From contig JABCZC010000013.1 in the NCBI GenBank assembly GCA_013289875.1, positions 7,069-71,068 on the forward strand: a stretch of DNA of 64,000 nucleotides. The letters are read 5' to 3'. The DNA is from Acidobacteriota bacterium. Its GTDB lineage: Bacteria > Acidobacteriota > Terriglobia > Terriglobales > Acidobacteriaceae. The translations under genes and the position numbers were made by a program. Under the pieces are notes generated by a model. It saw only the letters and a list, made by a program, of their open reading frames with translations. It was not told the DNA's origin and made no database searches. Shown piece by piece: positions 1 through 64,000 of this stretch. Every line of letters starts with the position of its first letter. The stretch's first letter is position 1.

Positions 1-3000
1 ACAGGGGCTGCATTTTGGAGCGATGGTACAGGTATTTCCTGCGAAGTCTTGCGCGCAAGGCCATCTCCGGCATGCGCTTGTGCTGAGCCGCCAGTTCGGC
101 GGCGTACCCGGGACGCCAGGAGTCAAAGAGAACGACCATGGCGACCTCTTCCCCGTCCTCAATCAGATGCCTTGCCGTTTCGACGGCAAGCGGGCCGGCG
201 GCGCACCATCCGCCGATGTAGTAAGGGCCTGTGGGCTGGACCGAGCGTATCTCCTTTGCGTAAGAGGCAATGCGATCCCCGATGGACATCGATTGGTTCA
301 GCTCACGCAGGCCGTAGAAGGGGCGATCCTCGCCCAAAGCTCCCGGCAGGCCTCCGTACAGGAGGTAGGAATGGATAAGGAAAAACGGCGGCCTGGAGCC
401 CCGGGGCTGTACGGGCACCAGCGGAGAGTAAAGGGTGCGGCCGCGGATGATGTCCGCGAGCTGCTCGATGGTAGGCGCGTTGAAGATGGTGGTAATCGGC
501 AGAGACACCGACAGCGCGCGATTGATGTTTGCGAAGAGCCTGACAATCATCAGGGAGTAGCCGCCCAGCGTGAAGAAGTTGGTGCGGATGCCGATGCCGT
601 GCACGCCCAGAATGGATTCCCAGATCGAAACCAGCCTGGTTTCAAGTTCGTCGCGAGGAGGAACGAAGCCGGCTTCCCTGACCATGGCAGACGAAGATAA
701 TCCTGGAGACGGAAGCGCTGCGAGGTCAGCTGAACCGTCGAGGCGGCGAGGGATGGAAGCGACCGCAATTACCTCAGCCAAGGCCAAGTGCTGAGGTCCA
801 GCTGACTTGAGCCAGGCGCTGACGGTGGAGATTGACGGATGACCTCCATTCTTGCCTGCGATGTAGGCTATGAGCACCGGCTTGGCGCTCGCGTCGTGCT
901 GAATGGCGGCCTCCGCAAGAGCCACGGAAGGCTCCTGCATGAGCAGGTCTTCGAGGTCGCCGAGGCGCAGGCGGTAGCCGTGGAGGCGGGCGGAGCGCCC
1001 GGCCTGCTCGATGATTTCAAATCCCCGGTCAGGCGAGTAACGAGCGACATAGCCGGGACGGAACTCAGCGGAATCTCGCTGAACGATGAGCTCGCCCGGA
1101 ACGGCAAAGGGGACGGGGCTGCCCCACGCGTCAAGAATGCGCAAGCTGTCGCCCGGAAGTGGAGCGAGCGGCCACTGCACGTGCTGTGAAGGCTGGGGTG
1201 AGGTATCGAGGCGCGCGACCGCGAACGGGCCCGCCGTAGCCGCCGATGAAAGCATCGACCATACGCGGCAGGGAGATTTGGCGAGCTGATCGGCAATGAC
1301 AGAGGACACTCGCGATCCACGGCAGATCAGGTTTATTCTGCGATCGCCGAGCCAACCACTTCCAAGGAGGTGAGACCATTCGGCCGGGGTGCCGAGAGCA
1401 AACGAAATCTGTTCGCGATCGAGTAGCGCCTGCACCTCCCCGGGAGTGGTTTCTCCGGGATAGACGATGGTTGTGCCGGAAAGCAATGGAAGCAGGAGAT
1501 CGGTCCAGGCGTCGGTCATCGCGAGTGGTGACAAAGCGGTTGCCGGAAAGACGAGCACGGCATCGCCCGCACCGAGGTCCAGAGCCTGGGCCGCGCTCTG
1601 CATGCTTCTTATGGTGGCGGCATGGGATACAGGAATGCTTTCGTAACTGCCATCTGCACTTATTTTTGCGCCTAGCCAGGATACGTCTACCGCAGTGGGA
1701 TGCAGTACATTGGCAGGCGCTGAGGATTCGGCATCCAACTGCTCAAAAGCGGTTACAGAAGAGAACTTCTCAGCGAAACTCCGTGCGGCCAGGGATAACG
1801 ACGGCTGGAATTCTGCCCGGATCGTCTGCCACTCCGCGGAACTGACGCTGGCGGGCACGGGCAGGACGACCGCGCCCAGGCGCAAAGCGGCGATGGCGGC
1901 AGCGGCTGAGTCTACAGTAGGCTCGATACGCACAGCGACGGTTTTATCGGGGCCGAGGCCCAGAGTCTCCAGAGCACGCGCGAAGCGAAGGCTTCGCCTC
2001 TGTAGATCGCTCCAGCTGATGCGTGATTCTCCGACGATAAGCGCTGCGGAGTCTCCGCGTGCTTCAGCCTGCAGGTCGAAGCACTGCGAGAGCGAGGCGA
2101 GTACAGGCTGAGCTTCAAATTTCTCGCTGAAGACGGGATTTGGAGTGGGGCTCAAAGCCGGACCGGCGCCCGCGAGGTTCAGGGTCGATTGCTCCTCCGG
2201 AGAGAGCAGAGGAAGCTCGGAAACGGCGAGGGTGTCGTCGTCCATAACCGCCTCAAGAATGCGGGTGTACTGATCGAGCAGGCGACGGATGCGCTCGCGC
2301 CGGAAGAGGACGGTGTTGTACTCGATCTGCAAGCGCGGACCCTCGGCGCGCTCGACGATGCTGACCAGCATGTCGAAGTTCACGCCGCCGCTCACCGAAG
2401 GCCGCGGCTGGATGCGCAGGCTCCCGGCGGTCTGCGGCTGCATGAAGGCCTTCTGGTAGACGAAGTAGACTTGCAGAAACTGCGAGGTTGCGCCCGCCTG
2501 GTCGAGTTGAAACTCCTCGGTGAGGCGCGAGAAGGGAAGATCCTGGTGCGCGTAGGATTTTGCGCTCCAGTCGACGACCCGGCCGAGCAACTGCCGGTAG
2601 CTGGGATTGCCGCGGACGTCGGCAAGGATGACCTGGGGGTGCGCAAAACGGCCGATCACATTTTCCATGCCCGGTTGCGTGCGGTTGGCGATCGTCGATC
2701 CCAGCAGGAATTCTGTCTGGTCGGCATAACGGGAAATGAGTGCCTCAAAGGCCGCCAGCAGGAGTTGGTGCATGGTGGCGTCATGCTGACGGCAGTATGC
2801 CTTGAGGCGCGCGGTGAGGGCCGGCGACAGGAGGTGCCCCTCGATGTCGCCAGGAAAACTCTTTTGTGCGGAGCGGGGGAAATCAGTCGGCAGGTCGATG
2901 GCCGGCAGATCGCGCTGAATGTGTTCCTTCCAGTAGGCGAGCGCCGCCTGGGCAGCTTCACTCTCCAGCCAGGACTGCTGCCAGACAGTGAAGTCAGCGA

Positions 3001-3577
3001 ATTGAAAAGGCAGTTCGGGCAGAGTGGGTTCTCGCTTCTGCGCGGCAGCCTCATAGAAAGCCGCGAAGTCGCGCACGAGAATGCCGTTCGACCATCCGTC
3101 GCAGGCAATGTGATGCACCGTGAAGGCAAGGAAGTGATCGCTGTCAGTAACGTGAATAAGGTGAACGAAGAACGCTGGTCCGGCCGCAAGATTGATGTGA
3201 ATCCGGCTGTGCTCGTGGATGAGTTCCTCTGCTTTTTCGAGCCGCGAGTTCTCGGGCAATCCGCGAAGATCGGAAACGGTGAAGCTGTAGACCGGCTCCT
3301 CAGATATGACCTGGGAGAGGGCCTCGTCAATCATGCGGAAGGTGGTGCGCAGCGCCTCGTGACGCAGCACGAGCTCCCGAACACAGTGCTGTGCCAAAGC
3401 ATCGTCAATGGGACCGTCGAGGCGAAAGGCGACCGCCATGTTCGAGGCCGTTGACGCGTCCGCGAGCTGATCGAGAAGCCAGTAACGGCTTTGCTCCAGG
3501 CCGGCGGGGAAAACATAGACCCCATCGAGACGCAACTTATCGGACACCTGCTCATCGGCGGTGTGCGGGTCTTCCAT
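1..3577 (-). CDS. NRPS terminal module, C - degenerate A - T - TE (C-terminus runs off the window edge)
   Basis: Absent from the ORF track because no stop lies inside the window. My hand translation of the reverse strand from ATG 3577 (in-frame alternative ATG 3619) stays open for 1192 codons down to nt 2. Motifs read: HHIACDGWS (condensation), FFTLGGYSL (carrier), PFFLIHS...GGWCAAG (thioesterase). Confidence 0.85.
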   Translation of the reverse strand, partial: MEDPHTADEQVSDKLRLDGVYVFPAGLEQSRYWLLDQLADASTASNMAVAFRLDGPIDDALAQHCVRELVLRHEALRTTFRMIDEALSQVISEEPVYSFTVSDLRGLPENSRLEKAEELIHEHSRIHINLAAGPAFFVHLIHVTDSDHFLAFTVHHIACDGWSNGILVRDFAAFYEAAAQKREPTLPELPFQFADFTVWQQSWLESEAAQAALAYWKEHIQRDLPAIDLPTDFPRSAQKSFPGDIEGHLLSPALTARLKAYCRQHDATMHQLLLAAFEALISRYADQTEFLLGSTIANRTQPGMENVIGRFAHPQVILADVRGNPSYRQLLGRVVDWSAKSYAHQDLPFSRLTEEFQLDQAGATSQFLQVYFVYQKAFMQPQTAGSLRIQPRPSVSGGVNFDMLVSIVERAEGPRLQIEYNTVLFRRERIRRLLDQYTRILEAVMDDDTLAVSELPLLSPEEQSTLNLAGAGPALSPTPNPVFSEKFEAQPVLASLSQCFDLQAEARGDSAALIVGESRISWSDLQRRSLRFARALETLGLGPDKTVAVRIEPTVDSAAAAIAALRLGAVVLPVPASVSSAEWQTIRAEFQPSLSLAARSFAEKFSSVTAFEQLDAESSAPANVLHPTAVDVSWLGAKISADGSYESIPVSHAATIRSMQSAAQALDLGAGDAVLVFPATALSPLAMTDAWTDLLLPLLSGTTIVYPGETTPGEVQALLDREQISFALGTPAEWSHLLGSGWLGDRRINLICRGSRVSSVIADQLAKSPCRVWSMLSSAATAGPFAVARLDTSPQPSQHVQWPLAPLPGDSLRILDAWGSPVPFAVPGELIVQRDSAEFRPGYVARYSPDRGFEIIEQAGRSARLHGYRLRLGDLEDLLMQEPSVALAEAAIQHDASAKPVLIAYIAGKNGGHPSISTVSAWLKSAGPQHLALAEVIAVASIPRRLDGSADLAALPSPGLSSSAMVREAGFVPPRDELETRLVSIWESILGVHGIGIRTNFFTLGGYSLMIVRLFANINRALSVSLPITTIFNAPTIEQLADIIRGRTLYSPLVPVQPRGSRPPFFLIHSYLLYGGLPGALGEDRPFYGLRELNQSMSIGDRIASYAKEIRSVQPTGPYYIGGWCAAGPLAVETARHLIEDGEEVAMVVLFDSWRPGYAAELAAQHKRMPEMALRARLRRKYLYHRSKMQPL
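2..406 (-). other. Type I thioesterase domain (partial) with Cys at the nucleophile position
   Basis: PFFLIHSY oxyanion-region motif, then IGGWCAAG where GxSxG is expected. The Cys codon tgc is at nt 203-205 (plus-strand gca). Confidence 0.7.
443..664 (-). other. Thiolation (PCP) domain of terminal NRPS
   Basis: FFTLGGYSLMIV with the phosphopantetheine Ser at aa 1008 (nt 554-556). Confidence 0.8.
713..2110 (-). other. Adenylation-fold domain with eroded catalytic cores
   Basis: A1/A2-like ISWSDL and LRLGAVVLP, and A8-like GRSARLHGYRLRLGDLE, are present. There is no TSGSTGxPKG P-loop, no YGPTE, no Y(R/K)TGD, and the A10 NGKxDR reads DGSADL. Confidence 0.7.
2213..3535 (-). other. Condensation (C) domain of terminal NRPS
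   Basis: HHxxxDG core read as HHIACDGWS at aa 155-163 of the hand translation. Boundaries approximate. Confidence 0.8.
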
Positions 3578-3691
3578 GTTCACGCTTTGTACGATATCAC
3601 CAGAGTAAGGTCGTATCATGCGAGCAGAGCCACGGCGAGTATGAGCCGATGTTACCGCAAGGAACCGGCAATCGATCAGTGTTACTGCAAG

Positions 3692-6600
3692 TTACTGCAA
3701 CACAGTGCGTGGTCTGCGATGCAGCGAGCGGGGTACTGGCTGGATCGTTCCACTGGTTGATTCGGCGGAGTGTTCGCCAGGATTCTCCTGAACCTGTGCG
3801 CAGATCGCCGAGATGGTCTTGTACTGAAAGATATGCCGAGCCGTAATTTTTATTCCCGCCTGATTGGCGAGCGTGTTGATACGGAAAATCATCAGCGAAT
3901 CGCCGCCTAACTCAAAGATACTATCTTCGACGCTAACCTCCTTAAGGCTTAGAGCATTCGACCAGATGAGGGCAAGTGTTTCTTCCAGCGGATTGCGCGG
4001 ATAGACGATCGAGCGCTCACGCATGAGCTGCTCGGGTTGGGGCGCGGGAAGCGCACGGCGGTCGATTTTACCGTTAACCGTGCGGGGAAAGCTCTCCACA
4101 GCCATGATCGCCGCGGGCTGCATGTAATCGGGCAGCTGGGTTCTGAGCCAGGCACGAAGTTCGGCGGCCAGGCTCGTTGTATCGCCAGGCTGGGCTGGGA
4201 TGATATACGCGGCGAGTCGTTTGTCTCCGGGGGCGTCGTGCGCGGTGACCCAATCAGTGCGCACGCAGGCGACGGCGGAGCGGACCAGCGGCGAACGCTC
4301 GAGCGCGTATTCGATTTCGGCAAGCTCGATGCGATAGCCGCGGACCTTGACCTGTGTGTCGGCGCGACCGAGGAATTCTACGGTGCCGTCGGCTCGATAG
4401 CGGGCCAGGTCGCCGGTGCGATAGAGGCGCTCAGTGAGTCCTGGCGCGAACGTGTGGTGAATGAATTTCTCGGCGGTGAGCTCGGGCGCGTTCAGATAGC
4501 CGAGCGCTATTCCATCGCCGGCCGCGAAGAGCTCTCCGGTGACGCCGATGGGCACAGGCTGCATGGCGGCGTCGACGATGTAGATGCGAGTGTTGGCGAT
4601 GGGACGGCCGATGGGCACCATTCCAGACGCCAAGCTGTCGAGCGAGATGGTGTGGCAGCAAGTGAAGGTCGTGTTCTCGGTAGGTCCGTAGCCGTTGATT
4701 AGGCGAAGGTGGGGCAGCTCTTCGACAACGCGCCGGACATGAGTGACGGAGAGCACATCTCCGCCGGCTAGCAACTGGTGCAGCGGGCGGAGCGTCTCGA
4801 TATGAGTCGTCGCGATGAGATGGAAGAGCGCGGCGGTGAGCCAGAGCGTGGTGACGTTGTATTGCTGGATGAGCGCGCCGATATCCTCCGGGGTTACGCG
4901 GCCGGCAGGGGCGAGAACCAGACGGCCTCCGTTGAGCAGGGCACCCCAGATCTCGAAGGTAGCAGCGTCGAATGACAGAGGAGCAAGCTGCAGGAAAACT
5001 TCGCCGGCGGAGAAGCTGGCGAAGGAATTGTTCTTGACCAGACGCAGAACGGCACGGTGCGGCACGAGCACACCTTTGGGATTGCCCGTAGAGCCGGAGG
5101 TGTACATCACGTAGGCCAGATCGTCGGGGCCGGGCGCGGGGGCGAGATTTCTGCTCGACTCGATCGCGATGGCTGGCCAGTCGGCGTCGAGACAGATGAC
5201 GTTTGTGGCGAGCTGGGGCAAAGTTGCGGCGATGGAACGCTGGGTGAGCAGCGCCTGCGCTTGCGAATCGTGGATGAGGAAGCTGAGTCGCGAGGCCGGA
5301 TAAGTGGGGTCGACGGGCACATAGGCGGCGCCTGCTTTAAGGATTGCCAGCAGACCCACAACAACTTCGAGCGAGCGGTCGAGACAGAGGGCCACGCGGG
5401 CTCCGGGCTTTACGCCAGAGCTTTCAAGGAAATACGCCAGCTGGTTGGCTTTCTCGTTCAACTCGGCATAGGTGAGAGACCGGTCGCCGGCGGTGACGGA
5501 GACGGCTTCAGGAGTGCGTTCGGCCTGCTCCTCAAAGACGCGGTGAATCGAACTTTCGCGGGGATAGACGGTCGCCGTCTGGTTCCAGTCGATAAGCAGT
5601 TGCTGCTTCTGCGCTGCAGTGAGCAGTGAGACCTGTCCGGCGGTCTGCTCGGCGTCGTCCACGAAGGCCTGAAGGATGGCCTCGATGTGGCCGCACCAGC
5701 GCTCGATGGTCGATTCGTCGAAGAGGCCGGTGTTGTAATCGCAGTCGAGCCAAAGCTCGCTGCCACGATCGATGAAGTTGAAGAAGAGGTCCATGTTGAC
5801 ATGGGTCTTCGCGTTTGCGCTGAGGTCGACGGAGAGGCCGTCGAACTTCAGGCCGGCGCCGACCTGCTCGACATTGAACTGCACTTCGACAAGCGGCAGC
5901 CGCGAAGACTCGCGCTGAATCTTGAGCCTGCGCAGAAGCGTCCCGTAGGTGTAGTCCTGATGATCCTGCGCGTCGAGCAGCTTTTTGCGGGCCTGCTTGA
6001 AGAATTCCGAGAGCGGCTGATCGGCCTGGAAGCTGCTGCGGATGGGCAGGAAGTTGACGCAGTGCCCGACCAGCGTCGTGCCATTTTCTAGAATGGACTG
6101 GCCGGCCATGGGGATGCCGATGACCACGTCATCCTGCTGCGAGAGGCGGTGGATGAGCTGCGAAAAGCCTGCCAGTAGAGTGGCGAACAGCGTGCTGCCC
6201 TGCTTTGCGCCGGCCTTCTTGACGGCCTTTAGGAATTCAGGCGGAAAGATGAACCGTTTGGTTGCGCCTTCATTGCTGCGCATGGCTGGCCGCGGCCTGT
6301 CCGTGGGCAGTTGCAGCGCCGAGGGCATGGTCTTGAATTCGTTGAGCCAGTAGGCTTCGACCTCGGAGTTTTCCTGCGACTCGTGACGCGCGTTCTGTTC
6401 GATCGCGTATTGGCTGAAGTTGAGAGGCGCGGGCAGCGATGCGGCTTTTCCGGAGACGGCAGCGCTGTAGAGTTCACCGAGTTCCGAGTAGAGGACGTTC
6501 GTGGACCATCCGTCGAAGATGATGTGGTGTGCGCTGAAGAGACGCCCGTGTTCGCTTGGCGCGAGGCGGACGAGACGCATGCGGAAAAGCGGGCCGCGGT

Positions 6601-9600
6601 GAAGATCGAAGGGCGTGGATGCCTGCTGCGCGATCAGAGTCCTGAGCTGTTCGTCGCGGCCTTCTGTCGAGAGCGTGCTGAGGTCGTCGTTCTCCAGCGG
6701 CAATGGGACGTGAGCCGCGATGTGTACGGTATCTCCGTTTTCGAGGATGGTGGAGCGAAGGGCCTCATGGCGCGCGACGAGTTGTTCCAGGCTGCGGATG
6801 AGCGTGGCTTCGTCGAGCGGGCCGTTCAGGCGGAGAGAGGTCGATTCGTTGAAAGCGCAGTTGGCCTCGTCGCCGAGCTGCGTTCCGAAGAGGATTTCGC
6901 GCTGCGGCTCGGTGATGGCGATGTCGCGGTCGGCCGGGGCAATGGCCTCGACGGGTTCAGGAGCGGAAACCGGCGTTGTGGGCGCGGGCTGTACGGCTGC
7001 TTCTGCATGGCCGATCGCCTGGCCGGCCTGCATCTGGCGAAGGCTGGTGCGGAAGGCTTCGCGCACGAAGTCGAGGTCCGCATCGGTGTGCGCCGTGGTG
7101 AGGAAGCAGGGAAATCCCTCCTGAATGTGGATGCCCTGCTCGCGGAGGTGGTAATAAAGCAGGCGCGCCAGCTTCGGTTCGGCTGCGGCGCTCATGTAGA
7201 ACCACGACGAGAAGGTTTCGATGACCGAATGGTAGGAGAAGTCTCGGAACAAGGCGTTCAGATCCGTAACCAGCGACGTAGTCTTCGCGGTGAGATCCGT
7301 TTGCAGCGAAGGGCCGGAGCTCTTGATGTGCTCAAGGCTGGCGCGGACCGCTGCCAGAGCGAGCGGATGGCGCATGAAGGTCCCGGCGTAGAACGTGACG
7401 CCGACCTGCGGGAAGGAGTCGTCGCCATACTGCCACGCTCCGCCGTCGAGGGCGTCCATGTAGGTGGGGCTGCCGGCGAGGACACCGACCGGGAGTCCGC
7501 CCGCAACGACTTTTCCGTAGGTCGCGAGGTCGGCACGAATATCGTAAAGGGCTTGCATGCCGCCGGAGTGGGTGCGGAAGCCGGTGACTACTTCGTCGAA
7601 GATGAGGCAGGAGCCGCTCAGTTGCGTGATGCGGCGAACCTCACGCAGAAATTCGACTGGACGAAGCTCGGGATGGCGGCTTTGAACAGGCTCGACCAGC
7701 ACGGCGGCGATTTCGTCGGCGCGCTGGCGAATGACTTCGAGGCTTTCCGGCGAGCCATAGTCGAGCACAAGGATGTTGGCTACGCTTTCGCGGGGAATGC
7801 CGGGCGCAACCGGCATGGAGCGGCGGTTGCCGACAGACTTGACCAGCACTTCGTCGAAGCTGCCGTGATAATCGCCGGTGAAGAGCACAACAAGATTGCG
7901 GCCGGTGACGGTGCGCGCCAGGCGCATGGCTCCCATCACAGCTTCGGACCCGGTGTTGCAGAAGGTGACGCGCTGCATGCCGGTGAGCTCGCTGATGAGC
8001 TCGGCGCAGACGCCGGAAAGCTCAGTTTGGGGGCCGATGGCGAATCCCAGGTCAAGCTGCTTGCGCACGGCGTCGACCACAAAGTCGGGCGAGTGACCGT
8101 AGAGGATAGCACCGTAGCCGTTGAGGATATCGACGTAGCGATTGCCGTCGTTGTCCCAGAGATAAGCTCCGGCGGCGCGATCGACGACCAGCGGATAGAC
8201 GAGCTCCTTGGTTTGCGCGTTGAAGCCGGAAACGACACGGCCATCGGCGAAGACGCCGCGGTGGTCCTGGGTAAATTTCTTCGAGCCCTGAGTGCGCGAG
8301 GCGTAGCTCTGGACCAGATTCTTGAGGTAGGTCTCCTGCACGGGATTCAGGCCGGCGGCCTCACCACGCTGCACGGGTTTGAAGGGCGTAAAGGCAGGCT
8401 TGGACGTCTTTGTCTCGGCGACGGGTGCAGGTGGCAGGGCTTGAGAAGCTGCAGTAGCAATTGTATCTGCGATTGTTACCGATTGTGATGGAGACGGTGG
8501 AATTGTAACTGTCGATGATACAGAAGCGACAGGAGCTGCCGGTTGACCGCGCAGAAATTCCATCTGCTGGTTGAACAGCGCGGTGAGTGCCTGCATCTGG
8601 CTGGCGAAGAGAGCTTCGTAGGAGCCCGGTGCCGTTGTGGTTGCCGAAATTGAAGGCGCCGTGGCTGGAGCGGGTGCTGTGGCAATGACTTGAGTGGCTG
8701 CGGGGACTGCAGGTGCTGGTGTGGATGCAACCGGGGCAGCGCTGCGTAGTTCGGGGGCGACCGTGGCATCGAGATGCGCGGCCAGTGTGCCCAGCGTGGG
8801 ATAGCTTTCCATGATTTGCCGGAAGGTGAGCTTGACGCGGAATTTGCTCTGAATGCCCTGAGTCAGCTGGGTGAGGAAAAGTGAGTCGAAGCCGAGCTCG
8901 AGGAAAGAGGCATCCGCCTCGGCGTCGGCGAGATCCGTCCCGGAAAGATCGGTGATAAGTGCTTTGAGTTCCGAAAGCATAGTGTCGTTGTGTGCGACAG
9001 AAGGCGTAGCCATGATTGAAACCTCAGCAGGCAGCACAGATGCCTGGTTGGTGTTGGGCGTGTTTGCCGGGGACACAGCGATAACTGGCGGGTCGGGCTG
9101 CGCCGGCATCGACGCAGCAGGCGCGTCGACCCAATGCCTGTGGCGCTCGAATGGATATGTTGGCAGAAGGGCACGTTTGCGGCTGTAGCCTGCGTGGAAT
9201 GCTGTCCAGTCAGGATTGGCTCCCAGGGTCCAGAGAAGGCCGAGCGCGGAGAGAAGCGCGCCGTCCTCGGGTTCGGCAGCGCGCGCGGAACCCAGCGACG
9301 ATAGCGTTGCCGGCGTCCAGGAGCTGGCTTTGGCGATCTGGCGGATGAGCGGGACAAGCGTCTCGGAGGGTCCAATTTCGAGCATGATGCGCTCGGGGGT
9401 GTGGATAATTTCGCGGACTGCGTCGGCGAAGCGAACGCTGTGGCGAAGCTGCCGGGTCCAGTACTCGGGGTCGGCGACTTCAGAGGCGGTGATCCATTTG
9501 CCGGTGAGGGTCGAAACATAAGGAGTCGACGGGGCAGCGAAGTTTATGCTGCGAATGACTTCGGCGAACGGAGCCAGCGCGGGTTCGACCATGCTGCTGT

Positions 9601-12217
9601 GGAAGGCGTGTGAAGTGGCGAGCTTGCGATGGGCGATCTTCTCGGCGTCAAGCCGCTGCATGAAAGCGTCGATAGCGGCATCGCCTCCGGAAACCACGCA
9701 CAATTGCGGACTGTTGACCGCAGCGAGGTCGAGATCTAATTCAGAGTTGCCAGTACCCTGGGGCATCAGAGCCAGGACGGTAGCCTCGTCCTTGCGCACG
9801 GCCAGCATGGAGCCGCGCGGCAGATCCTGCATCAGGCGGCAGCGCGCGGCGATGAGGCGCAGGGCGTCGTCGAGCGAGAAGACTCCAGCGAGGCACGCGG
9901 CTACGTATTCCCCGACACTATGTCCCACCATGGCGACGGGCTTGATGCCCCAGGAGAGCCAGAGCTGGGCGAGCGCGTATTCGAAGGCGAAAATCGCCGG
10001 CTGCGCGTAGAGCGTCTGGTTGAGCCGGGTTTGCGTTTCCGGTGAAGAGTCAGCCGGATAGATGATGTCGAGCAGGCTTGCGCCGAGGGCGGGAGCAAGA
10101 ATTTCGCTGCAGCGGTTGAGAGCATCGCGGAAGACCGGTTCGGATTCATAGAGCTTGCGGCCCATGCCGAGCGACTGAACACCCTGGCCGGGGAAGCAGA
10201 AGACGACGCCGGGATTCTCGAAGGGGCTGTCCTGCCGCAGGATGGCAGGGGAATCGCCGGAGCTGAGCGCCTCGGCTGCTTCGAGCGCAGAGGAGGCGAC
10301 CAGAGCGCGACGGAAATGGTGACGGCTGCGGCCGATTTGCAGCGTGTACGCGGAGTCTGCAAAGTTAAGGTCCGGGCTCCGCGAGAAGTGCTGCGCAAGC
10401 GATTGTGTGAGATTGCCCAGGGCTGTCGGGCTCTTCGCCGACCAGACCAGCAAGTGATGCTTGCGTCCGCTATCGGAAGGCCTAAGCTGGGGCGGTGCTT
10501 CAATGACGACGTGCGCATTGGTGCCCCCGACTCCGAAGGCGCTTACACCGGCGCGCAACGGAACTCCGTTGGTCTGCCAAGGCTGGAGCTCGCGGTTGAA
10601 GTAGAACGGGCTGTTCGCCAGCTCGAGGTGCGGGTTGGGCTGCTCGAAGTGAAGGAGGCCGGGAATTGAGCGGTTTTCGATCTGCAGAACCGTCTTGATG
10701 AGGCCGACGCCCCCCGCAGCTACGTCGAGATGGCCAACATTCGCCTTGGCCGTGCCGAGCGAGCAGAAGTTTGTTTCGGAGGTGGACGCGCGGAAGGCCT
10801 TGTTCAGGCCTGCGATTTCGATGGGATCGCCGAGCGGAGTGCCGGTGCCGTGGGCTTCAAGATAAGTGATGGACTCGGCGGGGACGCCGGCCATTTTCTG
10901 TGCGCGCTGGATGACCTGTGCCTGGCCATCGACACTGGGCGCGGTGTATCCAACCTTTACGGAGCCGTCGTTGTTGATGGCGAATCCGCGAATGATGGCG
11001 AGCACCTGATCGCCATCGGCAACGGCGTCTTCGAGGCGTTTGAGCAGGACGATCGCTGAACCGGAACCGAAAACGGTGCCGCTGGCGCGATGGTCGAAGG
11101 GGCGGCAGTGGCCGTCGAGCGAGGCCAGCCCGCCTTCCTGCGGGATGTAGCCGCGATGTTCGGGGAAAGTGATCGAGACGGCACCAGCGAGCGCCATGTC
11201 GCAACCTGCGGTGAGCAGGCTCTGGCAGGCCTGGGCTACCGCGACCAGCGCTGTCGAGCAGGCCGACTGCACGGTCATGCTGGGTCCGCGCAGGTTGAGC
11301 TTGTAGGAGACGCGGGTGGGCAGGAAGTCCTTATCGTTGCCCAGCATGGTGACGTAGTTGCCAACCTGGTAGCTGCCGGTGAAGTCCTCGAGGAATTCGC
11401 GGCCGGTAGCGAGATTCCGCATGAAGTAGGTGTTCATACTGCAGCCGGCGAAGACACCCACCGATTGCGTGGTGTGAGCGGGATCGTACCCGGCGCGCTC
11501 CAGAACTTCCCATGCGCATTCCAGGAAAACGCGATGTTGCGGATCCATGTGCGCGGCTTCTTTGGGGTAAACGCCAAAGAAGGCGGCATCGAACTTGTCG
11601 GTGTCTTTCAGGATGGGCCGTGCGGCGACGTAGTTCTCAGCGCGGCTGGCGGTCTCGCGTTCGTAGCTGTCCAGTTGTTCGCGATCGAAGAAGGTGATTG
11701 ATTCGACGCCGGATACGAGATTGTTCCAGAACTCCTCGACGCTGTTGGCGCCCGGAAAGCGCCCGGTCATGCCGATGATGGCGATTGCGGACGTGGGCAG
11801 TGGCTGGGACGGATTGGCGGGGGCGGCGAAGACCGCAGCGGTGCCGCTCGAGGCAATATGGGAGGCTGCCTGCCCTTCGCGCTGAACAAGACTGGTCATG
11901 GTGCGCAGCGTAGGGTACTCGAAGATGGCCGCAATGGGCAGCTGAGCCTGATCGGTCTGACGAAAAACGGTTCGGTTGATCTTGGAGATCAGCACGGTGG
12001 CCAGAAGGGAGGTGCCGCCGCTATCGAAAAAGTTGTCATCCAGGCCGACGCGGGGAAGACCCAGGACTTCCTTCCACAGCCGAGCTACGGCTGCAGCCAG
12101 ATCCTCCTCCAGCCTGTCACTCGGGCGCAAAGACTCCGCCCGTGCCTCCTCTATCCTCGACGCGGAAGAGGAAGCTCGACGAATGGAATCATCCGGGTTG
12201 TCGGTCTTCTTTGGCAT
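3692..12217 (-). CDS. Hybrid PKS-NRPS, T-KS-AT-ACP-aminotransferase-C-A-T (2841 aa)
   Basis: ORF track protein. Motifs: FFDSGGTSL, VQSACSTAL/EAHGTGT/NVGHL (KS), GHSVGE and HAFHS (AT), LGFDSL (ACP), class-III aminotransferase region with YGKVVAGGLP, HHIIFDGWS (C), YTSGSTGNPKG/YGPTEN/YRTGD/NGKIDR (A), LGGDSL (T). Confidence 0.95.
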   Translation of the reverse strand: MPKKTDNPDDSIRRASSSASRIEEARAESLRPSDRLEEDLAAAVARLWKEVLGLPRVGLDDNFFDSGGTSLLATVLISKINRTVFRQTDQAQLPIAAIFEYPTLRTMTSLVQREGQAASHIASSGTAAVFAAPANPSQPLPTSAIAIIGMTGRFPGANSVEEFWNNLVSGVESITFFDREQLDSYERETASRAENYVAARPILKDTDKFDAAFFGVYPKEAAHMDPQHRVFLECAWEVLERAGYDPAHTTQSVGVFAGCSMNTYFMRNLATGREFLEDFTGSYQVGNYVTMLGNDKDFLPTRVSYKLNLRGPSMTVQSACSTALVAVAQACQSLLTAGCDMALAGAVSITFPEHRGYIPQEGGLASLDGHCRPFDHRASGTVFGSGSAIVLLKRLEDAVADGDQVLAIIRGFAINNDGSVKVGYTAPSVDGQAQVIQRAQKMAGVPAESITYLEAHGTGTPLGDPIEIAGLNKAFRASTSETNFCSLGTAKANVGHLDVAAGGVGLIKTVLQIENRSIPGLLHFEQPNPHLELANSPFYFNRELQPWQTNGVPLRAGVSAFGVGGTNAHVVIEAPPQLRPSDSGRKHHLLVWSAKSPTALGNLTQSLAQHFSRSPDLNFADSAYTLQIGRSRHHFRRALVASSALEAAEALSSGDSPAILRQDSPFENPGVVFCFPGQGVQSLGMGRKLYESEPVFRDALNRCSEILAPALGASLLDIIYPADSSPETQTRLNQTLYAQPAIFAFEYALAQLWLSWGIKPVAMVGHSVGEYVAACLAGVFSLDDALRLIAARCRLMQDLPRGSMLAVRKDEATVLALMPQGTGNSELDLDLAAVNSPQLCVVSGGDAAIDAFMQRLDAEKIAHRKLATSHAFHSSMVEPALAPFAEVIRSINFAAPSTPYVSTLTGKWITASEVADPEYWTRQLRHSVRFADAVREIIHTPERIMLEIGPSETLVPLIRQIAKASSWTPATLSSLGSARAAEPEDGALLSALGLLWTLGANPDWTAFHAGYSRKRALLPTYPFERHRHWVDAPAASMPAQPDPPVIAVSPANTPNTNQASVLPAEVSIMATPSVAHNDTMLSELKALITDLSGTDLADAEADASFLELGFDSLFLTQLTQGIQSKFRVKLTFRQIMESYPTLGTLAAHLDATVAPELRSAAPVASTPAPAVPAATQVIATAPAPATAPSISATTTAPGSYEALFASQMQALTALFNQQMEFLRGQPAAPVASVSSTVTIPPSPSQSVTIADTIATAASQALPPAPVAETKTSKPAFTPFKPVQRGEAAGLNPVQETYLKNLVQSYASRTQGSKKFTQDHRGVFADGRVVSGFNAQTKELVYPLVVDRAAGAYLWDNDGNRYVDILNGYGAILYGHSPDFVVDAVRKQLDLGFAIGPQTELSGVCAELISELTGMQRVTFCNTGSEAVMGAMRLARTVTGRNLVVLFTGDYHGSFDEVLVKSVGNRRSMPVAPGIPRESVANILVLDYGSPESLEVIRQRADEIAAVLVEPVQSRHPELRPVEFLREVRRITQLSGSCLIFDEVVTGFRTHSGGMQALYDIRADLATYGKVVAGGLPVGVLAGSPTYMDALDGGAWQYGDDSFPQVGVTFYAGTFMRHPLALAAVRASLEHIKSSGPSLQTDLTAKTTSLVTDLNALFRDFSYHSVIETFSSWFYMSAAAEPKLARLLYYHLREQGIHIQEGFPCFLTTAHTDADLDFVREAFRTSLRQMQAGQAIGHAEAAVQPAPTTPVSAPEPVEAIAPADRDIAITEPQREILFGTQLGDEANCAFNESTSLRLNGPLDEATLIRSLEQLVARHEALRSTILENGDTVHIAAHVPLPLENDDLSTLSTEGRDEQLRTLIAQQASTPFDLHRGPLFRMRLVRLAPSEHGRLFSAHHIIFDGWSTNVLYSELGELYSAAVSGKAASLPAPLNFSQYAIEQNARHESQENSEVEAYWLNEFKTMPSALQLPTDRPRPAMRSNEGATKRFIFPPEFLKAVKKAGAKQGSTLFATLLAGFSQLIHRLSQQDDVVIGIPMAGQSILENGTTLVGHCVNFLPIRSSFQADQPLSEFFKQARKKLLDAQDHQDYTYGTLLRRLKIQRESSRLPLVEVQFNVEQVGAGLKFDGLSVDLSANAKTHVNMDLFFNFIDRGSELWLDCDYNTGLFDESTIERWCGHIEAILQAFVDDAEQTAGQVSLLTAAQKQQLLIDWNQTATVYPRESSIHRVFEEQAERTPEAVSVTAGDRSLTYAELNEKANQLAYFLESSGVKPGARVALCLDRSLEVVVGLLAILKAGAAYVPVDPTYPASRLSFLIHDSQAQALLTQRSIAATLPQLATNVICLDADWPAIAIESSRNLAPAPGPDDLAYVMYTSGSTGNPKGVLVPHRAVLRLVKNNSFASFSAGEVFLQLAPLSFDAATFEIWGALLNGGRLVLAPAGRVTPEDIGALIQQYNVTTLWLTAALFHLIATTHIETLRPLHQLLAGGDVLSVTHVRRVVEELPHLRLINGYGPTENTTFTCCHTISLDSLASGMVPIGRPIANTRIYIVDAAMQPVPIGVTGELFAAGDGIALGYLNAPELTAEKFIHHTFAPGLTERLYRTGDLARYRADGTVEFLGRADTQVKVRGYRIELAEIEYALERSPLVRSAVACVRTDWVTAHDAPGDKRLAAYIIPAQPGDTTSLAAELRAWLRTQLPDYMQPAAIMAVESFPRTVNGKIDRRALPAPQPEQLMRERSIVYPRNPLEETLALIWSNALSLKEVSVEDSIFELGGDSLMIFRINTLANQAGIKITARHIFQYKTISAICAQVQENPGEHSAESTSGTIQPVPRSLHRRPRTVLQ
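3788..4006 (-). other. Thiolation (PCP) domain
   Basis: IFELGGDSLMIFRI, Ser2774. Confidence 0.85.
4043..5575 (-). other. Adenylation (A) domain, all cores intact
   Basis: LKAGAAYVPVDP, YTSGSTGNPKG, FDAATFE, NGYGPTENT, GELFAAGDGIALGY, YRTGD, GRADTQVKVRGYRIELAEIE, NGKIDR. Substrate not predicted. Confidence 0.9.
5603..6925 (-). other. Condensation (C) domain
   Basis: HHIIFDGWS at aa 1897-1905. Confidence 0.85.
7028..8365 (-). other. PLP-dependent class-III aminotransferase (AMT) domain
   Basis: Glutamate-1-semialdehyde-aminomutase-like sequence (NTGSEAVMGAMRLAR, IFDEVVTGFR, putative PLP Lys in ATYGKVVAGG). It occupies the same position as the AMT of MycA/ItuA. Confidence 0.8.
8768..8995 (-). 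other. ACP domain
   Basis: FLELGFDSLFLTQL, Ser1112. Confidence 0.85.
9203..10216 (-). other. Acyltransferase (AT) domain, malonyl-type signature
   Basis: GHSVGEY (Ser767) and HAFHS. The HAFH motif is the classical malonyl-CoA signature. Confidence 0.85.
10493..11791 (-). other. Ketosynthase (KS) domain
   Basis: Active-site Cys in SACSTALVA (aa 320) and both His motifs (HGTGT, NVGHL) are intact. Confidence 0.9.
11882..12115 (-). other. N-terminal carrier (T) domain with no adjacent loading enzyme
   Basis: FFDSGGTSLLATV, Ser70. Only about 35 residues precede it, and no acyl-AMP ligase or A domain lies upstream. Confidence 0.75.
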
Positions 12218-12243
12218 GCATGGGGGAGACGAGGTGCTGGATT

Positions 12244-14514
12244 TTATATTTCTCTTGCCGCGGGAATTGCCTCATCCGCGTCTGAGATGTCTTGCACGTT
12301 GACGAAAGGAGTAAAAGGAGACGCTTCGGAACGTGGATACCGAGGCTGCCAACGCAGGTTCATCTTGTTGACGCGCGCTTCAAAGTCGGTCAGATCCTGC
12401 TTCAACGTCTTTTCGGCGCGCAGCAGCCCTACCTTGTTGATGACGACCGCAACGCCGCCGACATTGAGCCGTTCGAGCAGGCGCGCCGTGCGCTTCAGTT
12501 CAGACTTCTTTGTCTTGGCGGATTCGCCGACCAGGACGGTGACGTCGGCAAACCGCGCCAGATATTCGGTTTCGGCGGAGGTCAGCAGCGGGGCGGCGTC
12601 GATCAGCACAATGTCATACTCGTTGGTCAGCTCCTGAAAGGCCTTCGCCATGAAGCTGGTTGCCAGCGGTGTGACTTTTGAATTCAATGCCTGAGTCATG
12701 ACGGTGGACTGGAGTTCGGTGCCTGGTCCGGCATGCGCAGCATCGTCAGCGGGAAAATCGGGCCGGCGTCCCGCTTCTGACAAGTTAACCGTGGCATAAG
12801 CAACAGGATTCGTATTCCCGGATGCGTCGATGGTCAGAGTCTTCCGGCCCAGCTTGGCAAGAGTGCTGCCCAGGTGCCCGACGATGGTGGTGGTGCCGGC
12901 GCCGGAAGTGACGCCAGTCACAACAAAAGTGCGCACCCCGGCAGCGTGGGCAGCGTGATCGATGCCCGCGGCCAGCCGCAACGCGCACTCGTCATAGACC
13001 AGCTGAGTTACTTCCCGGTCGTCGAGAAGCACGCCGACGGGCGAGAAGCCCATCACCGACTCAACATCGCCGCCTGTGTAGAGATGCGGATCCAAGAGAT
13101 CGAAGAGCACGGCTGCCGCGATTCCCAGGAGTATCGATACGGGGAACAGCATGAGCAGCATTCTGTGCGCCTTGCTCGGCTCGGGGCCGAGAGGAGGTCT
13201 TGCCGGCTGGAACAGATGCACCGATCCCGGCGAGCTGCTTTCCAGTTCCAGGTTGCCGATGCGCTCGTCGACGGCGTTGTAGCGTGTCTGCAGCCGCTCA
13301 ACATCGGCCTTGATTTCGTCGGCTCGCTGGAATTTCGGCGCGGCGGTAGTGGCGATGCTCGTCTGCTGCTGCAGGTCACGCAACAGTCTCGATTCGACCG
13401 TGGCGGCCCGGTTCACTTCGCCGTGCAGCTTCTCTTCCAGCCGTGCTGCGGCCTTGGTGCGGAGATTCGCCTGCATCGTCTGGAGGGCGTTCTCGGTCTG
13501 AGCGAGCTGATCTTCCACTTGCTTCCGCAACGGGTTGTTAGGCGTAAGGCCGGCCAGCGTTCCCAGCAATTCACTGCGCTTCTGGCCCAGCGAAGATTTG
13601 AGCGCCGTGAGCTGCGGATCGCTCGCGATGATTTCATCGGCAGCCGCATTCAGAGCCGAGTTGGGCGCCGTAGGATTACCGGATTCGAGTGCCGAGAGCT
13701 GGGCTTCGGCTTGAATCCGCTGGTCATGGGCGGTGCTCAGGTCGCTGCGCATCTTCTCGAGTTGCCCATCGTAGGGGTTCGTGGTGACGACGGCCACGCC
13801 CATGGATTTCGCTATGTCTGACTGTTCCTGGAGCCGAGCATCCAATTCCGATTGCAGGCGCGCCCGTTCTTCGCGCAGGGTCTGCAAGCGCTCATCGCGG
13901 CCGTAAAACTCCTCGTCCTTATTCTTCTCCAGGTAGGTGTCGGTCACCGCGTTTACAATTTCAGCCAACTTTCCAGGACGCGCGCCGTGCAACGTAATCT
14001 CTACCTGGTAGGTCGTGCCCACGCGGGCGATATCCAGAGCCCCCTGCAAGCGCGCCACGGCGGATTGCTCGCTTTCTCCAGGCGCCCGCCATGTACCAGG
14101 GGGCAGTTTGCGCAGCGCGTCGGCGATCACGTCGTAGCGCGTGACAGAGTGCATTTCTTCCTGGATGTAGGTCTCATACTGATATTGCTGCTCGCGGTCG
14201 TCGGTAAGCGTCTTGGGAAAATTGGGTGATACGTAAACGATGCTTGCGGCGGAATAGGTGGGGCGATGGCGGAGGACCACGGCAAGTCCCAGGCCGCAGG
14301 TCACGAGCGCGATCAGGCTCGCCGTGATGGAGTGTATCTTCAGGCTCCGAAGAACATTGATCCTGAACCCCCCGCCGGCTGAAGGCGTGGGCCGAGGCTG
14401 CTGGGGTGCTGGTGCGGATTGTTGTGGTTCGAGTTGCCGTGGGGTTATATACATGCCATCCGGGTCCTTAATATCTCGTGCTGCGGGGGAACAGAGCCAA
14501 TCTACGAATAGCAC
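12244..14514 (-). CDS. wzc: Polysaccharide co-polymerase / Wzc-GumC-like protein with a degenerate ATPase domain
   Basis: N-terminal TM segment, a long coiled-coil periplasmic Wzz-like region, a second TM segment, and a C-terminal P-loop-like domain (VVTGVTSGAGTTT, TLTIDASG, IVLIDAAP). Start could be Met21 (14454). Confidence 0.8.
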   Translation of the reverse strand: MLFVDWLCSPAARDIKDPDGMYITPRQLEPQQSAPAPQQPRPTPSAGGGFRINVLRSLKIHSITASLIALVTCGLGLAVVLRHRPTYSAASIVYVSPNFPKTLTDDREQQYQYETYIQEEMHSVTRYDVIADALRKLPPGTWRAPGESEQSAVARLQGALDIARVGTTYQVEITLHGARPGKLAEIVNAVTDTYLEKNKDEEFYGRDERLQTLREERARLQSELDARLQEQSDIAKSMGVAVVTTNPYDGQLEKMRSDLSTAHDQRIQAEAQLSALESGNPTAPNSALNAAADEIIASDPQLTALKSSLGQKRSELLGTLAGLTPNNPLRKQVEDQLAQTENALQTMQANLRTKAAARLEEKLHGEVNRAATVESRLLRDLQQQTSIATTAAPKFQRADEIKADVERLQTRYNAVDERIGNLELESSSPGSVHLFQPARPPLGPEPSKAHRMLLMLFPVSILLGIAAAVLFDLLDPHLYTGGDVESVMGFSPVGVLLDDREVTQLVYDECALRLAAGIDHAAHAAGVRTFVVTGVTSGAGTTTIVGHLGSTLAKLGRKTLTIDASGNTNPVAYATVNLSEAGRRPDFPADDAAHAGPGTELQSTVMTQALNSKVTPLATSFMAKAFQELTNEYDIVLIDAAPLLTSAETEYLARFADVTVLVGESAKTKKSELKRTARLLERLNVGGVAVVINKVGLLRAEKTLKQDLTDFEARVNKMNLRWQPRYPRSEASPFTPFVNVQDISDADEAIPAAREI

Positions 14515-14558
14515 CGCGTCCAGCGGCGAAGCCTAGGAATGCAGAACTTTCCTTGTGG

Positions 14559-15626
14559 CTAAAAAGCGCCCCCCGCAAGGCCCAGGCTCAATAAGCTGGT
14601 CATGGGGCTGATCTGGCGCAGGAAATAAGTCACCTTATAGAAACCACTCTGAGGAATAATGATCACGTCGCCCGGCTTAAGGCTGACCTCTGATATGCCA
14701 CCAGGGGTCATCAGCTGCTTCCAGCGGATGACTCTGGATGTATTGGAGGACTTCTCGATGATCGTTACATTGGGCGAAGTTCCGGCGCCCTCTGCCAATC
14801 CCCCGGCCTGAGCCAGGACGGAGGGTAATGTGGATTCCGGCGTGAGCGGAATGGCGCCCGGTGACTTTACTTCGCCGAGCACGGTGACGAACAGATCGGC
14901 TTGCGAAGGTATAAAAATGATGTCGTTGCGGCGCAATCGTATATCCGCCGTGGCGCTGCCGCTGCGCAACAACGCCCTCAAATCGACCTCAAGCACTTGA
15001 TCGTTGCCGCGATAGATCATGCAGCGATCGGGCAGGCCGTCTTTGTTTGAGGGGGTGGCCTGAAGCCCTCCGCGGGAGACGGCATCGAGCAGAGTCGGCG
15101 CCGTGTCGAAATAGAGCACTCCCGGATGCTGTACATTGCCCAGAACAGTGACTCGGTTGGAGCCGTACTTCTCGATGTTGACGGTAACGGTGAGATTTGT
15201 GTAATCCGCCGAGAGAGCATCGATGATGGCTTTGGCGGCGGCTGGGCGGGTCAGATTTGCCACAAGCAATGGTCCGGCAATGGGCAGTGTAATCCGCCCG
15301 TCGGGGCCGATCGTGTACTTCCTCGAAAGTTCGGGTCTGCCGGGAAAGTCCAGGCTGATCTCGTCACCTGCGCCAAGCTGGTATTCTTCGTCGGCCGGGG
15401 GCTCAAAGTTCTGGAGTTGCTTTTCGGGACTCAGCTTGAGCTGTGGCACCTTGGCCACTTGATCCGGAGGGGGGACAGCCGACGGCCCCTGTTGCGCCAG
15501 CAACGGGAACGCTCCCAGGCCCAAGACCAGACCGATGCTTGCCACCCGAGTTGACCAATCTGCGAATCTCATAACATGCCAGACCTTTCGATAAATCTCC
15601 ACGCCTGCACGAGCTCCAGGTTTCAA
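14559..15626 (-). CDS. wza: Polysaccharide export outer-membrane protein (Wza family)
   Basis: Signal-like N-terminus, YQLGAGDEISLDFPGRPELSRKYTIGPDGRITLP Poly_export-type motif and SLBB-like repeats. Alternative start at 15572. Confidence 0.85.
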   Translation of the reverse strand: MKPGARAGVEIYRKVWHVMRFADWSTRVASIGLVLGLGAFPLLAQQGPSAVPPPDQVAKVPQLKLSPEKQLQNFEPPADEEYQLGAGDEISLDFPGRPELSRKYTIGPDGRITLPIAGPLLVANLTRPAAAKAIIDALSADYTNLTVTVNIEKYGSNRVTVLGNVQHPGVLYFDTAPTLLDAVSRGGLQATPSNKDGLPDRCMIYRGNDQVLEVDLRALLRSGSATADIRLRRNDIIFIPSQADLFVTVLGEVKSPGAIPLTPESTLPSVLAQAGGLAEGAGTSPNVTIIEKSSNTSRVIRWKQLMTPGGISEVSLKPGDVIIIPQSGFYKVTYFLRQISPMTSLLSLGLAGGAF

Positions 15627-15659
15627 ACCAATATCCCCATCATGCCTTGAACCCGAAAT

Positions 15660-16862
15660 CTAGGAAATACTCCTAAAGTTGGAGTCCCGATTGGTGCGAA
15701 CCCACTCAGCCTTGCCCCTCGATCCGAGCAGAACCGCAGGGAGCAGACGCAGCTTCCACAAGATATAGAGCGGCGCCGTGGCCAGCACACCCAGCGTCCG
15801 CAGAAAGTTCGGTCCGCTCGCCGCTGCGGCCAGCACATGGGCCGCAATCACTAGGAGCGAAGCGATGGCGTAGATGCGAATCCCGGCTATTGGCACGCAA
15901 AGGGCGAGCAGCAGGGCAAAGACCCCGTAAGCCATCGGCAGACCGGCCACATCGAAGAGCGGTTCGGCCACGCGGAGGCGTCCACGCAGAAGCTGCCCAA
16001 GTAGGGGACCCGTCCAGACTCGGGCAGCATGAAATCTGCCGCCCTCCCAGCGTGCGCGCTGAACCTGCTCACCCTCTCGTGAAGCGGGAAGTGTGGCCGA
16101 AACAAGGGCAGTCTCAAGGAAGCGCACCCTTTTCTCCGCCAGCACCATGGTGATGTGATACTCCAGATCTTCGACGATCGAAAACGCGCCGTAAGGTACC
16201 TGGTTCAGGAGGTTGCGGCTGAGAGCGAAACCATTGCCGAAAATACCTGCGGAGAGACCCAGTCTTTCCCGTCCGCGCGGACGAATGATGTTAAATCCAC
16301 GCAGCGCAAGAGCCGCGAGCCGGGCGTTGATCTTCTCCGTGGGGCTCTCCATCTCATAACGGCATTGCACCGCTTCGGCGCCATTGGCTAGAAGGTGCTG
16401 AACGGCCGGAACCAGATTCTTCGACACGATCGAATCCGCGTCGACGACCAGAATCGCCTTCGCCTGCCCGGCCAGCGCCCGCTCGAAGCCGTGACGAAGG
16501 GCGAAACCCTTTCCCTTCGCCGCCGGATCGTCGTAGATCAGGACCTCGGCTCCGGCCCTGCTCGCCTGCTGGGCGGTGCTATCGGTGGAGTTGTGGGCGA
16601 CCACGAAAATGCTGATGTCGGATTTCGCAGTGCACTGGGCGGCAGATTCGCGCACGCTCCTGACGCAGCGGGAGATCAGAAACTCCTCATTGTGCGCCGG
16701 TATCACGATGGCAAGAGGAAATCCTTCCGCTGGCTCGCTCTCCTCCGATTGTCGGCGCGCGGGCAGCAAGGCGGCGGCTGTCAACAGAGCCAGTTCCAGA
16801 ACGAGAGGCAAGGTGATGGCCAGGAGCGCCAGGCCGAGAATCAGGTAGAAGTAAAATGCCAT
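15660..16862 (-). CDS. Membrane-embedded processive family-2 glycosyltransferase (synthase type)
   Basis: AIVIPAHNEE, VVDADS, IVEDLE (TED-like) and QRARW (Q(Q/R)xRW) motifs flanked by N- and C-terminal TM helices. Confidence 0.85.
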   Translation of the reverse strand: MAFYFYLILGLALLAITLPLVLELALLTAAALLPARRQSEESEPAEGFPLAIVIPAHNEEFLISRCVRSVRESAAQCTAKSDISIFVVAHNSTDSTAQQASRAGAEVLIYDDPAAKGKGFALRHGFERALAGQAKAILVVDADSIVSKNLVPAVQHLLANGAEAVQCRYEMESPTEKINARLAALALRGFNIIRPRGRERLGLSAGIFGNGFALSRNLLNQVPYGAFSIVEDLEYHITMVLAEKRVRFLETALVSATLPASREGEQVQRARWEGGRFHAARVWTGPLLGQLLRGRLRVAEPLFDVAGLPMAYGVFALLLALCVPIAGIRIYAIASLLVIAAHVLAAAASGPNFLRTLGVLATAPLYILWKLRLLPAVLLGSRGKAEWVRTNRDSNFRSIS

Positions 16863-16978
16863 GCGGAAGACGCGCCTCTCAATAGATGACCAAGCAAGTA
16901 TCTGCCGGTACGCAAAACGGACCGGAGTAAATTGTGGGACCGCGACCGTAGGGCTACGGTCCGCCCTGCCCTACGGCT

Positions 16979-18292
16979 CTATCCAACCGAAACTTTGAAT
17001 CCGTAACGGGATGCCTGACTGAAACCGGTCCCAAAATCGAGCTGCTGGCCCTGGCCGCCAGCGGCCATCCTCTGACAAACATCCTGCATGACTTCCACGC
17101 GGATCTGCACCGGGGCGCCGGTCTTCCGGCGAAATGTCTGGATACCCGGCACCTGCGGCAGAGGGCGCAGATCGGTTTTGGCGATTCTGTAAAGAGCGTC
17201 GCTTACGCTCGAAGTCGTCTTGAAGTAGCTGTCCAGCCGCGAGCTGCGCAGCAGACGAACTAGGTGGGGACGCATTTCCGCCAGCCAGAGCTGCAGCTTC
17301 AGTCGTTGCATCGACGTCATAAGGTGAACGAGCGAGCCGAGCGTATTGGGTCCAAAATAGGCGCTTTCGGCCATATTCAGCACAATGTGCTTACCCGACT
17401 CGCTGGCAACCCGGGTATATCTCTCAAATTCCGCGAGCAGCCGGCCGGTGAGATTCCCCTGGATGGTAATGACCTCAGTGTCCCCAACCCTGGTGCTGAA
17501 AACCTTGGAGGGGCCATTCTTTCTTGGCTGTGTAGCGGTCGCTGCCATCTGCTGCGGCAAGTAGCGGCCGAGCGTGAAGGCGTCGCTGATATACCTGCCC
17601 AATAGCCGCCGGGGTTCCTGGGCGGCGCGGAAAAACCACTCCATGCCGCTCTTCTGCATCCAGCGCGGGGCGCGTGTAAGCTTGCCCGCGATCATATCGA
17701 GCGAGCCTCCGATGCCGATCGAGACCGGCACTCTCAGGCGATCGCGGTGCATCGAGAGCCACTTCTCCTGCTTGGGATTACCGAAGGCGACCAGCAGAAT
17801 GTCCGGCCGGGCCAACTCGATGCGACGAAGGATCTCTTCGTGATTCATCTCTTCGAGCGGACGAACGGGCGGAGAGTAGCGACCGACAATGCGCAGTCCC
17901 GGATAGCGCTCCTGCAACAGCTCCGAGGCGCGTTGCGAGCTCTTTTCGCCGGCTCCGAGCAGGTAGACGCGATAACCGCGCCGCGCCGCCAGCTCAGCCA
18001 GGCGGGGCACCAGGTCAATACCGCATACGCGCTCTTTCAGTCTGGAGCCCATCAGGCGGGCGGACCACAGGATGGGCATCCCATCCGGGACCACCAGCGA
18101 ACAGGAGCAGAGAATGTTCTGCAACTCCTGGTCGTGAATGGCGTGCATCAGAAAATCCACGTTGGCCGTGGCTACCTGGTGGAAGCCGCCCTCGTCGATT
18201 TTTTGCTCGATGATCGCCACGGCCTCTTCCATTGTGACATTGTTAAATGGCACACCCAGAACAGCTACGGAATTTGGACTTATACCAGGCAT
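16979..18292 (-). CDS. WecG/TagA/CpsF-family glycosyltransferase fused to a C-terminal STAS domain
   Basis: VLGVPFNNVTMEEAV...VATANVDFLM...VVPDGMPILW is the TagA/WecG signature. Residues 304-412 (nt 17180-17506) read as STAS (EVITIQGNLTG...IVLNMAESAYFGPNTLGSLV). The ORF is open to 18415, but Met42 (18292) has a GAGGA Shine-Dalgarno and avoids overlap with the upstream gene. Confidence 0.8.
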   Translation of the reverse strand: MPGISPNSVAVLGVPFNNVTMEEAVAIIEQKIDEGGFHQVATANVDFLMHAIHDQELQNILCSCSLVVPDGMPILWSARLMGSRLKERVCGIDLVPRLAELAARRGYRVYLLGAGEKSSQRASELLQERYPGLRIVGRYSPPVRPLEEMNHEEILRRIELARPDILLVAFGNPKQEKWLSMHRDRLRVPVSIGIGGSLDMIAGKLTRAPRWMQKSGMEWFFRAAQEPRRLLGRYISDAFTLGRYLPQQMAATATQPRKNGPSKVFSTRVGDTEVITIQGNLTGRLLAEFERYTRVASESGKHIVLNMAESAYFGPNTLGSLVHLMTSMQRLKLQLWLAEMRPHLVRLLRSSRLDSYFKTTSSVSDALYRIAKTDLRPLPQVPGIQTFRRKTGAPVQIRVEVMQDVCQRMAAGGQGQQLDFGTGFSQASRYGFKVSVG

Positions 18293-18395
18293 AATTGCGA
18301 AATCCTCAAAGCTTTCAATTGGTGCATCGTTTAAAACTCGGGGGAGCCGAGAGGTCTCAAAGGCGACCCAACCTTTCCTTCTCAAAACAAACGGC

Positions 18396-19058
18396 TTACA
18401 TGTGCGGGGATCCATTCCCCAGGATTTGCATACGGGCGCTGCCTGCCCGCGAGGGGACCCGGGCGGGCATTTCGATTACCTCGCAGGCACCCGATTCCAG
18501 ACTGTGGCGCCGGTCTCCATACGAAATATCCGCGGCTTCGATCGGGCTTACGTCGTCCCGGGCGACTTCGACAGCGATGGCCTGGCCAACCGATGCAACG
18601 CAGATCACCAGCCGCAGTGCGTTTGCCGTGTGTACCAGCCGCCCTTCGAGGCCGGCGAGAGGCCCGCGTTGAATGCGCAGCAGCGTGCCTGTGGCCAGGT
18701 AGGGATGGCGTGTGCAGCGCGCACCGCTGTTCAATGACTGGCGCAAAGATTCAATTTCAAGCTCGGGCACCGCTTCCGGTTGGCCCAGGTTGCCAAGTAG
18801 CCTGACAACGCCGGTGGTTTCCAGCACACGTACGCGGTTGCTAAGGGTGGGTTCAAATCGGGCAAAGAGGTATCCGCCGAAGGCCGGTACGTTCATGGAC
18901 TTTTTCCGATCCTTCCACTCATGGACCTCGCTCAAGGTCGGCAGATAGTTCTCCAATCCTTTAGCGGTCAGGTCATTCGCGATACGCTGCTCGTAGCGAT
19001 AGCGTGTTTGAATCGCGAACCATTGAGTCCGGGTTATGTGTGAAAGTTCCATGGTCAT
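18396..19058 (-). CDS. NusG paralog (UpxY/RfaH/LoaP-like specialised antiterminator)
   Basis: NGN-type start WFAIQTRYRYE...PAFGGYLFARF...VVRLLG and a KOW-like GTLLRIQRGPLAGLEGRLV. It sits at the head of a long co-directional gene train. Confidence 0.8.
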   Translation of the reverse strand: MTMELSHITRTQWFAIQTRYRYEQRIANDLTAKGLENYLPTLSEVHEWKDRKKSMNVPAFGGYLFARFEPTLSNRVRVLETTGVVRLLGNLGQPEAVPELEIESLRQSLNSGARCTRHPYLATGTLLRIQRGPLAGLEGRLVHTANALRLVICVASVGQAIAVEVARDDVSPIEAADISYGDRRHSLESGACEVIEMPARVPSRAGSARMQILGNGSPHM

Positions 19059-19190
19059 CTCGACAATTTCACTGAAGTTGCTGGGGCTTCGCCCATGCCA
19101 GTCGCGAAGGCCGGGATAATAGCTGGTACCAGGGGCGAGACATCGTTAAGCAATAGGGTCGGCAGCAAAAAAAATTCAGTGATTCGACTT

Positions 19191-19454
19191 CTACTTCAAA
19201 ATTTCCTGAGGCTTCGCTTCATTGGAGAAGCTCTCGTCGTTGACCTGCACTCTGTAAAAGAGCCACTCCGGGTCGCTATGTAAAATCGTTGCAATCTGTT
19301 CTCGAATGTCTCCGCTTGGTTGACGGAATCCATTGATGATCCTGCTGAGGTGGGCTTCATCGATGCCGAGCATTCTCGCCAGCCGATTCTGGCGAATCCC
19401 GGTGGTGTAAATTCGCAATTTCAGGTTCGGATAGATCTCTCGACCAAGGCTCAA
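19191..19454 (-). CDS. Small XRE-family helix-turn-helix regulator
   Basis: IRQNRLARMLGIDEAHLSRIINGFRQPS is an HTH_3-type motif. The track ORF extends to 19574, but that extension contains the sigma-54 promoter. TTG 19454 is preceded by AAGGG and gives an 87-aa protein. Confidence 0.65.
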   Translation of the reverse strand: MSLGREIYPNLKLRIYTTGIRQNRLARMLGIDEAHLSRIINGFRQPSGDIREQIATILHSDPEWLFYRVQVNDESFSNEAKPQEILK

Positions 19455-19531
19455 TGTCTTACCCTTAATGTGTGTGGACTTCTGCCGGTTACTGACGGGC
19501 CATGCCAAAACAGCGACACACTCCCGGTAAA

Positions 19532-19547
19532 TGCAATCAGGGTGCCA
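19532..19547 (-). promoter_or_regulatory. Sigma-54 (-24/-12) promoter
   Basis: Reverse strand reads TGGCACCCTGATTGCA, matching TGGCAC-N5-TTGCA with correct GG-N10-GC spacing. It faces the XRE/NusG/EPS genes, and a sigma-54 activator gene lies divergently about 350 bp away. Confidence 0.65.
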
Positions 19548-19899
19548 AACGGTATTCGGCCCGTTTGACAACATATTGTTGATCTGTCCAGGAATTGGGG
19601 GTGTTTGGAAGTCCCAATTAGTCTCCAGAGTTCCGAAAAAGTTTGAACGGTGGAGAAAAGTCCGACGAGAAGGGTTGTCGTTGGGAGTGGATTTGTGGGT
19701 GCCGAAGGTAACTTGGTTATGGGTACCTGACCGGGGTCAATTCTCGGCTATTGGTAATTCCCACGAAAGTGGTTTTGCTCACTCACCGGCTAAGCGCTAT
19801 GATCCGCTTACTTAGAGTTGTCGTGCCATGCAAGCCGATGATGTTTTGCTGTGCTGCCTCTTTCTCTCTTAATCTCTCGATTCCTGCGTGGAGTGCCTA

Positions 19900-21327
19900 A
19901 TGTCCGGTCTAATTCTGTTGATTGGCGAGAGTCCGCAAGCTCATGAGCCGCTGATTCAGAACCTGAAGTGTCACGGATACAGCGTGCTCCCGGTAAGGAC
20001 TTTGCCGGAGGCCCTTCTGCATCTTCGCAACCCGGCTTTTACGGTAGCGGCAGTTATTTCCAATGTGGGCATGCGTCGTCAGCAGGACCTGGACACCATT
20101 CTCGAAATATGTGCGTCGCGACCACATCTACCTTTGATCCTTGCCGTGAACGAGCTGCATGAGCTGCACCGCGAATTTCGCACTTCCGTCCGCGGCCTTC
20201 ATATATTGAAAACGCCGCTTGCACACCAGGATTCCTACCGCGCCATCCGCGAGGTAATTGATTCGGCCCGCTTTTCTCTGAACCAGGACAGGGATCTGGA
20301 TCCCGACCTGCCGACGCGGGTTCTGGCCGCCGACGTATCTGGCGCCGTGGTGCAGCATTATTCCGAGTCGTTCCTGTCCCGCGTGGGCATGGCCGACGTT
20401 CCTGTGCTGTTGCATGGGGAAACCGGGGTGGGGAAGGAGGTCATGGCGCGCCGCTTGTGTGCTTACTCTTCTCGCGCTAACAAGCCTTTTTTGAAATTGA
20501 ATTGCGCGGCGCTGCCTTCCGAACTGATCGAGAGCGAGTTGTTCGGGTACGAGAAGGGTGCTTTTACGGGCGCAACGATCGACAAGCCGGGCAAATTTGA
20601 GCTTGCCCAGGGAGGAACCATTCTGCTGGACGAGATCGGCGACATGGATATCCGTCTCCAGGCAAAGCTTCTCCAGGTGCTGCAGGATGGCGAAGTGCAG
20701 CCGCTGGGCAGCCGGCGCATCGTGAAGGTGGACGCTCGGGTGATGGCGGCCACGCACCGTGATCTGCGCAAAGGGATCGAAGAGGGAGCATTTCGCGAAG
20801 ATCTTTACTACCGCCTCAACGTCATCAATATTGTGATTCCGCCCTTGCGCGAACGTCCGCAGGAGATTATTCCCCTGGCAGAGACGCTGCTGCACCGGCA
20901 CTTGCCGCCTGGTGCGACCGCTCCGGTTCTTACCAGGGAACTGCAATCCGCGATGCTCGAATACAACTGGCCTGGCAATGTACGCGAAGTCGAAAATGTG
21001 ATGCGCCGCTATCTGGTCTACCAGGACGCGGACTTACTGATTCAAGAGTTGGTGCGCCTTAACTCAGCTACCGCTGCGCCAGCCGAAAGGGCTCCAGAGC
21101 AAAGCCATGCCAACGGGAAGAACGGAAAAGTTGTGACCATGGACCACCTGGAGCAGAATTCGCGTGAGGCGGAGACGAAGCTGCTTCTCGACGCGCTGAG
21201 TGCCACCCGATGGAACCGGCGGCAAGCGGCGGCACAACTAAATATCGATTACAAGGCCTTTCTCTACAAACTGCAGAAATATGGGATTGTTGAGACGAAG
21301 GCGAAGCGCGGGGAAATCGGCGCTTGA
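19900..21327 (+). CDS. Sigma-54-dependent transcriptional activator (bEBP) with a pseudo-receiver N-domain
   Basis: AAA+ motifs GETGVGKE and ESELFGYEKGAFTGA, plus a C-terminal Fis-type HTH (WNRRQAAAQLNIDYKAFLYKL). ATG 19900 has GGAG 6 nt upstream (the track starts at GTG 19888). Confidence 0.9.
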   Translation: MSGLILLIGESPQAHEPLIQNLKCHGYSVLPVRTLPEALLHLRNPAFTVAAVISNVGMRRQQDLDTILEICASRPHLPLILAVNELHELHREFRTSVRGLHILKTPLAHQDSYRAIREVIDSARFSLNQDRDLDPDLPTRVLAADVSGAVVQHYSESFLSRVGMADVPVLLHGETGVGKEVMARRLCAYSSRANKPFLKLNCAALPSELIESELFGYEKGAFTGATIDKPGKFELAQGGTILLDEIGDMDIRLQAKLLQVLQDGEVQPLGSRRIVKVDARVMAATHRDLRKGIEEGAFREDLYYRLNVINIVIPPLRERPQEIIPLAETLLHRHLPPGATAPVLTRELQSAMLEYNWPGNVREVENVMRRYLVYQDADLLIQELVRLNSATAAPAERAPEQSHANGKNGKVVTMDHLEQNSREAETKLLLDALSATRWNRRQAAAQLNIDYKAFLYKLQKYGIVETKAKRGEIGA

Positions 21328-21330
21328 CGG

Positions 21331-21345
21331 TGGATTTGCGCCTGC
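21331..21345 (+). promoter_or_regulatory. Weak sigma-54-like element upstream of the tailoring operon
   Basis: TGGATTTGCGCCTGC has GG-N10-GC spacing and a CTGC -12 element, about 40 nt before the TTG start at 21386. The -24 half is poor. Confidence 0.25.
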
Positions 21346-21385
21346 TGCATGAGGCGTTTGATTCGCTTGCAGTGAGGAGCCAGTC

Positions 21386-21943
21386 TTGTTTGAGAATCTA
21401 CGTGAGGATTTTCGCACGTATGACTACCAGTGGTCCCGTCAGGGCCTCTGGCTCATGGTGGTCTACCGCTTTGGACGATGGCGTTATACCATCCGCCGGC
21501 GGTGGATGCGGCTCCCGTTCTCCTTTCTCTATAAAGTGCTGAAGCCATTTTCCGAGATCCTCACGGGTATCGAATTGCCTTGCGAAGCGACCATTGGCAG
21601 ACGCTTCCGCATCGACCATTTCGGCGGCATCGTGATCAGCGGAGATGCGGTGTTCGGCGATGACTGCGTGATTCGCAACGGAGTCACCGTGGGATTGCGG
21701 CATGCGGGTGTTCGCGGCGCACCGATTTTCGGCAACCGCGTGGATGTCGGCGCCGGCGCAAAGATACTTGGAGCGATTCGCATCGGCGACGATGTCGTGA
21801 TCGGAGCCAATGCCGTCGTCCTCAGAGATGTGCCCGCGAATTCCGTTGCCGTGGGCGTTCCTGCACGAATTTTGCCCCGCAAACTTCAGGAACTCGCCAC
21901 CGAGCCAATTGCCGACGACGGAATTCTCGAGGCGCAGGTATGA
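21386..21943 (+). CDS. Hexapeptide-repeat O-acetyltransferase (serine acetyltransferase-like)
   Basis: Left-handed beta-helix repeats (IGRRFRIDHFGGIVISGDAVFGDDCVIRNGVTVG...VGAGAKILGAIRIGDDVVIGANAVV). TTG start with GAGGAG 6 nt upstream. Confidence 0.85.
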   Translation: MFENLREDFRTYDYQWSRQGLWLMVVYRFGRWRYTIRRRWMRLPFSFLYKVLKPFSEILTGIELPCEATIGRRFRIDHFGGIVISGDAVFGDDCVIRNGVTVGLRHAGVRGAPIFGNRVDVGAGAKILGAIRIGDDVVIGANAVVLRDVPANSVAVGVPARILPRKLQELATEPIADDGILEAQV

Positions 21944-22004
21944 AAGCACGTTGGAAATCCGCGGCGTACGAGTCTCCATGCTGGAGCCGGAATGAGGCTA
22001 CTGA

Positions 22005-23024
22005 TTGAGCACGCCTGCGATTTCGGTTGTGGTTATCGGGAGGAACGAGGGCCAGAGACTGGCTCGATGCTTGGAGTCGATTCGCCTGATGCGTGGCTTC
22101 GACGGTGAAAGCATCCAGATTATCTATGTCGATTCGGCCTCGAAGGATGGCAGCCCGGAACTTGCGTCTACGTATGGCGCCGAAGTGATCATCGTTCATG
22201 CGGAGCGCCCGACCGCCGCTCTCGGCCGGAATGCCGGCTGGCGTGTCGCGAAGTCGGAGTTCGTCCTATTCCTCGATGGCGACACGGTGCTGCACCCCGA
22301 TTTCGTGAAGGCCGCCTCAGAGCCGATGCTGCAGGATGCATCGATCGTCGCGGTGTGGGGCCATCGGCGCGAAATCCATCCCGAGGTCTCGATCTACAAC
22401 CGCATCCTCGATCTGGACTGGGTGTATGCGCCAGGCATTGCCGAGTTCTGCGGTGGCGACGTGCTTATGCGCCGCCGTGCCCTTGAGCAGGTCGACGGAT
22501 ATGACAACGAGTTGATTGCCGGCGAGGAACCTGAGATGTGTCGCCGCATGCGAGCCCGCGGCTACCGCATTTTGCATGTCGACCACCCTATGACGGGGCA
22601 CGATCTGCAGATGACGCGATTGAGCCAGTACTGGAAACGCGCGACTCGTGCCGGCCATGCCTTTGCCGAGATATCCCGCCGTTTTCGCAACAGCGACGAT
22701 CCTGCCTGGGAGACCGACCGCAAGCGCAATCTGCTGCGTGGAATCTTCTGGGCGGCTTCACTGGCAATCGCTCTGATCGTAAGCGCTCTCAGATTCACCC
22801 TTCTTCCCCTTGCCCTTTGGTCGGCGCTGCTTATAGCGCTGTCTCTTCGTTCAGCGTGGAAGTCACGCTGGAAATCGCACGACGTTGTTACCCTCCTCCT
22901 CTACGGCGTCCATTCCCATCTACAGCAGATCCCCATCTGCATTGGCCAGTTGCGATATGCCCTGGACCAAAGGCGCGGGAACCGGCGCGCACTCATCGAA
23001 TACAAGGAATCCGACGGCATTTAG
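22005..23024 (+). CDS. Family-2 glycosyltransferase with C-terminal TM helices
   Basis: ISVVVIGRNEG, YVDSASKDGS and LDGDTV motifs. TTG start with GAGG upstream. Confidence 0.85.
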   Translation: MSTPAISVVVIGRNEGQRLARCLESIRLMRGFDGESIQIIYVDSASKDGSPELASTYGAEVIIVHAERPTAALGRNAGWRVAKSEFVLFLDGDTVLHPDFVKAASEPMLQDASIVAVWGHRREIHPEVSIYNRILDLDWVYAPGIAEFCGGDVLMRRRALEQVDGYDNELIAGEEPEMCRRMRARGYRILHVDHPMTGHDLQMTRLSQYWKRATRAGHAFAEISRRFRNSDDPAWETDRKRNLLRGIFWAASLAIALIVSALRFTLLPLALWSALLIALSLRSAWKSRWKSHDVVTLLLYGVHSHLQQIPICIGQLRYALDQRRGNRRALIEYKESDGI

Positions 23025-23066
23025 ACAAAGTGACCGCGGGATAGAACGGCGTTTTCTCAGGCAAGT

Positions 23067-24512
23067 ATGCGGTTTTTTGAACTACTTATCTGCTTGTTCA
23101 TCTTTATTCTCGTCGCCTGGATGCTCCTCGGCGCGCGTCCAGCCCGGCGAGGAATCCGCATGCTCGTCATTCTGCTGTTCGCAACGCTCATCGTGCATCT
23201 AAATGCCGAAGGCGCCCGCTGGCAAATGGTGCCAGCCTATCTCGCCGCGAGCATCGGGCTGGTCTGGGTCCTGGCCGGAAGGCCGATGGCGGTCGGCTCG
23301 ATTCGTTGGATTGGCGCGGGATGCCTACTGCTGCTGGTTGGCACCGGAGTGCTTTCCTTCATGCTGCCCATGTTTCAGCTGCCCAGACCAACCGGAGAAT
23401 ACGCTGTCGGTACGCGCATCCTATATATGGTGGATGCGAGCCGGAAGGATGAGTATGGGCTTGCGCCGACCGGCCACCGGGAGTTGATGGTGCAGGCGTG
23501 GTATCCTGCGCAGCCCGCAGGAGAGCGGCTCGCCGCTTATCGCCGCCGTGAGGAAACCTCGTGGTTCTCGTCCTACCAGTCCCTCCTGCGAACACATTCC
23601 TTCCTCGACGCGGCGGTTCGACCCGCCGGCGCGCCATATCCAGTGCTGATCTTCAATCCAGCCTGGACGAGTCAGAGAACGCAAAGCACATTCCTAATGG
23701 AGGAGCTGGCGAGCCACGGCTTTGTGGTTGTCAGCATCGACCACACATACTACTCCGGGGTGGTTGCCTTTCCTGATGGCCGCGTGATCGACGCGCGGTT
23801 CGCGCCGCGCCTTGAAGACTTTGATCATTTGACCGTTGATCAGGTGGACGCTTTAGGAGACAAGTATGCGCAAATTCTGGCGAAGGACGACAGTTTCGTC
23901 CTTGACCAGCTGCAGGCGCTGAATCAGGATTCGGCCGGCCCCTTTTTCGGCCGTCTGAATATGGCTCGTGTGGGAGTACTGGGACACTCTATTGGAGGAG
24001 CGGCAGCGGCGGAAGCCTGTTTTCAGGACCCGCGCATTCAGGCCGCGCTTTCCCTCGATGGATGGATCTTCGGCAGTGTCGCGCGGAATGGTCTTGCAAA
24101 GCCGTTCATGCTGATCTATGAGGGACTCTACGAGGAGAAATGGACGCCGCCGTTTCCTGCTTCGGGTACGCCGTTCGAGCAGAGAAGCTGGCAGATGGAC
24201 CGGATGGATACTGCCAGAATGGATGCAACCTTGCACCGATACGGCGGATATCGTCTTTTCATTGAGGGCGCCAGCCACTGGAACTTCACGGATCGGCCGC
24301 TGTATACGCCGATTCGTTCGTGGGGATACGCGGGCACGATTGCCCCCCAACTCGCTCACCAGATCATCAATCGTTATGCGGTGGCCTTCTTCTCTCATTA
24401 TCTCAAGGGAACGCCGGAGCCGATTATCGAGAAGCTTCCGGATGAATACCCTGAAACCACTTTTGAGATATGGAAGTCCGATTTGGTAAACAAGGCAGTC
24501 GCGACTCGTTGA
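23067..24512 (+). CDS. Membrane-anchored alpha/beta hydrolase (PAF-acetylhydrolase/lipase-like)
   Basis: Three to four N-terminal TM helices followed by an alpha/beta fold with the nucleophile elbow GHSIGGAAA. Confidence 0.7.
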   Translation: MRFFELLICLFIFILVAWMLLGARPARRGIRMLVILLFATLIVHLNAEGARWQMVPAYLAASIGLVWVLAGRPMAVGSIRWIGAGCLLLLVGTGVLSFMLPMFQLPRPTGEYAVGTRILYMVDASRKDEYGLAPTGHRELMVQAWYPAQPAGERLAAYRRREETSWFSSYQSLLRTHSFLDAAVRPAGAPYPVLIFNPAWTSQRTQSTFLMEELASHGFVVVSIDHTYYSGVVAFPDGRVIDARFAPRLEDFDHLTVDQVDALGDKYAQILAKDDSFVLDQLQALNQDSAGPFFGRLNMARVGVLGHSIGGAAAAEACFQDPRIQAALSLDGWIFGSVARNGLAKPFMLIYEGLYEEKWTPPFPASGTPFEQRSWQMDRMDTARMDATLHRYGGYRLFIEGASHWNFTDRPLYTPIRSWGYAGTIAPQLAHQIINRYAVAFFSHYLKGTPEPIIEKLPDEYPETTFEIWKSDLVNKAVATR

Positions 24513-24643
24513 ATGTAGAAACACACCCGGTCGCCGCCGCCAAGCACACAAAAGTGGTGATTCTTCCTGCAGGGCTTTCAGGTACCATTTGATTGGAATT
24601 TTGTTCCGCCACTGTTCACTCCAGAACCTAGCGACTCCCAAAA

Positions 24644-26551
24644 ATGAGCCTATTTTGGCTGCCACAACAACCTGATTGGAACGCCGCGCTCCTGGAAGCC
24701 CGCAAGCGCCCGGCCCGCGAAGTCGCGCCCCGCTTTGTGGCTCTGGCGAACACCTCGATCGACTTTCTGCAGACCGCGAAGCTGGATAAGATCGTCCAGC
24801 AATGCGGCGATGATTTACGCGCTGCCCTGACGCGGACGCGCCCCATGAAGCTGGCGCTTCTCGGTTCATCGACGCTAACTCACCTGGTTCCGGCGATCCG
24901 GATGGCGGCGCTCCGGCGCGGATTCTGGCTCGATGTCTTTGAAGGCGATTACGGCATGTATCATCATGAGCTGGCCGACCCTTCCTCTGCGCTTTACACC
25001 TTCCAGCCCGATGTCGTGCTGCTGGCTCTCGATGCCCAGCATATTGCGGGAGGAAACGGCGCCTCAGCCGAGCATTCGCTTGCGAACCTCACTGCTTGCT
25101 GGAAACTCGCCCAGGAGCAGTTAGGCGCGACTGTGATTCAGCAAACGGTTCTGCCGGTCTTTGCGCCGCTGCTGGGAAACAACGAGCAGCGCCTTCCCTT
25201 GTCTCCGTTCTCGATCGTTGCCGAAGTGAACCACCGGCTGCGCCAGCAGGCGCCACAGGCCGGCGTGCACCTGCTCTCACTCGACACGTTGACGCAGGAC
25301 GAAGGTCTGAAGACCTGGCATGATCCGGCCTTGTGGCACCGGTCAAAGCAGGAAGTCAGCCCTCGCATGGCGCCTCTTTACGGCGATCACGTCGGTCGCT
25401 TGCTGGCCGCCCTGCGAGGACTCTCCTATAAATGCCTGGTGCTCGATCTCGACAATACACTCTGGGGCGGCGTCATCGGCGACGACGGTCTTGAGGGCAT
25501 TCTGCTCGGCCAGGGACACGCCGTTGGCGAAGCCCATACCGCATTTCAGCATTACGCAAAGGAACTCGCCGGTCGCGGCGTCATCCTCGCCGTGTGCTCG
25601 AAAAACGACGATGCGAATGCGCGCGCGGCGTTTGAGCGGCATCCTGAAATGCTCCTCAGGATCAAGGACATTGCCTGCTTCATCGCTAATTGGCAGGACA
25701 AGGCCACTAATCTCAGGACCATCGCCGAAACCTTGAATATCGGCCTCGATTCGCTGGTCTTTGCCGACGACAACCCCTTCGAGCGCAATCTGATTCGGCA
25801 GGAATTGCCGATGGTCGCGGTACCCGAGTTGCCGGAAGATCCCGCGCTCTACGCCTCCACCATCGCCGGCGCCGGTTATTTCGAGTCCCTGTCCGTCACC
25901 AAGGAGGATCTGGAGCGGGGCCAGCAGTACCAACTCAATGCCGAACGCAATCGTCTGAGGGAATCCTCGACCGACATGGCGGGCTTTCTGCGCGGGTTGG
26001 AGATGCAGCTGATCTGGTCGCCCTTCGACTCGGTCGGGCTCAGCCGCATCACCCAGCTCATCAACAAGAGCAATCAGTTCAATCTCACCACCCGCCGTTA
26101 CACTGAGACAGAAGTAGCGGAGTTGATCGGTCAGCCGGAGTGCCTGACCTTGCAGCTTCGCCTTACCGACCGCTTCGGCGACAATGGCATCATCGCGATC
26201 ATTATTGGCCGGCCAGCTCACGGCTCTGAAACAGACGTGCTCGAACTGGACACCTGGCTGATGAGCTGCCGCGTTCTCGGGCGTCAGGTGGAGGAAGCGA
26301 CCCTGGAGCTGATCGTGAAACAGGCGAAGCTGCTCGGAGCCAGACGCATCGCCGGGTTCTATCTGCCCACCGCAAAGAACGGCATGGTGAAAGACCATTA
26401 CGGACGGCTGGGATTTTTGCAGACGAGTCTCGCCGAGGACGGAAGTTCAAGTTGGATTCTCGAACTCAAGACTTTTGAAGCGAAGCCCACATTCATTCAA
26501 ATCGTGGAAGGAACCCTTGACCACAGAACAGATTTACGCGAAGCTCACTGA
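24644..26551 (+). CDS. FkbH-like HAD-IIIC family protein (putative glyceryl-ACP-forming loader)
   Basis: LVLDLDNTLWGGVIGDDG is the FkbH/HAD-IIIC signature. The C-terminal GNAT-like region is typical of FkbH-like proteins. It is followed directly by an ACP gene. Confidence 0.8.
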   Translation: MSLFWLPQQPDWNAALLEARKRPAREVAPRFVALANTSIDFLQTAKLDKIVQQCGDDLRAALTRTRPMKLALLGSSTLTHLVPAIRMAALRRGFWLDVFEGDYGMYHHELADPSSALYTFQPDVVLLALDAQHIAGGNGASAEHSLANLTACWKLAQEQLGATVIQQTVLPVFAPLLGNNEQRLPLSPFSIVAEVNHRLRQQAPQAGVHLLSLDTLTQDEGLKTWHDPALWHRSKQEVSPRMAPLYGDHVGRLLAALRGLSYKCLVLDLDNTLWGGVIGDDGLEGILLGQGHAVGEAHTAFQHYAKELAGRGVILAVCSKNDDANARAAFERHPEMLLRIKDIACFIANWQDKATNLRTIAETLNIGLDSLVFADDNPFERNLIRQELPMVAVPELPEDPALYASTIAGAGYFESLSVTKEDLERGQQYQLNAERNRLRESSTDMAGFLRGLEMQLIWSPFDSVGLSRITQLINKSNQFNLTTRRYTETEVAELIGQPECLTLQLRLTDRFGDNGIIAIIIGRPAHGSETDVLELDTWLMSCRVLGRQVEEATLELIVKQAKLLGARRIAGFYLPTAKNGMVKDHYGRLGFLQTSLAEDGSSSWILELKTFEAKPTFIQIVEGTLDHRTDLREAH

Positions 26552-26759
26552 CATTTTCCGGGACGTTTTTGACGACGAATCGCTTGTATTGACACCGGAG
26601 CTCACCGCGAGCGATGTGCCGGGCTGGGATTCCTTCAATCACATCAATCTGATCGTTGCCACTGAAGTGCAGTTCAAGATCAAGTTCAAAACCGCGGAAC
26701 TCGAATCGCTGCGCAACGTGGGCCACCTGGTCGAAGTCATCGCCTCGAAAGTCGGGTGA
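26517..26759 (+). CDS. Discrete acyl carrier protein
   Basis: DVPGWDSFNHINLI carrier motif. TTG 26517 has GGAAGGA 4 nt upstream (the track ORF starts at 26475 and overlaps the FkbH-like gene). Confidence 0.8.
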   Translation: MTTEQIYAKLTDIFRDVFDDESLVLTPELTASDVPGWDSFNHINLIVATEVQFKIKFKTAELESLRNVGHLVEVIASKVG

Positions 26760-26915
26760 GCCTGCTCCGAAAAAGTGAACAGAGAAGACGGCGAAGGCTC
26801 TGTTCCTGCTCCCCCAAAAGGGTTTGGCAATTCGTCGGTTTGCCTGAGTCGCCGCGAAGGCGTGGTGTATAGTGGAGGCGATTGCGATGGCCAAAATGGA
26901 GATTCCGGCTTGAAT

Positions 26916-27713
26916 ATGGCACAACTGCGCGATCTGAAATACGAATTCATCCGTACGCCCTTTGAACAACCGCTGATGCGCCTGCGCGAAGCTGCAGGCT
27001 ACTTCTGGCGCAGGAGAAATCCGGAACTGCGCGAAGTCTATCTCGAAGGTGATCGCATCGACGCGCTCTGGAAGAAAATCATCCGCAAAGATACCAACTG
27101 CATCGACGCGGGCTGCCACTACGGCGCCATGCTCAGCCGCTTCTGCAACCTGGCCCCCCAGGGCAAGCATCTGGCTGTGGAGGCGATGCCCTCCAAGGCA
27201 ACTTTCCTGCGCCGCAAGTTCCCTGATGTCGAAATACGAAATATTGCATTGTCCGACGAGCCCGGAGTCGCCAGCTTCTACATTGATATGGACAAAACCG
27301 GTTTCAGCGGGCTGGCCAAGCACACCGATGGCAATTTCAAGAAAATCGAAGTCGCCTGCGATCGCCTGGACACGATCATCCCACAGGACCGCCGCTTCGA
27401 TGTGCTTAAAGTAGACGTCGAAGGGGCCGAGTTGCCGCTCTTTCGCGGGGCGACTGAATATTTGAAGCGCGACCGCCCAGTCGTACTCTTTGAATGTGGA
27501 CCTTCGGGACCGCCCGCGTTTGGCTACACAGCAGGCGACTTGCACGACTTCTTCTCCGCCAACAACTACGCCGTGTTTTTCCTGAAGGATATTCTCGAAG
27601 GCGGAGCGCCCGTGGACCGGGCCTCGCTCGAAGCTGCTCTGGTTTTCCCATTTAAGGCGCTTAACTGGGTTGCGGTTGCGAACAGCCGCATCTCAGAAAT
27701 CGCATCCGCATAG
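26916..27713 (+). CDS. FkbM-family methyltransferase
   Basis: IDAGCHYGAM...VLKVDVEGAELPLFRGA. ATG 26916 is preferred over the track start at 26775. Confidence 0.8.
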   Translation: MAQLRDLKYEFIRTPFEQPLMRLREAAGYFWRRRNPELREVYLEGDRIDALWKKIIRKDTNCIDAGCHYGAMLSRFCNLAPQGKHLAVEAMPSKATFLRRKFPDVEIRNIALSDEPGVASFYIDMDKTGFSGLAKHTDGNFKKIEVACDRLDTIIPQDRRFDVLKVDVEGAELPLFRGATEYLKRDRPVVLFECGPSGPPAFGYTAGDLHDFFSANNYAVFFLKDILEGGAPVDRASLEAALVFPFKALNWVAVANSRISEIASA

Positions 27714-27724
27714 TCCGACACGCC

Positions 27725-30334
27725 ATGGAGAAGCGGCATCTGTTCATTCCGGTTCTGCGATGGCTAGCTCTGCTGTTGCTTGCCTTGCCGTCACCGGCGA
27801 TCGCACAGACCGTCGTCAATGTGGATCCCATGACCACCCTTCGCGGATATACGCAGAAGCCCGGCGCGAACATGGGAACGCCGACCAACTACGACTCTGG
27901 AATCATGTACAAAAACCTCCTCCTGCCGGCCAATGTCGGCGGCGAAGGAGCCTTACTGCAGCAGATATGGCAGGTTCAGTCGGGGGCCACTCCGCTCTCC
28001 ACGACGCGGTTCAACTCGAACATCAATAATTCGCAGTACGATCAGGTGCCAGAGAATTGGTGGAAGGGTGCGCAACTCAGGGTTATCCAGTCATGCGGCG
28101 CAAACTCTGAGAATTGCTCCGGCGGTGGCGCGGAACTTGGCTGCTCCTCGACTATCGTCGCGAACACGAAGGCAGGCTCTGCCCCCAACGGAGCTACCTA
28201 CACTTTCTCCCCGGCATGCGCTGCGCCAATTGCACCCGGCGACGTGATCGTTCTCAAGCAGACCTTTGCACCGCTGACGGAAACGCAGCTTACGACGGGC
28301 GGCTGGGGAGCCGGTATCTCGGAAGCGAACGGCGGACATATCTCCGAAGAGACAACCGATGTATGCGAAGGCTGTGGAGCGTCCAGTTACAAGATGGATC
28401 TCACCGCCGGGGGACAGGCTTCCGTCATGATTCGCTTCCAGATCGACCATCTCGATGTCGGCGGGACGGTTGTAAACATGTTTCGCAGGATCAATGGTAC
28501 GTATGTCCTGAAGTTCATGGCGAAGCAGGTTTCCGGTTCCACAACCCTTTCCGTACAGGCGTCCAGGTACGGAGGATTCAACTGTGGTCCGTATCGCGCG
28601 GTGCTAACCCCCCAGTGGGCGCAATTCAAGATCCCCTGCAAAGCCGCCGAGGGAATCATGAAGCAGGAGAATTCGGCGATTCAGGTCGAATGGATAGGAC
28701 GAGGCGGTGGAGTGGTGTATCTCGACAATCTGGACTTCGAGCAGGACCCTGCTACCACTGATCCCGCCAATTCCACGATCTTCTCGGATCAGTACGTCAA
28801 TGCCCTGAAGACTGTGTTCGCCACCGGGACCCCCGGAAACCCGGGCACGCTGCGCTACAATCCCGCGCCGTCTTCCGAGACGCTGGACAGCTGGTTGTTG
28901 CCGCTCTACGCACGCATGATGACAAACGCGGGAGTGGACAATGGCTTTTACACTTCGGCCTCCTCGAAGACATCTCTGCAGGACTTCCTCCATCTTTGCC
29001 AGGTTGTGGGCCTAGACCCGCTCATTATCCTGCCGATCACCTTCACCGAGGCTGACGCGAAGGGTCTGGTGGACTTTCTCTATGGCGGACCCAACACGGT
29101 ATATGGTGCAAAGCGCATCGCCCTAGGCGGCCCCAATGCCGCTGGTGGCTATGCGTCCGTCTTCAAGGTGATTCACATGGCGCTGGGCAATGAGAACTGG
29201 AATGGCGGGTTCACGTCGCAGGCCATAGGCTTTCGTTTCGGCATAGCCAGCGTCTACCAGGACTACACATCGCGATTCAACACGTTGGCCACAGACATGC
29301 GCGCGATGCCCAGCTATGTGAGTGCGCAGACCGAGTTGGTGATGGGTGTACAGGCGGCCGGTGCGGGGGCCTTCATGGTGAACGTTGCTAACTACGGACA
29401 TCCGGACGCAATTGAAATCGCGGAATATACCCAGACCTCGGTATCTGACTATGCGACACCCGCGCTTCTCTTTACGCCAGCCTTTGCCGAGGCTTACGTG
29501 AACATGAATCAGCCCGACCAAGGATTTTACGGGGCGTACAAAGCGATCCAGGCACAGAAAACCTGCGGCGCGAATCATGCGACTCCGTGTAAGGTGAACA
29601 TCTACGAGGAGAATAACGGAGGAGCCGAGGGAAACGCTCCACAGTCTGCGATGAATGGTTTCGCCAATGGCGGGGCCTATGGCGTCATCATGTTCAACCA
29701 GTTTCTTCAGTCCATGCAGACGGGAAACATCATGACGCAGGACTTCTTCGCGTTAACAGGCTATTTCGAGTTCGATCACTCGAAGTACTTGAAGCTCTAT
29801 GGCGCAGCCATCGATTACGGGGGTGCATGCAGTTTTGCCAACAGCGCTATTTTTGGCGGCAACTTCTGTCCTCGGCCGACGATGTTGGCCCTCCAACTGG
29901 CAAATAGCCTGGTGATCGGAAAGATGATTGGCTGTTCGATCTCCGGCGCGACGGGAGCGGCTCCGTATGACCTGCCGCCTAACCACAACGGCGTGAACGC
30001 GCAGAAGAATGTGCCGACGATCTATGCCTACTGCTTCCAGTCTGCGGCCGACCCGAATCAATATGGAGTAGCGATTGTCAACGAGAGCCTGACCACTTCC
30101 TACCCCATTACGTGGGCCGGCAAGGCAGCGCCCAGCAGTGGTGTGAAGCGAATACGACTGGCTCCCGCGAATCCCTTCGACACAAACGAGGCACCTGCAA
30201 ACTGGGTGACAAACACCGCCGTGGCCAAGGTCAGTCTGGCGACGGCCACGGGGCTGAATATCGCTTCCGGCGATACTGTGCCTCCAGATAGCGTTTCGGT
30301 CTACCTATATTCCACCGGCGCAACTCCGCAGTAA
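27725..30334 (+). CDS. Secreted protein, CBM-like beta-sandwich plus putative clan GH-A glycoside hydrolase
   Basis: Signal peptide (LLLLALPSPAIAQ), a CBM4/9-like segment ending VVYLDNLDFEQD, and a GNE-type motif IHMALGNENWNGGF. Family not assigned. Confidence 0.5.
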   Translation: MEKRHLFIPVLRWLALLLLALPSPAIAQTVVNVDPMTTLRGYTQKPGANMGTPTNYDSGIMYKNLLLPANVGGEGALLQQIWQVQSGATPLSTTRFNSNINNSQYDQVPENWWKGAQLRVIQSCGANSENCSGGGAELGCSSTIVANTKAGSAPNGATYTFSPACAAPIAPGDVIVLKQTFAPLTETQLTTGGWGAGISEANGGHISEETTDVCEGCGASSYKMDLTAGGQASVMIRFQIDHLDVGGTVVNMFRRINGTYVLKFMAKQVSGSTTLSVQASRYGGFNCGPYRAVLTPQWAQFKIPCKAAEGIMKQENSAIQVEWIGRGGGVVYLDNLDFEQDPATTDPANSTIFSDQYVNALKTVFATGTPGNPGTLRYNPAPSSETLDSWLLPLYARMMTNAGVDNGFYTSASSKTSLQDFLHLCQVVGLDPLIILPITFTEADAKGLVDFLYGGPNTVYGAKRIALGGPNAAGGYASVFKVIHMALGNENWNGGFTSQAIGFRFGIASVYQDYTSRFNTLATDMRAMPSYVSAQTELVMGVQAAGAGAFMVNVANYGHPDAIEIAEYTQTSVSDYATPALLFTPAFAEAYVNMNQPDQGFYGAYKAIQAQKTCGANHATPCKVNIYEENNGGAEGNAPQSAMNGFANGGAYGVIMFNQFLQSMQTGNIMTQDFFALTGYFEFDHSKYLKLYGAAIDYGGACSFANSAIFGGNFCPRPTMLALQLANSLVIGKMIGCSISGATGAAPYDLPPNHNGVNAQKNVPTIYAYCFQSAADPNQYGVAIVNESLTTSYPITWAGKAAPSSGVKRIRLAPANPFDTNEAPANWVTNTAVAKVSLATATGLNIASGDTVPPDSVSVYLYSTGATPQ

Positions 30335-30349
30335 TTGGTCCCTGATGTC

Positions 30350-31438
30350 TTAGGACAGCTCCAGGACCAGCGGCTTCTTTGCTTCAGGCTTTTTGTGCGC
30401 GGCCTGCAGGAAGCGGCGCTCCACCGTGTACCAGCTGATAACAGCGACCACGAGGGTCGCTGGGGTGGCGCAAGCGAAGAGTAACAGCGGCGGAATCGTG
30501 TGACCGATCGCCGAGAGGATGAGTTGCTGTATTGGAAAGGCGTAGAGGTAAGTGCCATACGAAAAGTCGCCGAACCGATTGGTCTGATGAAGCCGTATCG
30601 CCGGAGAAAAGCAAAAGCACATAACAAGGTAGGTACCGGCGATCGGGAACAGCGCTGTATATCCCAGGGGCAGAATGCAGGCGGCGACCAGGGCCAGCGA
30701 CGCGACCAGGATCGGCCCGCGAGATAGTGGCAACGAATTGCGGAAGCGATAGAAAACAACGCCTGCCAGGTACATTGGCAGCAACCTGGCCCAGAACGGG
30801 GGGTATCCCCATATTTTCCCGAGAACTCCGCCGGAGATGTGCCATTTGAAGTAGGCAAACAGCAGGCTCACCACAATCGACGCGGCGAACACCCAGGCGA
30901 GAAACGCCTTTGAGCGCAGTAGGCCGGTTAATCCCAGGATAAGAACCCCGATATAGCACCAGAACTCGTAGGAAATTGACCACAGAGAGCCGTTGATGAC
31001 GCCCGGCGCAGGATTGGACGGAAACGCGCCGGAGTAGGTCAATCCCGTCAGTCGCAGCGTGTTGCCAATCACATTCACCAGCTTGTCGAGCAAAGATGCC
31101 CCGTCGACGCGCGCGTGTGCCAATGGATTGATCACCACGAGGGTCAACAACGAGAGCAGGACGAAGGCGGGGTAGATACGGGCAGCACGCTTGCGGAGAA
31201 ACGACGCCGCGGAACTTGAGCGTTCGTAACTGGCCGCAATAAGAAAGCCGCTCAGGATGAAGAAGAGATCGACCGCGACGTGACCGCCGGTCACTTGCCC
31301 TCGTGAAAGAAGATTGAAGGGCTCGGTCCTCTCGTGCCCCAGAGTCAGCGGGAAGGAATGGGAAAAAATCACCAGCAGAGCGAGAGTGATCCGTACGAAA
31401 TCGATGTTGTTCTGCCGCTGATCGAAGATGGCCTTCAT
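30350..31438 (-). CDS. Acyltransferase family 3 (OafA/YrhL-like O-acyltransferase)
   Basis: NNIDFVRITLALLVIFSHSF start and about 10 TM helices. The overlapping 30384-31460 ORF is the wrong frame. Confidence 0.85.
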   Translation of the reverse strand: MKAIFDQRQNNIDFVRITLALLVIFSHSFPLTLGHERTEPFNLLSRGQVTGGHVAVDLFFILSGFLIAASYERSSSAASFLRKRAARIYPAFVLLSLLTLVVINPLAHARVDGASLLDKLVNVIGNTLRLTGLTYSGAFPSNPAPGVINGSLWSISYEFWCYIGVLILGLTGLLRSKAFLAWVFAASIVVSLLFAYFKWHISGGVLGKIWGYPPFWARLLPMYLAGVVFYRFRNSLPLSRGPILVASLALVAACILPLGYTALFPIAGTYLVMCFCFSPAIRLHQTNRFGDFSYGTYLYAFPIQQLILSAIGHTIPPLLLFACATPATLVVAVISWYTVERRFLQAAHKKPEAKKPLVLELS

Positions 31439-31607
31439 ACCCGGCTCCAGGGGTGCGCACTTTCAGCCCGGCGATAGTTTCGTAGACGGATTGCCAACCG
31501 CGCAGGGATCACCCCAAGATCTCCTTGCGAGCGCTCGAGCAGGCGCTCCTCTCCGGGAGCCGCTATGCGAGTGAACAGCATAGCCCGATGACAGCGACAG
31601 TGGACAT

Positions 31608-32957
31608 TCAAGCAATGACTCGCCGAAAGGAGAAACGAGTGCTTACCGGTTGGGGCAACGTTACGCCCACGCTCTGGGTTTGACGCAGAGACTGGCTCCA
31701 GCCAGCCAGCAGGAAAAACAGCGGATACATTGGTCCACCCAGATAAACGCTGGTCAGCGAAAGCAGGAACCCCGCCATGCCACCGCCAACGCAGAGAGCA
31801 AAATAAATGTCGACGCGCTGTGTCGATCTGCGCACTGCCAGAAAAACGGCCAGCAACGATTCCAGGCCCAGGAGGACAAATGTCCATAGACCAAGACTGC
31901 CCTGTGTGAGCTGGAAATAGAGATATGCGTTATCGATCGAGTACTGTCCGTCAACCGATGGTCTGTCAACAACGCCATACCCGAAGAGCCCACCTTTCTC
32001 GACGATCGGCTTGTAGTTATCGAGCAGCTGGCGACGGTAGATTGCAGTCTGTTGCTCCACCGTGGGCGCCGACCAGTAATCAGCGGTGGCGTACTGCTGA
32101 ATTTTGATATAAGCGATTGTTCCGCCAATCGCTATCAGAAATAAAGTAATAACGGCGGCGCGGCCCATCTTCTTTGCCTTGCCAATGCGAGCAACCATGT
32201 ATCCGAGGATGGTGCCGATGATCGGTCCGCGGGACAGGGTCATAAGCACGCCGCCTGCGATGGCGAGCGACAGTATGGTCGATCGCCAAAGCCCCCAATA
32301 TTTTGGCTCGTTCCCTCGCGATTTATCCAGAACCCCGAGCCACATGCTGAAGAGCCAGGCGATCGAGAACATCGTGCCGGCCATGATTGCTCCCACAAAG
32401 GGTCCTGCGATTCGTATGAAGCCGTTGCGACCCTGGCCTATCCACCCCTGGTTTTCGCGAAGGATAAAGTTAGCTACAGTGGTAAACAGGTCATTTCCCA
32501 TTCTGAATTCCCAGATGGATACAACCGCGATGAAGGCCACAATGTACACGTATCGCCGGGCAAATCGCTCGCGTACCCCTTCCTGTTCGAGCAGCATCTT
32601 GCCAAGAATATAGGGTAGGCCGCCTGCAATCACGCTATTGGCGAAAAGCAGGCCCGCGTTGGAAGCGCCTGAATGCGATAGTTCCGAGTAGTAAGACCCG
32701 CCGAAAAAGAGTGCCATCCACAGATCCGCGCGCTGTAACTTCCACTCCCTCCAATGGCGAACAAGAATAGTCACCACAATGGGAATGAGCGCAGCGCCCC
32801 CAAAATCCAACCCGGGAAGATGGGGAAGCTTGAGCCCATAAAAGGAAGGAATGAGAAGGAACGCGGGAAGGTAAACGTTGACTGCCGCGTCGGCAATCGA
32901 GCGCGTTTTGATCTGGTATATGGAATAAAACAAGACAAGAAAGACTGTTAGTTCCAT
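31608..32957 (-). CDS. Wzy/O-antigen-ligase-like polymerase
   Basis: Polytopic membrane protein with a Wzy_C-like LMTLSRGPIIGTILG segment. Confidence 0.7.
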   Translation of the reverse strand: MELTVFLVLFYSIYQIKTRSIADAAVNVYLPAFLLIPSFYGLKLPHLPGLDFGGAALIPIVVTILVRHWREWKLQRADLWMALFFGGSYYSELSHSGASNAGLLFANSVIAGGLPYILGKMLLEQEGVRERFARRYVYIVAFIAVVSIWEFRMGNDLFTTVANFILRENQGWIGQGRNGFIRIAGPFVGAIMAGTMFSIAWLFSMWLGVLDKSRGNEPKYWGLWRSTILSLAIAGGVLMTLSRGPIIGTILGYMVARIGKAKKMGRAAVITLFLIAIGGTIAYIKIQQYATADYWSAPTVEQQTAIYRRQLLDNYKPIVEKGGLFGYGVVDRPSVDGQYSIDNAYLYFQLTQGSLGLWTFVLLGLESLLAVFLAVRRSTQRVDIYFALCVGGGMAGFLLSLTSVYLGGPMYPLFFLLAGWSQSLRQTQSVGVTLPQPVSTRFSFRRVIA

Positions 32958-33215
32958 TACCGGCTTCCAGGCCTCACACTAAGGTTGAAGATTCGTGACT
33001 CGGACCAAACCGTGCTCTCCCCTGAACAGGCGTATCGTAGCCGAGCCTAATCGCGCGGCGGCATGCCCTGAATCGCTCTGCACCACTCCTGGGAACGGAT
33101 CGCACAGGTCGCCTGCCGGACCGCGGACGCCGTAGATCGACCTACCCAATGATGTTCTCGCAGTTTCCGGCATTTTGCCATGCAACCTAAGTAGCATATC
33201 GGGGCGGATTCGACT

Positions 33216-34760
33216 TCAGATTCGATGCCAAAGGCTAGCCGTTGACCTGCTGAAGCGCTTCTTGAAGCCCGGGCCGTCCGCCACCCGCGTCTCAACGTCG
33301 CCTGGGGCCGGTGAACGGGTGCTCATCCCGCCAATGACAAGCACCAGGGGCAGGATCATGCCGCTGTTCAGCAGATTGTCGATCGCCGCCAATAAAAGTA
33401 CAGCGGCCAGGCTGAGGCGCAAGTCAGTGTCCGCGAGATTGCCACGAGCCAGCGGAAACCAGCAGGCGCCGATAACTGGCACAAGCTGCAAGGCCTCGAG
33501 GGCGACAAGGCCGACAGCTCCGTACATACCGTAGGCCAGCAGCCAGAGTCCCCACGGCCGATCCACGCCGCCTTCCCACCAGTTCCATTGTCCCCAGCCG
33601 AGGAAGGGATGGGCGAGCGCTGTTTTTACGTGGCGTTCATCCTGCTCCAAACGCCAGCCGAAGGACTGGCGCCCGGCCTTTACCATCAGGTTGGCGACTG
33701 CATGAGCAGGTCTCTCATGATCGACCAGCCATCGCAGCGAAACTACATTCGTCAGCCGGAATCCGGCAAAGCACAACACTACAAGCACCAGTGCGATCAC
33801 AAACCGGCGCTGGAACCTGGCGCGTCTGAGCAGGACAAACGGTAACAGGCAGAGCAGCAGAATGATGCTGCCACCCGATTGGCAAAGAAGCGTGACCACA
33901 AAAAGCGTAATCGCCACCTGGCCGATGCTCAGCCCAAGCACACGGCGCACCGGACTCTGTTTTAAGAAGCCACTGTGTCTCCACAGGGCGGCAGCCAGCA
34001 GCGTCACCATCGCCATCCAGATACCGAGCTGATTGCCGTCTTCGAGAAAGCCAACCGGCCGAAATCCGATGTAGCGTTCCGCGCCCAGCCAGCGATAGGG
34101 CTGGAAGCCGTATACATGCGTGTAAAACTGCGGGCCCGAGACCAGTTCGATCAGGCAGATCGGAACATAGAGCAGGCCAGCCGTTACAAATGCTTTCGCC
34201 GCCAGCAGCAGAGAGGCGTCGTCGCAGAAATACAGGCGGCCCAGCAAGTAAGGAACACCCCATGCGAGAAGCTGGTAGAGCATTCCGCGCAGGCCCTCCC
34301 GCAAAGCCCCTTGATTCGAGGCATGGTTTGCGATTCCTGAGAGCAGAGGAACGGCGCACCAGAGCGTCATCGGCAAATCCCACCACGTCAACCGTAAACG
34401 CCGCAGAGCGCGTGGATCGAAAAGCAGGACTCCTGTCAGCGCCGTCAGGCCGGTGATGGTTGCCTTGGTGACAAAGTATCCCGCGGGAAGGGATGCGCTC
34501 AAAATCCAATACGGAAAAGGAGCGTCGGTCGGGACAAAATTAGCGGTCGGAAGCACTGCCCAACCGGCGATGAAGGTAAGCAGCACCGCAACACGGATCG
34601 GATAACGGTAGAAGAAATAGAGGCCGATCGGAACCCAGGCACACAGAGCGAGTAACGGGGAAACATGCATAGAGTCGTCCTCGCGCAACGAGGCGCTATC
34701 CATTTGATTGCGGGGGAGGAATCGACGAAAAAAGGGGCCCGCAGGGGGAGGCCTCTTCAA
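33216..34760 (-). CDS. Second Wzy/O-antigen-ligase-like membrane protein
   Basis: Polytopic, with LLCQSGGSIILLLCLL at the equivalent position. Start may be Met31 (34670). Confidence 0.6.
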   Translation of the reverse strand: MKRPPPAGPFFRRFLPRNQMDSASLREDDSMHVSPLLALCAWVPIGLYFFYRYPIRVAVLLTFIAGWAVLPTANFVPTDAPFPYWILSASLPAGYFVTKATITGLTALTGVLLFDPRALRRLRLTWWDLPMTLWCAVPLLSGIANHASNQGALREGLRGMLYQLLAWGVPYLLGRLYFCDDASLLLAAKAFVTAGLLYVPICLIELVSGPQFYTHVYGFQPYRWLGAERYIGFRPVGFLEDGNQLGIWMAMVTLLAAALWRHSGFLKQSPVRRVLGLSIGQVAITLFVVTLLCQSGGSIILLLCLLPFVLLRRARFQRRFVIALVLVVLCFAGFRLTNVVSLRWLVDHERPAHAVANLMVKAGRQSFGWRLEQDERHVKTALAHPFLGWGQWNWWEGGVDRPWGLWLLAYGMYGAVGLVALEALQLVPVIGACWFPLARGNLADTDLRLSLAAVLLLAAIDNLLNSGMILPLVLVIGGMSTRSPAPGDVETRVADGPGFKKRFSRSTASLWHRI

Positions 34761-34916
34761 ATAACGATACAGGATTGGGACTCAACCGTCCCTGGATTTT
34801 ACGCGGCTGCGGCTTGGCGTTTATTGCTGATGTCGCTCGCTCGCGCTAGAAACACGGTATTGGATTAGGATATCGACTGGCCCTGAATCGGCCAGGAAAA
34901 GACTTAGGAGAACACA

Positions 34917-35111
34917 TTGGGCGACAGCGAGATTCTGAACAATCAAAACACCATTATCAAAAACCAAAAGGACATCCTCGAAAATCAGGAGACCATCAAG
35001 AAGAATCAGGTGGCACTGGAACAGATCTTGTCGAATCAGAAAGAGATTCTGACGAACCAGAAGGAAATTCTGGCCAATCAGAAGAATATTCTGGCAGCAG
35101 TGAAGCGATAA
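34917..35111 (+). CDS. 64-aa heptad-repeat (IxxNQxx) mini-protein
   Basis: TTG start with AGGAG 6 nt upstream. Eight heptads (ILNNQNT IIKNQKD ILENQET IKKNQVA / LEQ / ILSNQKE ILTNQKE ILANQKN ILAAVKR). The repeats differ at synonymous sites. A hairpin lies 17 nt after the stop. Confidence 0.6.
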   Translation: MGDSEILNNQNTIIKNQKDILENQETIKKNQVALEQILSNQKEILTNQKEILANQKNILAAVKR

Positions 35112-35127
35112 GAGTTGTTAGCTCTCG

Positions 35128-35153
35128 GAGATCGGGCCCTGCGAGCCGATCTC
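35128..35153 (+). terminator. Hairpin after the mini-protein gene
   Basis: GAGATCGG-N10-CCGATCTC followed by TTATCC. The U-tract is weak. Confidence 0.35.
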
Positions 35154-35223
35154 TTATCCACGGGTTTTAAGGCCCGGGTTTCCGACTGGGCTTCGCTTTA
35201 CGCGGCGAGAGGCGCCGCGGTCT

Positions 35224-35250
35224 CCCACCCTTTTCACGCAAAAGGGTGGG
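35224..35250. repeat. Perfect 11-bp inverted repeat (stem-loop)
   Basis: CCCACCCTTTT-cacgc-AAAAGGGTGGG. No flanking T-run on either strand. Confidence 0.6.
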
Positions 35251-35354
35251 GACCCATCTGAAATTTCATAATCGGTTCGCTGTCCGGTTGTATTGTGTTT
35301 TTGCCGGGGTGCAGAATCGCCGTGGCACACAAAGAAATACGAGGAGGTGCGTTC

Positions 35355-36263
35355 ATGCAAACCCTGCGGGAAGTTCTGCAGCAGACGCAACAACGTGGAG
35401 TGGCTATCGGCCACTTCAATATCTCCGATCTTGTTCTATTGAAGGCGGTTGTCGCCGCCGCACAGGAGCTAAATGTTCCGGTTCTGGTCGGCGCGTCCCA
35501 GGGGGAGCGCGATTTTATGGGAATTCACGAGATTGCAGCTCTGGTAAAGAGCCTGCGCGAAGAATCGGGTGTTCCAATCTTTTTGAACGCGGACCATACG
35601 CACTCGCTGGCCAAGGCCGAAGAGGCGGCAAGGGCGGGGTTTGATTCGATCGTCTTCGATCTGTCCGCGTTGCCCCGGGAGGAGAATGTTCGCCAGACGA
35701 AGGAGGCGGTCGCCAAGCTCAAGGCGATTCATCCGGCAATGCTTATAGAAGGAGAGATCGGAGATATCGGCACGGGCTCTGAAATCCACGAAACGATGGT
35801 CGATGTGTCAAAAGGGCTGACGACTCCGGAAGAGGCAAAACAATTCGTCGAGGCGACGGGAATCGACATTCTGGCTCCGGCGGTTGGGAATATGCACGGC
35901 ATGTCAAGCAGCATGGTGAGGGGAGAAGCAAGGAAGCATCTCGACATAAAGAGGATCGCCGAGATCAAGAAGGCCACGGGAGTGCCGCTGACGCTGCATG
36001 GCGGCTCAGGAACCGAGGACGACGATTTTCGCAAGGCCATCGCAGCCGGGATCAACGTTGTGCACATCAACACAGAGGTGCGAGTTGCCTGGAGACAGGC
36101 TCTGGAAGCCAGTTTGGCCAAACAACCAGGTGAAGTGGTTCCGTATAAGATTCTTCCTCCTGTTATTGAGGCGGTGAAGGAAGTCGTCCTCTCACGGCTG
36201 AGGTTGTTTAACGGCGTGGGGCTTGTGGCTCAAGATGCGGGCCTCGCATCGGCTACTGGTTAG
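35355..36263 (+). CDS. fba: Class II fructose-bisphosphate aldolase
   Basis: GVAIGHFNISDL...LNADHT...LTLHGGSG motifs. ATG 35355 has GAGGAGG upstream (the track ORF starts at 35295). Confidence 0.9.
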   Translation: MQTLREVLQQTQQRGVAIGHFNISDLVLLKAVVAAAQELNVPVLVGASQGERDFMGIHEIAALVKSLREESGVPIFLNADHTHSLAKAEEAARAGFDSIVFDLSALPREENVRQTKEAVAKLKAIHPAMLIEGEIGDIGTGSEIHETMVDVSKGLTTPEEAKQFVEATGIDILAPAVGNMHGMSSSMVRGEARKHLDIKRIAEIKKATGVPLTLHGGSGTEDDDFRKAIAAGINVVHINTEVRVAWRQALEASLAKQPGEVVPYKILPPVIEAVKEVVLSRLRLFNGVGLVAQDAGLASATG

Positions 36264-36466
36264 CGTTCGCGCGGCGGAGCATCTCACCCGCTTTGGCGAG
36301 CTGCGTAACCGGTCGTAACTCCCCACCCTTCGCTCCTCCGCTCCATCGCGCCCAACAGCGGGTGCGCCTGGGACCCCGGTGCGCGAAGGATGCCCGGTTG
36401 CTGTCTCCAGGTCAGGAAGTCGAGGTATGATTGTTCTCCTCCGGTTGATTTCAAAGCAGATCGATT

Positions 36467-37579
36467 ATGGCGGGCTCCGCAGCTGTCCCTTCAACAACCC
36501 GGTGTGCGATATGCGGGAACGACAATCCGGCATCCAATGCCTATTGCGGACAATGCGGAGCCCAGCTGAATGCTGACTCGGCGGCGTTTGCCGAACGTGT
36601 CCGGGCGGTGATTCACGCGCAGCTGAAGGACCAGAACGCCTTCGAAATCGAAACGACGGAAAAATTTTTCACGCGCCTGATGGGCTGGGCCAAAAGCTAT
36701 GCCGTTGTTGTAGGCAGTTGCATCGCCATCCTGGCGCTCACCCTCGCGATATGGGGAATTACGAAGTTTGCGGATGTGAACATCAAATTGAACGACGCGG
36801 AGAAGAAGGCGGAGAAGCTGGCCGCGTCGTCGGAAAACATTACGGCAAGGTACAACCAGCTCGAGAAGGATTTTGCGCAATACGAGAAGCTCGACCAGCA
36901 GGTGCAGGTGCTGCAGTCGAAGGTGACGGCGATCAGCAAACGCATCGGATTCACGCCCTCGGCCGATCTGTCGCCGGAGCTGGAGCAGAATCTGAATTCC
37001 GTGCTGGCGCAGTTTGACGTCTTTCTTCGCAGCCTGGATTATTCCCCGGGAGACGAGCGGGTGACGGTCTCGGTGGTGGACTCGCTGGGGAACAATGTTT
37101 CATCTACCTATAGTCCAACTGAACACAAGATTGAGATCACCAAGAAATCCGCCGAGCAGGAAGGCTTCCTGCTGGTTGATTTCATGCCGATCGCGCTGCG
37201 CAGGCACGAGTCGGGAAGCACCTCTTATCTGGCTGTGTCAGACGCTCTGTCCCGCTACATTCCGGCGAGCTTTCTGGGTCATGCAGTGTCGGGCTGGCCG
37301 GTGGAGTATGGGCCCGACAGATGGCCAGACGCTGTCGATGAGGCCAACCTGAACAACGCGGCCCAGTCGCTGTTTAAGGCACTGTGGAAGCTGCGGGGGA
37401 CAATCCCATCGGGCATCCTCGACCGGGCCGCATTGAAGGGGTGGGCGGAGACGCAGGAGCTTTATCGGGATCCGCACTATCAGAAGCTGTTCGTTGAGCA
37501 GCTGGTCATGGAGCTGCCGCAAGGGGAGCGCGATAGAGTGCGGAGGTTTTTCAGTGATCGAAATATCCTCCCGAAGTGA
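36467..37579 (+). CDS. Zinc-ribbon / single-TM / coiled-coil protein of unknown function
   Basis: CAICGNDNPASNAYCGQCG at the N-terminus, a TM helix (YAVVVGSCIAILALTLAIWGI), a coiled-coil stretch, and then a domain I do not recognise. Confidence 0.6.
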   Translation: MAGSAAVPSTTRCAICGNDNPASNAYCGQCGAQLNADSAAFAERVRAVIHAQLKDQNAFEIETTEKFFTRLMGWAKSYAVVVGSCIAILALTLAIWGITKFADVNIKLNDAEKKAEKLAASSENITARYNQLEKDFAQYEKLDQQVQVLQSKVTAISKRIGFTPSADLSPELEQNLNSVLAQFDVFLRSLDYSPGDERVTVSVVDSLGNNVSSTYSPTEHKIEITKKSAEQEGFLLVDFMPIALRRHESGSTSYLAVSDALSRYIPASFLGHAVSGWPVEYGPDRWPDAVDEANLNNAAQSLFKALWKLRGTIPSGILDRAALKGWAETQELYRDPHYQKLFVEQLVMELPQGERDRVRRFFSDRNILPK

Positions 37580-37671
37580 AATCGCGATAGGCTCGGCAGG
37601 TGGGACGCGACTCCTCTTTTATGATAGAGACCAATCCGGCGGCGGTTAGGCTTTTCCGGCGAGGTCGCAGT

Positions 37672-38439
37672 TCAGTTCCATGGGGTGGCGTTGATCATAT
37701 TCTGCACGCGCATCATGCTTTCCTGGCTGACCTGGACAAAGCCTCGGCGGGGATTGTCGATGTCGTAGGTCAATGCGAGCGAGGCAGCGAGCGCGACCTG
37801 CAGCATTCCCCGGAGGATGTAGGACCGCGACTTCAAATCGGCGGCAAGCAAAACACAGGCCATCATTCCCAGCAGAAGCATGATCACCCACGACAGGACC
37901 GGGATCCTGTTTTCAAAGGCGGCTGTTCGTTTTTCGGCGGCCTGAATGCTTTCGCTGAGCGTAGTGAGAAACTGCATAGCGGCCGAATCGCGATGGTCCG
38001 CCGCCTCATCATCCGCCACCTGCCACATGCGCACCTGCAAGGCAGCGCTCTGACGCAGAGCCTGCCGATAGCCCGCTCCCCCCGGTCCGGACTGGAAGTA
38101 CTCGATTCGCAGCGGGATATATTGACGGATGAGAAAGCGTTCTGTGTTGCGTGCCGATTCGCTCAGGAATGATGTCCGGAGCCACAGAGTCTGGAGGTCG
38201 GTTGCTTCGGCGACCTCCAGCTGTCTGCGCTCCTCGAGGCGCGAATTGGCGATGTAAAAGGTGAAGCCAAGCATGATGCCGAACAGGCCGAGTGCTGCTC
38301 CGAGAAGCGTGGTGACGGACAGCTCTTCGGGCTCACCATGAGTTCTTCTCCAGGAGCGAAGCCAAAGGCCGACGAGCGCGGCGATGGTGAACAACGCCAG
38401 CGTGATGACGAAGAAGACGGGAGAATCGATATGCCACAT
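37672..38439 (-). CDS. DUF4239-like membrane protein
   Basis: Two N-terminal and two C-terminal TM helices with the C-terminal YDIDNPRRGFVQV motif typical of that family. Confidence 0.55.
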   Translation of the reverse strand: MWHIDSPVFFVITLALFTIAALVGLWLRSWRRTHGEPEELSVTTLLGAALGLFGIMLGFTFYIANSRLEERRQLEVAEATDLQTLWLRTSFLSESARNTERFLIRQYIPLRIEYFQSGPGGAGYRQALRQSAALQVRMWQVADDEAADHRDSAAMQFLTTLSESIQAAEKRTAAFENRIPVLSWVIMLLLGMMACVLLAADLKSRSYILRGMLQVALAASLALTYDIDNPRRGFVQVSQESMMRVQNMINATPWN

Positions 38440-38534
38440 AGCGGTAGCAGTGTAGCGCAGAGTGGCCTAATCGGGTGGAGGGGAGGCTTTGCCGGGATGG
38501 GGGACCCGGATTGTGCTGAACGTATTTGTATCTT

Positions 38535-39377
38535 TTACTTCTGGCTCCAGAACGGATCGGCATTGGCCCAGGTCGGCTCATAACTCATCTTGGGATTGAA
38601 TGCGAACATTTGCGATTCTGTGGACTCGATGGAAGATGCCGTGAGGTCCCGAAGCTTCTTCAGTTCATCGGCACTCATCGATTTTTCGAACCCACTGCCG
38701 TCGATCATCTCCTGATCCACTTCCGCGAGCGATTTCATGGGCGTAACTGAGATAAATCTGCTTCCGCTTGGTTGCGAGCCATACATCTTCTCGAAGGTTG
38801 CCCAGTGCGCATTGGGAATCTTCTGGAAGGCGGCCATGTACATCTTCGCCAGGTCTTCAAAATCCTTCTCGTGACCGGGGCGAACATTAAAGATGGTGAT
38901 GTCCATATAGCGCATGTGCGGGATGTCGATGGGCCCGCGCAGGCTGAGGTCTTCGCGATAGGTGTAGATGCTGGTCTCGTAGGCCTCAAGCAGGGCGCCA
39001 TCGGCGACAGTCGCGCTGTCGAGCGCAGCCGCCAAGCTGGTGTTCTTCATGGTGGCGTCCATATCCTTCTGCCAGGCGTCGAATGAGTCATAGCCCACGA
39101 AGAAGACGGCTCGCGACCGGCCGGTGAGAGCATCCGTACCGAAGTAGTGGGTGGGCCAGTTAGCGTCGGTCATAGCCTTGACGAAAGCGCTCTCGGTTTT
39201 CACGTGCGGATTGCCGCCCTGACCGGGCTTGAGGCTCTCCATTATGATCTGCAATACCTTCGGCGGTGGTGTGGTGCTTGCCGCCTGATCCTGCGCGTAT
39301 GCCGTGGCTGGTGCGGTAAAAGTGAGGCCCGTGAATACAAGACATAGCCCTGCTAATGATCCAAAAAGCTTCCTCAT
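38535..39377 (-). CDS. Secreted hypothetical protein (two alpha+beta-barrel-like halves)
   Basis: Signal peptide ending ATAYAQDQ. No family recognised. Confidence 0.55.
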   Translation of the reverse strand: MRKLFGSLAGLCLVFTGLTFTAPATAYAQDQAASTTPPPKVLQIIMESLKPGQGGNPHVKTESAFVKAMTDANWPTHYFGTDALTGRSRAVFFVGYDSFDAWQKDMDATMKNTSLAAALDSATVADGALLEAYETSIYTYREDLSLRGPIDIPHMRYMDITIFNVRPGHEKDFEDLAKMYMAAFQKIPNAHWATFEKMYGSQPSGSRFISVTPMKSLAEVDQEMIDGSGFEKSMSADELKKLRDLTASSIESTESQMFAFNPKMSYEPTWANADPFWSQK

Positions 39378-39569
39378 GATGTTCGACTCCTATGGCGCGA
39401 CTGAGATTGCGACCATGAATGTCAGGCGATAAGGGGGATTAGGCAGGTACGGAGGGGTTTCGTGCCGCGAGCGGGTTACCGTCGATCGTTCCTGGGCAGT
39501 TGAACCCTACTCCGCGGGAGTGCGGTGCGCAACCTAAATCTGAGAGGTGGTGGTGGGGGAGTTTCCTTG

Positions 39570-40259
39570 CTAATCCGGCGGAGGTGATGCTTTGCCAGCT
39601 AAATCGCAGGCGCGCCACAGATACCACGACGCAACCGATCGCCAGGGACGCCAGCGCTCGCCTCGTCGAAGCATCTCGTCAGGCTTGGCGAGCATGGTGG
39701 CGTCGAATGGCTTCGATTTGGGCAGACGCTTGAAGGTGAGGGCGAAGCCTTTGCGGACTCCGTAGTCGGTGACGGGCAGGACGTCGGGGCGGCCGAGGCG
39801 GAAGATCAATAACATTTCAACGGTCCAGGGGCCGATGCCACGCACCTTCGTCAGGCGCTCGACGATTTCGGCGTCGGGCAAGCGGCGGATCTGGGCGAGG
39901 GTGGGGACAGTTCCGTCGAGGGTTTTGGCGGCGAGGTCGCGCAGGGCGAGGAGCTTGTTGGCGGAGAGGCCGCATCCGCGGAGGCGGTCGTCGGGCGCAG
40001 TGATGATGTGCTCGGGCGCGGGGTGAAACTCTCCGAAGAAGGTGATGACCCGCTTGAGGATGGCTGCGGCGGCCTTGCCGTTGAGCTGCTGATAGACGAT
40101 CGACTCAAGCAGCGCCTCGAAGGGCGAGTGCTGGCTCTTGAGGCGGAGCGTGTAGGGGCCGGCACGCTCGATGAGGCGTCCCAAGAGGGCGTCGGCGGCG
40201 GTGAGCTCGCGGATGGCGAGCGCGGAGTCGTAGCGGGGCGCGAGGCGGCCGTCAGTCAT
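39570..40259 (-). CDS. alkA: DNA-3-methyladenine glycosylase II family (HhH-GPD)
   Basis: VRGIGPWTVEMLLIFRLGRPDVLPVTDYGVRKG helix-hairpin-helix/GPD motif. Confidence 0.85.
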   Translation of the reverse strand: MTDGRLAPRYDSALAIRELTAADALLGRLIERAGPYTLRLKSQHSPFEALLESIVYQQLNGKAAAAILKRVITFFGEFHPAPEHIITAPDDRLRGCGLSANKLLALRDLAAKTLDGTVPTLAQIRRLPDAEIVERLTKVRGIGPWTVEMLLIFRLGRPDVLPVTDYGVRKGFALTFKRLPKSKPFDATMLAKPDEMLRRGERWRPWRSVASWYLWRACDLAGKASPPPD

Positions 40260-40439
40260 GAGAAACAGGGTACCGTGTGCAGGGGCGCGGTGTAGAGCAA
40301 TTGCGGTCAGGAAGAGTCCGCGAGGCAGTTACCGCGAGAGCTCGCAGATCCAGTTCACCTCCCAGGTCTTTCCACCGTCCGGCGAAAAAGACTGCTCCAT
40401 GCGCGCCGAGTTCGGCGAGATGTTCAGCCAGACACAAAA

Positions 40440-41765
40440 ATGGCGCGGATACGACGAACTTCAGCTTCAGTGATTTCATCGCCCCATGCTCTCAAGGGTT
40501 CAGGAACGACGCAAGAGGATTGGACGAGAGGCGGGCGGTATAGGGGAAACTTCTCAGAAGCAAATACGTGTTTGGGGGTTAGTCTGGCTGGGGGCTCGAA
40601 CTTGAGACGCTGTCTTCATGTTGTCGCGTTATTCGTTTCATTGCTCGCTATTCTTGCGTGCGTCGGCGCGGGCCGCGTTGAGACAGTCTCGGCAGGCGAG
40701 CTTGGTACGGGGCCGATCCGGGTGCAAGGGCCGGGAATGCAGCCGCAGATCTTCTTTGCCTGCTGCGATCAGGGCATGGCCGATATGGAGTCGTGGGTGG
40801 GGAATCCCGAGGTGATCTCGCAGCTTCAGGGATTGCACGCAGGACTGGCGGTCGAGATCAGCGACTTCAGCGCGGAGCGGGCAAAGGCGGTGTGCCAGCT
40901 GAATGAGGCCGGGATTCCGCTTACGGCGTGGCTGGTGATGTCGCGGCAAGAGGGTCATTATCTGAACGGCTTCAATGCGCCGCAGGCCGAGGAGCGCTTC
41001 GAGGAGTTTGCGAAGTGGACGCGGGAGAACGGCCTGAAGTGGGGGGCGGTTGGGCTGGATATCGAGCCGAACTTCGACCAGCTCAAGGCCGCGAGCCAGC
41101 ACAAGGGGAGGTTCCTTTGGCTGCTGACGAAGCGGTTCTTTGACTACGGCGAGGTGGAGCGGGGGCGCGAGGCTTATGCGGCTCTGATCAAGCGGATTCA
41201 GGCGGCGGGGTATCCGGTGCAGACCTACCAGATGCCGTTTCTGGCCGAGGAACGCGCGGTGCATTCGACGCTGATCGAACGGCTGTTCGGAATTGTGGAC
41301 GTGCGCGGCAACGAGGAAGTGCTGATGGCGTATAGCAGCTTCAATCATGCGGCGGGAGGCGGGGTTCCGCTGATGTATGGCCCGCAGACGCAGACGCTCG
41401 CCGTGGGAATTACCTCCGATGACAAAGCAGCCGGGTTAACCGGGCTGAGCTGGGATGAGTTCTCGCGCGACCTGATTGTGGGCGCTCATTTTTCGCGTGT
41501 GGTAGGTGTGTATAGCCTGGAGGGCTGCATACGGTATGGCTATCTGCCGCGGATGATCGCACTGGACTGGGGGCAGACGGTGACGATTCCGGCCGGTCAG
41601 GTGGCCGCGGCGCAGAAGTTTGATAAGCATGCGCGTCATGCGATCTGGATCTTTTCGCGTCTGCCCTACGTTGTGATTGCACTGCTGGTACTTGCCATTC
41701 CTTTCGCGTGGTGGCTGAGCAGGCGCGAGAAGCGCCGGAATGCGCGTGCAGCCGAGATCGCCTAA
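40440..41765 (+). CDS. Hypothetical protein, probable lipoprotein or membrane-anchored
   Basis: A more likely start is TTG 40602, giving MRRCLHVVALFVSLLAILAC (lipobox-like). C-terminal TM helix. No family recognised. Confidence 0.5.
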   Translation: MARIRRTSASVISSPHALKGSGTTQEDWTRGGRYRGNFSEANTCLGVSLAGGSNLRRCLHVVALFVSLLAILACVGAGRVETVSAGELGTGPIRVQGPGMQPQIFFACCDQGMADMESWVGNPEVISQLQGLHAGLAVEISDFSAERAKAVCQLNEAGIPLTAWLVMSRQEGHYLNGFNAPQAEERFEEFAKWTRENGLKWGAVGLDIEPNFDQLKAASQHKGRFLWLLTKRFFDYGEVERGREAYAALIKRIQAAGYPVQTYQMPFLAEERAVHSTLIERLFGIVDVRGNEEVLMAYSSFNHAAGGGVPLMYGPQTQTLAVGITSDDKAAGLTGLSWDEFSRDLIVGAHFSRVVGVYSLEGCIRYGYLPRMIALDWGQTVTIPAGQVAAAQKFDKHARHAIWIFSRLPYVVIALLVLAIPFAWWLSRREKRRNARAAEIA

Positions 41766-41991
41766 TTTACGACCGCTTTGGTCCTTATTTATAGGGGCGG
41801 AAATTGTCCCGGATTTTTCAGGCTCATCCCTCCACGCTTGATTTTGCTGCCCTTTCGCCTGCTATATTGAATCTTCGACTCAATGTGAATTTCGGGTCAG
41901 GTTCACGTCCCGGACAACGTGCCGCGCGCCACAGCCGCGCGTGGTTGCCCTCCAACCGAACTGGATTCTTCGAGGAAACAAGGACGCATTC

Positions 41992-42861
41992 ATGGCGCAG
42001 ATTTTTGACCGCAGCTCGAACGCGCTGGCACGGGCTAGCCTGGTCCTGACGGGGTTGATTGTCATTGCCCTGGGAGTAACGCTGGACCAATTGCAACGGT
42101 CTCCGTGGGTCACACGCCAGGGCCAGCGGGCGGATCAGCCGGTTCCCTTCAGCCACAAGCATCACGTCGAAGGTCTGGGCCTGCAGTGCCAGTACTGCCA
42201 CGTGTCGGTCGAGAAGTCGAGCTACGCGGGCATCCCGCCTACCCGCACCTGCATGAATTGCCACTCGCAGATCTGGACGAATGCCAATCTGCTCGAGCCG
42301 GTCCGCCAGAGCTGGGCCACGGGCGAGTCGATTGTGTGGACCAAGGTTCACGATCTGCCCGACTTCGTCTACTTCAGCCACGAGATTCACGTGAACAAGG
42401 GCCTCGGGTGCTCCACCTGCCACGGCCGCGTGGACGAAATGCCCATCATGTATGAGCAGAACACTCTGCAAATGGAGTGGTGTCTTAACTGCCATCGCAA
42501 CCCGAAGGTAAATCTGCGGCCGACGAGCGAGATTTACAACATGGCGTGGAAAGGCGCATCGGAGATGACTCCGGTGTGGTGCTCGGCCTCGGACGTGAAG
42601 TCCGGTACACCGACAGCGGAGTCGGTGAACTGCACGACGACCGATCCCAATCCTGGTGCCGGCAGTTCGGAGCAGGCTTCGCTGCACCTGATTCCGGTGG
42701 TGAATGCGCAGACTACCGATGCACCCAGCAGTGCGCAGCCCGCACAGACAACAAGCTATACGAAGTTTACGAGCCAGGAGGCGCTGGGCGATTTCCTGGT
42801 GCAGCACTACAACATCCGGTCTCCACGGGATCTTTCAAGCTGCGAGGTATGCCACCGATGA
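41992..42861 (+). CDS. actA: Alternative complex III subunit ActA (pentahaem cytochrome c)
   Basis: Five CxxCH motifs (CQYCH, CMNCH, CSTCH, CLNCH, CEVCH) and an N-terminal TM helix. ATG 41992 is preferred to GTG 41941. Confidence 0.85.
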   Translation: MAQIFDRSSNALARASLVLTGLIVIALGVTLDQLQRSPWVTRQGQRADQPVPFSHKHHVEGLGLQCQYCHVSVEKSSYAGIPPTRTCMNCHSQIWTNANLLEPVRQSWATGESIVWTKVHDLPDFVYFSHEIHVNKGLGCSTCHGRVDEMPIMYEQNTLQMEWCLNCHRNPKVNLRPTSEIYNMAWKGASEMTPVWCSASDVKSGTPTAESVNCTTTDPNPGAGSSEQASLHLIPVVNAQTTDAPSSAQPAQTTSYTKFTSQEALGDFLVQHYNIRSPRDLSSCEVCHR

Positions 42862-45800
42862 GGGACCGCGGGCTTGAGATGGGCAGCGCAGAAAGTCAGG
42901 ACATGGCAAAAGGAAATGGAAGCGCGAGGCTGACGCTTGCCGAGGTGCGAGCCAAGCTCGCCGGGCAGACCGGCAAGAAGTATTGGCGCTCGATCGACGA
43001 GCTGGCCGGGACGCCGGAGTTCGAGGCGGCCCTGAGCCAGGAGTTTCCGCAGCACAGTTCGGAATGGATCGATCCGGTTTCGCGCCGCGGCTTCATGAAG
43101 ATGATGGGCGCGTCGATGGCGCTGGCCGGCCTCGCAGGTTGCACCAAACAGCCGGACGAGATGATTTATCCCTACGTCAAGGCTCCGGAAGACCTGGTGC
43201 TGGGCAAGCCAGTTTATTTCGCAACGGCTTTCCCGTTCCCGACCGGGGCGATTCCGGTTCTGGTCAAGAGCGACGCCTATCGGCCGATCAAGGTGGACGG
43301 CAACCCGGAGCATCCAATCACCAAGGGCGGCTCAGACCCGATCACGCAGGGAACGCTGCTTGACCTTTACGATCCCGACCGGTCTCAGCATATTCTGCAT
43401 CGCGGCGAAAACGGTACCTGGCCAGTCTTTCAAGCTAGCTTCCGCTCGGCGCTCGCCGACAAGAAGGCAACGGGCGGGGAAGGCCTCTATTTTCTGAGCA
43501 GTACGGTGACTTCACCGACCCTGGCGGCGCAGTGGAAGAAAGCACAGGCGGCGTATCCCAAGGCGAAGTTGGTGCAGTACGACCCGGTGAATCGCGACTC
43601 AGCCTATGCGGCGTCGAAGGCGGCATTCGGCGATTACGCAGACGCGCAGTACAAGCTCGATGCGGCGGACGTAATCGTCACGCTCGATGCGGATTTCCTC
43701 TCCGGAGCGGCGCAGCCCGGCTTCCACAAGCTGGCCAAGGATTACGCCACGCGCCGGAAGCTAGAGAGCGCAGGCTCGGGCGACTACGGCATGAACCGGC
43801 TGTACGCCGTCGAGAGCATGACGACAACCACCGGCCTCAAAGCGGATCATCGCCAGGCGCTGCGGGCAAGCGACATTGCCGGCTTCGCGGCGGCGCTGGC
43901 CGCGGCGGTAGGCGTGGGTTCAGCTCCGTCCGGGTATACATGGTCGGACGATGCCCAGAAGTTTCTGACTTCAGTTGCCAAGGACCTGAAGGCCAATGGC
44001 GGCAAGAGCGTCGTGATTCCGGGTGAGCAGCAATCGGTAGGCGTGCACCTGGCGGCGATGGCCATCAACGACGCGCTGGGTAACGTCGGAAAGACGGTCG
44101 TCTACACGGAAACCGTGAATCCGCTGCCTTCGATCCAGGGCGACGACCTGAAGTCGTTGGTAGCGGATCTGAACGCCGGCAAGGTGGAATGGCTGGTGAT
44201 CCTGAACGCCAATCCGGTCTACTCGGCGCCCGCGGACCTGCAGTTTGGAGATGCGATGGGCAAGGTGAAGACGGTCGTGCATCTCGGACTGCACAACGAC
44301 GAGACGGGGCTGCTCGCGAACTGGCACATCAACGGGACACATTATCTCGAGGCCTGGTCGGACGCGCGGGCTTATGACGGAACGGCCAGCGTCATCCAGC
44401 CGATGATCGATCCGCTCTATGCCGGCCATTCGGCGCACGAGATCGTTCAATCATTGCTCGACAATCCGGATGTCTCGGCTTACGACGCGGTGCGCGATAC
44501 CTGGAAGGACAAAACGGGAGCCAAGGGCACCGACGCCGATTTCGGCTGGCGCAAGGCGCTCCATGACGGCTTCATTGCCGATACGGCGTTTGCGCCCAAA
44601 GGCGGCGGAGGCAAGGCGTCGATTCCGGCTCCGGCTGCGCAGGCTCCGGCGGACTCACTGGAAATCATCTTCCGGCCCGATCCGAATGTCTACGATGGAC
44701 GTTACGCGAACGTGGGATGGCTGCAGGAAGTGCCTCGCCCGGTGACGAATCTCTCCTGGGACAACGCGGCGTTGATGAGCTATGCGACGCTGGAGAAGCT
44801 GGGTGTGGCCGAGCACGACGTCATCGAGGTCACGCTGAACGGGAAGAAGGTGCTGGCTCCGGTACTGGCCGTCCCCGGCCATGCCGACGGAAGCATCACT
44901 CTGCACCTGGGACACGGTCGCCAGGCTGCAGGCCGCGTGGGCAGCGGAGTGGGCTTCAACGCCTACCAGATAAGGTCTTCAGATTCGCCGCTCTTCGCGA
45001 CCGGCGCGACGGTGAAGAAGACCGGTGATGTATGGGGCTTTGCAGTCACCAAGAGCCATTATCAGGATCATCGCTCCGTGGCTGTGGGCGGCGATGGCAG
45101 CGGGACGCACTCGCTTGAGGGCAATGAGGCGATCGATCGCGGGATTATCCGCTACGCGACGCTCGAAGAATTCAAGAAACACCCGCAGTTCGCCCATGAG
45201 GGCGAGGGAAAAGACGTCCCCGAGCCGACGACCAGCATGTTCCCGTCGTATCGCTACGACCACAACGCCTGGGGCATGTCGATCGACATGAACTCCTGCG
45301 TCGGTTGCAACGCCTGCGTGGTGAGTTGTTATGCGGAGAACAACATCGCAGTCGTGGGCAAGCATCAGGTGACGATGGGGCGCATCATGCAGTGGATCCG
45401 CGTCGACACCTATTACGAAGGCGACCTGGCCGCCCCGCGGGCGCATTTCCAGCCGATGGCCTGTCAGCACTGCGAGAACGCACCGTGCGAGCAGGTGTGC
45501 CCGGTGGGCGCGACCGTGCATACGCCGGAAGGCCTGAACACGATGGTCTACAACCGCTGCGTGGGCACGCGCTATTGCTCCAACAACTGTCCATACAAGG
45601 TGCGTCGCTTCAACTTCCTGCTTTACTCGGATTACGAGACGGAGAGTCTGAAGCTGATGCGCAACCCGGATGTTTCCGTGCGCAGCCGCGGCGTAATGGA
45701 GAAGTGCAGCTACTGCGTACAGCGCATTACGGCAACGAAGATCGCGGCCGATAAGGAAAACCGGCTGATCCGCGACGGGGAAATTGTGACGGCGTGCCAG

Positions 45801-46004
45801 CAAGCCTGCCCGACCGACGCCATCGTCTTCGGCAATATTAATGACGGCGACAGCAGAGTGTCGAAACTGAAGCGCCAGGAGCGCAGCTACGGAGTGCTGG
45901 AGGACATAAACACGCGTCCGCGCACCACCTATGTAGCGGAAGTGCTGAACATCAACACGGAACTGGCCGCTGCGCGCGGGGAATTCGCGGCGGAGAACAG
46001 CTAA
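42858..46004 (+). CDS. actB: Alternative complex III subunit ActB (molybdopterin-like + 4Fe-4S fusion)
   Basis: Tat motif SRRGFMKMMGA and C-terminal ferredoxin Cys clusters (CVGCNACVVSC, CQHCENAPC, CSNNCPYKVR, CSYC...). ATGA start/stop overlap with actA. Confidence 0.85.
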   Translation: MRDRGLEMGSAESQDMAKGNGSARLTLAEVRAKLAGQTGKKYWRSIDELAGTPEFEAALSQEFPQHSSEWIDPVSRRGFMKMMGASMALAGLAGCTKQPDEMIYPYVKAPEDLVLGKPVYFATAFPFPTGAIPVLVKSDAYRPIKVDGNPEHPITKGGSDPITQGTLLDLYDPDRSQHILHRGENGTWPVFQASFRSALADKKATGGEGLYFLSSTVTSPTLAAQWKKAQAAYPKAKLVQYDPVNRDSAYAASKAAFGDYADAQYKLDAADVIVTLDADFLSGAAQPGFHKLAKDYATRRKLESAGSGDYGMNRLYAVESMTTTTGLKADHRQALRASDIAGFAAALAAAVGVGSAPSGYTWSDDAQKFLTSVAKDLKANGGKSVVIPGEQQSVGVHLAAMAINDALGNVGKTVVYTETVNPLPSIQGDDLKSLVADLNAGKVEWLVILNANPVYSAPADLQFGDAMGKVKTVVHLGLHNDETGLLANWHINGTHYLEAWSDARAYDGTASVIQPMIDPLYAGHSAHEIVQSLLDNPDVSAYDAVRDTWKDKTGAKGTDADFGWRKALHDGFIADTAFAPKGGGGKASIPAPAAQAPADSLEIIFRPDPNVYDGRYANVGWLQEVPRPVTNLSWDNAALMSYATLEKLGVAEHDVIEVTLNGKKVLAPVLAVPGHADGSITLHLGHGRQAAGRVGSGVGFNAYQIRSSDSPLFATGATVKKTGDVWGFAVTKSHYQDHRSVAVGGDGSGTHSLEGNEAIDRGIIRYATLEEFKKHPQFAHEGEGKDVPEPTTSMFPSYRYDHNAWGMSIDMNSCVGCNACVVSCYAENNIAVVGKHQVTMGRIMQWIRVDTYYEGDLAAPRAHFQPMACQHCENAPCEQVCPVGATVHTPEGLNTMVYNRCVGTRYCSNNCPYKVRRFNFLLYSDYETESLKLMRNPDVSVRSRGVMEKCSYCVQRITATKIAADKENRLIRDGEIVTACQQACPTDAIVFGNINDGDSRVSKLKRQERSYGVLEDINTRPRTTYVAEVLNINTELAAARGEFAAENS

Positions 46005-46032
46005 AAAGGTCCGAGGCTAAGAGGTTAAAGCG

Positions 46033-47456
<1,424 letters not shown>

Positions 47457-47457
<1 letters not shown>

Positions 47458-47999
47458 TGCCTGAACGCGAAGGAACGTACGGCCTGCTGGCCGAATTCGA
47501 TACGCCGAGCCAACTGGTGAGGGCCGCCGAGAACGCCTACGCTGCGGGCTATCGCCGGATGGATTGCTACACGCCATATCCGGTGGAAGAAGCGGCGGAG
47601 GCTATCGGCTTTCACAAGAATGAGGTCTCGCTGGTGTGCCTGATCGGCGGCATGCTGGGCGTGACCGCCATGTTCAGCCTGGAGACATGGATCTCGGTAT
47701 GGAGCTATCCGCTGAATATCGCCGGGCGTCCGTATTTCTCCTGGCCTGCGTTTGTGGTCCCGGCGTACGAGTGGACGATTCTGTTCGCGGGGCTTTCGGC
47801 GGCCTTCGGCATGCTGGCGCTGAATGGACTGCCGCAGGTGTATCACCCGCTCTTCAACGCTCCGAATTTTCGTAATGGCGCGACGAGCGACAAATTCTTT
47901 TTGTGCGTGGAAGCCAACGATCCGAAGTTCGAGCCAGCGGAAACGCGGTCGTTTCTCGAGGGCTTCGCGCCGGTTTCGGTCGTGGAGGTGGAGTATTAA
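47457..47999 (+). CDS. actD: Alternative complex III subunit ActD (DUF3341)
   Basis: GLLAEFDTPSQLVRAAENAYAAGYRRMDCYTPYPVEE. TGATG overlap with actC. Confidence 0.85.
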
Positions 48000-48003
48000 T
48001 CCC

Positions 48004-48804
48004 ATGAAGAAAATCCGGGCGCACTCCGCTCGCGCGCTCACGCTCTCGGCCGCGGCGGCGCTGATGTTCGTTGCCGGATGCCGGCAGGATATGCAGGATC
48101 AGCCGAAGATGATTCCGCAGCGCGAGTCGCAATTCTTCGCCGACGGACGCTCGGTCCGTCCGCAGGTAGAGCACACCGTGGCACGCGGGCAGCTGCGCGA
48201 AGACGAGTATTTCTACACCGGTCTGGTGAACGGCAAGGAGCAGGACGCACTGCCCTTCCCGGCGACCCTTCAGGTGCTGGAACGCGGACAGGAGCGGTAC
48301 AACGTTTATTGCACCCCCTGCCACTCACGCGTGGGCAACGGCCAGGGAATGATTGTTGAGCGCGGTTACAAGCCGGCGGGGAATTATCACGACCCAAAGC
48401 GCCTGGCTCAGCCCCTCAGCCACTACTTCTTCGTGATGACCAACGGTTATGGGGCGATGCCCGATTACTCTTCTCAGCTCACTCCGGCAGACCGGTGGGC
48501 TGTGGCCGCGTATATTCGCGCGCTGCAACTCAGCCAGAATGCGAAACAATCGGATGTGCCGCAGGGCGCGAAGGTCGAAAACCTGACCGACATCGCCGAG
48601 AAGGAAGGTCTGCCGGCGAGCGATGCCGGTCCGTGGCCGATAGCGGTCGATACCAACGTGGAGGCTACCCCGTCGACGGGGATTCTGGCCGGAGCTCCGG
48701 CTAAGGGCGTGAATGCCCCGAACGCGACGATTCAGGCTCCAAAGAAATCAGCAACGACGAACGCGGGCAGCGGCAAATCCGCCAAACCGCCGGCCTCGAA
48801 TTAA
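48004..48804 (+). CDS. actE: Alternative complex III subunit ActE (monohaem cytochrome c lipoprotein)
   Basis: Lipobox LMFVAGC and a single CTPCH. The track ORF starts further upstream at 47824. Confidence 0.8.
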   Translation: MKKIRAHSARALTLSAAAALMFVAGCRQDMQDQPKMIPQRESQFFADGRSVRPQVEHTVARGQLREDEYFYTGLVNGKEQDALPFPATLQVLERGQERYNVYCTPCHSRVGNGQGMIVERGYKPAGNYHDPKRLAQPLSHYFFVMTNGYGAMPDYSSQLTPADRWAVAAYIRALQLSQNAKQSDVPQGAKVENLTDIAEKEGLPASDAGPWPIAVDTNVEATPSTGILAGAPAKGVNAPNATIQAPKKSATTNAGSGKSAKPPASN

Positions 48805-48807
48805 GGA

Positions 48808-50109
48808 ATGCAGGAAGAACGCATGGCAAACGGATATCACGCGAAGACGCTGCCCAAAGATCTGAATGCGCCGGCATTTGTCGATGTCTGGCGCACCCGC
48901 GCGCTGACTGTGGGGGTCGTTTTTTTGGTCATCGCCATCATCCTCGGCTTTCTCAGCGGCGACGCCTGGAATCATTTTCTGCGCGCCTGGCTGCACGGTT
49001 ACATGATGTGCTTCAACTTCTGCTTTGGCGCGATGGTGCTGCTCATGGTGCAGTATCTGTCAGGCGGCAAGTGGGGGCTGATCATTCGCCGGCCGCTCGA
49101 AGCGATGACACGTACCTGGCCGCTGGTCTTGCTGCTGTTCCTGCCCGTGGGAATCTTTGGAGCGTCGTTTGGCAAGCTATACATCTGGGCGAAGTATGCG
49201 GACTGGGCAAAGGCGCTGAAGAACGGCTTGATCACCAACGAGCAGGCACATGCGATCCATTTCAAACACGGCATTCTGAACGTGACGTCGTTCTGGGTTT
49301 ACTCTTTGCTGACGTTTGCAATTCTTGCCTTGTACGTCACGCTGCTGAACAAGTGGTCGCTTAAGCGCGATGCCGATCCCGAGCCGAATGTTCCTTACTG
49401 GAGAACGAAGTTCGAGAACCTGAGCGGCTTCGGGACGCTACTCTATGCGATCCTGCTCTTCGGCGTAGCGATCTATTGGGTGATGTCGCTCGACCCAACC
49501 TGGTACTCGACGGTATACGGCTTCCAGTTCCTGGTGGCGGAGGGATACGGAGTGCTCGCGCTCTCCATCCTGACGCTGATCGGGCTGTCGCGAGCGGAGC
49601 CGATGAAGACGATGTTTCGCGGGACCGAACAGCACGATATGGGCAAGCTATGCTTCGCCTTCACCATGCTGAACATGTATCTCGCCTTCGCCTCGTTCCT
49701 GATTATCTGGTCAGGCAACTCGCCGGAAGAGATTCCCTGGTACCTTGACCGCATTCGCGGCAATTGGGGTGTGATCGCGACGCTCGACGTCATCTTCCAC
49801 TGGCTGATCCCGTTTACGCTGCTGCTGTCGAGCGGCCTGAAGCGCATCAAGAAACGTCTCGCCGTGGTCTGCTGCATCATGATCTTCGCGCGCGCATGGG
49901 ACCTGTGGTGGCTGATTGAGCCGAACTTCCCCGATGCGCGGCGGAACCTGCACTTCAGCGTGGGGATGCTGGAGTATGCCACGCTGCCGGTAGCGCTGGT
50001 GGCCTTCTGGCTGGCCTATTTCTTTACCCAGCTCAAGCAGCGTCCGTTGATTGCCACGAACGATCCACACCTGGTAGAGCTTCTGGAGCCTGAACATGCA
50101 CACGCCTGA
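48808..50109 (+). CDS. actF: Alternative complex III subunit ActF
   Basis: Second NrfD-like polytopic membrane protein following actE. Confidence 0.75.
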   Translation: MQEERMANGYHAKTLPKDLNAPAFVDVWRTRALTVGVVFLVIAIILGFLSGDAWNHFLRAWLHGYMMCFNFCFGAMVLLMVQYLSGGKWGLIIRRPLEAMTRTWPLVLLLFLPVGIFGASFGKLYIWAKYADWAKALKNGLITNEQAHAIHFKHGILNVTSFWVYSLLTFAILALYVTLLNKWSLKRDADPEPNVPYWRTKFENLSGFGTLLYAILLFGVAIYWVMSLDPTWYSTVYGFQFLVAEGYGVLALSILTLIGLSRAEPMKTMFRGTEQHDMGKLCFAFTMLNMYLAFASFLIIWSGNSPEEIPWYLDRIRGNWGVIATLDVIFHWLIPFTLLLSSGLKRIKKRLAVVCCIMIFARAWDLWWLIEPNFPDARRNLHFSVGMLEYATLPVALVAFWLAYFFTQLKQRPLIATNDPHLVELLEPEHAHA

Positions 50110-50731
50110 AGAGCACGAGTCCCACGACAAACCCGCATCTCTGCGGGAGGGCTACGAAGTCACCGATGTTAGCGTGCGGGGGATCATGGTCTTCCTGACG
50201 GGACTCTTCATTTCCGTGGGTGTTTTCTTCGTCTTCTGCTTCGGACTGGGCATCCTTATTAATAACGGGATCAAGAAGAGCGATGGTGCTCCGAATAAGT
50301 GGAACGCAAATTCCACGGCCCAGGCTGGCAAGCTCAAGAACATGGAGTCGAATCCTGCGGCCGAGCAGCAGCAGCTGCAGCAATTGACGCAGACCTTTCC
50401 GACACCGCGGCTGCAGGCTGATGACGGGAACGAGGACCTCGTCAATCTGCACGCCCGCGAGGATCTGCTGCTCGATCATTACAGTTGGGTCGACCAGTCG
50501 CAGGGAAAGGTGAGGATTCCGATTGAGCGCGCCATGGAGCTGATCGCGCAGCGCGGGCTGCCGGTGGCGGCACAGCCGGCGTCGTCCGGGCCGCTCATGG
50601 CGGGAGATTCGAAGCCTGCGGTGCAGTCTCCGTTGACCGACGGGTTTGCCCGTACCGGCTACGAGCAGCAGGAAATGTCTCCGGCGAGAGAGGCCGGAGA
50701 GCAGGCATCGACCAAAGCGAATAATAATTAA
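50096..50731 (+). CDS. Single-pass membrane protein, ACIII/oxidase-cluster associated, unknown function
   Basis: One TM helix (IMVFLTGLFISVGVFFVFCFGLGIL). It overlaps the actF stop by 14 nt and precedes SCO1. Confidence 0.55.
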   Translation: MHTPEEHESHDKPASLREGYEVTDVSVRGIMVFLTGLFISVGVFFVFCFGLGILINNGIKKSDGAPNKWNANSTAQAGKLKNMESNPAAEQQQLQQLTQTFPTPRLQADDGNEDLVNLHAREDLLLDHYSWVDQSQGKVRIPIERAMELIAQRGLPVAAQPASSGPLMAGDSKPAVQSPLTDGFARTGYEQQEMSPAREAGEQASTKANNN

Positions 50732-50752
50732 GACAGGGATTAGGGATTAGGA

Positions 50753-51652
50753 ATGCGGGGAGTCGAGCTAATGCGGAGTTGGACAGCGACGGTGACGGCC
50801 GGATTGGCTGCGCTGGCATTCGCCTGCTTGTTCGCCTCCGCCGCGCTCGCCCAGGTTTCCAGCTATGGCGACAAGCAGATGGGCGAGGTGAGCGACCACC
50901 CTCCGGCGCTACTGGACAAGGTCACGATCACGCAGAAGCTGAACACCCGGATACCTCTCGACGGTGAGTTTCGCGACGAGACAGGCAAGGCGGTCCGGCT
51001 GAGCGAATACTTCGGCAAGCGGCCCGTGGTCCTCTCGCTGGTGTACTACCAATGCAAGATCGTTTGCCCGGAGGAGATCGACGGGCTGGTAAGCGCGCTG
51101 GAAATGGTGAAGTTCGTTCCCGGCAAAGACTTCGATGTGGTCTTCGTCAGCATCGACCCGAGTGAAACTCCGGAGATCGCCGCCAAAGAAAAGGCGCTCT
51201 ATATAAAGCGCTATGGGCATCCGGAGACAGCCAATGGCTGGCATTTCCTGACTGGCCAGCAGCCAGCGATCGATTCTCTGACGAGTGCGGTTGGCTTCGG
51301 CTATGTACGCGTGCCGGGACCCGACGGCGTAATGAACCAGTTTGCCCACGCCAGCGCGATTGAGCTTCTCACCGCCGAGGGCAGGCTTTCGCAGTATTAC
51401 CTGGGGGTTGAGTATCCGCCCAACGACTTGCGGCTGGGCCTGGTGGAGGCTTCGGCGGGAAAGATCGGCTCGCCGGTGGATGCGATCCTGACCTACTGCT
51501 ATCGCTACGATCCAAAGTTGAATCGGCACAGCCTGGTGATTGCCCGCGTCGTACAGCTGGGCGGGTTGATCACGGTTTTTGGTCTGGGCAGCTACATGAC
51601 GATCATGTTCCGGCGTGATCTGAAGCACGATGAGAAAAACGCCAACGGATAA
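50753..51652 (+). CDS. SCO1/SenC copper chaperone
   Basis: Thioredoxin-fold CKIVC (CxxxC) motif, N-terminal signal/anchor and C-terminal TM helix. Confidence 0.8.
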   Translation: MRGVELMRSWTATVTAGLAALAFACLFASAALAQVSSYGDKQMGEVSDHPPALLDKVTITQKLNTRIPLDGEFRDETGKAVRLSEYFGKRPVVLSLVYYQCKIVCPEEIDGLVSALEMVKFVPGKDFDVVFVSIDPSETPEIAAKEKALYIKRYGHPETANGWHFLTGQQPAIDSLTSAVGFGYVRVPGPDGVMNQFAHASAIELLTAEGRLSQYYLGVEYPPNDLRLGLVEASAGKIGSPVDAILTYCYRYDPKLNRHSLVIARVVQLGGLITVFGLGSYMTIMFRRDLKHDEKNANG

Positions 51653-51661
51653 AAGGGAACG

Positions 51662-52759
51662 ATGCACTACTTCATCAGTCCAGTACTCTGGCAGTTTCTA
51701 GTTAATTGGCTCACGCACTTCGCGCTCTTTCCGCCCGAAGCGTCGAGCATCGCTCCCTATGCGGATGCACTCTATTTCTTTCTGATCCTGATTTCGCTGG
51801 TGGGCATGGCGCTGGTGCTGGCGCTGGTCACCGGCTTCTCCATCCTGTATCGCAAGGAGCGGAATCCCGAAGCCACCCAGATCGAGGGCTCCACTCTGCT
51901 CGAAGCCACCTGGACCATCATTCCGCTGGCGCTCTTCATGGTTTGCTTCGTCTGGGGCGCACTGCTTTATTTCCGCATCTACAATCCGCCCACCAACGCT
52001 ATGAATATCTACATCGTGGGCAAGCAGTGGATGTGGAAGGCCGAGCATCCGGGCGGGCAGCATGAAATCAACGCGCTGCATGTGCCTTTGGGCAGGCCGG
52101 TGCAGCTGACGATGATCTCGCAGGACGTCTTCCACAGCTATTCGATTCCCGCGTTTCGCGTGAAGCGCGAGGTCATCCCGGGACGATATACGACAGTCTG
52201 GTTTACGGCCACGCAGCCGGGAACGTATCACCTGTTCTGCACCCAGTATTGCGGCACCTTGCATTCGGAGATGATCGGCGAGGTCACGGTGATGAAGCCC
52301 GAGGAGTACCAGGCCTGGACGGAGGGTTCGACCAGCGGCATGTCGCTGGCGCAAAATGGCGAGCGGTTGTTCGCCAGCCTGGGCTGCAATGCCTGCCATT
52401 CCGGTAACGCCGGAGCGCGCGGTCCCAACCTCGCCGAGTCGTACTCGACAAGAGTGCAGCTTACCAGCGGGTCGTATGCGATGGTTGATGACGCTTTCCT
52501 GCGGGACTCGATTCTGAATCCTACGATGCACACGACTGCCGGCTATGCGCCCATCATGCCGACTTATCAGGGCCAGATCAGCGAAGAGGGATTGATCGAT
52601 CTGGTGGAATACATCAAGAAACTCAACACAAACTATCGTGTTCAGCAAACGCTGAACACGAGCCAGATACAAAGCCCAGTGCAAAACCAGGCGCAAAGCC
52701 CGGTTGCAACCCGGGTGCAGCAACCGGCGCCAGCAGCGCCGGCGGGGGTGAAGCCATGA
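51662..52759 (+). CDS. coxB: Cytochrome c oxidase subunit II with fused cytochrome c (caa3 type)
   Basis: CuA site HSYSIP...[13 protein letters not shown] and C-terminal CNACH. Confidence 0.9.
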
Positions 52760-54417
52760 GCACAATCGTTATGCTTCCGGACCAGCAGACGGCATCGCTG
52801 CCGAAGCGGTCCTATCTGAACGAGGAATACGGCCTGAAGAGCTGGCTACTGACCGGAGATCACAAGCGCATCGCGATCCTGTACCTGATCTCGATCACGA
52901 TCTTTTTCTTCATCGGCGGCTTTTTTGCAGGAATGATCCGGCTGGAGCTGCTGACTCCTCCGAGCGACCTGATGGCGGCGGACACCTACAACAAGATGTT
53001 CACCATGCACGGCATCATCATGGTCTTCCTGTTCCTGGTGCCTTCGGTGCCGGCGACCATTGGTAATTTCCTGATTCCGATCATGGTGGGCGCCAAAGAT
53101 CTCGCCTTTCCCAAGATCAACCTGCTGAGCTGGTACCTGTACGTCTTAGGCGGCATCCTGGTGCTGGCGGCGCTCACCCTTGGCGGCGTGGATACGGGCT
53201 GGACCTTCACCACTCCGCTCAGCACTCATTACCTGAACACGCATGTCATTACCGCAGGCCTGGCCATATTCGTCGCTGGTTTCAGCTCCATCTTTACCGG
53301 CCTGAACTTCATCGTCACGATTCACCGTATGCGCGCGCCGGGCATGACCTGGTTCCGTCTGCCGCTGTTTGTATGGTCGCATTACGCGGCGTCGGTCCTG
53401 ATGGTGCTGGGCACGCCGGTGCTGGCCATTACCCTGGTTCTGGTGATTCTGGAGCGCGTCATCGGCATCGGGGTCTTCGATCCGGCCAAGGGCGGCGATC
53501 CACTGCTCTTCCAGCACCTGTTCTGGTTCTACTCGCATCCGGCCGTGTACATCATGATTCTGCCGGGATTTGGCGTCATCTCCGAGGTCATCAGCACCTT
53601 CTCGCGCAAGCGGGTCTTCGGATACACCGCCGTGGCCTTCTCCTCGGTTGCGATTGCGGTATTTGGATTCTTCGTCTGGGCGCACCACATGTTCATCATG
53701 GGCGTCTCGAATTACTCGGCGTTGGTTTTCTCGCTGCTCACCATGCTGGTTGCGGTGCCTTCGGCGATCAAGATCTTCAACTGGTCGTTCACGCTGTACA
53801 AGGGCTCGATCACCTTTGAGACGCCGATGCTCTACGCCTTCGGCTTCATTGGATTGTTCACGATCGGTGGTTTGACCGGTGTATTCCTCGGGTCGATGGG
53901 CATGGATATTCATCTGACGGAGACCTACTTCATCGTCGCGCACTTTCACTTCGTGATGGTGGGCGGCATGCTGATGGCGTTCCTCGCCGGCATCCACTTC
54001 TGGTGGCCGAAGATGACTGGCCGAATGTATCCGGAGGGCATCTCGAAGCTGGCCGCGCTGACGACCTTTATCGGTTTTAACCTGACCTTTTTCCCGCAAT
54101 TTATTCTTGGATACCTGGGCATGCCGCGCCGCTATGCCGCCTATCCGCCCGAGTTCCAGGTGCTGAACGTGCTCTCTACGGCGGGTGCGACGGTGCTGGG
54201 AGTGGGGTACGTTCTTCCGCTACTGTACCTGGCCTGGTCGCTCAAGTACGGCAAGATTGCCGGGTCGAACCCGTGGCAGGCTACCGGCCTCGAATGGCAA
54301 ATCCAGTCGCCTCCGTTGACGACAAACTTCGTCGAGACGCCGGTTGTCGATTACGAAGCGTACGACTACGAGTGGCTGGCGAACAAGACCAAGCACGAGG
54401 TGCAGACCGTTGGATAG
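52756..54417 (+). CDS. coxA: Cytochrome c oxidase subunit I
   Basis: Classical haem-copper oxidase sequence (FFFIGG...[17 protein letters not shown]...HHMF...HFHFV). ATGA overlap with coxB. Confidence 0.95.
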
Positions 54418-54421
54418 CCAG

Positions 54422-55147
54422 GTGATCGCAACCCATCCGGAAGAACACGCAGAGCACGAGCATTCGCCGTACCTGCGGCACCATTTTGCGAATCTGGAAC
54501 AGCAGAGGGAAACCTCGACCTTCGGCATGTGGCTCTTCCTGCTGACGGAAATCATGTTCTTCGGCGGCCTCTTCTGCGCCTACCTGATTTACCGCAACTG
54601 GTACTACCCGGCGTTCGTTGCCGGCAGCCACCAGTTGTCGATCGCGTTGGGCGCGACCAACACCGCCGTGCTTATCTGCTCGAGCTTTACGATGGCCATG
54701 GCCGTCTACTCGTCGGAGATGCGTTGGCGCAAGGCGCTGGTGGGCTGGCTGCTGGCCACGATTGTGCTGGGTGGCGTTTTCCTTGGCATCAAGGCGGTCG
54801 AGTATCGCGAGAAATGGGAAAAGCGTCACGTCCCGGGATTAAACTTCAGCGCCGCGGGGTTCACGCATCAAGACCCGAACTATCCGGAGGACAAGCCGCT
54901 CGCGCCCGACATGGCGGAGAAGACCCAGGTGTACTTCTCGCTCTACTTCGCAATGACGGGCATGCATGCTCTGCACATGATCATCGGCGTTTCGATCCTG
55001 ATCATCCTGGTGATACGCGCCTGGGGCGGAGCATACACGCAAGGGCACATGACGACGGTGGAGAACTTCGGACTGTATTGGCACTTCGTCGACATTGTGT
55101 GGATCTTCCTGTTCCCGTTGTTATATCTGATCAGCCGGCACCAGTGA
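54422..55147 (+). CDS. coxC: Cytochrome c oxidase subunit III
   Basis: FGMWLFLLTEIMFFGGLF...YWHFVDIVWIFLF. GTG 54422 lies just after the coxA stop (the track ORF begins at 54344 inside coxA). Confidence 0.85.
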   Translation: MIATHPEEHAEHEHSPYLRHHFANLEQQRETSTFGMWLFLLTEIMFFGGLFCAYLIYRNWYYPAFVAGSHQLSIALGATNTAVLICSSFTMAMAVYSSEMRWRKALVGWLLATIVLGGVFLGIKAVEYREKWEKRHVPGLNFSAAGFTHQDPNYPEDKPLAPDMAEKTQVYFSLYFAMTGMHALHMIIGVSILIILVIRAWGGAYTQGHMTTVENFGLYWHFVDIVWIFLFPLLYLISRHQ

Positions 55148-55177
55148 TTGCAGTACAAAAGGATTTGAGGGCTAACG

Positions 55178-55519
55178 ATGTCTGAAGAAACTCACGCTCA
55201 GGAAATACTCGACACAGAGCCGACGCATCACGAAGAGCACATCGTCGGCCCCAGGGTCTATGGGATCATTTTCGGATTGCTGATGCTTTTCACGGCGATT
55301 ACGGTGGGTGCGTCCTACATCGATATGTACGCCTTCAACGCCGTGGTCGCCTTGGCCATCGCTTGCATCAAGGCCGTGCTGGTCATCCTTTTCTTCATGC
55401 ACGTCAAGTACAGCTCGCGGCTAACAAAGCTCACTGTCGCGGCTGGCTTCTTCACCTTCGTGGTGCTCATCACCATGACTATGACCGACTACATCAGCCG
55501 CGCCTGGGGGCTGTGGTAG
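55178..55519 (+). CDS. Cytochrome c oxidase subunit IV (prokaryotic)
   Basis: Three TM helices with the VLVILFFMHVKY motif. Confidence 0.8.
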   Translation: MSEETHAQEILDTEPTHHEEHIVGPRVYGIIFGLLMLFTAITVGASYIDMYAFNAVVALAIACIKAVLVILFFMHVKYSSRLTKLTVAAGFFTFVVLITMTMTDYISRAWGLW

Positions 55520-55541
55520 AAGCAAGGCGCAGAGGATGAGA

Positions 55542-55569
55542 GCCCGGCTCCAAATATCTGAAGCCGGGC
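55542..55569. terminator. Hairpin between convergent genes
   Basis: GCCCGGCT-N12-AGCCGGGC between the cox subunit IV stop and the NHL gene stop. Confidence 0.4.
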
Positions 55570-55578
55570 CGCGAATTG

Positions 55579-56739
55579 TCAGTGCAGCAGGTTGAGCGTG
55601 TTGCTGCCGTCGTCGACGAAGTAAATTCCCCAATCGGGAACATAGATCAATCCAAAGAGGTCACCAGCGCCAGGAGGGGGTCCGCCGCCGGTATCGATCA
55701 GTTCCTTCGCGATCTGGGTTCCATGCGCGTTGAACTCGGCGATGAAGCCGTCACCTCCATTCACGGTGAGAACATGTCCGTTCGGAGATACGGTGAGGCC
55801 GAGGGGCGCATTCAGCGCGCCTCCCGATGCGAAATGCGCACCGGTGCCGTCGGAGTCAGTACGGAAGAGTGGATTGGAGATTGCCCGGATGCGGTTGTTC
55901 AGGGTGTCTGCAACGTAAAGCACGCGGGCGTGGTCGTCGTCGCTCCAGTTATCGTGGTCGTCGTCATGAGAGTTCGGGCTCAGTCCGACTCCGGTTATTC
56001 CGAGGACCAGGGCGGCTGGGTCGGTACGCTGGTCGAAGCCGGAGCCGATGACCGTCATCGATTTGATCCAAGGCATCTGGGTTGTCGAGGTTCCGAGATT
56101 GATGCGCGTTACCGTGCCCCGATGGACCACGCTGCCGGCAGCAGCTGCGGTTCCGTCAAGAACGTTGGTGACGAAGAGCATAGCTTCGTTTCCACGCTCC
56201 AGCCAGGTCATATCCCACGGGCCGTTGATGAGCGAGCCGTAGAAGGTTTCGACGGGATCGCCGTTGCTGTCCAGGACGATCAGACAGCCATTGCTGCCGG
56301 GGACCAGGCTTCCACCGGTAGTGGGGACGCTTCCAACAATGACCCATCCCGAACGGAGAACAGCGAGCGCCGTCGTCAGGCCGATGCCGCCAGGGCAGGA
56401 GCCAGGAAGCATGGTTGGGTCAAGTTGGGCGAAGAGGGTCACAGCGCCACCCGGGGAGATCTCGACGATGGTGGTTCCAGTTCCCTGGACATTCCCCACG
56501 TTATTGAAATTGCTGACGAGAATATTGCCGGCTTCGAGCTTGCCGACGCTGTGCTCAACGCGGACGATTCCGTAGGGGTTGACGTCCCCGTTTCCAGGAA
56601 CGGTCGATGCGACGGTGCTTACAGTTTTCAGCTTCTTCAGGATAGGTCCGTCGTCATCAGCTTTGGCCAGCATGCACGCCGGCAATGACAGTCCCACACA
56701 TAAAAGCCCGTAGAAAGCGATCCGCAATGGAGTTCGCAT
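55579..56739 (-). CDS. Secreted NHL-repeat beta-propeller protein
   Basis: Signal peptide (LLCVGLSLPACMLAKA) and NHL-like repeats (GNILVSNFNN, LYVADTLNNRIRAI). The 370-aa plus-strand ORF over the same DNA is antisense. Confidence 0.7.
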   Translation of the reverse strand: MRTPLRIAFYGLLCVGLSLPACMLAKADDDGPILKKLKTVSTVASTVPGNGDVNPYGIVRVEHSVGKLEAGNILVSNFNNVGNVQGTGTTIVEISPGGAVTLFAQLDPTMLPGSCPGGIGLTTALAVLRSGWVIVGSVPTTGGSLVPGSNGCLIVLDSNGDPVETFYGSLINGPWDMTWLERGNEAMLFVTNVLDGTAAAAGSVVHRGTVTRINLGTSTTQMPWIKSMTVIGSGFDQRTDPAALVLGITGVGLSPNSHDDDHDNWSDDDHARVLYVADTLNNRIRAISNPLFRTDSDGTGAHFASGGALNAPLGLTVSPNGHVLTVNGGDGFIAEFNAHGTQIAKELIDTGGGPPPGAGDLFGLIYVPDWGIYFVDDGSNTLNLLH

Positions 56740-57006
56740 GAGTTGCTCCTTTGCCTTCCGCCGTCATCCCCATGCCGGCGATCCGAACATGGTCCGGGTT
56801 GGCGCTCGCGGTCAGGAAAGCCCCCATAAAGTAGTCGCTCAGCCGGTGAAGTGATGTCACGGAAATGTCACTTCTCTGTGATTGTTCTGTCAAAAAGCAG
56901 TCCGGGCAGTATTCCGTTTCGAGAGACGGAACACTTGCGAAGGATATTTCTGTGAGCGCAAAGCTGGTTCGAGTCTGGCCAACGAAGTGTAGGCGCGCCG
57001 ACTACC

Positions 57007-58452
57007 ATGGGGACGAGAGTGATGCAGATGGTTGGGCACATGAAGGGACAGGAAGCAATGCCGGAATTTCTCAGGAAACTCGCCGACAATCCGCGAGTGA
57101 CGGTGCGCCGGTCTGGCTCTCCCCTGAAAGATGGCAAAAGCGTCGTCTACTGGATGCAGCGTGCGCAGCGGGGCATTGATAATCCCGCGCTCGATCTGGC
57201 CATCGAGATCAGCAATGAGCTGGGCCAGCCGGTGATCGTCTACTTCTCCGCGATCTCCAACTTTCCCCACGCCAACCTGCGACACTACGCGTTTCTCAAC
57301 CAGGGCTTCTCTGACATTGAAGAGGATCTCGCCGAGAGGAATGTGAGCTTCGTTGTGCGACGGCCTCCGAGCAACTCGCTCGACGGATTCTTGAGAGAGG
57401 TCGGCGCATCCATGGTGATCGGCGATGAAAATCCCTGTCGCGAGCCGAAGCGCTGGCGTACGGTGCTCGCGAAGCGGCTGACGCTTCCTTTCTGGACGGT
57501 CGATGCGGATGTCGTCGTCCCGTCGTCGTTGTTTCCGAAGCACCAGTACATGCTGCACATCATGCGGCCGAAATTATTGGCAGAGCTGCCGAAGTATCTC
57601 GTCGCAAATAAGCGCACGAAGGTGAAGAGAGCGTGGGCTCGTCCTTCGGGGCTCGAAAGCTTCGCGGTGAAAGACGATGTGACCGCAGGGTGGACGAATT
57701 TCGACCGCTCGGTGAAACCCGTCGACAGCTTCACTGGCGGGACGCGCGCGGCGGTCAAACGGCTGAAACACTTTGTCACACATGGGCTGGCAGACTACGC
57801 CAGGCAGCGCAACCATCCAGAGGTAGACGGCACGAGCCAGTTGTCTCCTTACCTGCATTTCGGGCAAATCAGTCCGGTCACGATTGCGTTGGCGGTCGAT
57901 GATGCCTTGCGGCAGGGCAAAGTCTCGCAGGCAGCGCGCGACGCTTATCTCAACGAGCTGATCGGATGGCGGGAGCTCTCCGCAAATTTTGTCAAGTATG
58001 TCCCGAACTACGACTCGATCGAGTGCGCTCCGGAGTGGGCGCAGAAGACACTGCGCGAGCATGCGCGGGACAAGCGGGATCCGGTGTATACGCTGGAGCT
58101 GCTTGAGCGGGCGGAGACGTACGACGAGTTGTGGAATGCTGCCCAGATGCAGATGGTCAAGACCGGATGGATGCATAACTATCTGCGCATGTACTGGGCC
58201 AAGAAGATTCTGGAGTGGGCGCCGAACCCGGCGCTGGCGTGGGAGTGGGCGGTGATTCTCAACGACAAATACGAACTCGACGGTCGCGATCCGAATGGCT
58301 ACAACGGGATCGCGTGGGCGATGGGCGGAGTCCATGATCGTCCCTGGTTCGACCGGCCCATCTTCGGCACGGTGCGGTATATGTCGGGCGCGTCGACCGG
58401 AAAGAAGTTCGATTCGAAGCAGTATATCCGTCAGGTCATGAAAGCGGAGTAG
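57007..58452 (+). CDS. phr: Class II CPD photolyase
   Basis: VVYWMQRAQRGIDNPALDLAI...MHNYLRMYWAKKILEW motifs. The true start is probably Met18 (57058). Confidence 0.85.
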   Translation: MGTRVMQMVGHMKGQEAMPEFLRKLADNPRVTVRRSGSPLKDGKSVVYWMQRAQRGIDNPALDLAIEISNELGQPVIVYFSAISNFPHANLRHYAFLNQGFSDIEEDLAERNVSFVVRRPPSNSLDGFLREVGASMVIGDENPCREPKRWRTVLAKRLTLPFWTVDADVVVPSSLFPKHQYMLHIMRPKLLAELPKYLVANKRTKVKRAWARPSGLESFAVKDDVTAGWTNFDRSVKPVDSFTGGTRAAVKRLKHFVTHGLADYARQRNHPEVDGTSQLSPYLHFGQISPVTIALAVDDALRQGKVSQAARDAYLNELIGWRELSANFVKYVPNYDSIECAPEWAQKTLREHARDKRDPVYTLELLERAETYDELWNAAQMQMVKTGWMHNYLRMYWAKKILEWAPNPALAWEWAVILNDKYELDGRDPNGYNGIAWAMGGVHDRPWFDRPIFGTVRYMSGASTGKKFDSKQYIRQVMKAE

Positions 58453-58624
58453 CCGAGCCCCAATAGCTGGCCGGCATCCATATCAGTCGAAGCCGAGGGA
58501 AAGCGCGAGAAAGCTTTGGGCGCGCTGTAGGGAGTACAGGGGTGGTCCGGCGCCTGGGAAATCAGATAAGGGAACTTCCTTATTCTGAGACTCGGTGTCA
58601 CACTCTCTGCGAAAATGGATCAGC

Positions 58625-59140
58625 ATGCGCCACGCCCTGTTCGCTCTTTCTCTCGCTGTCTTCTCCATCGGCTGCGGCTATCACACGGCGGGATCCGCGG
58701 CGCACCTGCCGAAGACGGTACACGTCCTCGCGATTCCGACCTTCCAGAATGCCACGCAGTCGTATCACACGGAGGTGGCTTTTACCCAGCAAGTGATTCG
58801 CGAATTTTCGAGCCGAACGCCGTACAAACTGGTTGCGGGCAACGATCCGGATGCGGATGCGACTCTGGCCGGAACGGTCACCAGCTTTCAGGTGGTTCCA
58901 CTCACCTACAACTCGCAGACTGGGCAATCGTCGAGCTTTCTGGTTACGATTCGGGCACGCGTGATCCTGACCGACCGGAACCACAAGATTCTCTATAAGA
59001 ATTCCTCTTATCTCTTTCGCGAGCAGTATGAGACGACGCAGGACCTGGTGAGTTTTATCCAGGAAGATCCGGCAGCCGTACAGCGCATTTCACAGGACTT
59101 TGCCCGGGCGGTGGTGTCGGATATTCTGGAGTCCTTCTGA
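58625..59140 (+). CDS. lptE: LPS-assembly lipoprotein LptE
   Basis: Lipobox VFSIGCGYH. Synteny with holA as in E. coli. Confidence 0.75.
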   Translation: MRHALFALSLAVFSIGCGYHTAGSAAHLPKTVHVLAIPTFQNATQSYHTEVAFTQQVIREFSSRTPYKLVAGNDPDADATLAGTVTSFQVVPLTYNSQTGQSSSFLVTIRARVILTDRNHKILYKNSSYLFREQYETTQDLVSFIQEDPAAVQRISQDFARAVVSDILESF

Positions 59141-59174
59141 TGATGAATTTGCGTGTTTTGCAGGAGCTCCGTTA

Positions 59175-60308
59175 GTGGGCGCGGGTTTTGCCGCCGCGGA
59201 TCGCTTTGTCGCCGAGGTGCGCGAAAACAATCTGCGCGCAGGTTACGTGCTGCTTGGCGACGAGATTTTCCTGTACGAGCGCTGCCGCCGCGCGGTGCTC
59301 GAGACGCTGGTTCCCGAGGGGTTGAGAGACTTCTGCCTGTCGGATCTCGACCTTGCCGAGACCAATATCTTCGAAGTGCTGGACAGGGCACGCACGCCTT
59401 CGCTGATGGCGCCCTTCCAGGTGTTTTTTGTCCGCGGCCTCAAGGCGCTCTACACGCGCGGCGCGAAGAAGGATGAGTTCGTGGCCATCGAAGAATATTT
59501 TCGCGCAGCGAATCCGCAGAGCCTCATCCTGTTCATCGCCGACCACATTCGTATCCCGTCCGATCCGCGCCGCATTGACATGGAAGACAAGAACCGATAC
59601 GAGCGGATTCGCGAGACACTCGGTGATTGGTGCGGCATCGTCGAGCTGGCCCGCGCAGATGAAGCCGATGCGCTGCGCTGGATAACGGCCGAGAGCGAGC
59701 GCAATGGCGTACGCTTCGATCCGGACGCGGCACGCGAACTGGCGGATGCGCTGGGCGCGGACATGATGCTGATCGCGAGCGAGTGGAACAAGCTGATCTT
59801 ATACGCGGGCGAGAAGCGCCAGGTGACGCTCGGCGATGTGGAGACGATGGTGCTGGCGGCAAAGCAGCGTTCTTTGTATGAGCTGACCGACGCGATCTCG
59901 GCGAAGGATACACCGCGCGCGCTTCTTCTGCTGCAGGGTCTGCTCAACGCTTCCGACGGCGGGGAAGATTCGGCAATCGGACACTTGTACATGCTGGCTC
60001 GGACTTTTCGGCAGATGCTGGTCATCCTCGAGAAGAACGTGCGCGACTCGCGGGCAATCTGGCAGGCGCTCTGGCAGGGCTTCCGCATGCCTCCGTTCGC
60101 GGCGGACGATTTGATTCGGCAAGCGCGGCGTTACAAATCGAGCCGCGAAATTACACGAGCGCTCCGGTTGATTGCGCGGGCCGATCTGGAGCTGCGCTCG
60201 CAGCCTCCGGACAAGCGGTTGGTGCTGGAGCGGCTGGTCTTCGACCTGACGAAGGAAGCGAAGGTTTTGCGAGGAGATTCGCCAGCGCAGTATGCGATGG
60301 AGTTGTAA
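59175..60308 (+). CDS. holA: DNA polymerase III delta subunit
   Basis: YVLLGDEIFL...LMAPFQVFFV...EWNKLILYAG pattern. GTG 59175 has AGGAG 8 nt upstream. Confidence 0.8.
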   Translation: MGAGFAAADRFVAEVRENNLRAGYVLLGDEIFLYERCRRAVLETLVPEGLRDFCLSDLDLAETNIFEVLDRARTPSLMAPFQVFFVRGLKALYTRGAKKDEFVAIEEYFRAANPQSLILFIADHIRIPSDPRRIDMEDKNRYERIRETLGDWCGIVELARADEADALRWITAESERNGVRFDPDAARELADALGADMMLIASEWNKLILYAGEKRQVTLGDVETMVLAAKQRSLYELTDAISAKDTPRALLLLQGLLNASDGGEDSAIGHLYMLARTFRQMLVILEKNVRDSRAIWQALWQGFRMPPFAADDLIRQARRYKSSREITRALRLIARADLELRSQPPDKRLVLERLVFDLTKEAKVLRGDSPAQYAMEL

Positions 60309-60338
60309 CGGGGTTGGCTATTCTCGAAGAGCTTCCGC

Positions 60339-60473
60339 TTAAAGCGCGGCTGTAAGCAAGAGCAAAAGCGCAGCGACAACGGTGGCCGCCTGATAGACGT
60401 AGTCCGAGTCCTGCCTGATTGGGCGGGCGCTCCTGCCGGGTCGACGGGTCGGACGGTTGAATATTTTGTGCAT
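60339..60473 (-). CDS. Possible 44-aa tail-anchored small protein
   Basis: Below the ORF-track cutoff. ATG preceded by GGGAGGGGGAAGGG. Product MHKIFNRPTRRPGRSARPIRQDSDYVYQAATVVAALLLLLTAAL. Confidence 0.3.
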   Translation of the reverse strand: MHKIFNRPTRRPGRSARPIRQDSDYVYQAATVVAALLLLLTAAL

Positions 60474-60664
60474 GGCCGTGCCCTTCCCCCTCCCATTACG
60501 CATTGCAGCAGTAAGCGATTGCCCTCTTGCTGTCTTAGAGACATTTTCGGCTTAGAAGTTTCTAACTTTAGAAATAAATTCGCGCGAGTTAATTTTTTAG
60601 TTAATAGCTGCTTTGGCGGGAAGAGCGCGGCGCGGCCCGTGCCAGCCGATGTAAAATCGCGCTG

Positions 60665-61204
60665 ATGGCAACCGGCGGACAAACACCAGATTTCTTGACC
60701 CCGAACCCGAATGCTGCCAGAGAACCGCGCGCAGTCGCTCCCTGGGTTATCGCAGGGATCGTTGTGTTGGTCATTCTCGGGATATTCCTGGCGCGCGGCC
60801 ATCATGCGCCGCCGGCGAATCCAGGCGGAGCGGGCCTGGCGCCGCCTGACCCATATTCGGTCAACCTGGTGTTCTCAAACATCAAGATGAGCGAGGCTTC
60901 TAGCGTAGGCGGTGCGAAAGTGACTTATCTGGATGGGCTGATGGCCAACAACGGCGGCCGGACGCTGACCGGCCTCACCGTGCAGGTGGCTTTCCGGGAT
61001 TACACCAACCTGATTGTGCAGAAGGAGACGATGCCGCTGAACCTGATCCGGACGCATCAGCCGTACATCGATACGGAGCCGGTATCTGCGGCTCCCATCA
61101 AGCCCGGTGAGACGCGCGAGTTCCGGCTGATCTTCGATCACGTAGCGGAGGGATGGAACCAGAACTATCCGGAGATCCGTGTGATCGAGGTGAAATTCAA
61201 GTAA
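60665..61204 (+). CDS. Membrane-anchored hypothetical protein
   Basis: One TM helix (WVIAGIVVLVILGIFLA) followed by a beta-rich domain. Confidence 0.55.
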   Translation: MATGGQTPDFLTPNPNAAREPRAVAPWVIAGIVVLVILGIFLARGHHAPPANPGGAGLAPPDPYSVNLVFSNIKMSEASSVGGAKVTYLDGLMANNGGRTLTGLTVQVAFRDYTNLIVQKETMPLNLIRTHQPYIDTEPVSAAPIKPGETREFRLIFDHVAEGWNQNYPEIRVIEVKFK

Positions 61205-61211
61205 GACACTC

Positions 61212-61832
61212 TCAAGACTCCCGCCACCGGGGCGGCCGCTGCGAAACTATCTCACGGCCTGCCTGAATCGCCTCAAACTCGTGGGGAAACCACTTTTCCG
61301 ACACCGCAATACTTACCGTCACGTCCTGAATGTTCTCCGGAGGCAGTGTTGCGCGAGCGCACGCCCCTAGTGCTATGGGAAACACCGTGACTTGTCCCAC
61401 ACTCTGGCCAATTCGATAGCCGAAGCCAAATCCCTTTTGCGGATCACCGTGATCACCGTAACGGTCGATGATCACTGCCCCGTTTCCGATCAGTTGGCCA
61501 TAGAGGTGGTAGCGTAAGGCCTGCATTAAAACCGCCTGCTCCCCCGACTCAATCGCGAAGCCCGTATGGTGCTCGTAGCTGTTTGTGATAAACAAGCGAC
61601 CTGGGAATGCGCCCTTGCTCGAACTCGTCCAGGAACCCTCGTTCTCTCTAAACAGTGCGATTACGGGATCCTGGCTGTAATTCTCGAGGAAAGTGCTTAC
61701 AGAATTCGGAGTGGGATGGATGAGTTGTTGCTGTTCACGAATCTGCGGAGCAACGAAAACCATAAACCCGGCCCCGATACCCGCGGCAAGCAAAAACATG
61801 AACCTCTGAAACGTCACGGACGGCCTCGACAA
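61212..61832 (-). CDS. Membrane-anchored hypothetical protein
   Basis: N-terminal TM helix (FMFLLAAGIGAGFMVFV). No family recognised. Confidence 0.5.
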   Translation of the reverse strand: MSRPSVTFQRFMFLLAAGIGAGFMVFVAPQIREQQQLIHPTPNSVSTFLENYSQDPVIALFRENEGSWTSSSKGAFPGRLFITNSYEHHTGFAIESGEQAVLMQALRYHLYGQLIGNGAVIIDRYGDHGDPQKGFGFGYRIGQSVGQVTVFPIALGACARATLPPENIQDVTVSIAVSEKWFPHEFEAIQAGREIVSQRPPRWRES

Positions 61833-61871
61833 ACTGACTGATCATATTGGCAGATTTTTGCCAATAAAAGA

Positions 61872-61896
61872 AGAGGAGCGAATGACCCGCTCCTCT
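61872..61896 (-). terminator. Intrinsic terminator after the ECF operon
   Basis: AGAGGAGCG-N7-CGCTCCTCT. On the minus strand it is followed by TCTTTTATT and lies 15 nt after the stop at 61912. It is also T-tailed on the plus strand. Confidence 0.6.
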
Positions 61897-61911
61897 CTTT
61901 TTGCCGCGCGG

Positions 61912-62511
61912 CTATTCGTTCGGCTGGGTGGGTGGCGTCGGCGGTGCGCCACCGTCGGGACCATTCTGACCGCCGCCGGGTCCGCTTCGTCCCTCGCCGC
62001 GCGGACCGCCCCATTTACGCATACCGTCGCCACGATCCATGCGAGTCTGTGCCATGGTCCGCAGCTTCTTCCACTGATCGGCGGTGAGGACGGTGCGGAT
62101 GCCGAAGAGCATGCGCGCATTTGCCTTTTCAAGCTCGGCGCGGGCCTGAGCGATGGCGTCGATCTGGCTGAGGATCTTCGCTTCGTCCGGCTGGTCGGCC
62201 CCTATCAGGGGCTGCAGGATGGTTTCCTGCTTATCCAGAGTAGCTTTCAGGTCGATGAGTTGCAGCTTGTGCTGCTGGAAGATATCGTCCATCTTTTTCT
62301 TCTGGTCGTCGGTGATGCCGACCTGCTGCGCCACCTCAGGCTTATCCCACCAGCGGCCGGGGCCACCCGCGCGGAAAGAGCGTTCCATGGGCGGTGGTCC
62401 GGGATTTCCCCCCTGGAAGCCCTGCGAAAAGGCAGGCATGGTGGAACCAAGGCAGAGGAGCGAAGCGAGGGACAATAAAATTCCAGGGCGCTTGTAGTTA
62501 TCGAGCAACAT
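61912..62511 (-). CDS. Periplasmic Spy/CpxP-family (LTxxQ) protein
   Basis: Signal peptide ending AFSQ, a helical repeat with LTADQWKKL, and a Gly/Pro-rich tail. Confidence 0.7.
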   Translation of the reverse strand: MLLDNYKRPGILLSLASLLCLGSTMPAFSQGFQGGNPGPPPMERSFRAGGPGRWWDKPEVAQQVGITDDQKKKMDDIFQQHKLQLIDLKATLDKQETILQPLIGADQPDEAKILSQIDAIAQARAELEKANARMLFGIRTVLTADQWKKLRTMAQTRMDRGDGMRKWGGPRGEGRSGPGGGQNGPDGGAPPTPPTQPNE

Positions 62512-62977
62512 TCTTTTTCTCCATTTTGTTCAGCGAGGATTCCGGGGTGACTTCGTTGCTGGATGTGCTGGAGCTCCAGTTGTCGAGCGTGGCGAGAGGC
62601 GCGAGCGACGAGGGCACGGATTCCGATACGGCAGAGTCCACCTGTTCGAGGAGCGCAGTATCGTCTCCCGGGTTATTCTGTTGCGCAACTACGGGCGGAG
62701 TGGCAACCGGCTTCGTCTGATGCAGCAGAGGCACGGCGCCGATGCAGAGCAGCGCGGCACAGGTCCATGCCAGGATGAGGCGGCGCTGAGCGTTCCGGTA
62801 GCGTTGCCGCGCGGGCACAAGCCAGTTGTAGGCTACAGGCTTCGCTGTCTCGCGTTCCGCTACATAGTTGACCGCTGAACGGAAGTCGCTGAGCGCCGAG
62901 ACGAATTCGCCCGTCGGCTCGAGCGAAGCATCTTCATCGTGCGAGCTGTCAGGATAGTGGTTAGGGTGCGTGTTCAT
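62498..62977 (-). CDS. Membrane anti-sigma factor-like protein
   Basis: Single TM helix (LILAWTCAALLCIGAVPLL). 4-nt overlap with the ECF sigma gene stop. Confidence 0.6.
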   Translation of the reverse strand: MNTHPNHYPDSSHDEDASLEPTGEFVSALSDFRSAVNYVAERETAKPVAYNWLVPARQRYRNAQRRLILAWTCAALLCIGAVPLLHQTKPVATPPVVAQQNNPGDDTALLEQVDSAVSESVPSSLAPLATLDNWSSSTSSNEVTPESSLNKMEKKNVAR

Positions 62978-63564
62978 TTTTCACCTTCGGATTTGCCTGA
63001 GGCGCGCTCGCGGACAATGCGCAGAGCGCGATACAGGTGAGACTTGACGGTGCTGGTGTTCATCCCGGTGGTCTCGGCTATTTCTGACAATTCAAGCTCT
63101 TCGACAAAGCGCAGGATAAAGACCGTGCGTTGCTGGCGCGAGAGCTTCTCGACCGCCTGCCAGATTTCTCTCACCCGCTCCCGCTGGAGCACCCTCGCCT
63201 CCGGAGAACTGGCGCCGTCCGGGACCCAGTCGCCGATGTCGACGATGTCGAGCGCCGTATCGCGCGTTCTTTGCCAGAAGCGCATGCGGCGGCTGCGGAG
63301 GTGATCGCGGACCAGGTTGAGCGCGATGCGCGTGAGCCAGGTACCCAGGCTGGAGTCGCCCCGGAACTGATGGCGGGCGTTATAGGCTTTGAAAAAACAA
63401 TCCTGGGTGAGCGATTCCGCGGCATCGCGATCGGCGAGCGAAGTCATGAGAAAGCGGAAGATACGCGGCCGGTACAGCCGGACGACCTCGTCAAAGTCGG
63501 CCAGCTCCAGGACCGATTCTGCCCGCGCAAGCGGCGGAAGCTCCGTGGATACCATGTGTCCCAT
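62974..63564 (-). CDS. ECF-type RNA polymerase sigma factor
   Basis: Region 2 (RIFRFLMTSL...AESLTQDCFFKAY...WLTRIALNLVRD) and region 4 (LSEIAETTGMNTSTVKSHLYRAL). Confidence 0.9.
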   Translation of the reverse strand: MGHMVSTELPPLARAESVLELADFDEVVRLYRPRIFRFLMTSLADRDAAESLTQDCFFKAYNARHQFRGDSSLGTWLTRIALNLVRDHLRSRRMRFWQRTRDTALDIVDIGDWVPDGASSPEARVLQRERVREIWQAVEKLSRQQRTVFILRFVEELELSEIAETTGMNTSTVKSHLYRALRIVRERASGKSEGEK

Positions 63565-63573
63565 GTTTAGGAA

Positions 63574-63602
63574 TAGACGGGATTCACCTGGATGAGTTTA
63601 CA
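63574..63602 (-). promoter_or_regulatory. Candidate ECF-type promoter
   Basis: Minus strand reads TGTAAAC-N16-CGTCTA, resembling the GAAC...CGTC ECF pattern. It sits only about 10 nt before ATG 63564. Confidence 0.3.
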
Positions 63603-63659
63603 GGAGCGGCTAAATTGCTGGCCAGGCTCATCTTTTGACAGACTCACTTCTGGACAGAC

Positions 63660-64000
63660 TCACTTTTTGATCTTGGCCGCAGCCGCGTCGATATTGAAGG
63701 CGTCGGGCGGCAGCGGGACGTTGTAAGCGGCCTTGTAAAGGAAGCGCTGGCTGGTCATATCTCCATTCTTGAAGCGGGTGATGGAAAAAGGCGTGGGGAT
63801 GCCGTCGAAGGTGTGGTAGTCATCGTACTCTTCGCGCTCCGTGTTCTTGTCGTGGTAGACCGGGTCACGCCACTGAAAGCTGCGGCTGCGGGGCAGGTGA
63901 GTTTCGGCATCCATCTGGATGGTGATGGATTCATTCGCCGGCGAGATCATCGTGACCTGGTCGGTGAGATGGCGCTCGGAAAGCGTCTGGCCTTCGTGGA
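63660..64000 (-). CDS. Hypothetical protein, N-terminus outside the window
   Basis: The frame stays open upstream of the track Met at 63950 to the window edge (…HEGQTLSERHLTDQVTMISPANE…). Confidence 0.5.
   Translation of the reverse strand, partial: HEGQTLSERHLTDQVTMISPANESITIQMDAETHLPRSRSFQWRDPVYHDKNTEREEYDDYHTFDGIPTPFSITRFKNGDMTSQRFLYKAAYNVPLPPDAFNIDAAAAKIKK

Follow-up and report, generated by a model that had tools for sequence, protein, structure and literature searches.

Genes and regulatory elements of the locus

The window (the whole 64,000-nt stretch of acidobacterial DNA that was analysed) contains a co-directional gene train on its minus strand. It runs from an XRE-family regulator through a NusG paralog, a TagA-STAS fusion, a GT2, Wza and a Wzc-like protein to a PKS-NRPS and a terminal NRPS (NRPS2), and a sigma-54 activator (bEBP) is encoded divergently (Table 1). 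Pfam and NCBIfam recovered all of the genes that a sequence-only reading of this DNA had described, in the same order and on the same strands.

Table 1. Coordinates of genes and DNA elements in the window
Feature	Position	Strand	Remarks
NRPS2	1-3577	minus	C-A*-T-TE, A* = degenerate A; cut by window edge
PKS-NRPS	3692-12217	minus	2841 aa; T(PCP-type)-KS-AT-ACP-aminotransferase-C-A-T (Pfam)
Wzc-like polysaccharide co-polymerase	12244-14454	minus	736 aa; degenerate P-loop domain; ORF to 14514
Wza-like outer-membrane polysaccharide export protein	14559-15572	minus	Poly_export and SLBB above cutoffs; ORF to 15626
Membrane GT2, synthase-like	15660-16862	minus	Glyco_tranf_2_3 / Glyco_trans_2_3 (Pfam)
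WecG/TagA-family glycosyltransferase-STAS fusion	16979-18292	minus	PF03808 204.6 bits, PF01740; ORF to 18415
UpxY-family NusG paralog	18396-19058	minus	220 aa; NGN, KOW, disordered C-terminal tail
Leader element GCGACTGGCATGGGCGAAGCCCC	19083-19105	minus	25 nt upstream of NusG start
XRE-family HTH regulator	19191-19454	minus	87 aa, TTG start; HTH_3 (Pfam); ORF 19191-19574
Sigma-54 -24/-12 element TGGCACcctgaTTGCA (TGGCAC-N5-TTGCA)	19532-19547	minus	conserved in ~40 related loci
Palindrome CAACAATATGTTG	19569-19581	minus	21 nt upstream of -24 element; candidate XRE operator
Inverted repeat GGTACC-N9-GTTACC	19707-19727		~170 nt upstream of promoter; candidate activator-binding site
Sigma-54 activator (bEBP), divergent	19888-21327	plus	pseudo-receiver, AAA+ with GAFTGA, HTH_8; PF00158 213.8 bits
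Hexapeptide acyltransferase	21386-21943	plus	Pfam; divergent arm of conserved core
Second GT2	22005-23024	plus	Pfam; divergent arm of conserved core
Variable remainder of glycan locus	23067-34760	both	Pfam

The exact -24/-12 element that had been claimed is present at its claimed position. It is the sole exact match within 64 kb, a count that alone is not beyond chance. We accept the site because it lies between the divergent bEBP gene and the train and because it occupies the same place in all of the ~40 related loci, always paired with a divergent bEBP bearing GAFTGA (residue 224 in the window protein). The palindrome upstream of it was found in 30/30 loci with an XRE gene and, at that place, in 0/9 loci without one. 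This pattern suggests that the palindrome, with target CAACAAAATGTTG, is the XRE operator. Conservation of the inverted repeat further upstream is limited to the four close relatives in the alignment.

The WecG/TagA-STAS fusion is kept in the related loci examined, and the hexapeptide acyltransferase and second GT2 occur in nearly all related loci. The synthase-like GT2 has TM segments at both termini, and QRARW occurs at residue 268. The gene called wzc-like does encode a polysaccharide co-polymerase-like protein, with two TM segments, but its profile matches are weak and all far below NCBIfam cutoffs. Its Walker A motif reads SGAGTT, and the Walker A lysine, a tyrosine cluster and kinase motifs were sought in it and are absent. 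The variable remainder of the glycan locus is only partly common to relatives; it encodes a PAF-AH-like hydrolase, an FkbH-like protein, an 80-aa ORF, an FkbM methyltransferase and an 869-aa protein on the plus strand, and an Acyl_transf_3 protein and two Wzy_C-like proteins on the minus strand.

Junctions between the genes

Start codons were chosen from gene calls on near-identical contigs and from N-terminal conservation. For the XRE gene, the gene calls point to the TTG at 19454, and conservation begins at this codon, which has an AAGGGT ribosome-binding site; a 127-aa ORF was rejected because its start precedes the promoter. Gap lengths of 132, 116, 26 and 114 nt given earlier were correct, but the other three vary with the choice of start. 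The TagA-STAS start at 18292 leaves a 103-nt gap after the NusG gene and no overlap, a Wza start at 15572 or 15602 leaves 87 or 57 nt, and the Wzc start at 14454 leaves 104 nt.

In agreement with the earlier claim, a shuffle-controlled scan and folding found no convincing terminator in any gap. Terminator-like elements numbered 17 against 15.6 expected from shuffles, with 0 in the gaps, by a consensus that may not suit Acidobacteria. None of the train gaps folds better than its own shuffles (z from -1.2 to +2.0). The spacer between the NusG and TagA genes has one weak 5-bp hairpin followed by U4 (18351-18333), and the U-tract is not conserved. At the 26-nt wzc-PKS junction (12218-12243, minus strand) neither a Shine-Dalgarno sequence nor a fold was found. 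In 11 close relatives the gap is 13-30 nt, and the PKS start context, CATGCATGCC, is conserved. A search of the 3' end of wzc gave no sigma-70-like match, although such a consensus scan may not suit acidobacterial promoters.

The assembly-line cassette

The PKS-NRPS carries the motifs DNFFDSGGTSL, VQSACST, HGTGT, GHSVG, HAFH and HHxxxDG, and its A-domain code, extracted by hand, is approximately DAF(L)LGGTFK, which is Val-like. The product had been called lipopeptide-like, for which we find no basis: the N-terminal carrier has the NRPS T-domain motif, the KS is of the hybrid type, and neither a fatty-acyl ligase (FAAL) nor a starter C domain was found in the line. A terminal NRPS is indeed present; Pfam assigns it Condensation, weak split AMP-binding, PP-binding and Thioesterase domains, and it measures 1330-1336 aa in relatives. 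However, its adenylation domain is degenerate, with the A3, A5, A7 and A10 catalytic motifs missing in 12/12 orthologues. In relatives NRPS2 is followed by an Sfp-type PPTase, which in the window lineage is predicted to lie just beyond the window edge. The cassette ends with the PPTase, and in L013 the genes beyond turn convergent. We found no regulator, exporter or transporter within the cassette. With its single working A domain, predicted to be Val-like, the cassette would make a short beta-amino-acyl peptide, not a classical lipopeptide.

It is conceivable, but in our judgement improbable, that this peptide decorates, primes or anchors the polysaccharide through a covalent bond to it or to its lipid-linked precursor, and exits via Wza/Wzc. 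Transfer would then fall to the TE or to the C domain that shares a module with A*, and the conserved non-catalytic A domain would fit an unusual off-loading. Such coupling would agree with the lack of a dedicated exporter for a free peptide in the cassette, and with the existence of PKS-bearing and PKS-less versions of one EPS core, as for an optional decoration. Additionally, in the closest relatives (L031 and L011) a PMT_2-like GT-C and an Acyl_transf_3 gene come after the PPTase gene, so that the cassette lies between glycan genes there. However, conservation of PMT_2 and AT3 alongside the cassette stops at these closest relatives, exporter genes can lie at other places in the genome, and the TE resembles an ordinary type I thioesterase by Pfam. 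The degenerate A domain can also be explained without sugar transfer, because one A domain can load several T domains, as the single A domain of yersiniabactin HMWP2 does.

Conservation and history of the locus

The adjacency of wzc and PKS is not unique to one genome. The gene order recurs in ~25 Acidobacteriaceae species-level genomes, four of them from isolates (Silvibacterium bohemicum, S. dinghuense, Paracidobacterium acidisoli and strain ZG23-2), and the identities of Wzc and PKS drop together (93/88, 81/79, 70/72 and 60/63 %). Comparison of the loci brings out an invariant core: GT2 and hexapeptide acyltransferase beyond a divergent bEBP gene on one side of the sigma-54 promoter, and WecG/TagA-STAS, synthase-like GT2, Wza and Wzc-like genes on the other. 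Three layers are facultative: the XRE gene with its co-occurring palindrome; the cassette of PKS-NRPS, NRPS and Sfp-type PPTase; and the UpxY-family NusG paralog. In a Wzc tree (neighbour-joining, no support values, with two nested oddities, L085 and L073), the order is core, then XRE and PKS, then NusG. We found no description in the literature of a system with this composition.

We considered whether the cassette is simply a neighbour, an independent cluster with its own promoter in the wzc 3' end or in the gap. The site after the EPS operon would then be merely permissive and co-expression not obligatory. The PKS region has a distinct composition, and GC skew is +0.10 to +0.18 there against ~0 in the EPS genes. 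Independent losses have also removed the cassette, but not the core, in L047, L054 and L077. In the PKS-bearing clade that lacks NusG the wzc-PKS gap measures 39-633 nt, and distant lineages have gaps of 262-633 nt or stable hairpins. The gaps of 262, 366 and 633 nt (L059, L081 and L060) are non-coding, AT-richer and hairpin-bearing; a stable hairpin directly follows wzc in L076, L061 and L041, and among several distant NusG-bearing lineages it reaches z = -3.35 in S. bohemicum and -3.2 in L041. Thus, an internal promoter or partial termination is plausible in those lineages. As a general account, however, independence seems unlikely. The cassette keeps its position and orientation after wzc across ~25 species, over 55-93 % Wzc identity, and with only 13-30 nt between wzc and PKS in 12 lineages, an intergenic promoter would not fit there. 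The cassette also lacks a regulator or transporter of its own. Moreover, the cassette at the 3' end and the XRE gene at the distant 5' end vary together (26/3 against 0/11), a pattern that is difficult to account for if no regulation connects them.

The NusG paralog and its leader

The paralog exceeds the cutoff of the UpxY-family NCBIfam model NF033644 (111.5 bits, cutoff 100), but not those of the RfaH, LoaP and NusG models. Its AF2 model consists of an NGN domain and a beta-barrel KOW domain, for which Foldseek matched NusG and RfaH. The leader element that precedes the gene belongs to a family with the consensus TGGGACTGAC-N3-GGCGAAGCC, which occupies the equivalent place in ~30 loci, some of them lacking NusG or XRE, and has no match in Rfam. 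We looked for a leader element specific to NusG-bearing loci and found none; the conserved one also occurs in loci that lack NusG.

The sequence-only reading had placed a NusG paralog at the head of the train and raised its co-occurrence with the wzc-PKS adjacency. A UpxY-family paralog is present, and it is associated with PKS (20/6 with PKS against 2/12 without; Fisher p = 2e-4, for loci that are not phylogenetically independent). However, six PKS-bearing lineages lack a NusG gene in the locus and two PKS-less lineages (L047 and L054) have one. The PKS-bearing form neither requires the paralog nor follows from its presence, and the six lineages without it imply that a paralog encoded in cis is not strictly required for read-through.

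These exceptions would also suit a paralog that is just the UpxY-type factor which acidobacterial polysaccharide operons usually have and that serves the EPS genes, with an incidental link to the megasynthases. In support of this reading, which we regard as possible but doubtful, related paralogs head different, PKS-less EPS operons (56 % identity in L042 and 47 % in L064). Published surveys likewise find that polysaccharide genes are most of the neighbours of specialised NusG paralogs (PMC7819879). On the other hand, none of the deep PKS-less versions of the same operon has a NusG gene in cis (9-12 loci), and the tree places the gain of the paralog later than a lengthening of the operon by 12-13 kb. 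A gain of NusG later than that of the cassette, as the Wzc tree suggests from a single gain, would fit a role in processivity.

A proposed model of an extended operon

We favour, with some confidence, a model in which the locus is one sigma-54 polysaccharide transcription unit that has been extended at both ends, with NusG-aided read-through to the megasynthases. The old core would comprise the bEBP-activated promoter, the WecG/TagA-STAS protein, the synthase-like GT2, the Wza-type exporter and the Wzc-like co-polymerase with its degenerate ATPase/kinase motifs. To this core the window lineage may have added a compact assembly-line cassette 26 nt after wzc, in keeping with the distinct composition of the PKS region, and, at the 5' end, an XRE regulator together with a palindrome beside the -24 element as its operator. 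The UpxY-family paralog would have been inserted just downstream of the conserved leader element.

When the bEBP fires, sigma-54 RNA polymerase may start near 19522, at a promoter tuned by XRE. The NusG paralog, a product of the same mRNA, may then load onto the elongating polymerase and suppress premature termination and polarity, allowing a ~21-kb message to reach the megasynthase genes. The polysaccharide and a small peptide-polyketide would be made together. This family of soil Acidobacteria offers a natural test case for the assembly and read-through of long mixed operons.

Comparison with known systems

The closest parallels to the paralog are the UpxY/UpxZ capsule operons of Bacteroides (Chatzidaki-Livanis 2009/2010; Saba et al. 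2024, PMC11685472). In both, a locus-specific UpxY-family paralog lies near the 5' end of a long polysaccharide operon that it presumably serves, and a conserved leader element precedes its gene. Unlike those operons, the window operon has a sigma-54/bEBP-dependent promoter that is not invertible, carries PKS/NRPS genes and has no UpxZ-like gene after the paralog, which is second, after the XRE regulator, and is known here from sequence and a structural model.

PMC7819879 and PMC12691694 cite two NusG paralogs of megasynthase clusters, LoaP of Bacillus velezensis (dfn/mln) and TaA of the Myxococcus xanthus TA cluster. Their genes likewise adjoin very long megasynthase operons, whose transcription they presumably make processive. 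However, the window paralog scores only 34 bits against the LoaP HMM cutoff of 125, its cargo is mainly polysaccharide genes, and it is dispensable in six PKS-bearing lineages.

The regulatory logic resembles that of exopolysaccharide loci under sigma-54/bEBP control, for example M. xanthus eps (EpsI/Nla24) and Burkholderia bep (BerB). There as here, an EPS operon with Wza/Wzc-type export genes is under the control of a -24/-12 promoter and an enhancer-binding protein, and the window GT2 and WecG proteins weakly match the M. xanthus EpsU and EpsA models, far below equivalog cutoffs. We know of no in-operon NusG paralog, XRE regulator or megasynthases in eps or bep.

The PKS-NRPS shares its KS-AT-ACP-aminotransferase-C-A-T order and hybrid-type KS with the beta-amino-forming modules MycA/ItuA (mycosubtilin, iturin) and McyE (microcystin). 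It differs from them in lacking an N-terminal fatty-acyl-AMP ligase, in being followed by only one further module, whose A domain is degenerate, and in its EPS-operon setting. Finally, glycosyltransferases are encoded together with carrier-protein-based acyl or peptide synthesis in the mycobacterial GPL, heterocyst glycolipid and Nod factor (NodC with NodFE) loci, as in the window. In those loci the products are combined into one small glycoconjugate, exported via MmpL, DevBCA or NodIJ, whereas in the window the partners are a synthase-like GT2 and Wza/Wzc polymer export, and conjugation is hypothetical.

A conserved train of exopolysaccharide and megasynthase genes

An ORF listing and profile searches confirmed the minus-strand train that had been proposed from the sequence alone. 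In order, its genes encode an HTH_3/XRE regulator, a NusG paralog, a WecG/TagA glycosyltransferase with a STAS domain (TagA-STAS), a GT2 glycosyltransferase, a Poly_export and SLBB protein of the Wza type, a Wzc-like protein, a 2841-aa PKS-NRPS hybrid and a C-A-carrier-TE protein (the terminal NRPS), which leaves the window at position 1. Four starts were shifted on the basis of gene calls on near-identical metagenome contigs and N-terminal conservation. After this revision the gaps are 132, 103, 116, 57-87, 104, 26 and 114 nt. Thus, the gaps first read as 132, 116, 26 and 114 nt stand, the junction before TagA first given as an overlap or about 100 nt is a gap of 103 nt, and the gaps of 33 and 44 nt are replaced by 57-87 and 104 nt. 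None of the train gaps folds better than its own shuffles, and terminator-like sites are no more frequent than the shuffled expectation.

The C-rich motif CTCCCCC(G)A is found at three places in the train. The copy in the NusG-TagA spacer forms a weak hairpin followed by U4, and the motif could pair with ribosome-binding sites of the GGAG type. A related ATCCCCC lies right after the promoter in loci that lack the XRE gene.

Positions of features within the window
Feature	Position	Strand	Basis or remark
XRE start	TTG 19454	-	87 aa; longer ORF starts upstream of promoter
TagA-STAS start	18292	-	gene calls and N-terminal conservation
Wza start	15572 or 15602	-	gene calls and N-terminal conservation
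Wzc-like start	14454	-	gene calls and N-terminal conservation
WecG/TagA-STAS gene	16979-18292	-	
Wzc-like gene	12244-14454	-	
Terminal NRPS	1-3577	-	A domain at residues ~490-985
Sigma-54 element	19547-19532	-	
13-nt palindrome	19581-19569	-	candidate XRE operator
Inverted repeat, candidate upstream activator sequence	19707-19727		seen in close relatives
Leader element	19105-19083	-	25 nt before NusG start
C-rich motif, XRE-NusG spacer	~19125-19135	-	
C-rich motif, NusG-TagA spacer	18337-18351	-	
C-rich motif, wzc-PKS gap	12220-12230	-	just before PKS start
Activator N-terminal domain	19888-20350	+	
FkbH-like gene, overlapping 80-aa ORF and FkbM-type methyltransferase gene	24644-27713	+	divergent arm; closest relatives only
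Alternative complex III-like cluster and cytochrome c oxidase genes	42546-55147	+	

The glycan locus extends to ~34.8 kb, with housekeeping genes beyond. Its plus strand encodes a hexapeptide acyltransferase, a second GT2, a PAF-AH-like hydrolase, an FkbH-like protein, an 80-aa ORF, an FkbM methyltransferase and an 869-aa protein; its minus strand encodes an Acyl_transf_3 protein and two Wzy_C-like proteins. The 80-aa ORF has no Pfam match and is possibly a carrier protein. The trio of FkbH-like protein, 80-aa ORF and FkbM protein suggests a glyceryl-type glycan modification. We rejected the trio as a general supplier of starter units for the PKS because it is restricted to the closest relatives and is not found wherever the PKS occurs. 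The alternative complex III-like cluster (Fe-S protein, NrfD and cytochromes c), followed by SCO1 and cytochrome c oxidase subunits II, I and III, is an ordinary respiratory context.

Recurrence in related genomes

One genome per species, scanned with a Wzc-like alignment, gave 43 loci, nearly all in Acidobacteriaceae; among them are those of S. bohemicum S15, P. acidisoli 4G-K13 and strain ZG23-2, the last with a complete genome. Three of the 43 (L071, L073 and L084) are in MAGs labelled Acetobacteraceae or Alphaproteobacteria. These hold the core operon (the sigma-54 activator, or bEBP, the sigma-54 promoter, TagA-STAS, GT2, Wza and Wzc-like), which reflects either horizontal transfer or mis-binning. 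By tblastn synteny, the invariant core consists of a divergent arm with the genes for the bEBP, the hexapeptide transferase and a GT2 and, across the promoter, those for TagA-STAS, GT2, Wza and the Wzc-like protein. Three elements around this core are facultative.

With the window included, both PKS and NusG paralog are present at 20 loci, the PKS without the paralog at 6, the paralog without the PKS at 2, and neither at 12. The adjacency of wzc and PKS, whose recurrence the sequence-only reading had left to comparative genomics, is therefore found at 26 loci; the co-occurrence with the NusG paralog holds for 20 of them, and is broken in both directions elsewhere. At the six loci with the PKS and no paralog, the XRE-to-TagA spacer is ~215 nt, too short to hold a NusG gene. 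Every PKS-containing locus has XRE, which is missing from the deep group without the PKS; PKS-less loci have unrelated genes after wzc. Identities of the Wzc-like protein and the PKS to those of the window drop in parallel, which argues for long co-inheritance.

In a neighbour-joining tree of the Wzc-like protein, loci lacking XRE, NusG and PKS are at the base, followed by a clade with XRE and PKS and no NusG, and then by a large clade with all three that holds the window; this order is suggestive only, as the tree carries no support values and has two oddly nested loci. Losses are scattered in the last clade: of the PKS in L047 and L054, of NusG in L043 and of both in L077.

The wzc-PKS junction

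In 12 lineages, including the window, the wzc-PKS gap is 13-30 nt; it lacks a Shine-Dalgarno sequence, and the CATGCATGCC context of the start is conserved. A gap of this kind fits translational or transcriptional coupling. More distant lineages have gaps of 39-145 nt that often open with a stable hairpin. In S. bohemicum (L076 12224-12250), a GC hairpin (z = -3.35) lies directly after the wzc stop and is followed by the U-rich UUCUUCUU; stable GC hairpins are found at the same place at L041 16567-16600 (z = -3.2) and L061 12233-12255, also distant relatives with PKS and NusG. Such hairpins could be attenuators that meter megasynthase expression. We rejected the idea that they are the retained terminator of an ancestral short operon, because no hairpin occurs consistently at this place in PKS-less loci. 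A non-coding gap of 262-633 nt separates wzc and PKS in three NusG-less lineages, and no MbtH-like or other small gene is evident in L060, one of the loci with a long gap.

This pattern suggests that coupling is tight in the window's clade and perhaps looser or regulated elsewhere. It bears directly on the possibility that the megasynthase genes are transcribed from an independent promoter: the longest non-coding gaps would accommodate one, and the window belongs to the lineages with the shortest gaps. We consider an independent promoter unlikely.

Promoter, activator and XRE regulator

The element heading the train, TGGCACcctgaTTGCA, lies exactly where it had been noted. It is an exact match to TGGCAC-N5-TTGCA, has its GG and GC dinucleotides 10 nt apart, and is the single such match in the whole window. 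In every locus (about 40), TGGC-N7-(A)TTGC(A/T) lies in the interval that separates the bEBP gene from the first gene downstream. The -24/-12 element is ~75-80 nt upstream of the XRE start, or 260-400 nt upstream of TagA where XRE is absent. The activator gene is divergent, as first described, and its product has a Sigma54_activat domain (PF00158, 213.8 bits), an AAA lid, HTH_8, and GAFTGA at residue 224. Its N-terminal domain aligns with receiver domains and has LLIGES in place of the DD/E motif; because the usual acidic pocket is missing, it looks like a pseudo-receiver.

A 13-nt palindrome, CAACAAaATgTTG (also given as CAACAAAATGTTG and CAACAATATGTTG), lies 21-23 nt upstream of the -24 element across loci. 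It was found in 30 of 30 loci with XRE, and at the same place in none of nine loci without it. Because of this strict co-occurrence, we regard the palindrome as the likely XRE operator. An IHF site was rejected, since the match to WATCAANNNNTTR is poor and the co-occurrence with XRE favours an XRE operator. The ATG of a spurious 127-aa minus-strand ORF lies inside the palindrome.

The NusG paralog and the leader element

The NusG paralog belongs to the UpxY family: its residues 13-168 match model NF033644 (164 positions) with 111.5 bits against a cutoff of 100. It falls below the cutoffs of the RfaH models (TIGR01955, 66.1 against 144.5; NF006534, 40.9 against 124) and the LoaP model (NF033641, 34.2 against 125), and does not pass the NusG model. 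The Pfam NusG NGN domain covers residues 12-106. An AF2 model (mean pLDDT 77.5) has an NGN domain, a beta-barrel KOW domain (strands 126-172) and a disordered 50-residue tail; its top Foldseek matches are NusG and RfaH.

Homologues annotated as UpxY family are found in Silvibacterium, Alloacidobacterium and other Acidobacteriaceae. At least 21 metagenome contigs encode the identical protein amid the same neighbouring genes; exact-sequence look-ups of the Wzc-like and PKS-NRPS proteins gave no match, owing to start choice or small differences. Paralogs at 73, 67, 62 and 62% identity, one of them from an S. dinghuense isolate, share this gene order, with a PKS-NRPS of 2828-2836 aa after wzc; one at 56% identity heads a different EPS operon. 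This last case and the two loci with the paralog and no PKS are what would be expected if the NusG paralog served the EPS genes only; the absence of the paralog from the deep loci without the PKS speaks against it. We find service to the EPS genes alone less likely than not. At L042/L060 (one contig, CAWDNI010000044.1) and L064, a more distant NusG paralog heads a neighbouring EPS operon (Bac_transf, ABC transporter and Wzx) just past the divergent arm, and therefore could act in trans on NusG-less versions of the operon discussed here.

The transcribed leader contains a second conserved element with the consensus TGGGACTGAC-N3-GGCGAAGCC. Its conservation is deep, ranging from Acidobacteriaceae to an alphaproteobacterial MAG. 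It lies 20-60 nt before the NusG start where the paralog is present and 50-80 nt before TagA where it is not (other examples are L062 5861-5891 and L084 6070-6100), and a complementary TCAGTC arm often lies ahead of it. The NusG deletion of L043 starts within the element. RNAalifold gives only a 3-bp hairpin with no covariation, there is no Rfam match, and the element was not found upstream of two other NusG-headed operons examined. The opsX sites of Bacteroides (PMC11685472) make the element, by analogy, a candidate pause or recruitment site; such a role is less certain because the element occurs with and without the NusG gene. We also considered a clade motif after the promoter, GGCATGGCCCATsAGTAACC, as a NusG-specific ops candidate and rejected it, as it is also present in L043 and L077, which lack NusG.

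Exopolysaccharide proteins

The Wza-type exporter scores above the cutoffs of PF02563 (68.5 bits), PF22461 (61.9 bits) and PF10531 (55.4 bits). The GT2 has membrane segments at 1-36 and 301-354 and QRARW at 268, as in synthase-type GT2s. It fits this type by layout and QxxRW motif; the processivity ascribed to it is a prediction from sequence. The Wzc-like protein has two hydrophobic segments (40-63 and 429-459), which agrees with the layout of PCP-2a co-polymerases, in which two TM helices flank a large periplasmic domain, and a weak EpsF chain-length-determinant alignment over 170-489. The BY-kinase motifs are absent: Walker A is replaced by SGAGTT, the Walker A' DxD by TIDASG, and the tail has a lone Tyr and no cluster. 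Wzc, EpsG and TyrKin models all score far below cutoff. The Walker A lysine, DxD and tyrosine cluster were also lost in all five orthologues aligned. Thus, the protein is probably a non-kinase (pseudo-kinase) co-polymerase. In the related loci examined, too, a C-terminal STAS domain is fused to the WecG/TagA glycosyltransferase, an unusual combination that hints at partner-switching or ligand control of the enzyme.

The megasynthase cassette and its product

By Pfam, the hybrid synthase has the order carrier-KS-AT-ACP-class III aminotransferase-C-A-carrier. It contains a KS-(AT)-ACP-aminotransferase-C-A-T module with its catalytic motifs present. The N-terminal carrier is of the NRPS type (DNFFDSGGTSL), the KS active site (VQSACST) is typical of hybrid interfaces, the AT motifs (GHSVG and HAFH) indicate malonyl, and the hand-extracted code of the A domain is close to valine codes. 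The product had been called lipopeptide-like. The window's glycan locus and the downstream genes of relatives yielded neither an AMP-ligase/fatty-acyl ligase nor a starter C domain; therefore, the product is better termed a short beta-amino-acyl peptide.

The terminal NRPS has the order C-A-T-TE, and its A domain is degenerate. None of four core motifs (A3 P-loop, A5, A7 Asp and A10 Lys) is present in the window or in any of 11 orthologues with 51-87% identity. As the degenerate domain (A*) is kept across this range, it is probably retained for a non-catalytic role. In yersiniabactin synthetase, one A domain serves several carriers; by analogy, the single A domain of the cassette may serve three.

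Relatives of 82-87% identity show how the locus goes on past position 1: the NRPS is completed (1336 aa) and is followed by genes for an Sfp-type PPTase, a membrane protein with a weak resemblance to PMT_2 and an Acyl_transf_3 protein. The PPTase gene directly follows the NRPS gene in about 20 of 24 NRPS-centred loci, and at L013 the genes after it are convergent. The conserved cassette thus consists of PKS-NRPS, NRPS and PPTase. The GC skew of the plus strand is +0.10 to +0.18 over the megasynthase genes (1-12000) and ~0 over the EPS genes (12001-20000), which share the same coding strand, and the GC content of the megasynthase genes is slightly higher. The cassette is consistent with a compositionally distinct addition.

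Discussion

We propose a model for the window's lineage, which we hold to be somewhat more probable than not. One ~21 kb message over the whole train would be driven by the bEBP and sigma-54, tuned at its promoter by XRE and protected during elongation by the NusG paralog. As a result, polysaccharide and peptide-polyketide would be produced together.

The cassette has no regulator or exporter of its own and is kept directly behind wza-wzc across a bacterial family. This placement points to an obligatory partnership between matrix polymer and peptide-polyketide, or to a polymer modified by the assembly line. Covalent attachment of the cassette product to the polymer would be a refinement of function compatible with a single message; the placement and the retained A* would suit it, the TE looks like an ordinary type I thioesterase by Pfam, and on balance we think it improbable. 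A joint reading, to which we give a low probability, is that there is no free metabolite: a beta-amino-acyl peptide would be joined to a polysaccharide or lipid carrier by C-A*-T-TE transfer and exported via Wza/Wzc, and NusG would have been recruited because the operon grew by 12-13 kb. If true, this would be a new class of exopolysaccharide, decorated or primed by an assembly line.

Specialised NusG paralogs are thought to arise where long, hard-to-express operons need protection, and evidence is scarce on how and when they are recruited. Here, one operon is found in four natural states (short without the paralog, long without, long with and short with), several of them in cultured isolates. 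Additionally, soil and peat harbour abundant Acidobacteriaceae, whose exopolysaccharides are regarded as important for survival and soil structure.

In the literature searched (NusG, NRPS and EPS in Acidobacteria, Silvibacterium polyketides, and operons with NRPS and Wza), we found no description of the conserved composite and its stepwise assembly, nor of either the obligatory partnership or the polymer modification, and reviews on NusG do not mention such a composite. RfaH is encoded by a stand-alone gene and has an alpha-helical, autoinhibited CTD, whereas the NusG paralog described here is encoded in its operon and has a beta-barrel CTD in the AF2 model (fold switching being beyond the reach of AF2). 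In UpxY systems a cognate UpxZ-type inhibitor gene follows, whereas here the next gene encodes WecG/TagA-STAS and the previous one XRE. The hybrid synthase shares the beta-amino module KS-(AT)-ACP-aminotransferase-C-A-T with synthetases of the iturin/mycosubtilin type; in those a fatty-acyl-AMP ligase or starter C domain brings the lipid, and the cassette has neither. Taken singly, the sigma-54-controlled EPS operon, the UpxY-type paralog and the beta-amino hybrid module are all of known kinds.
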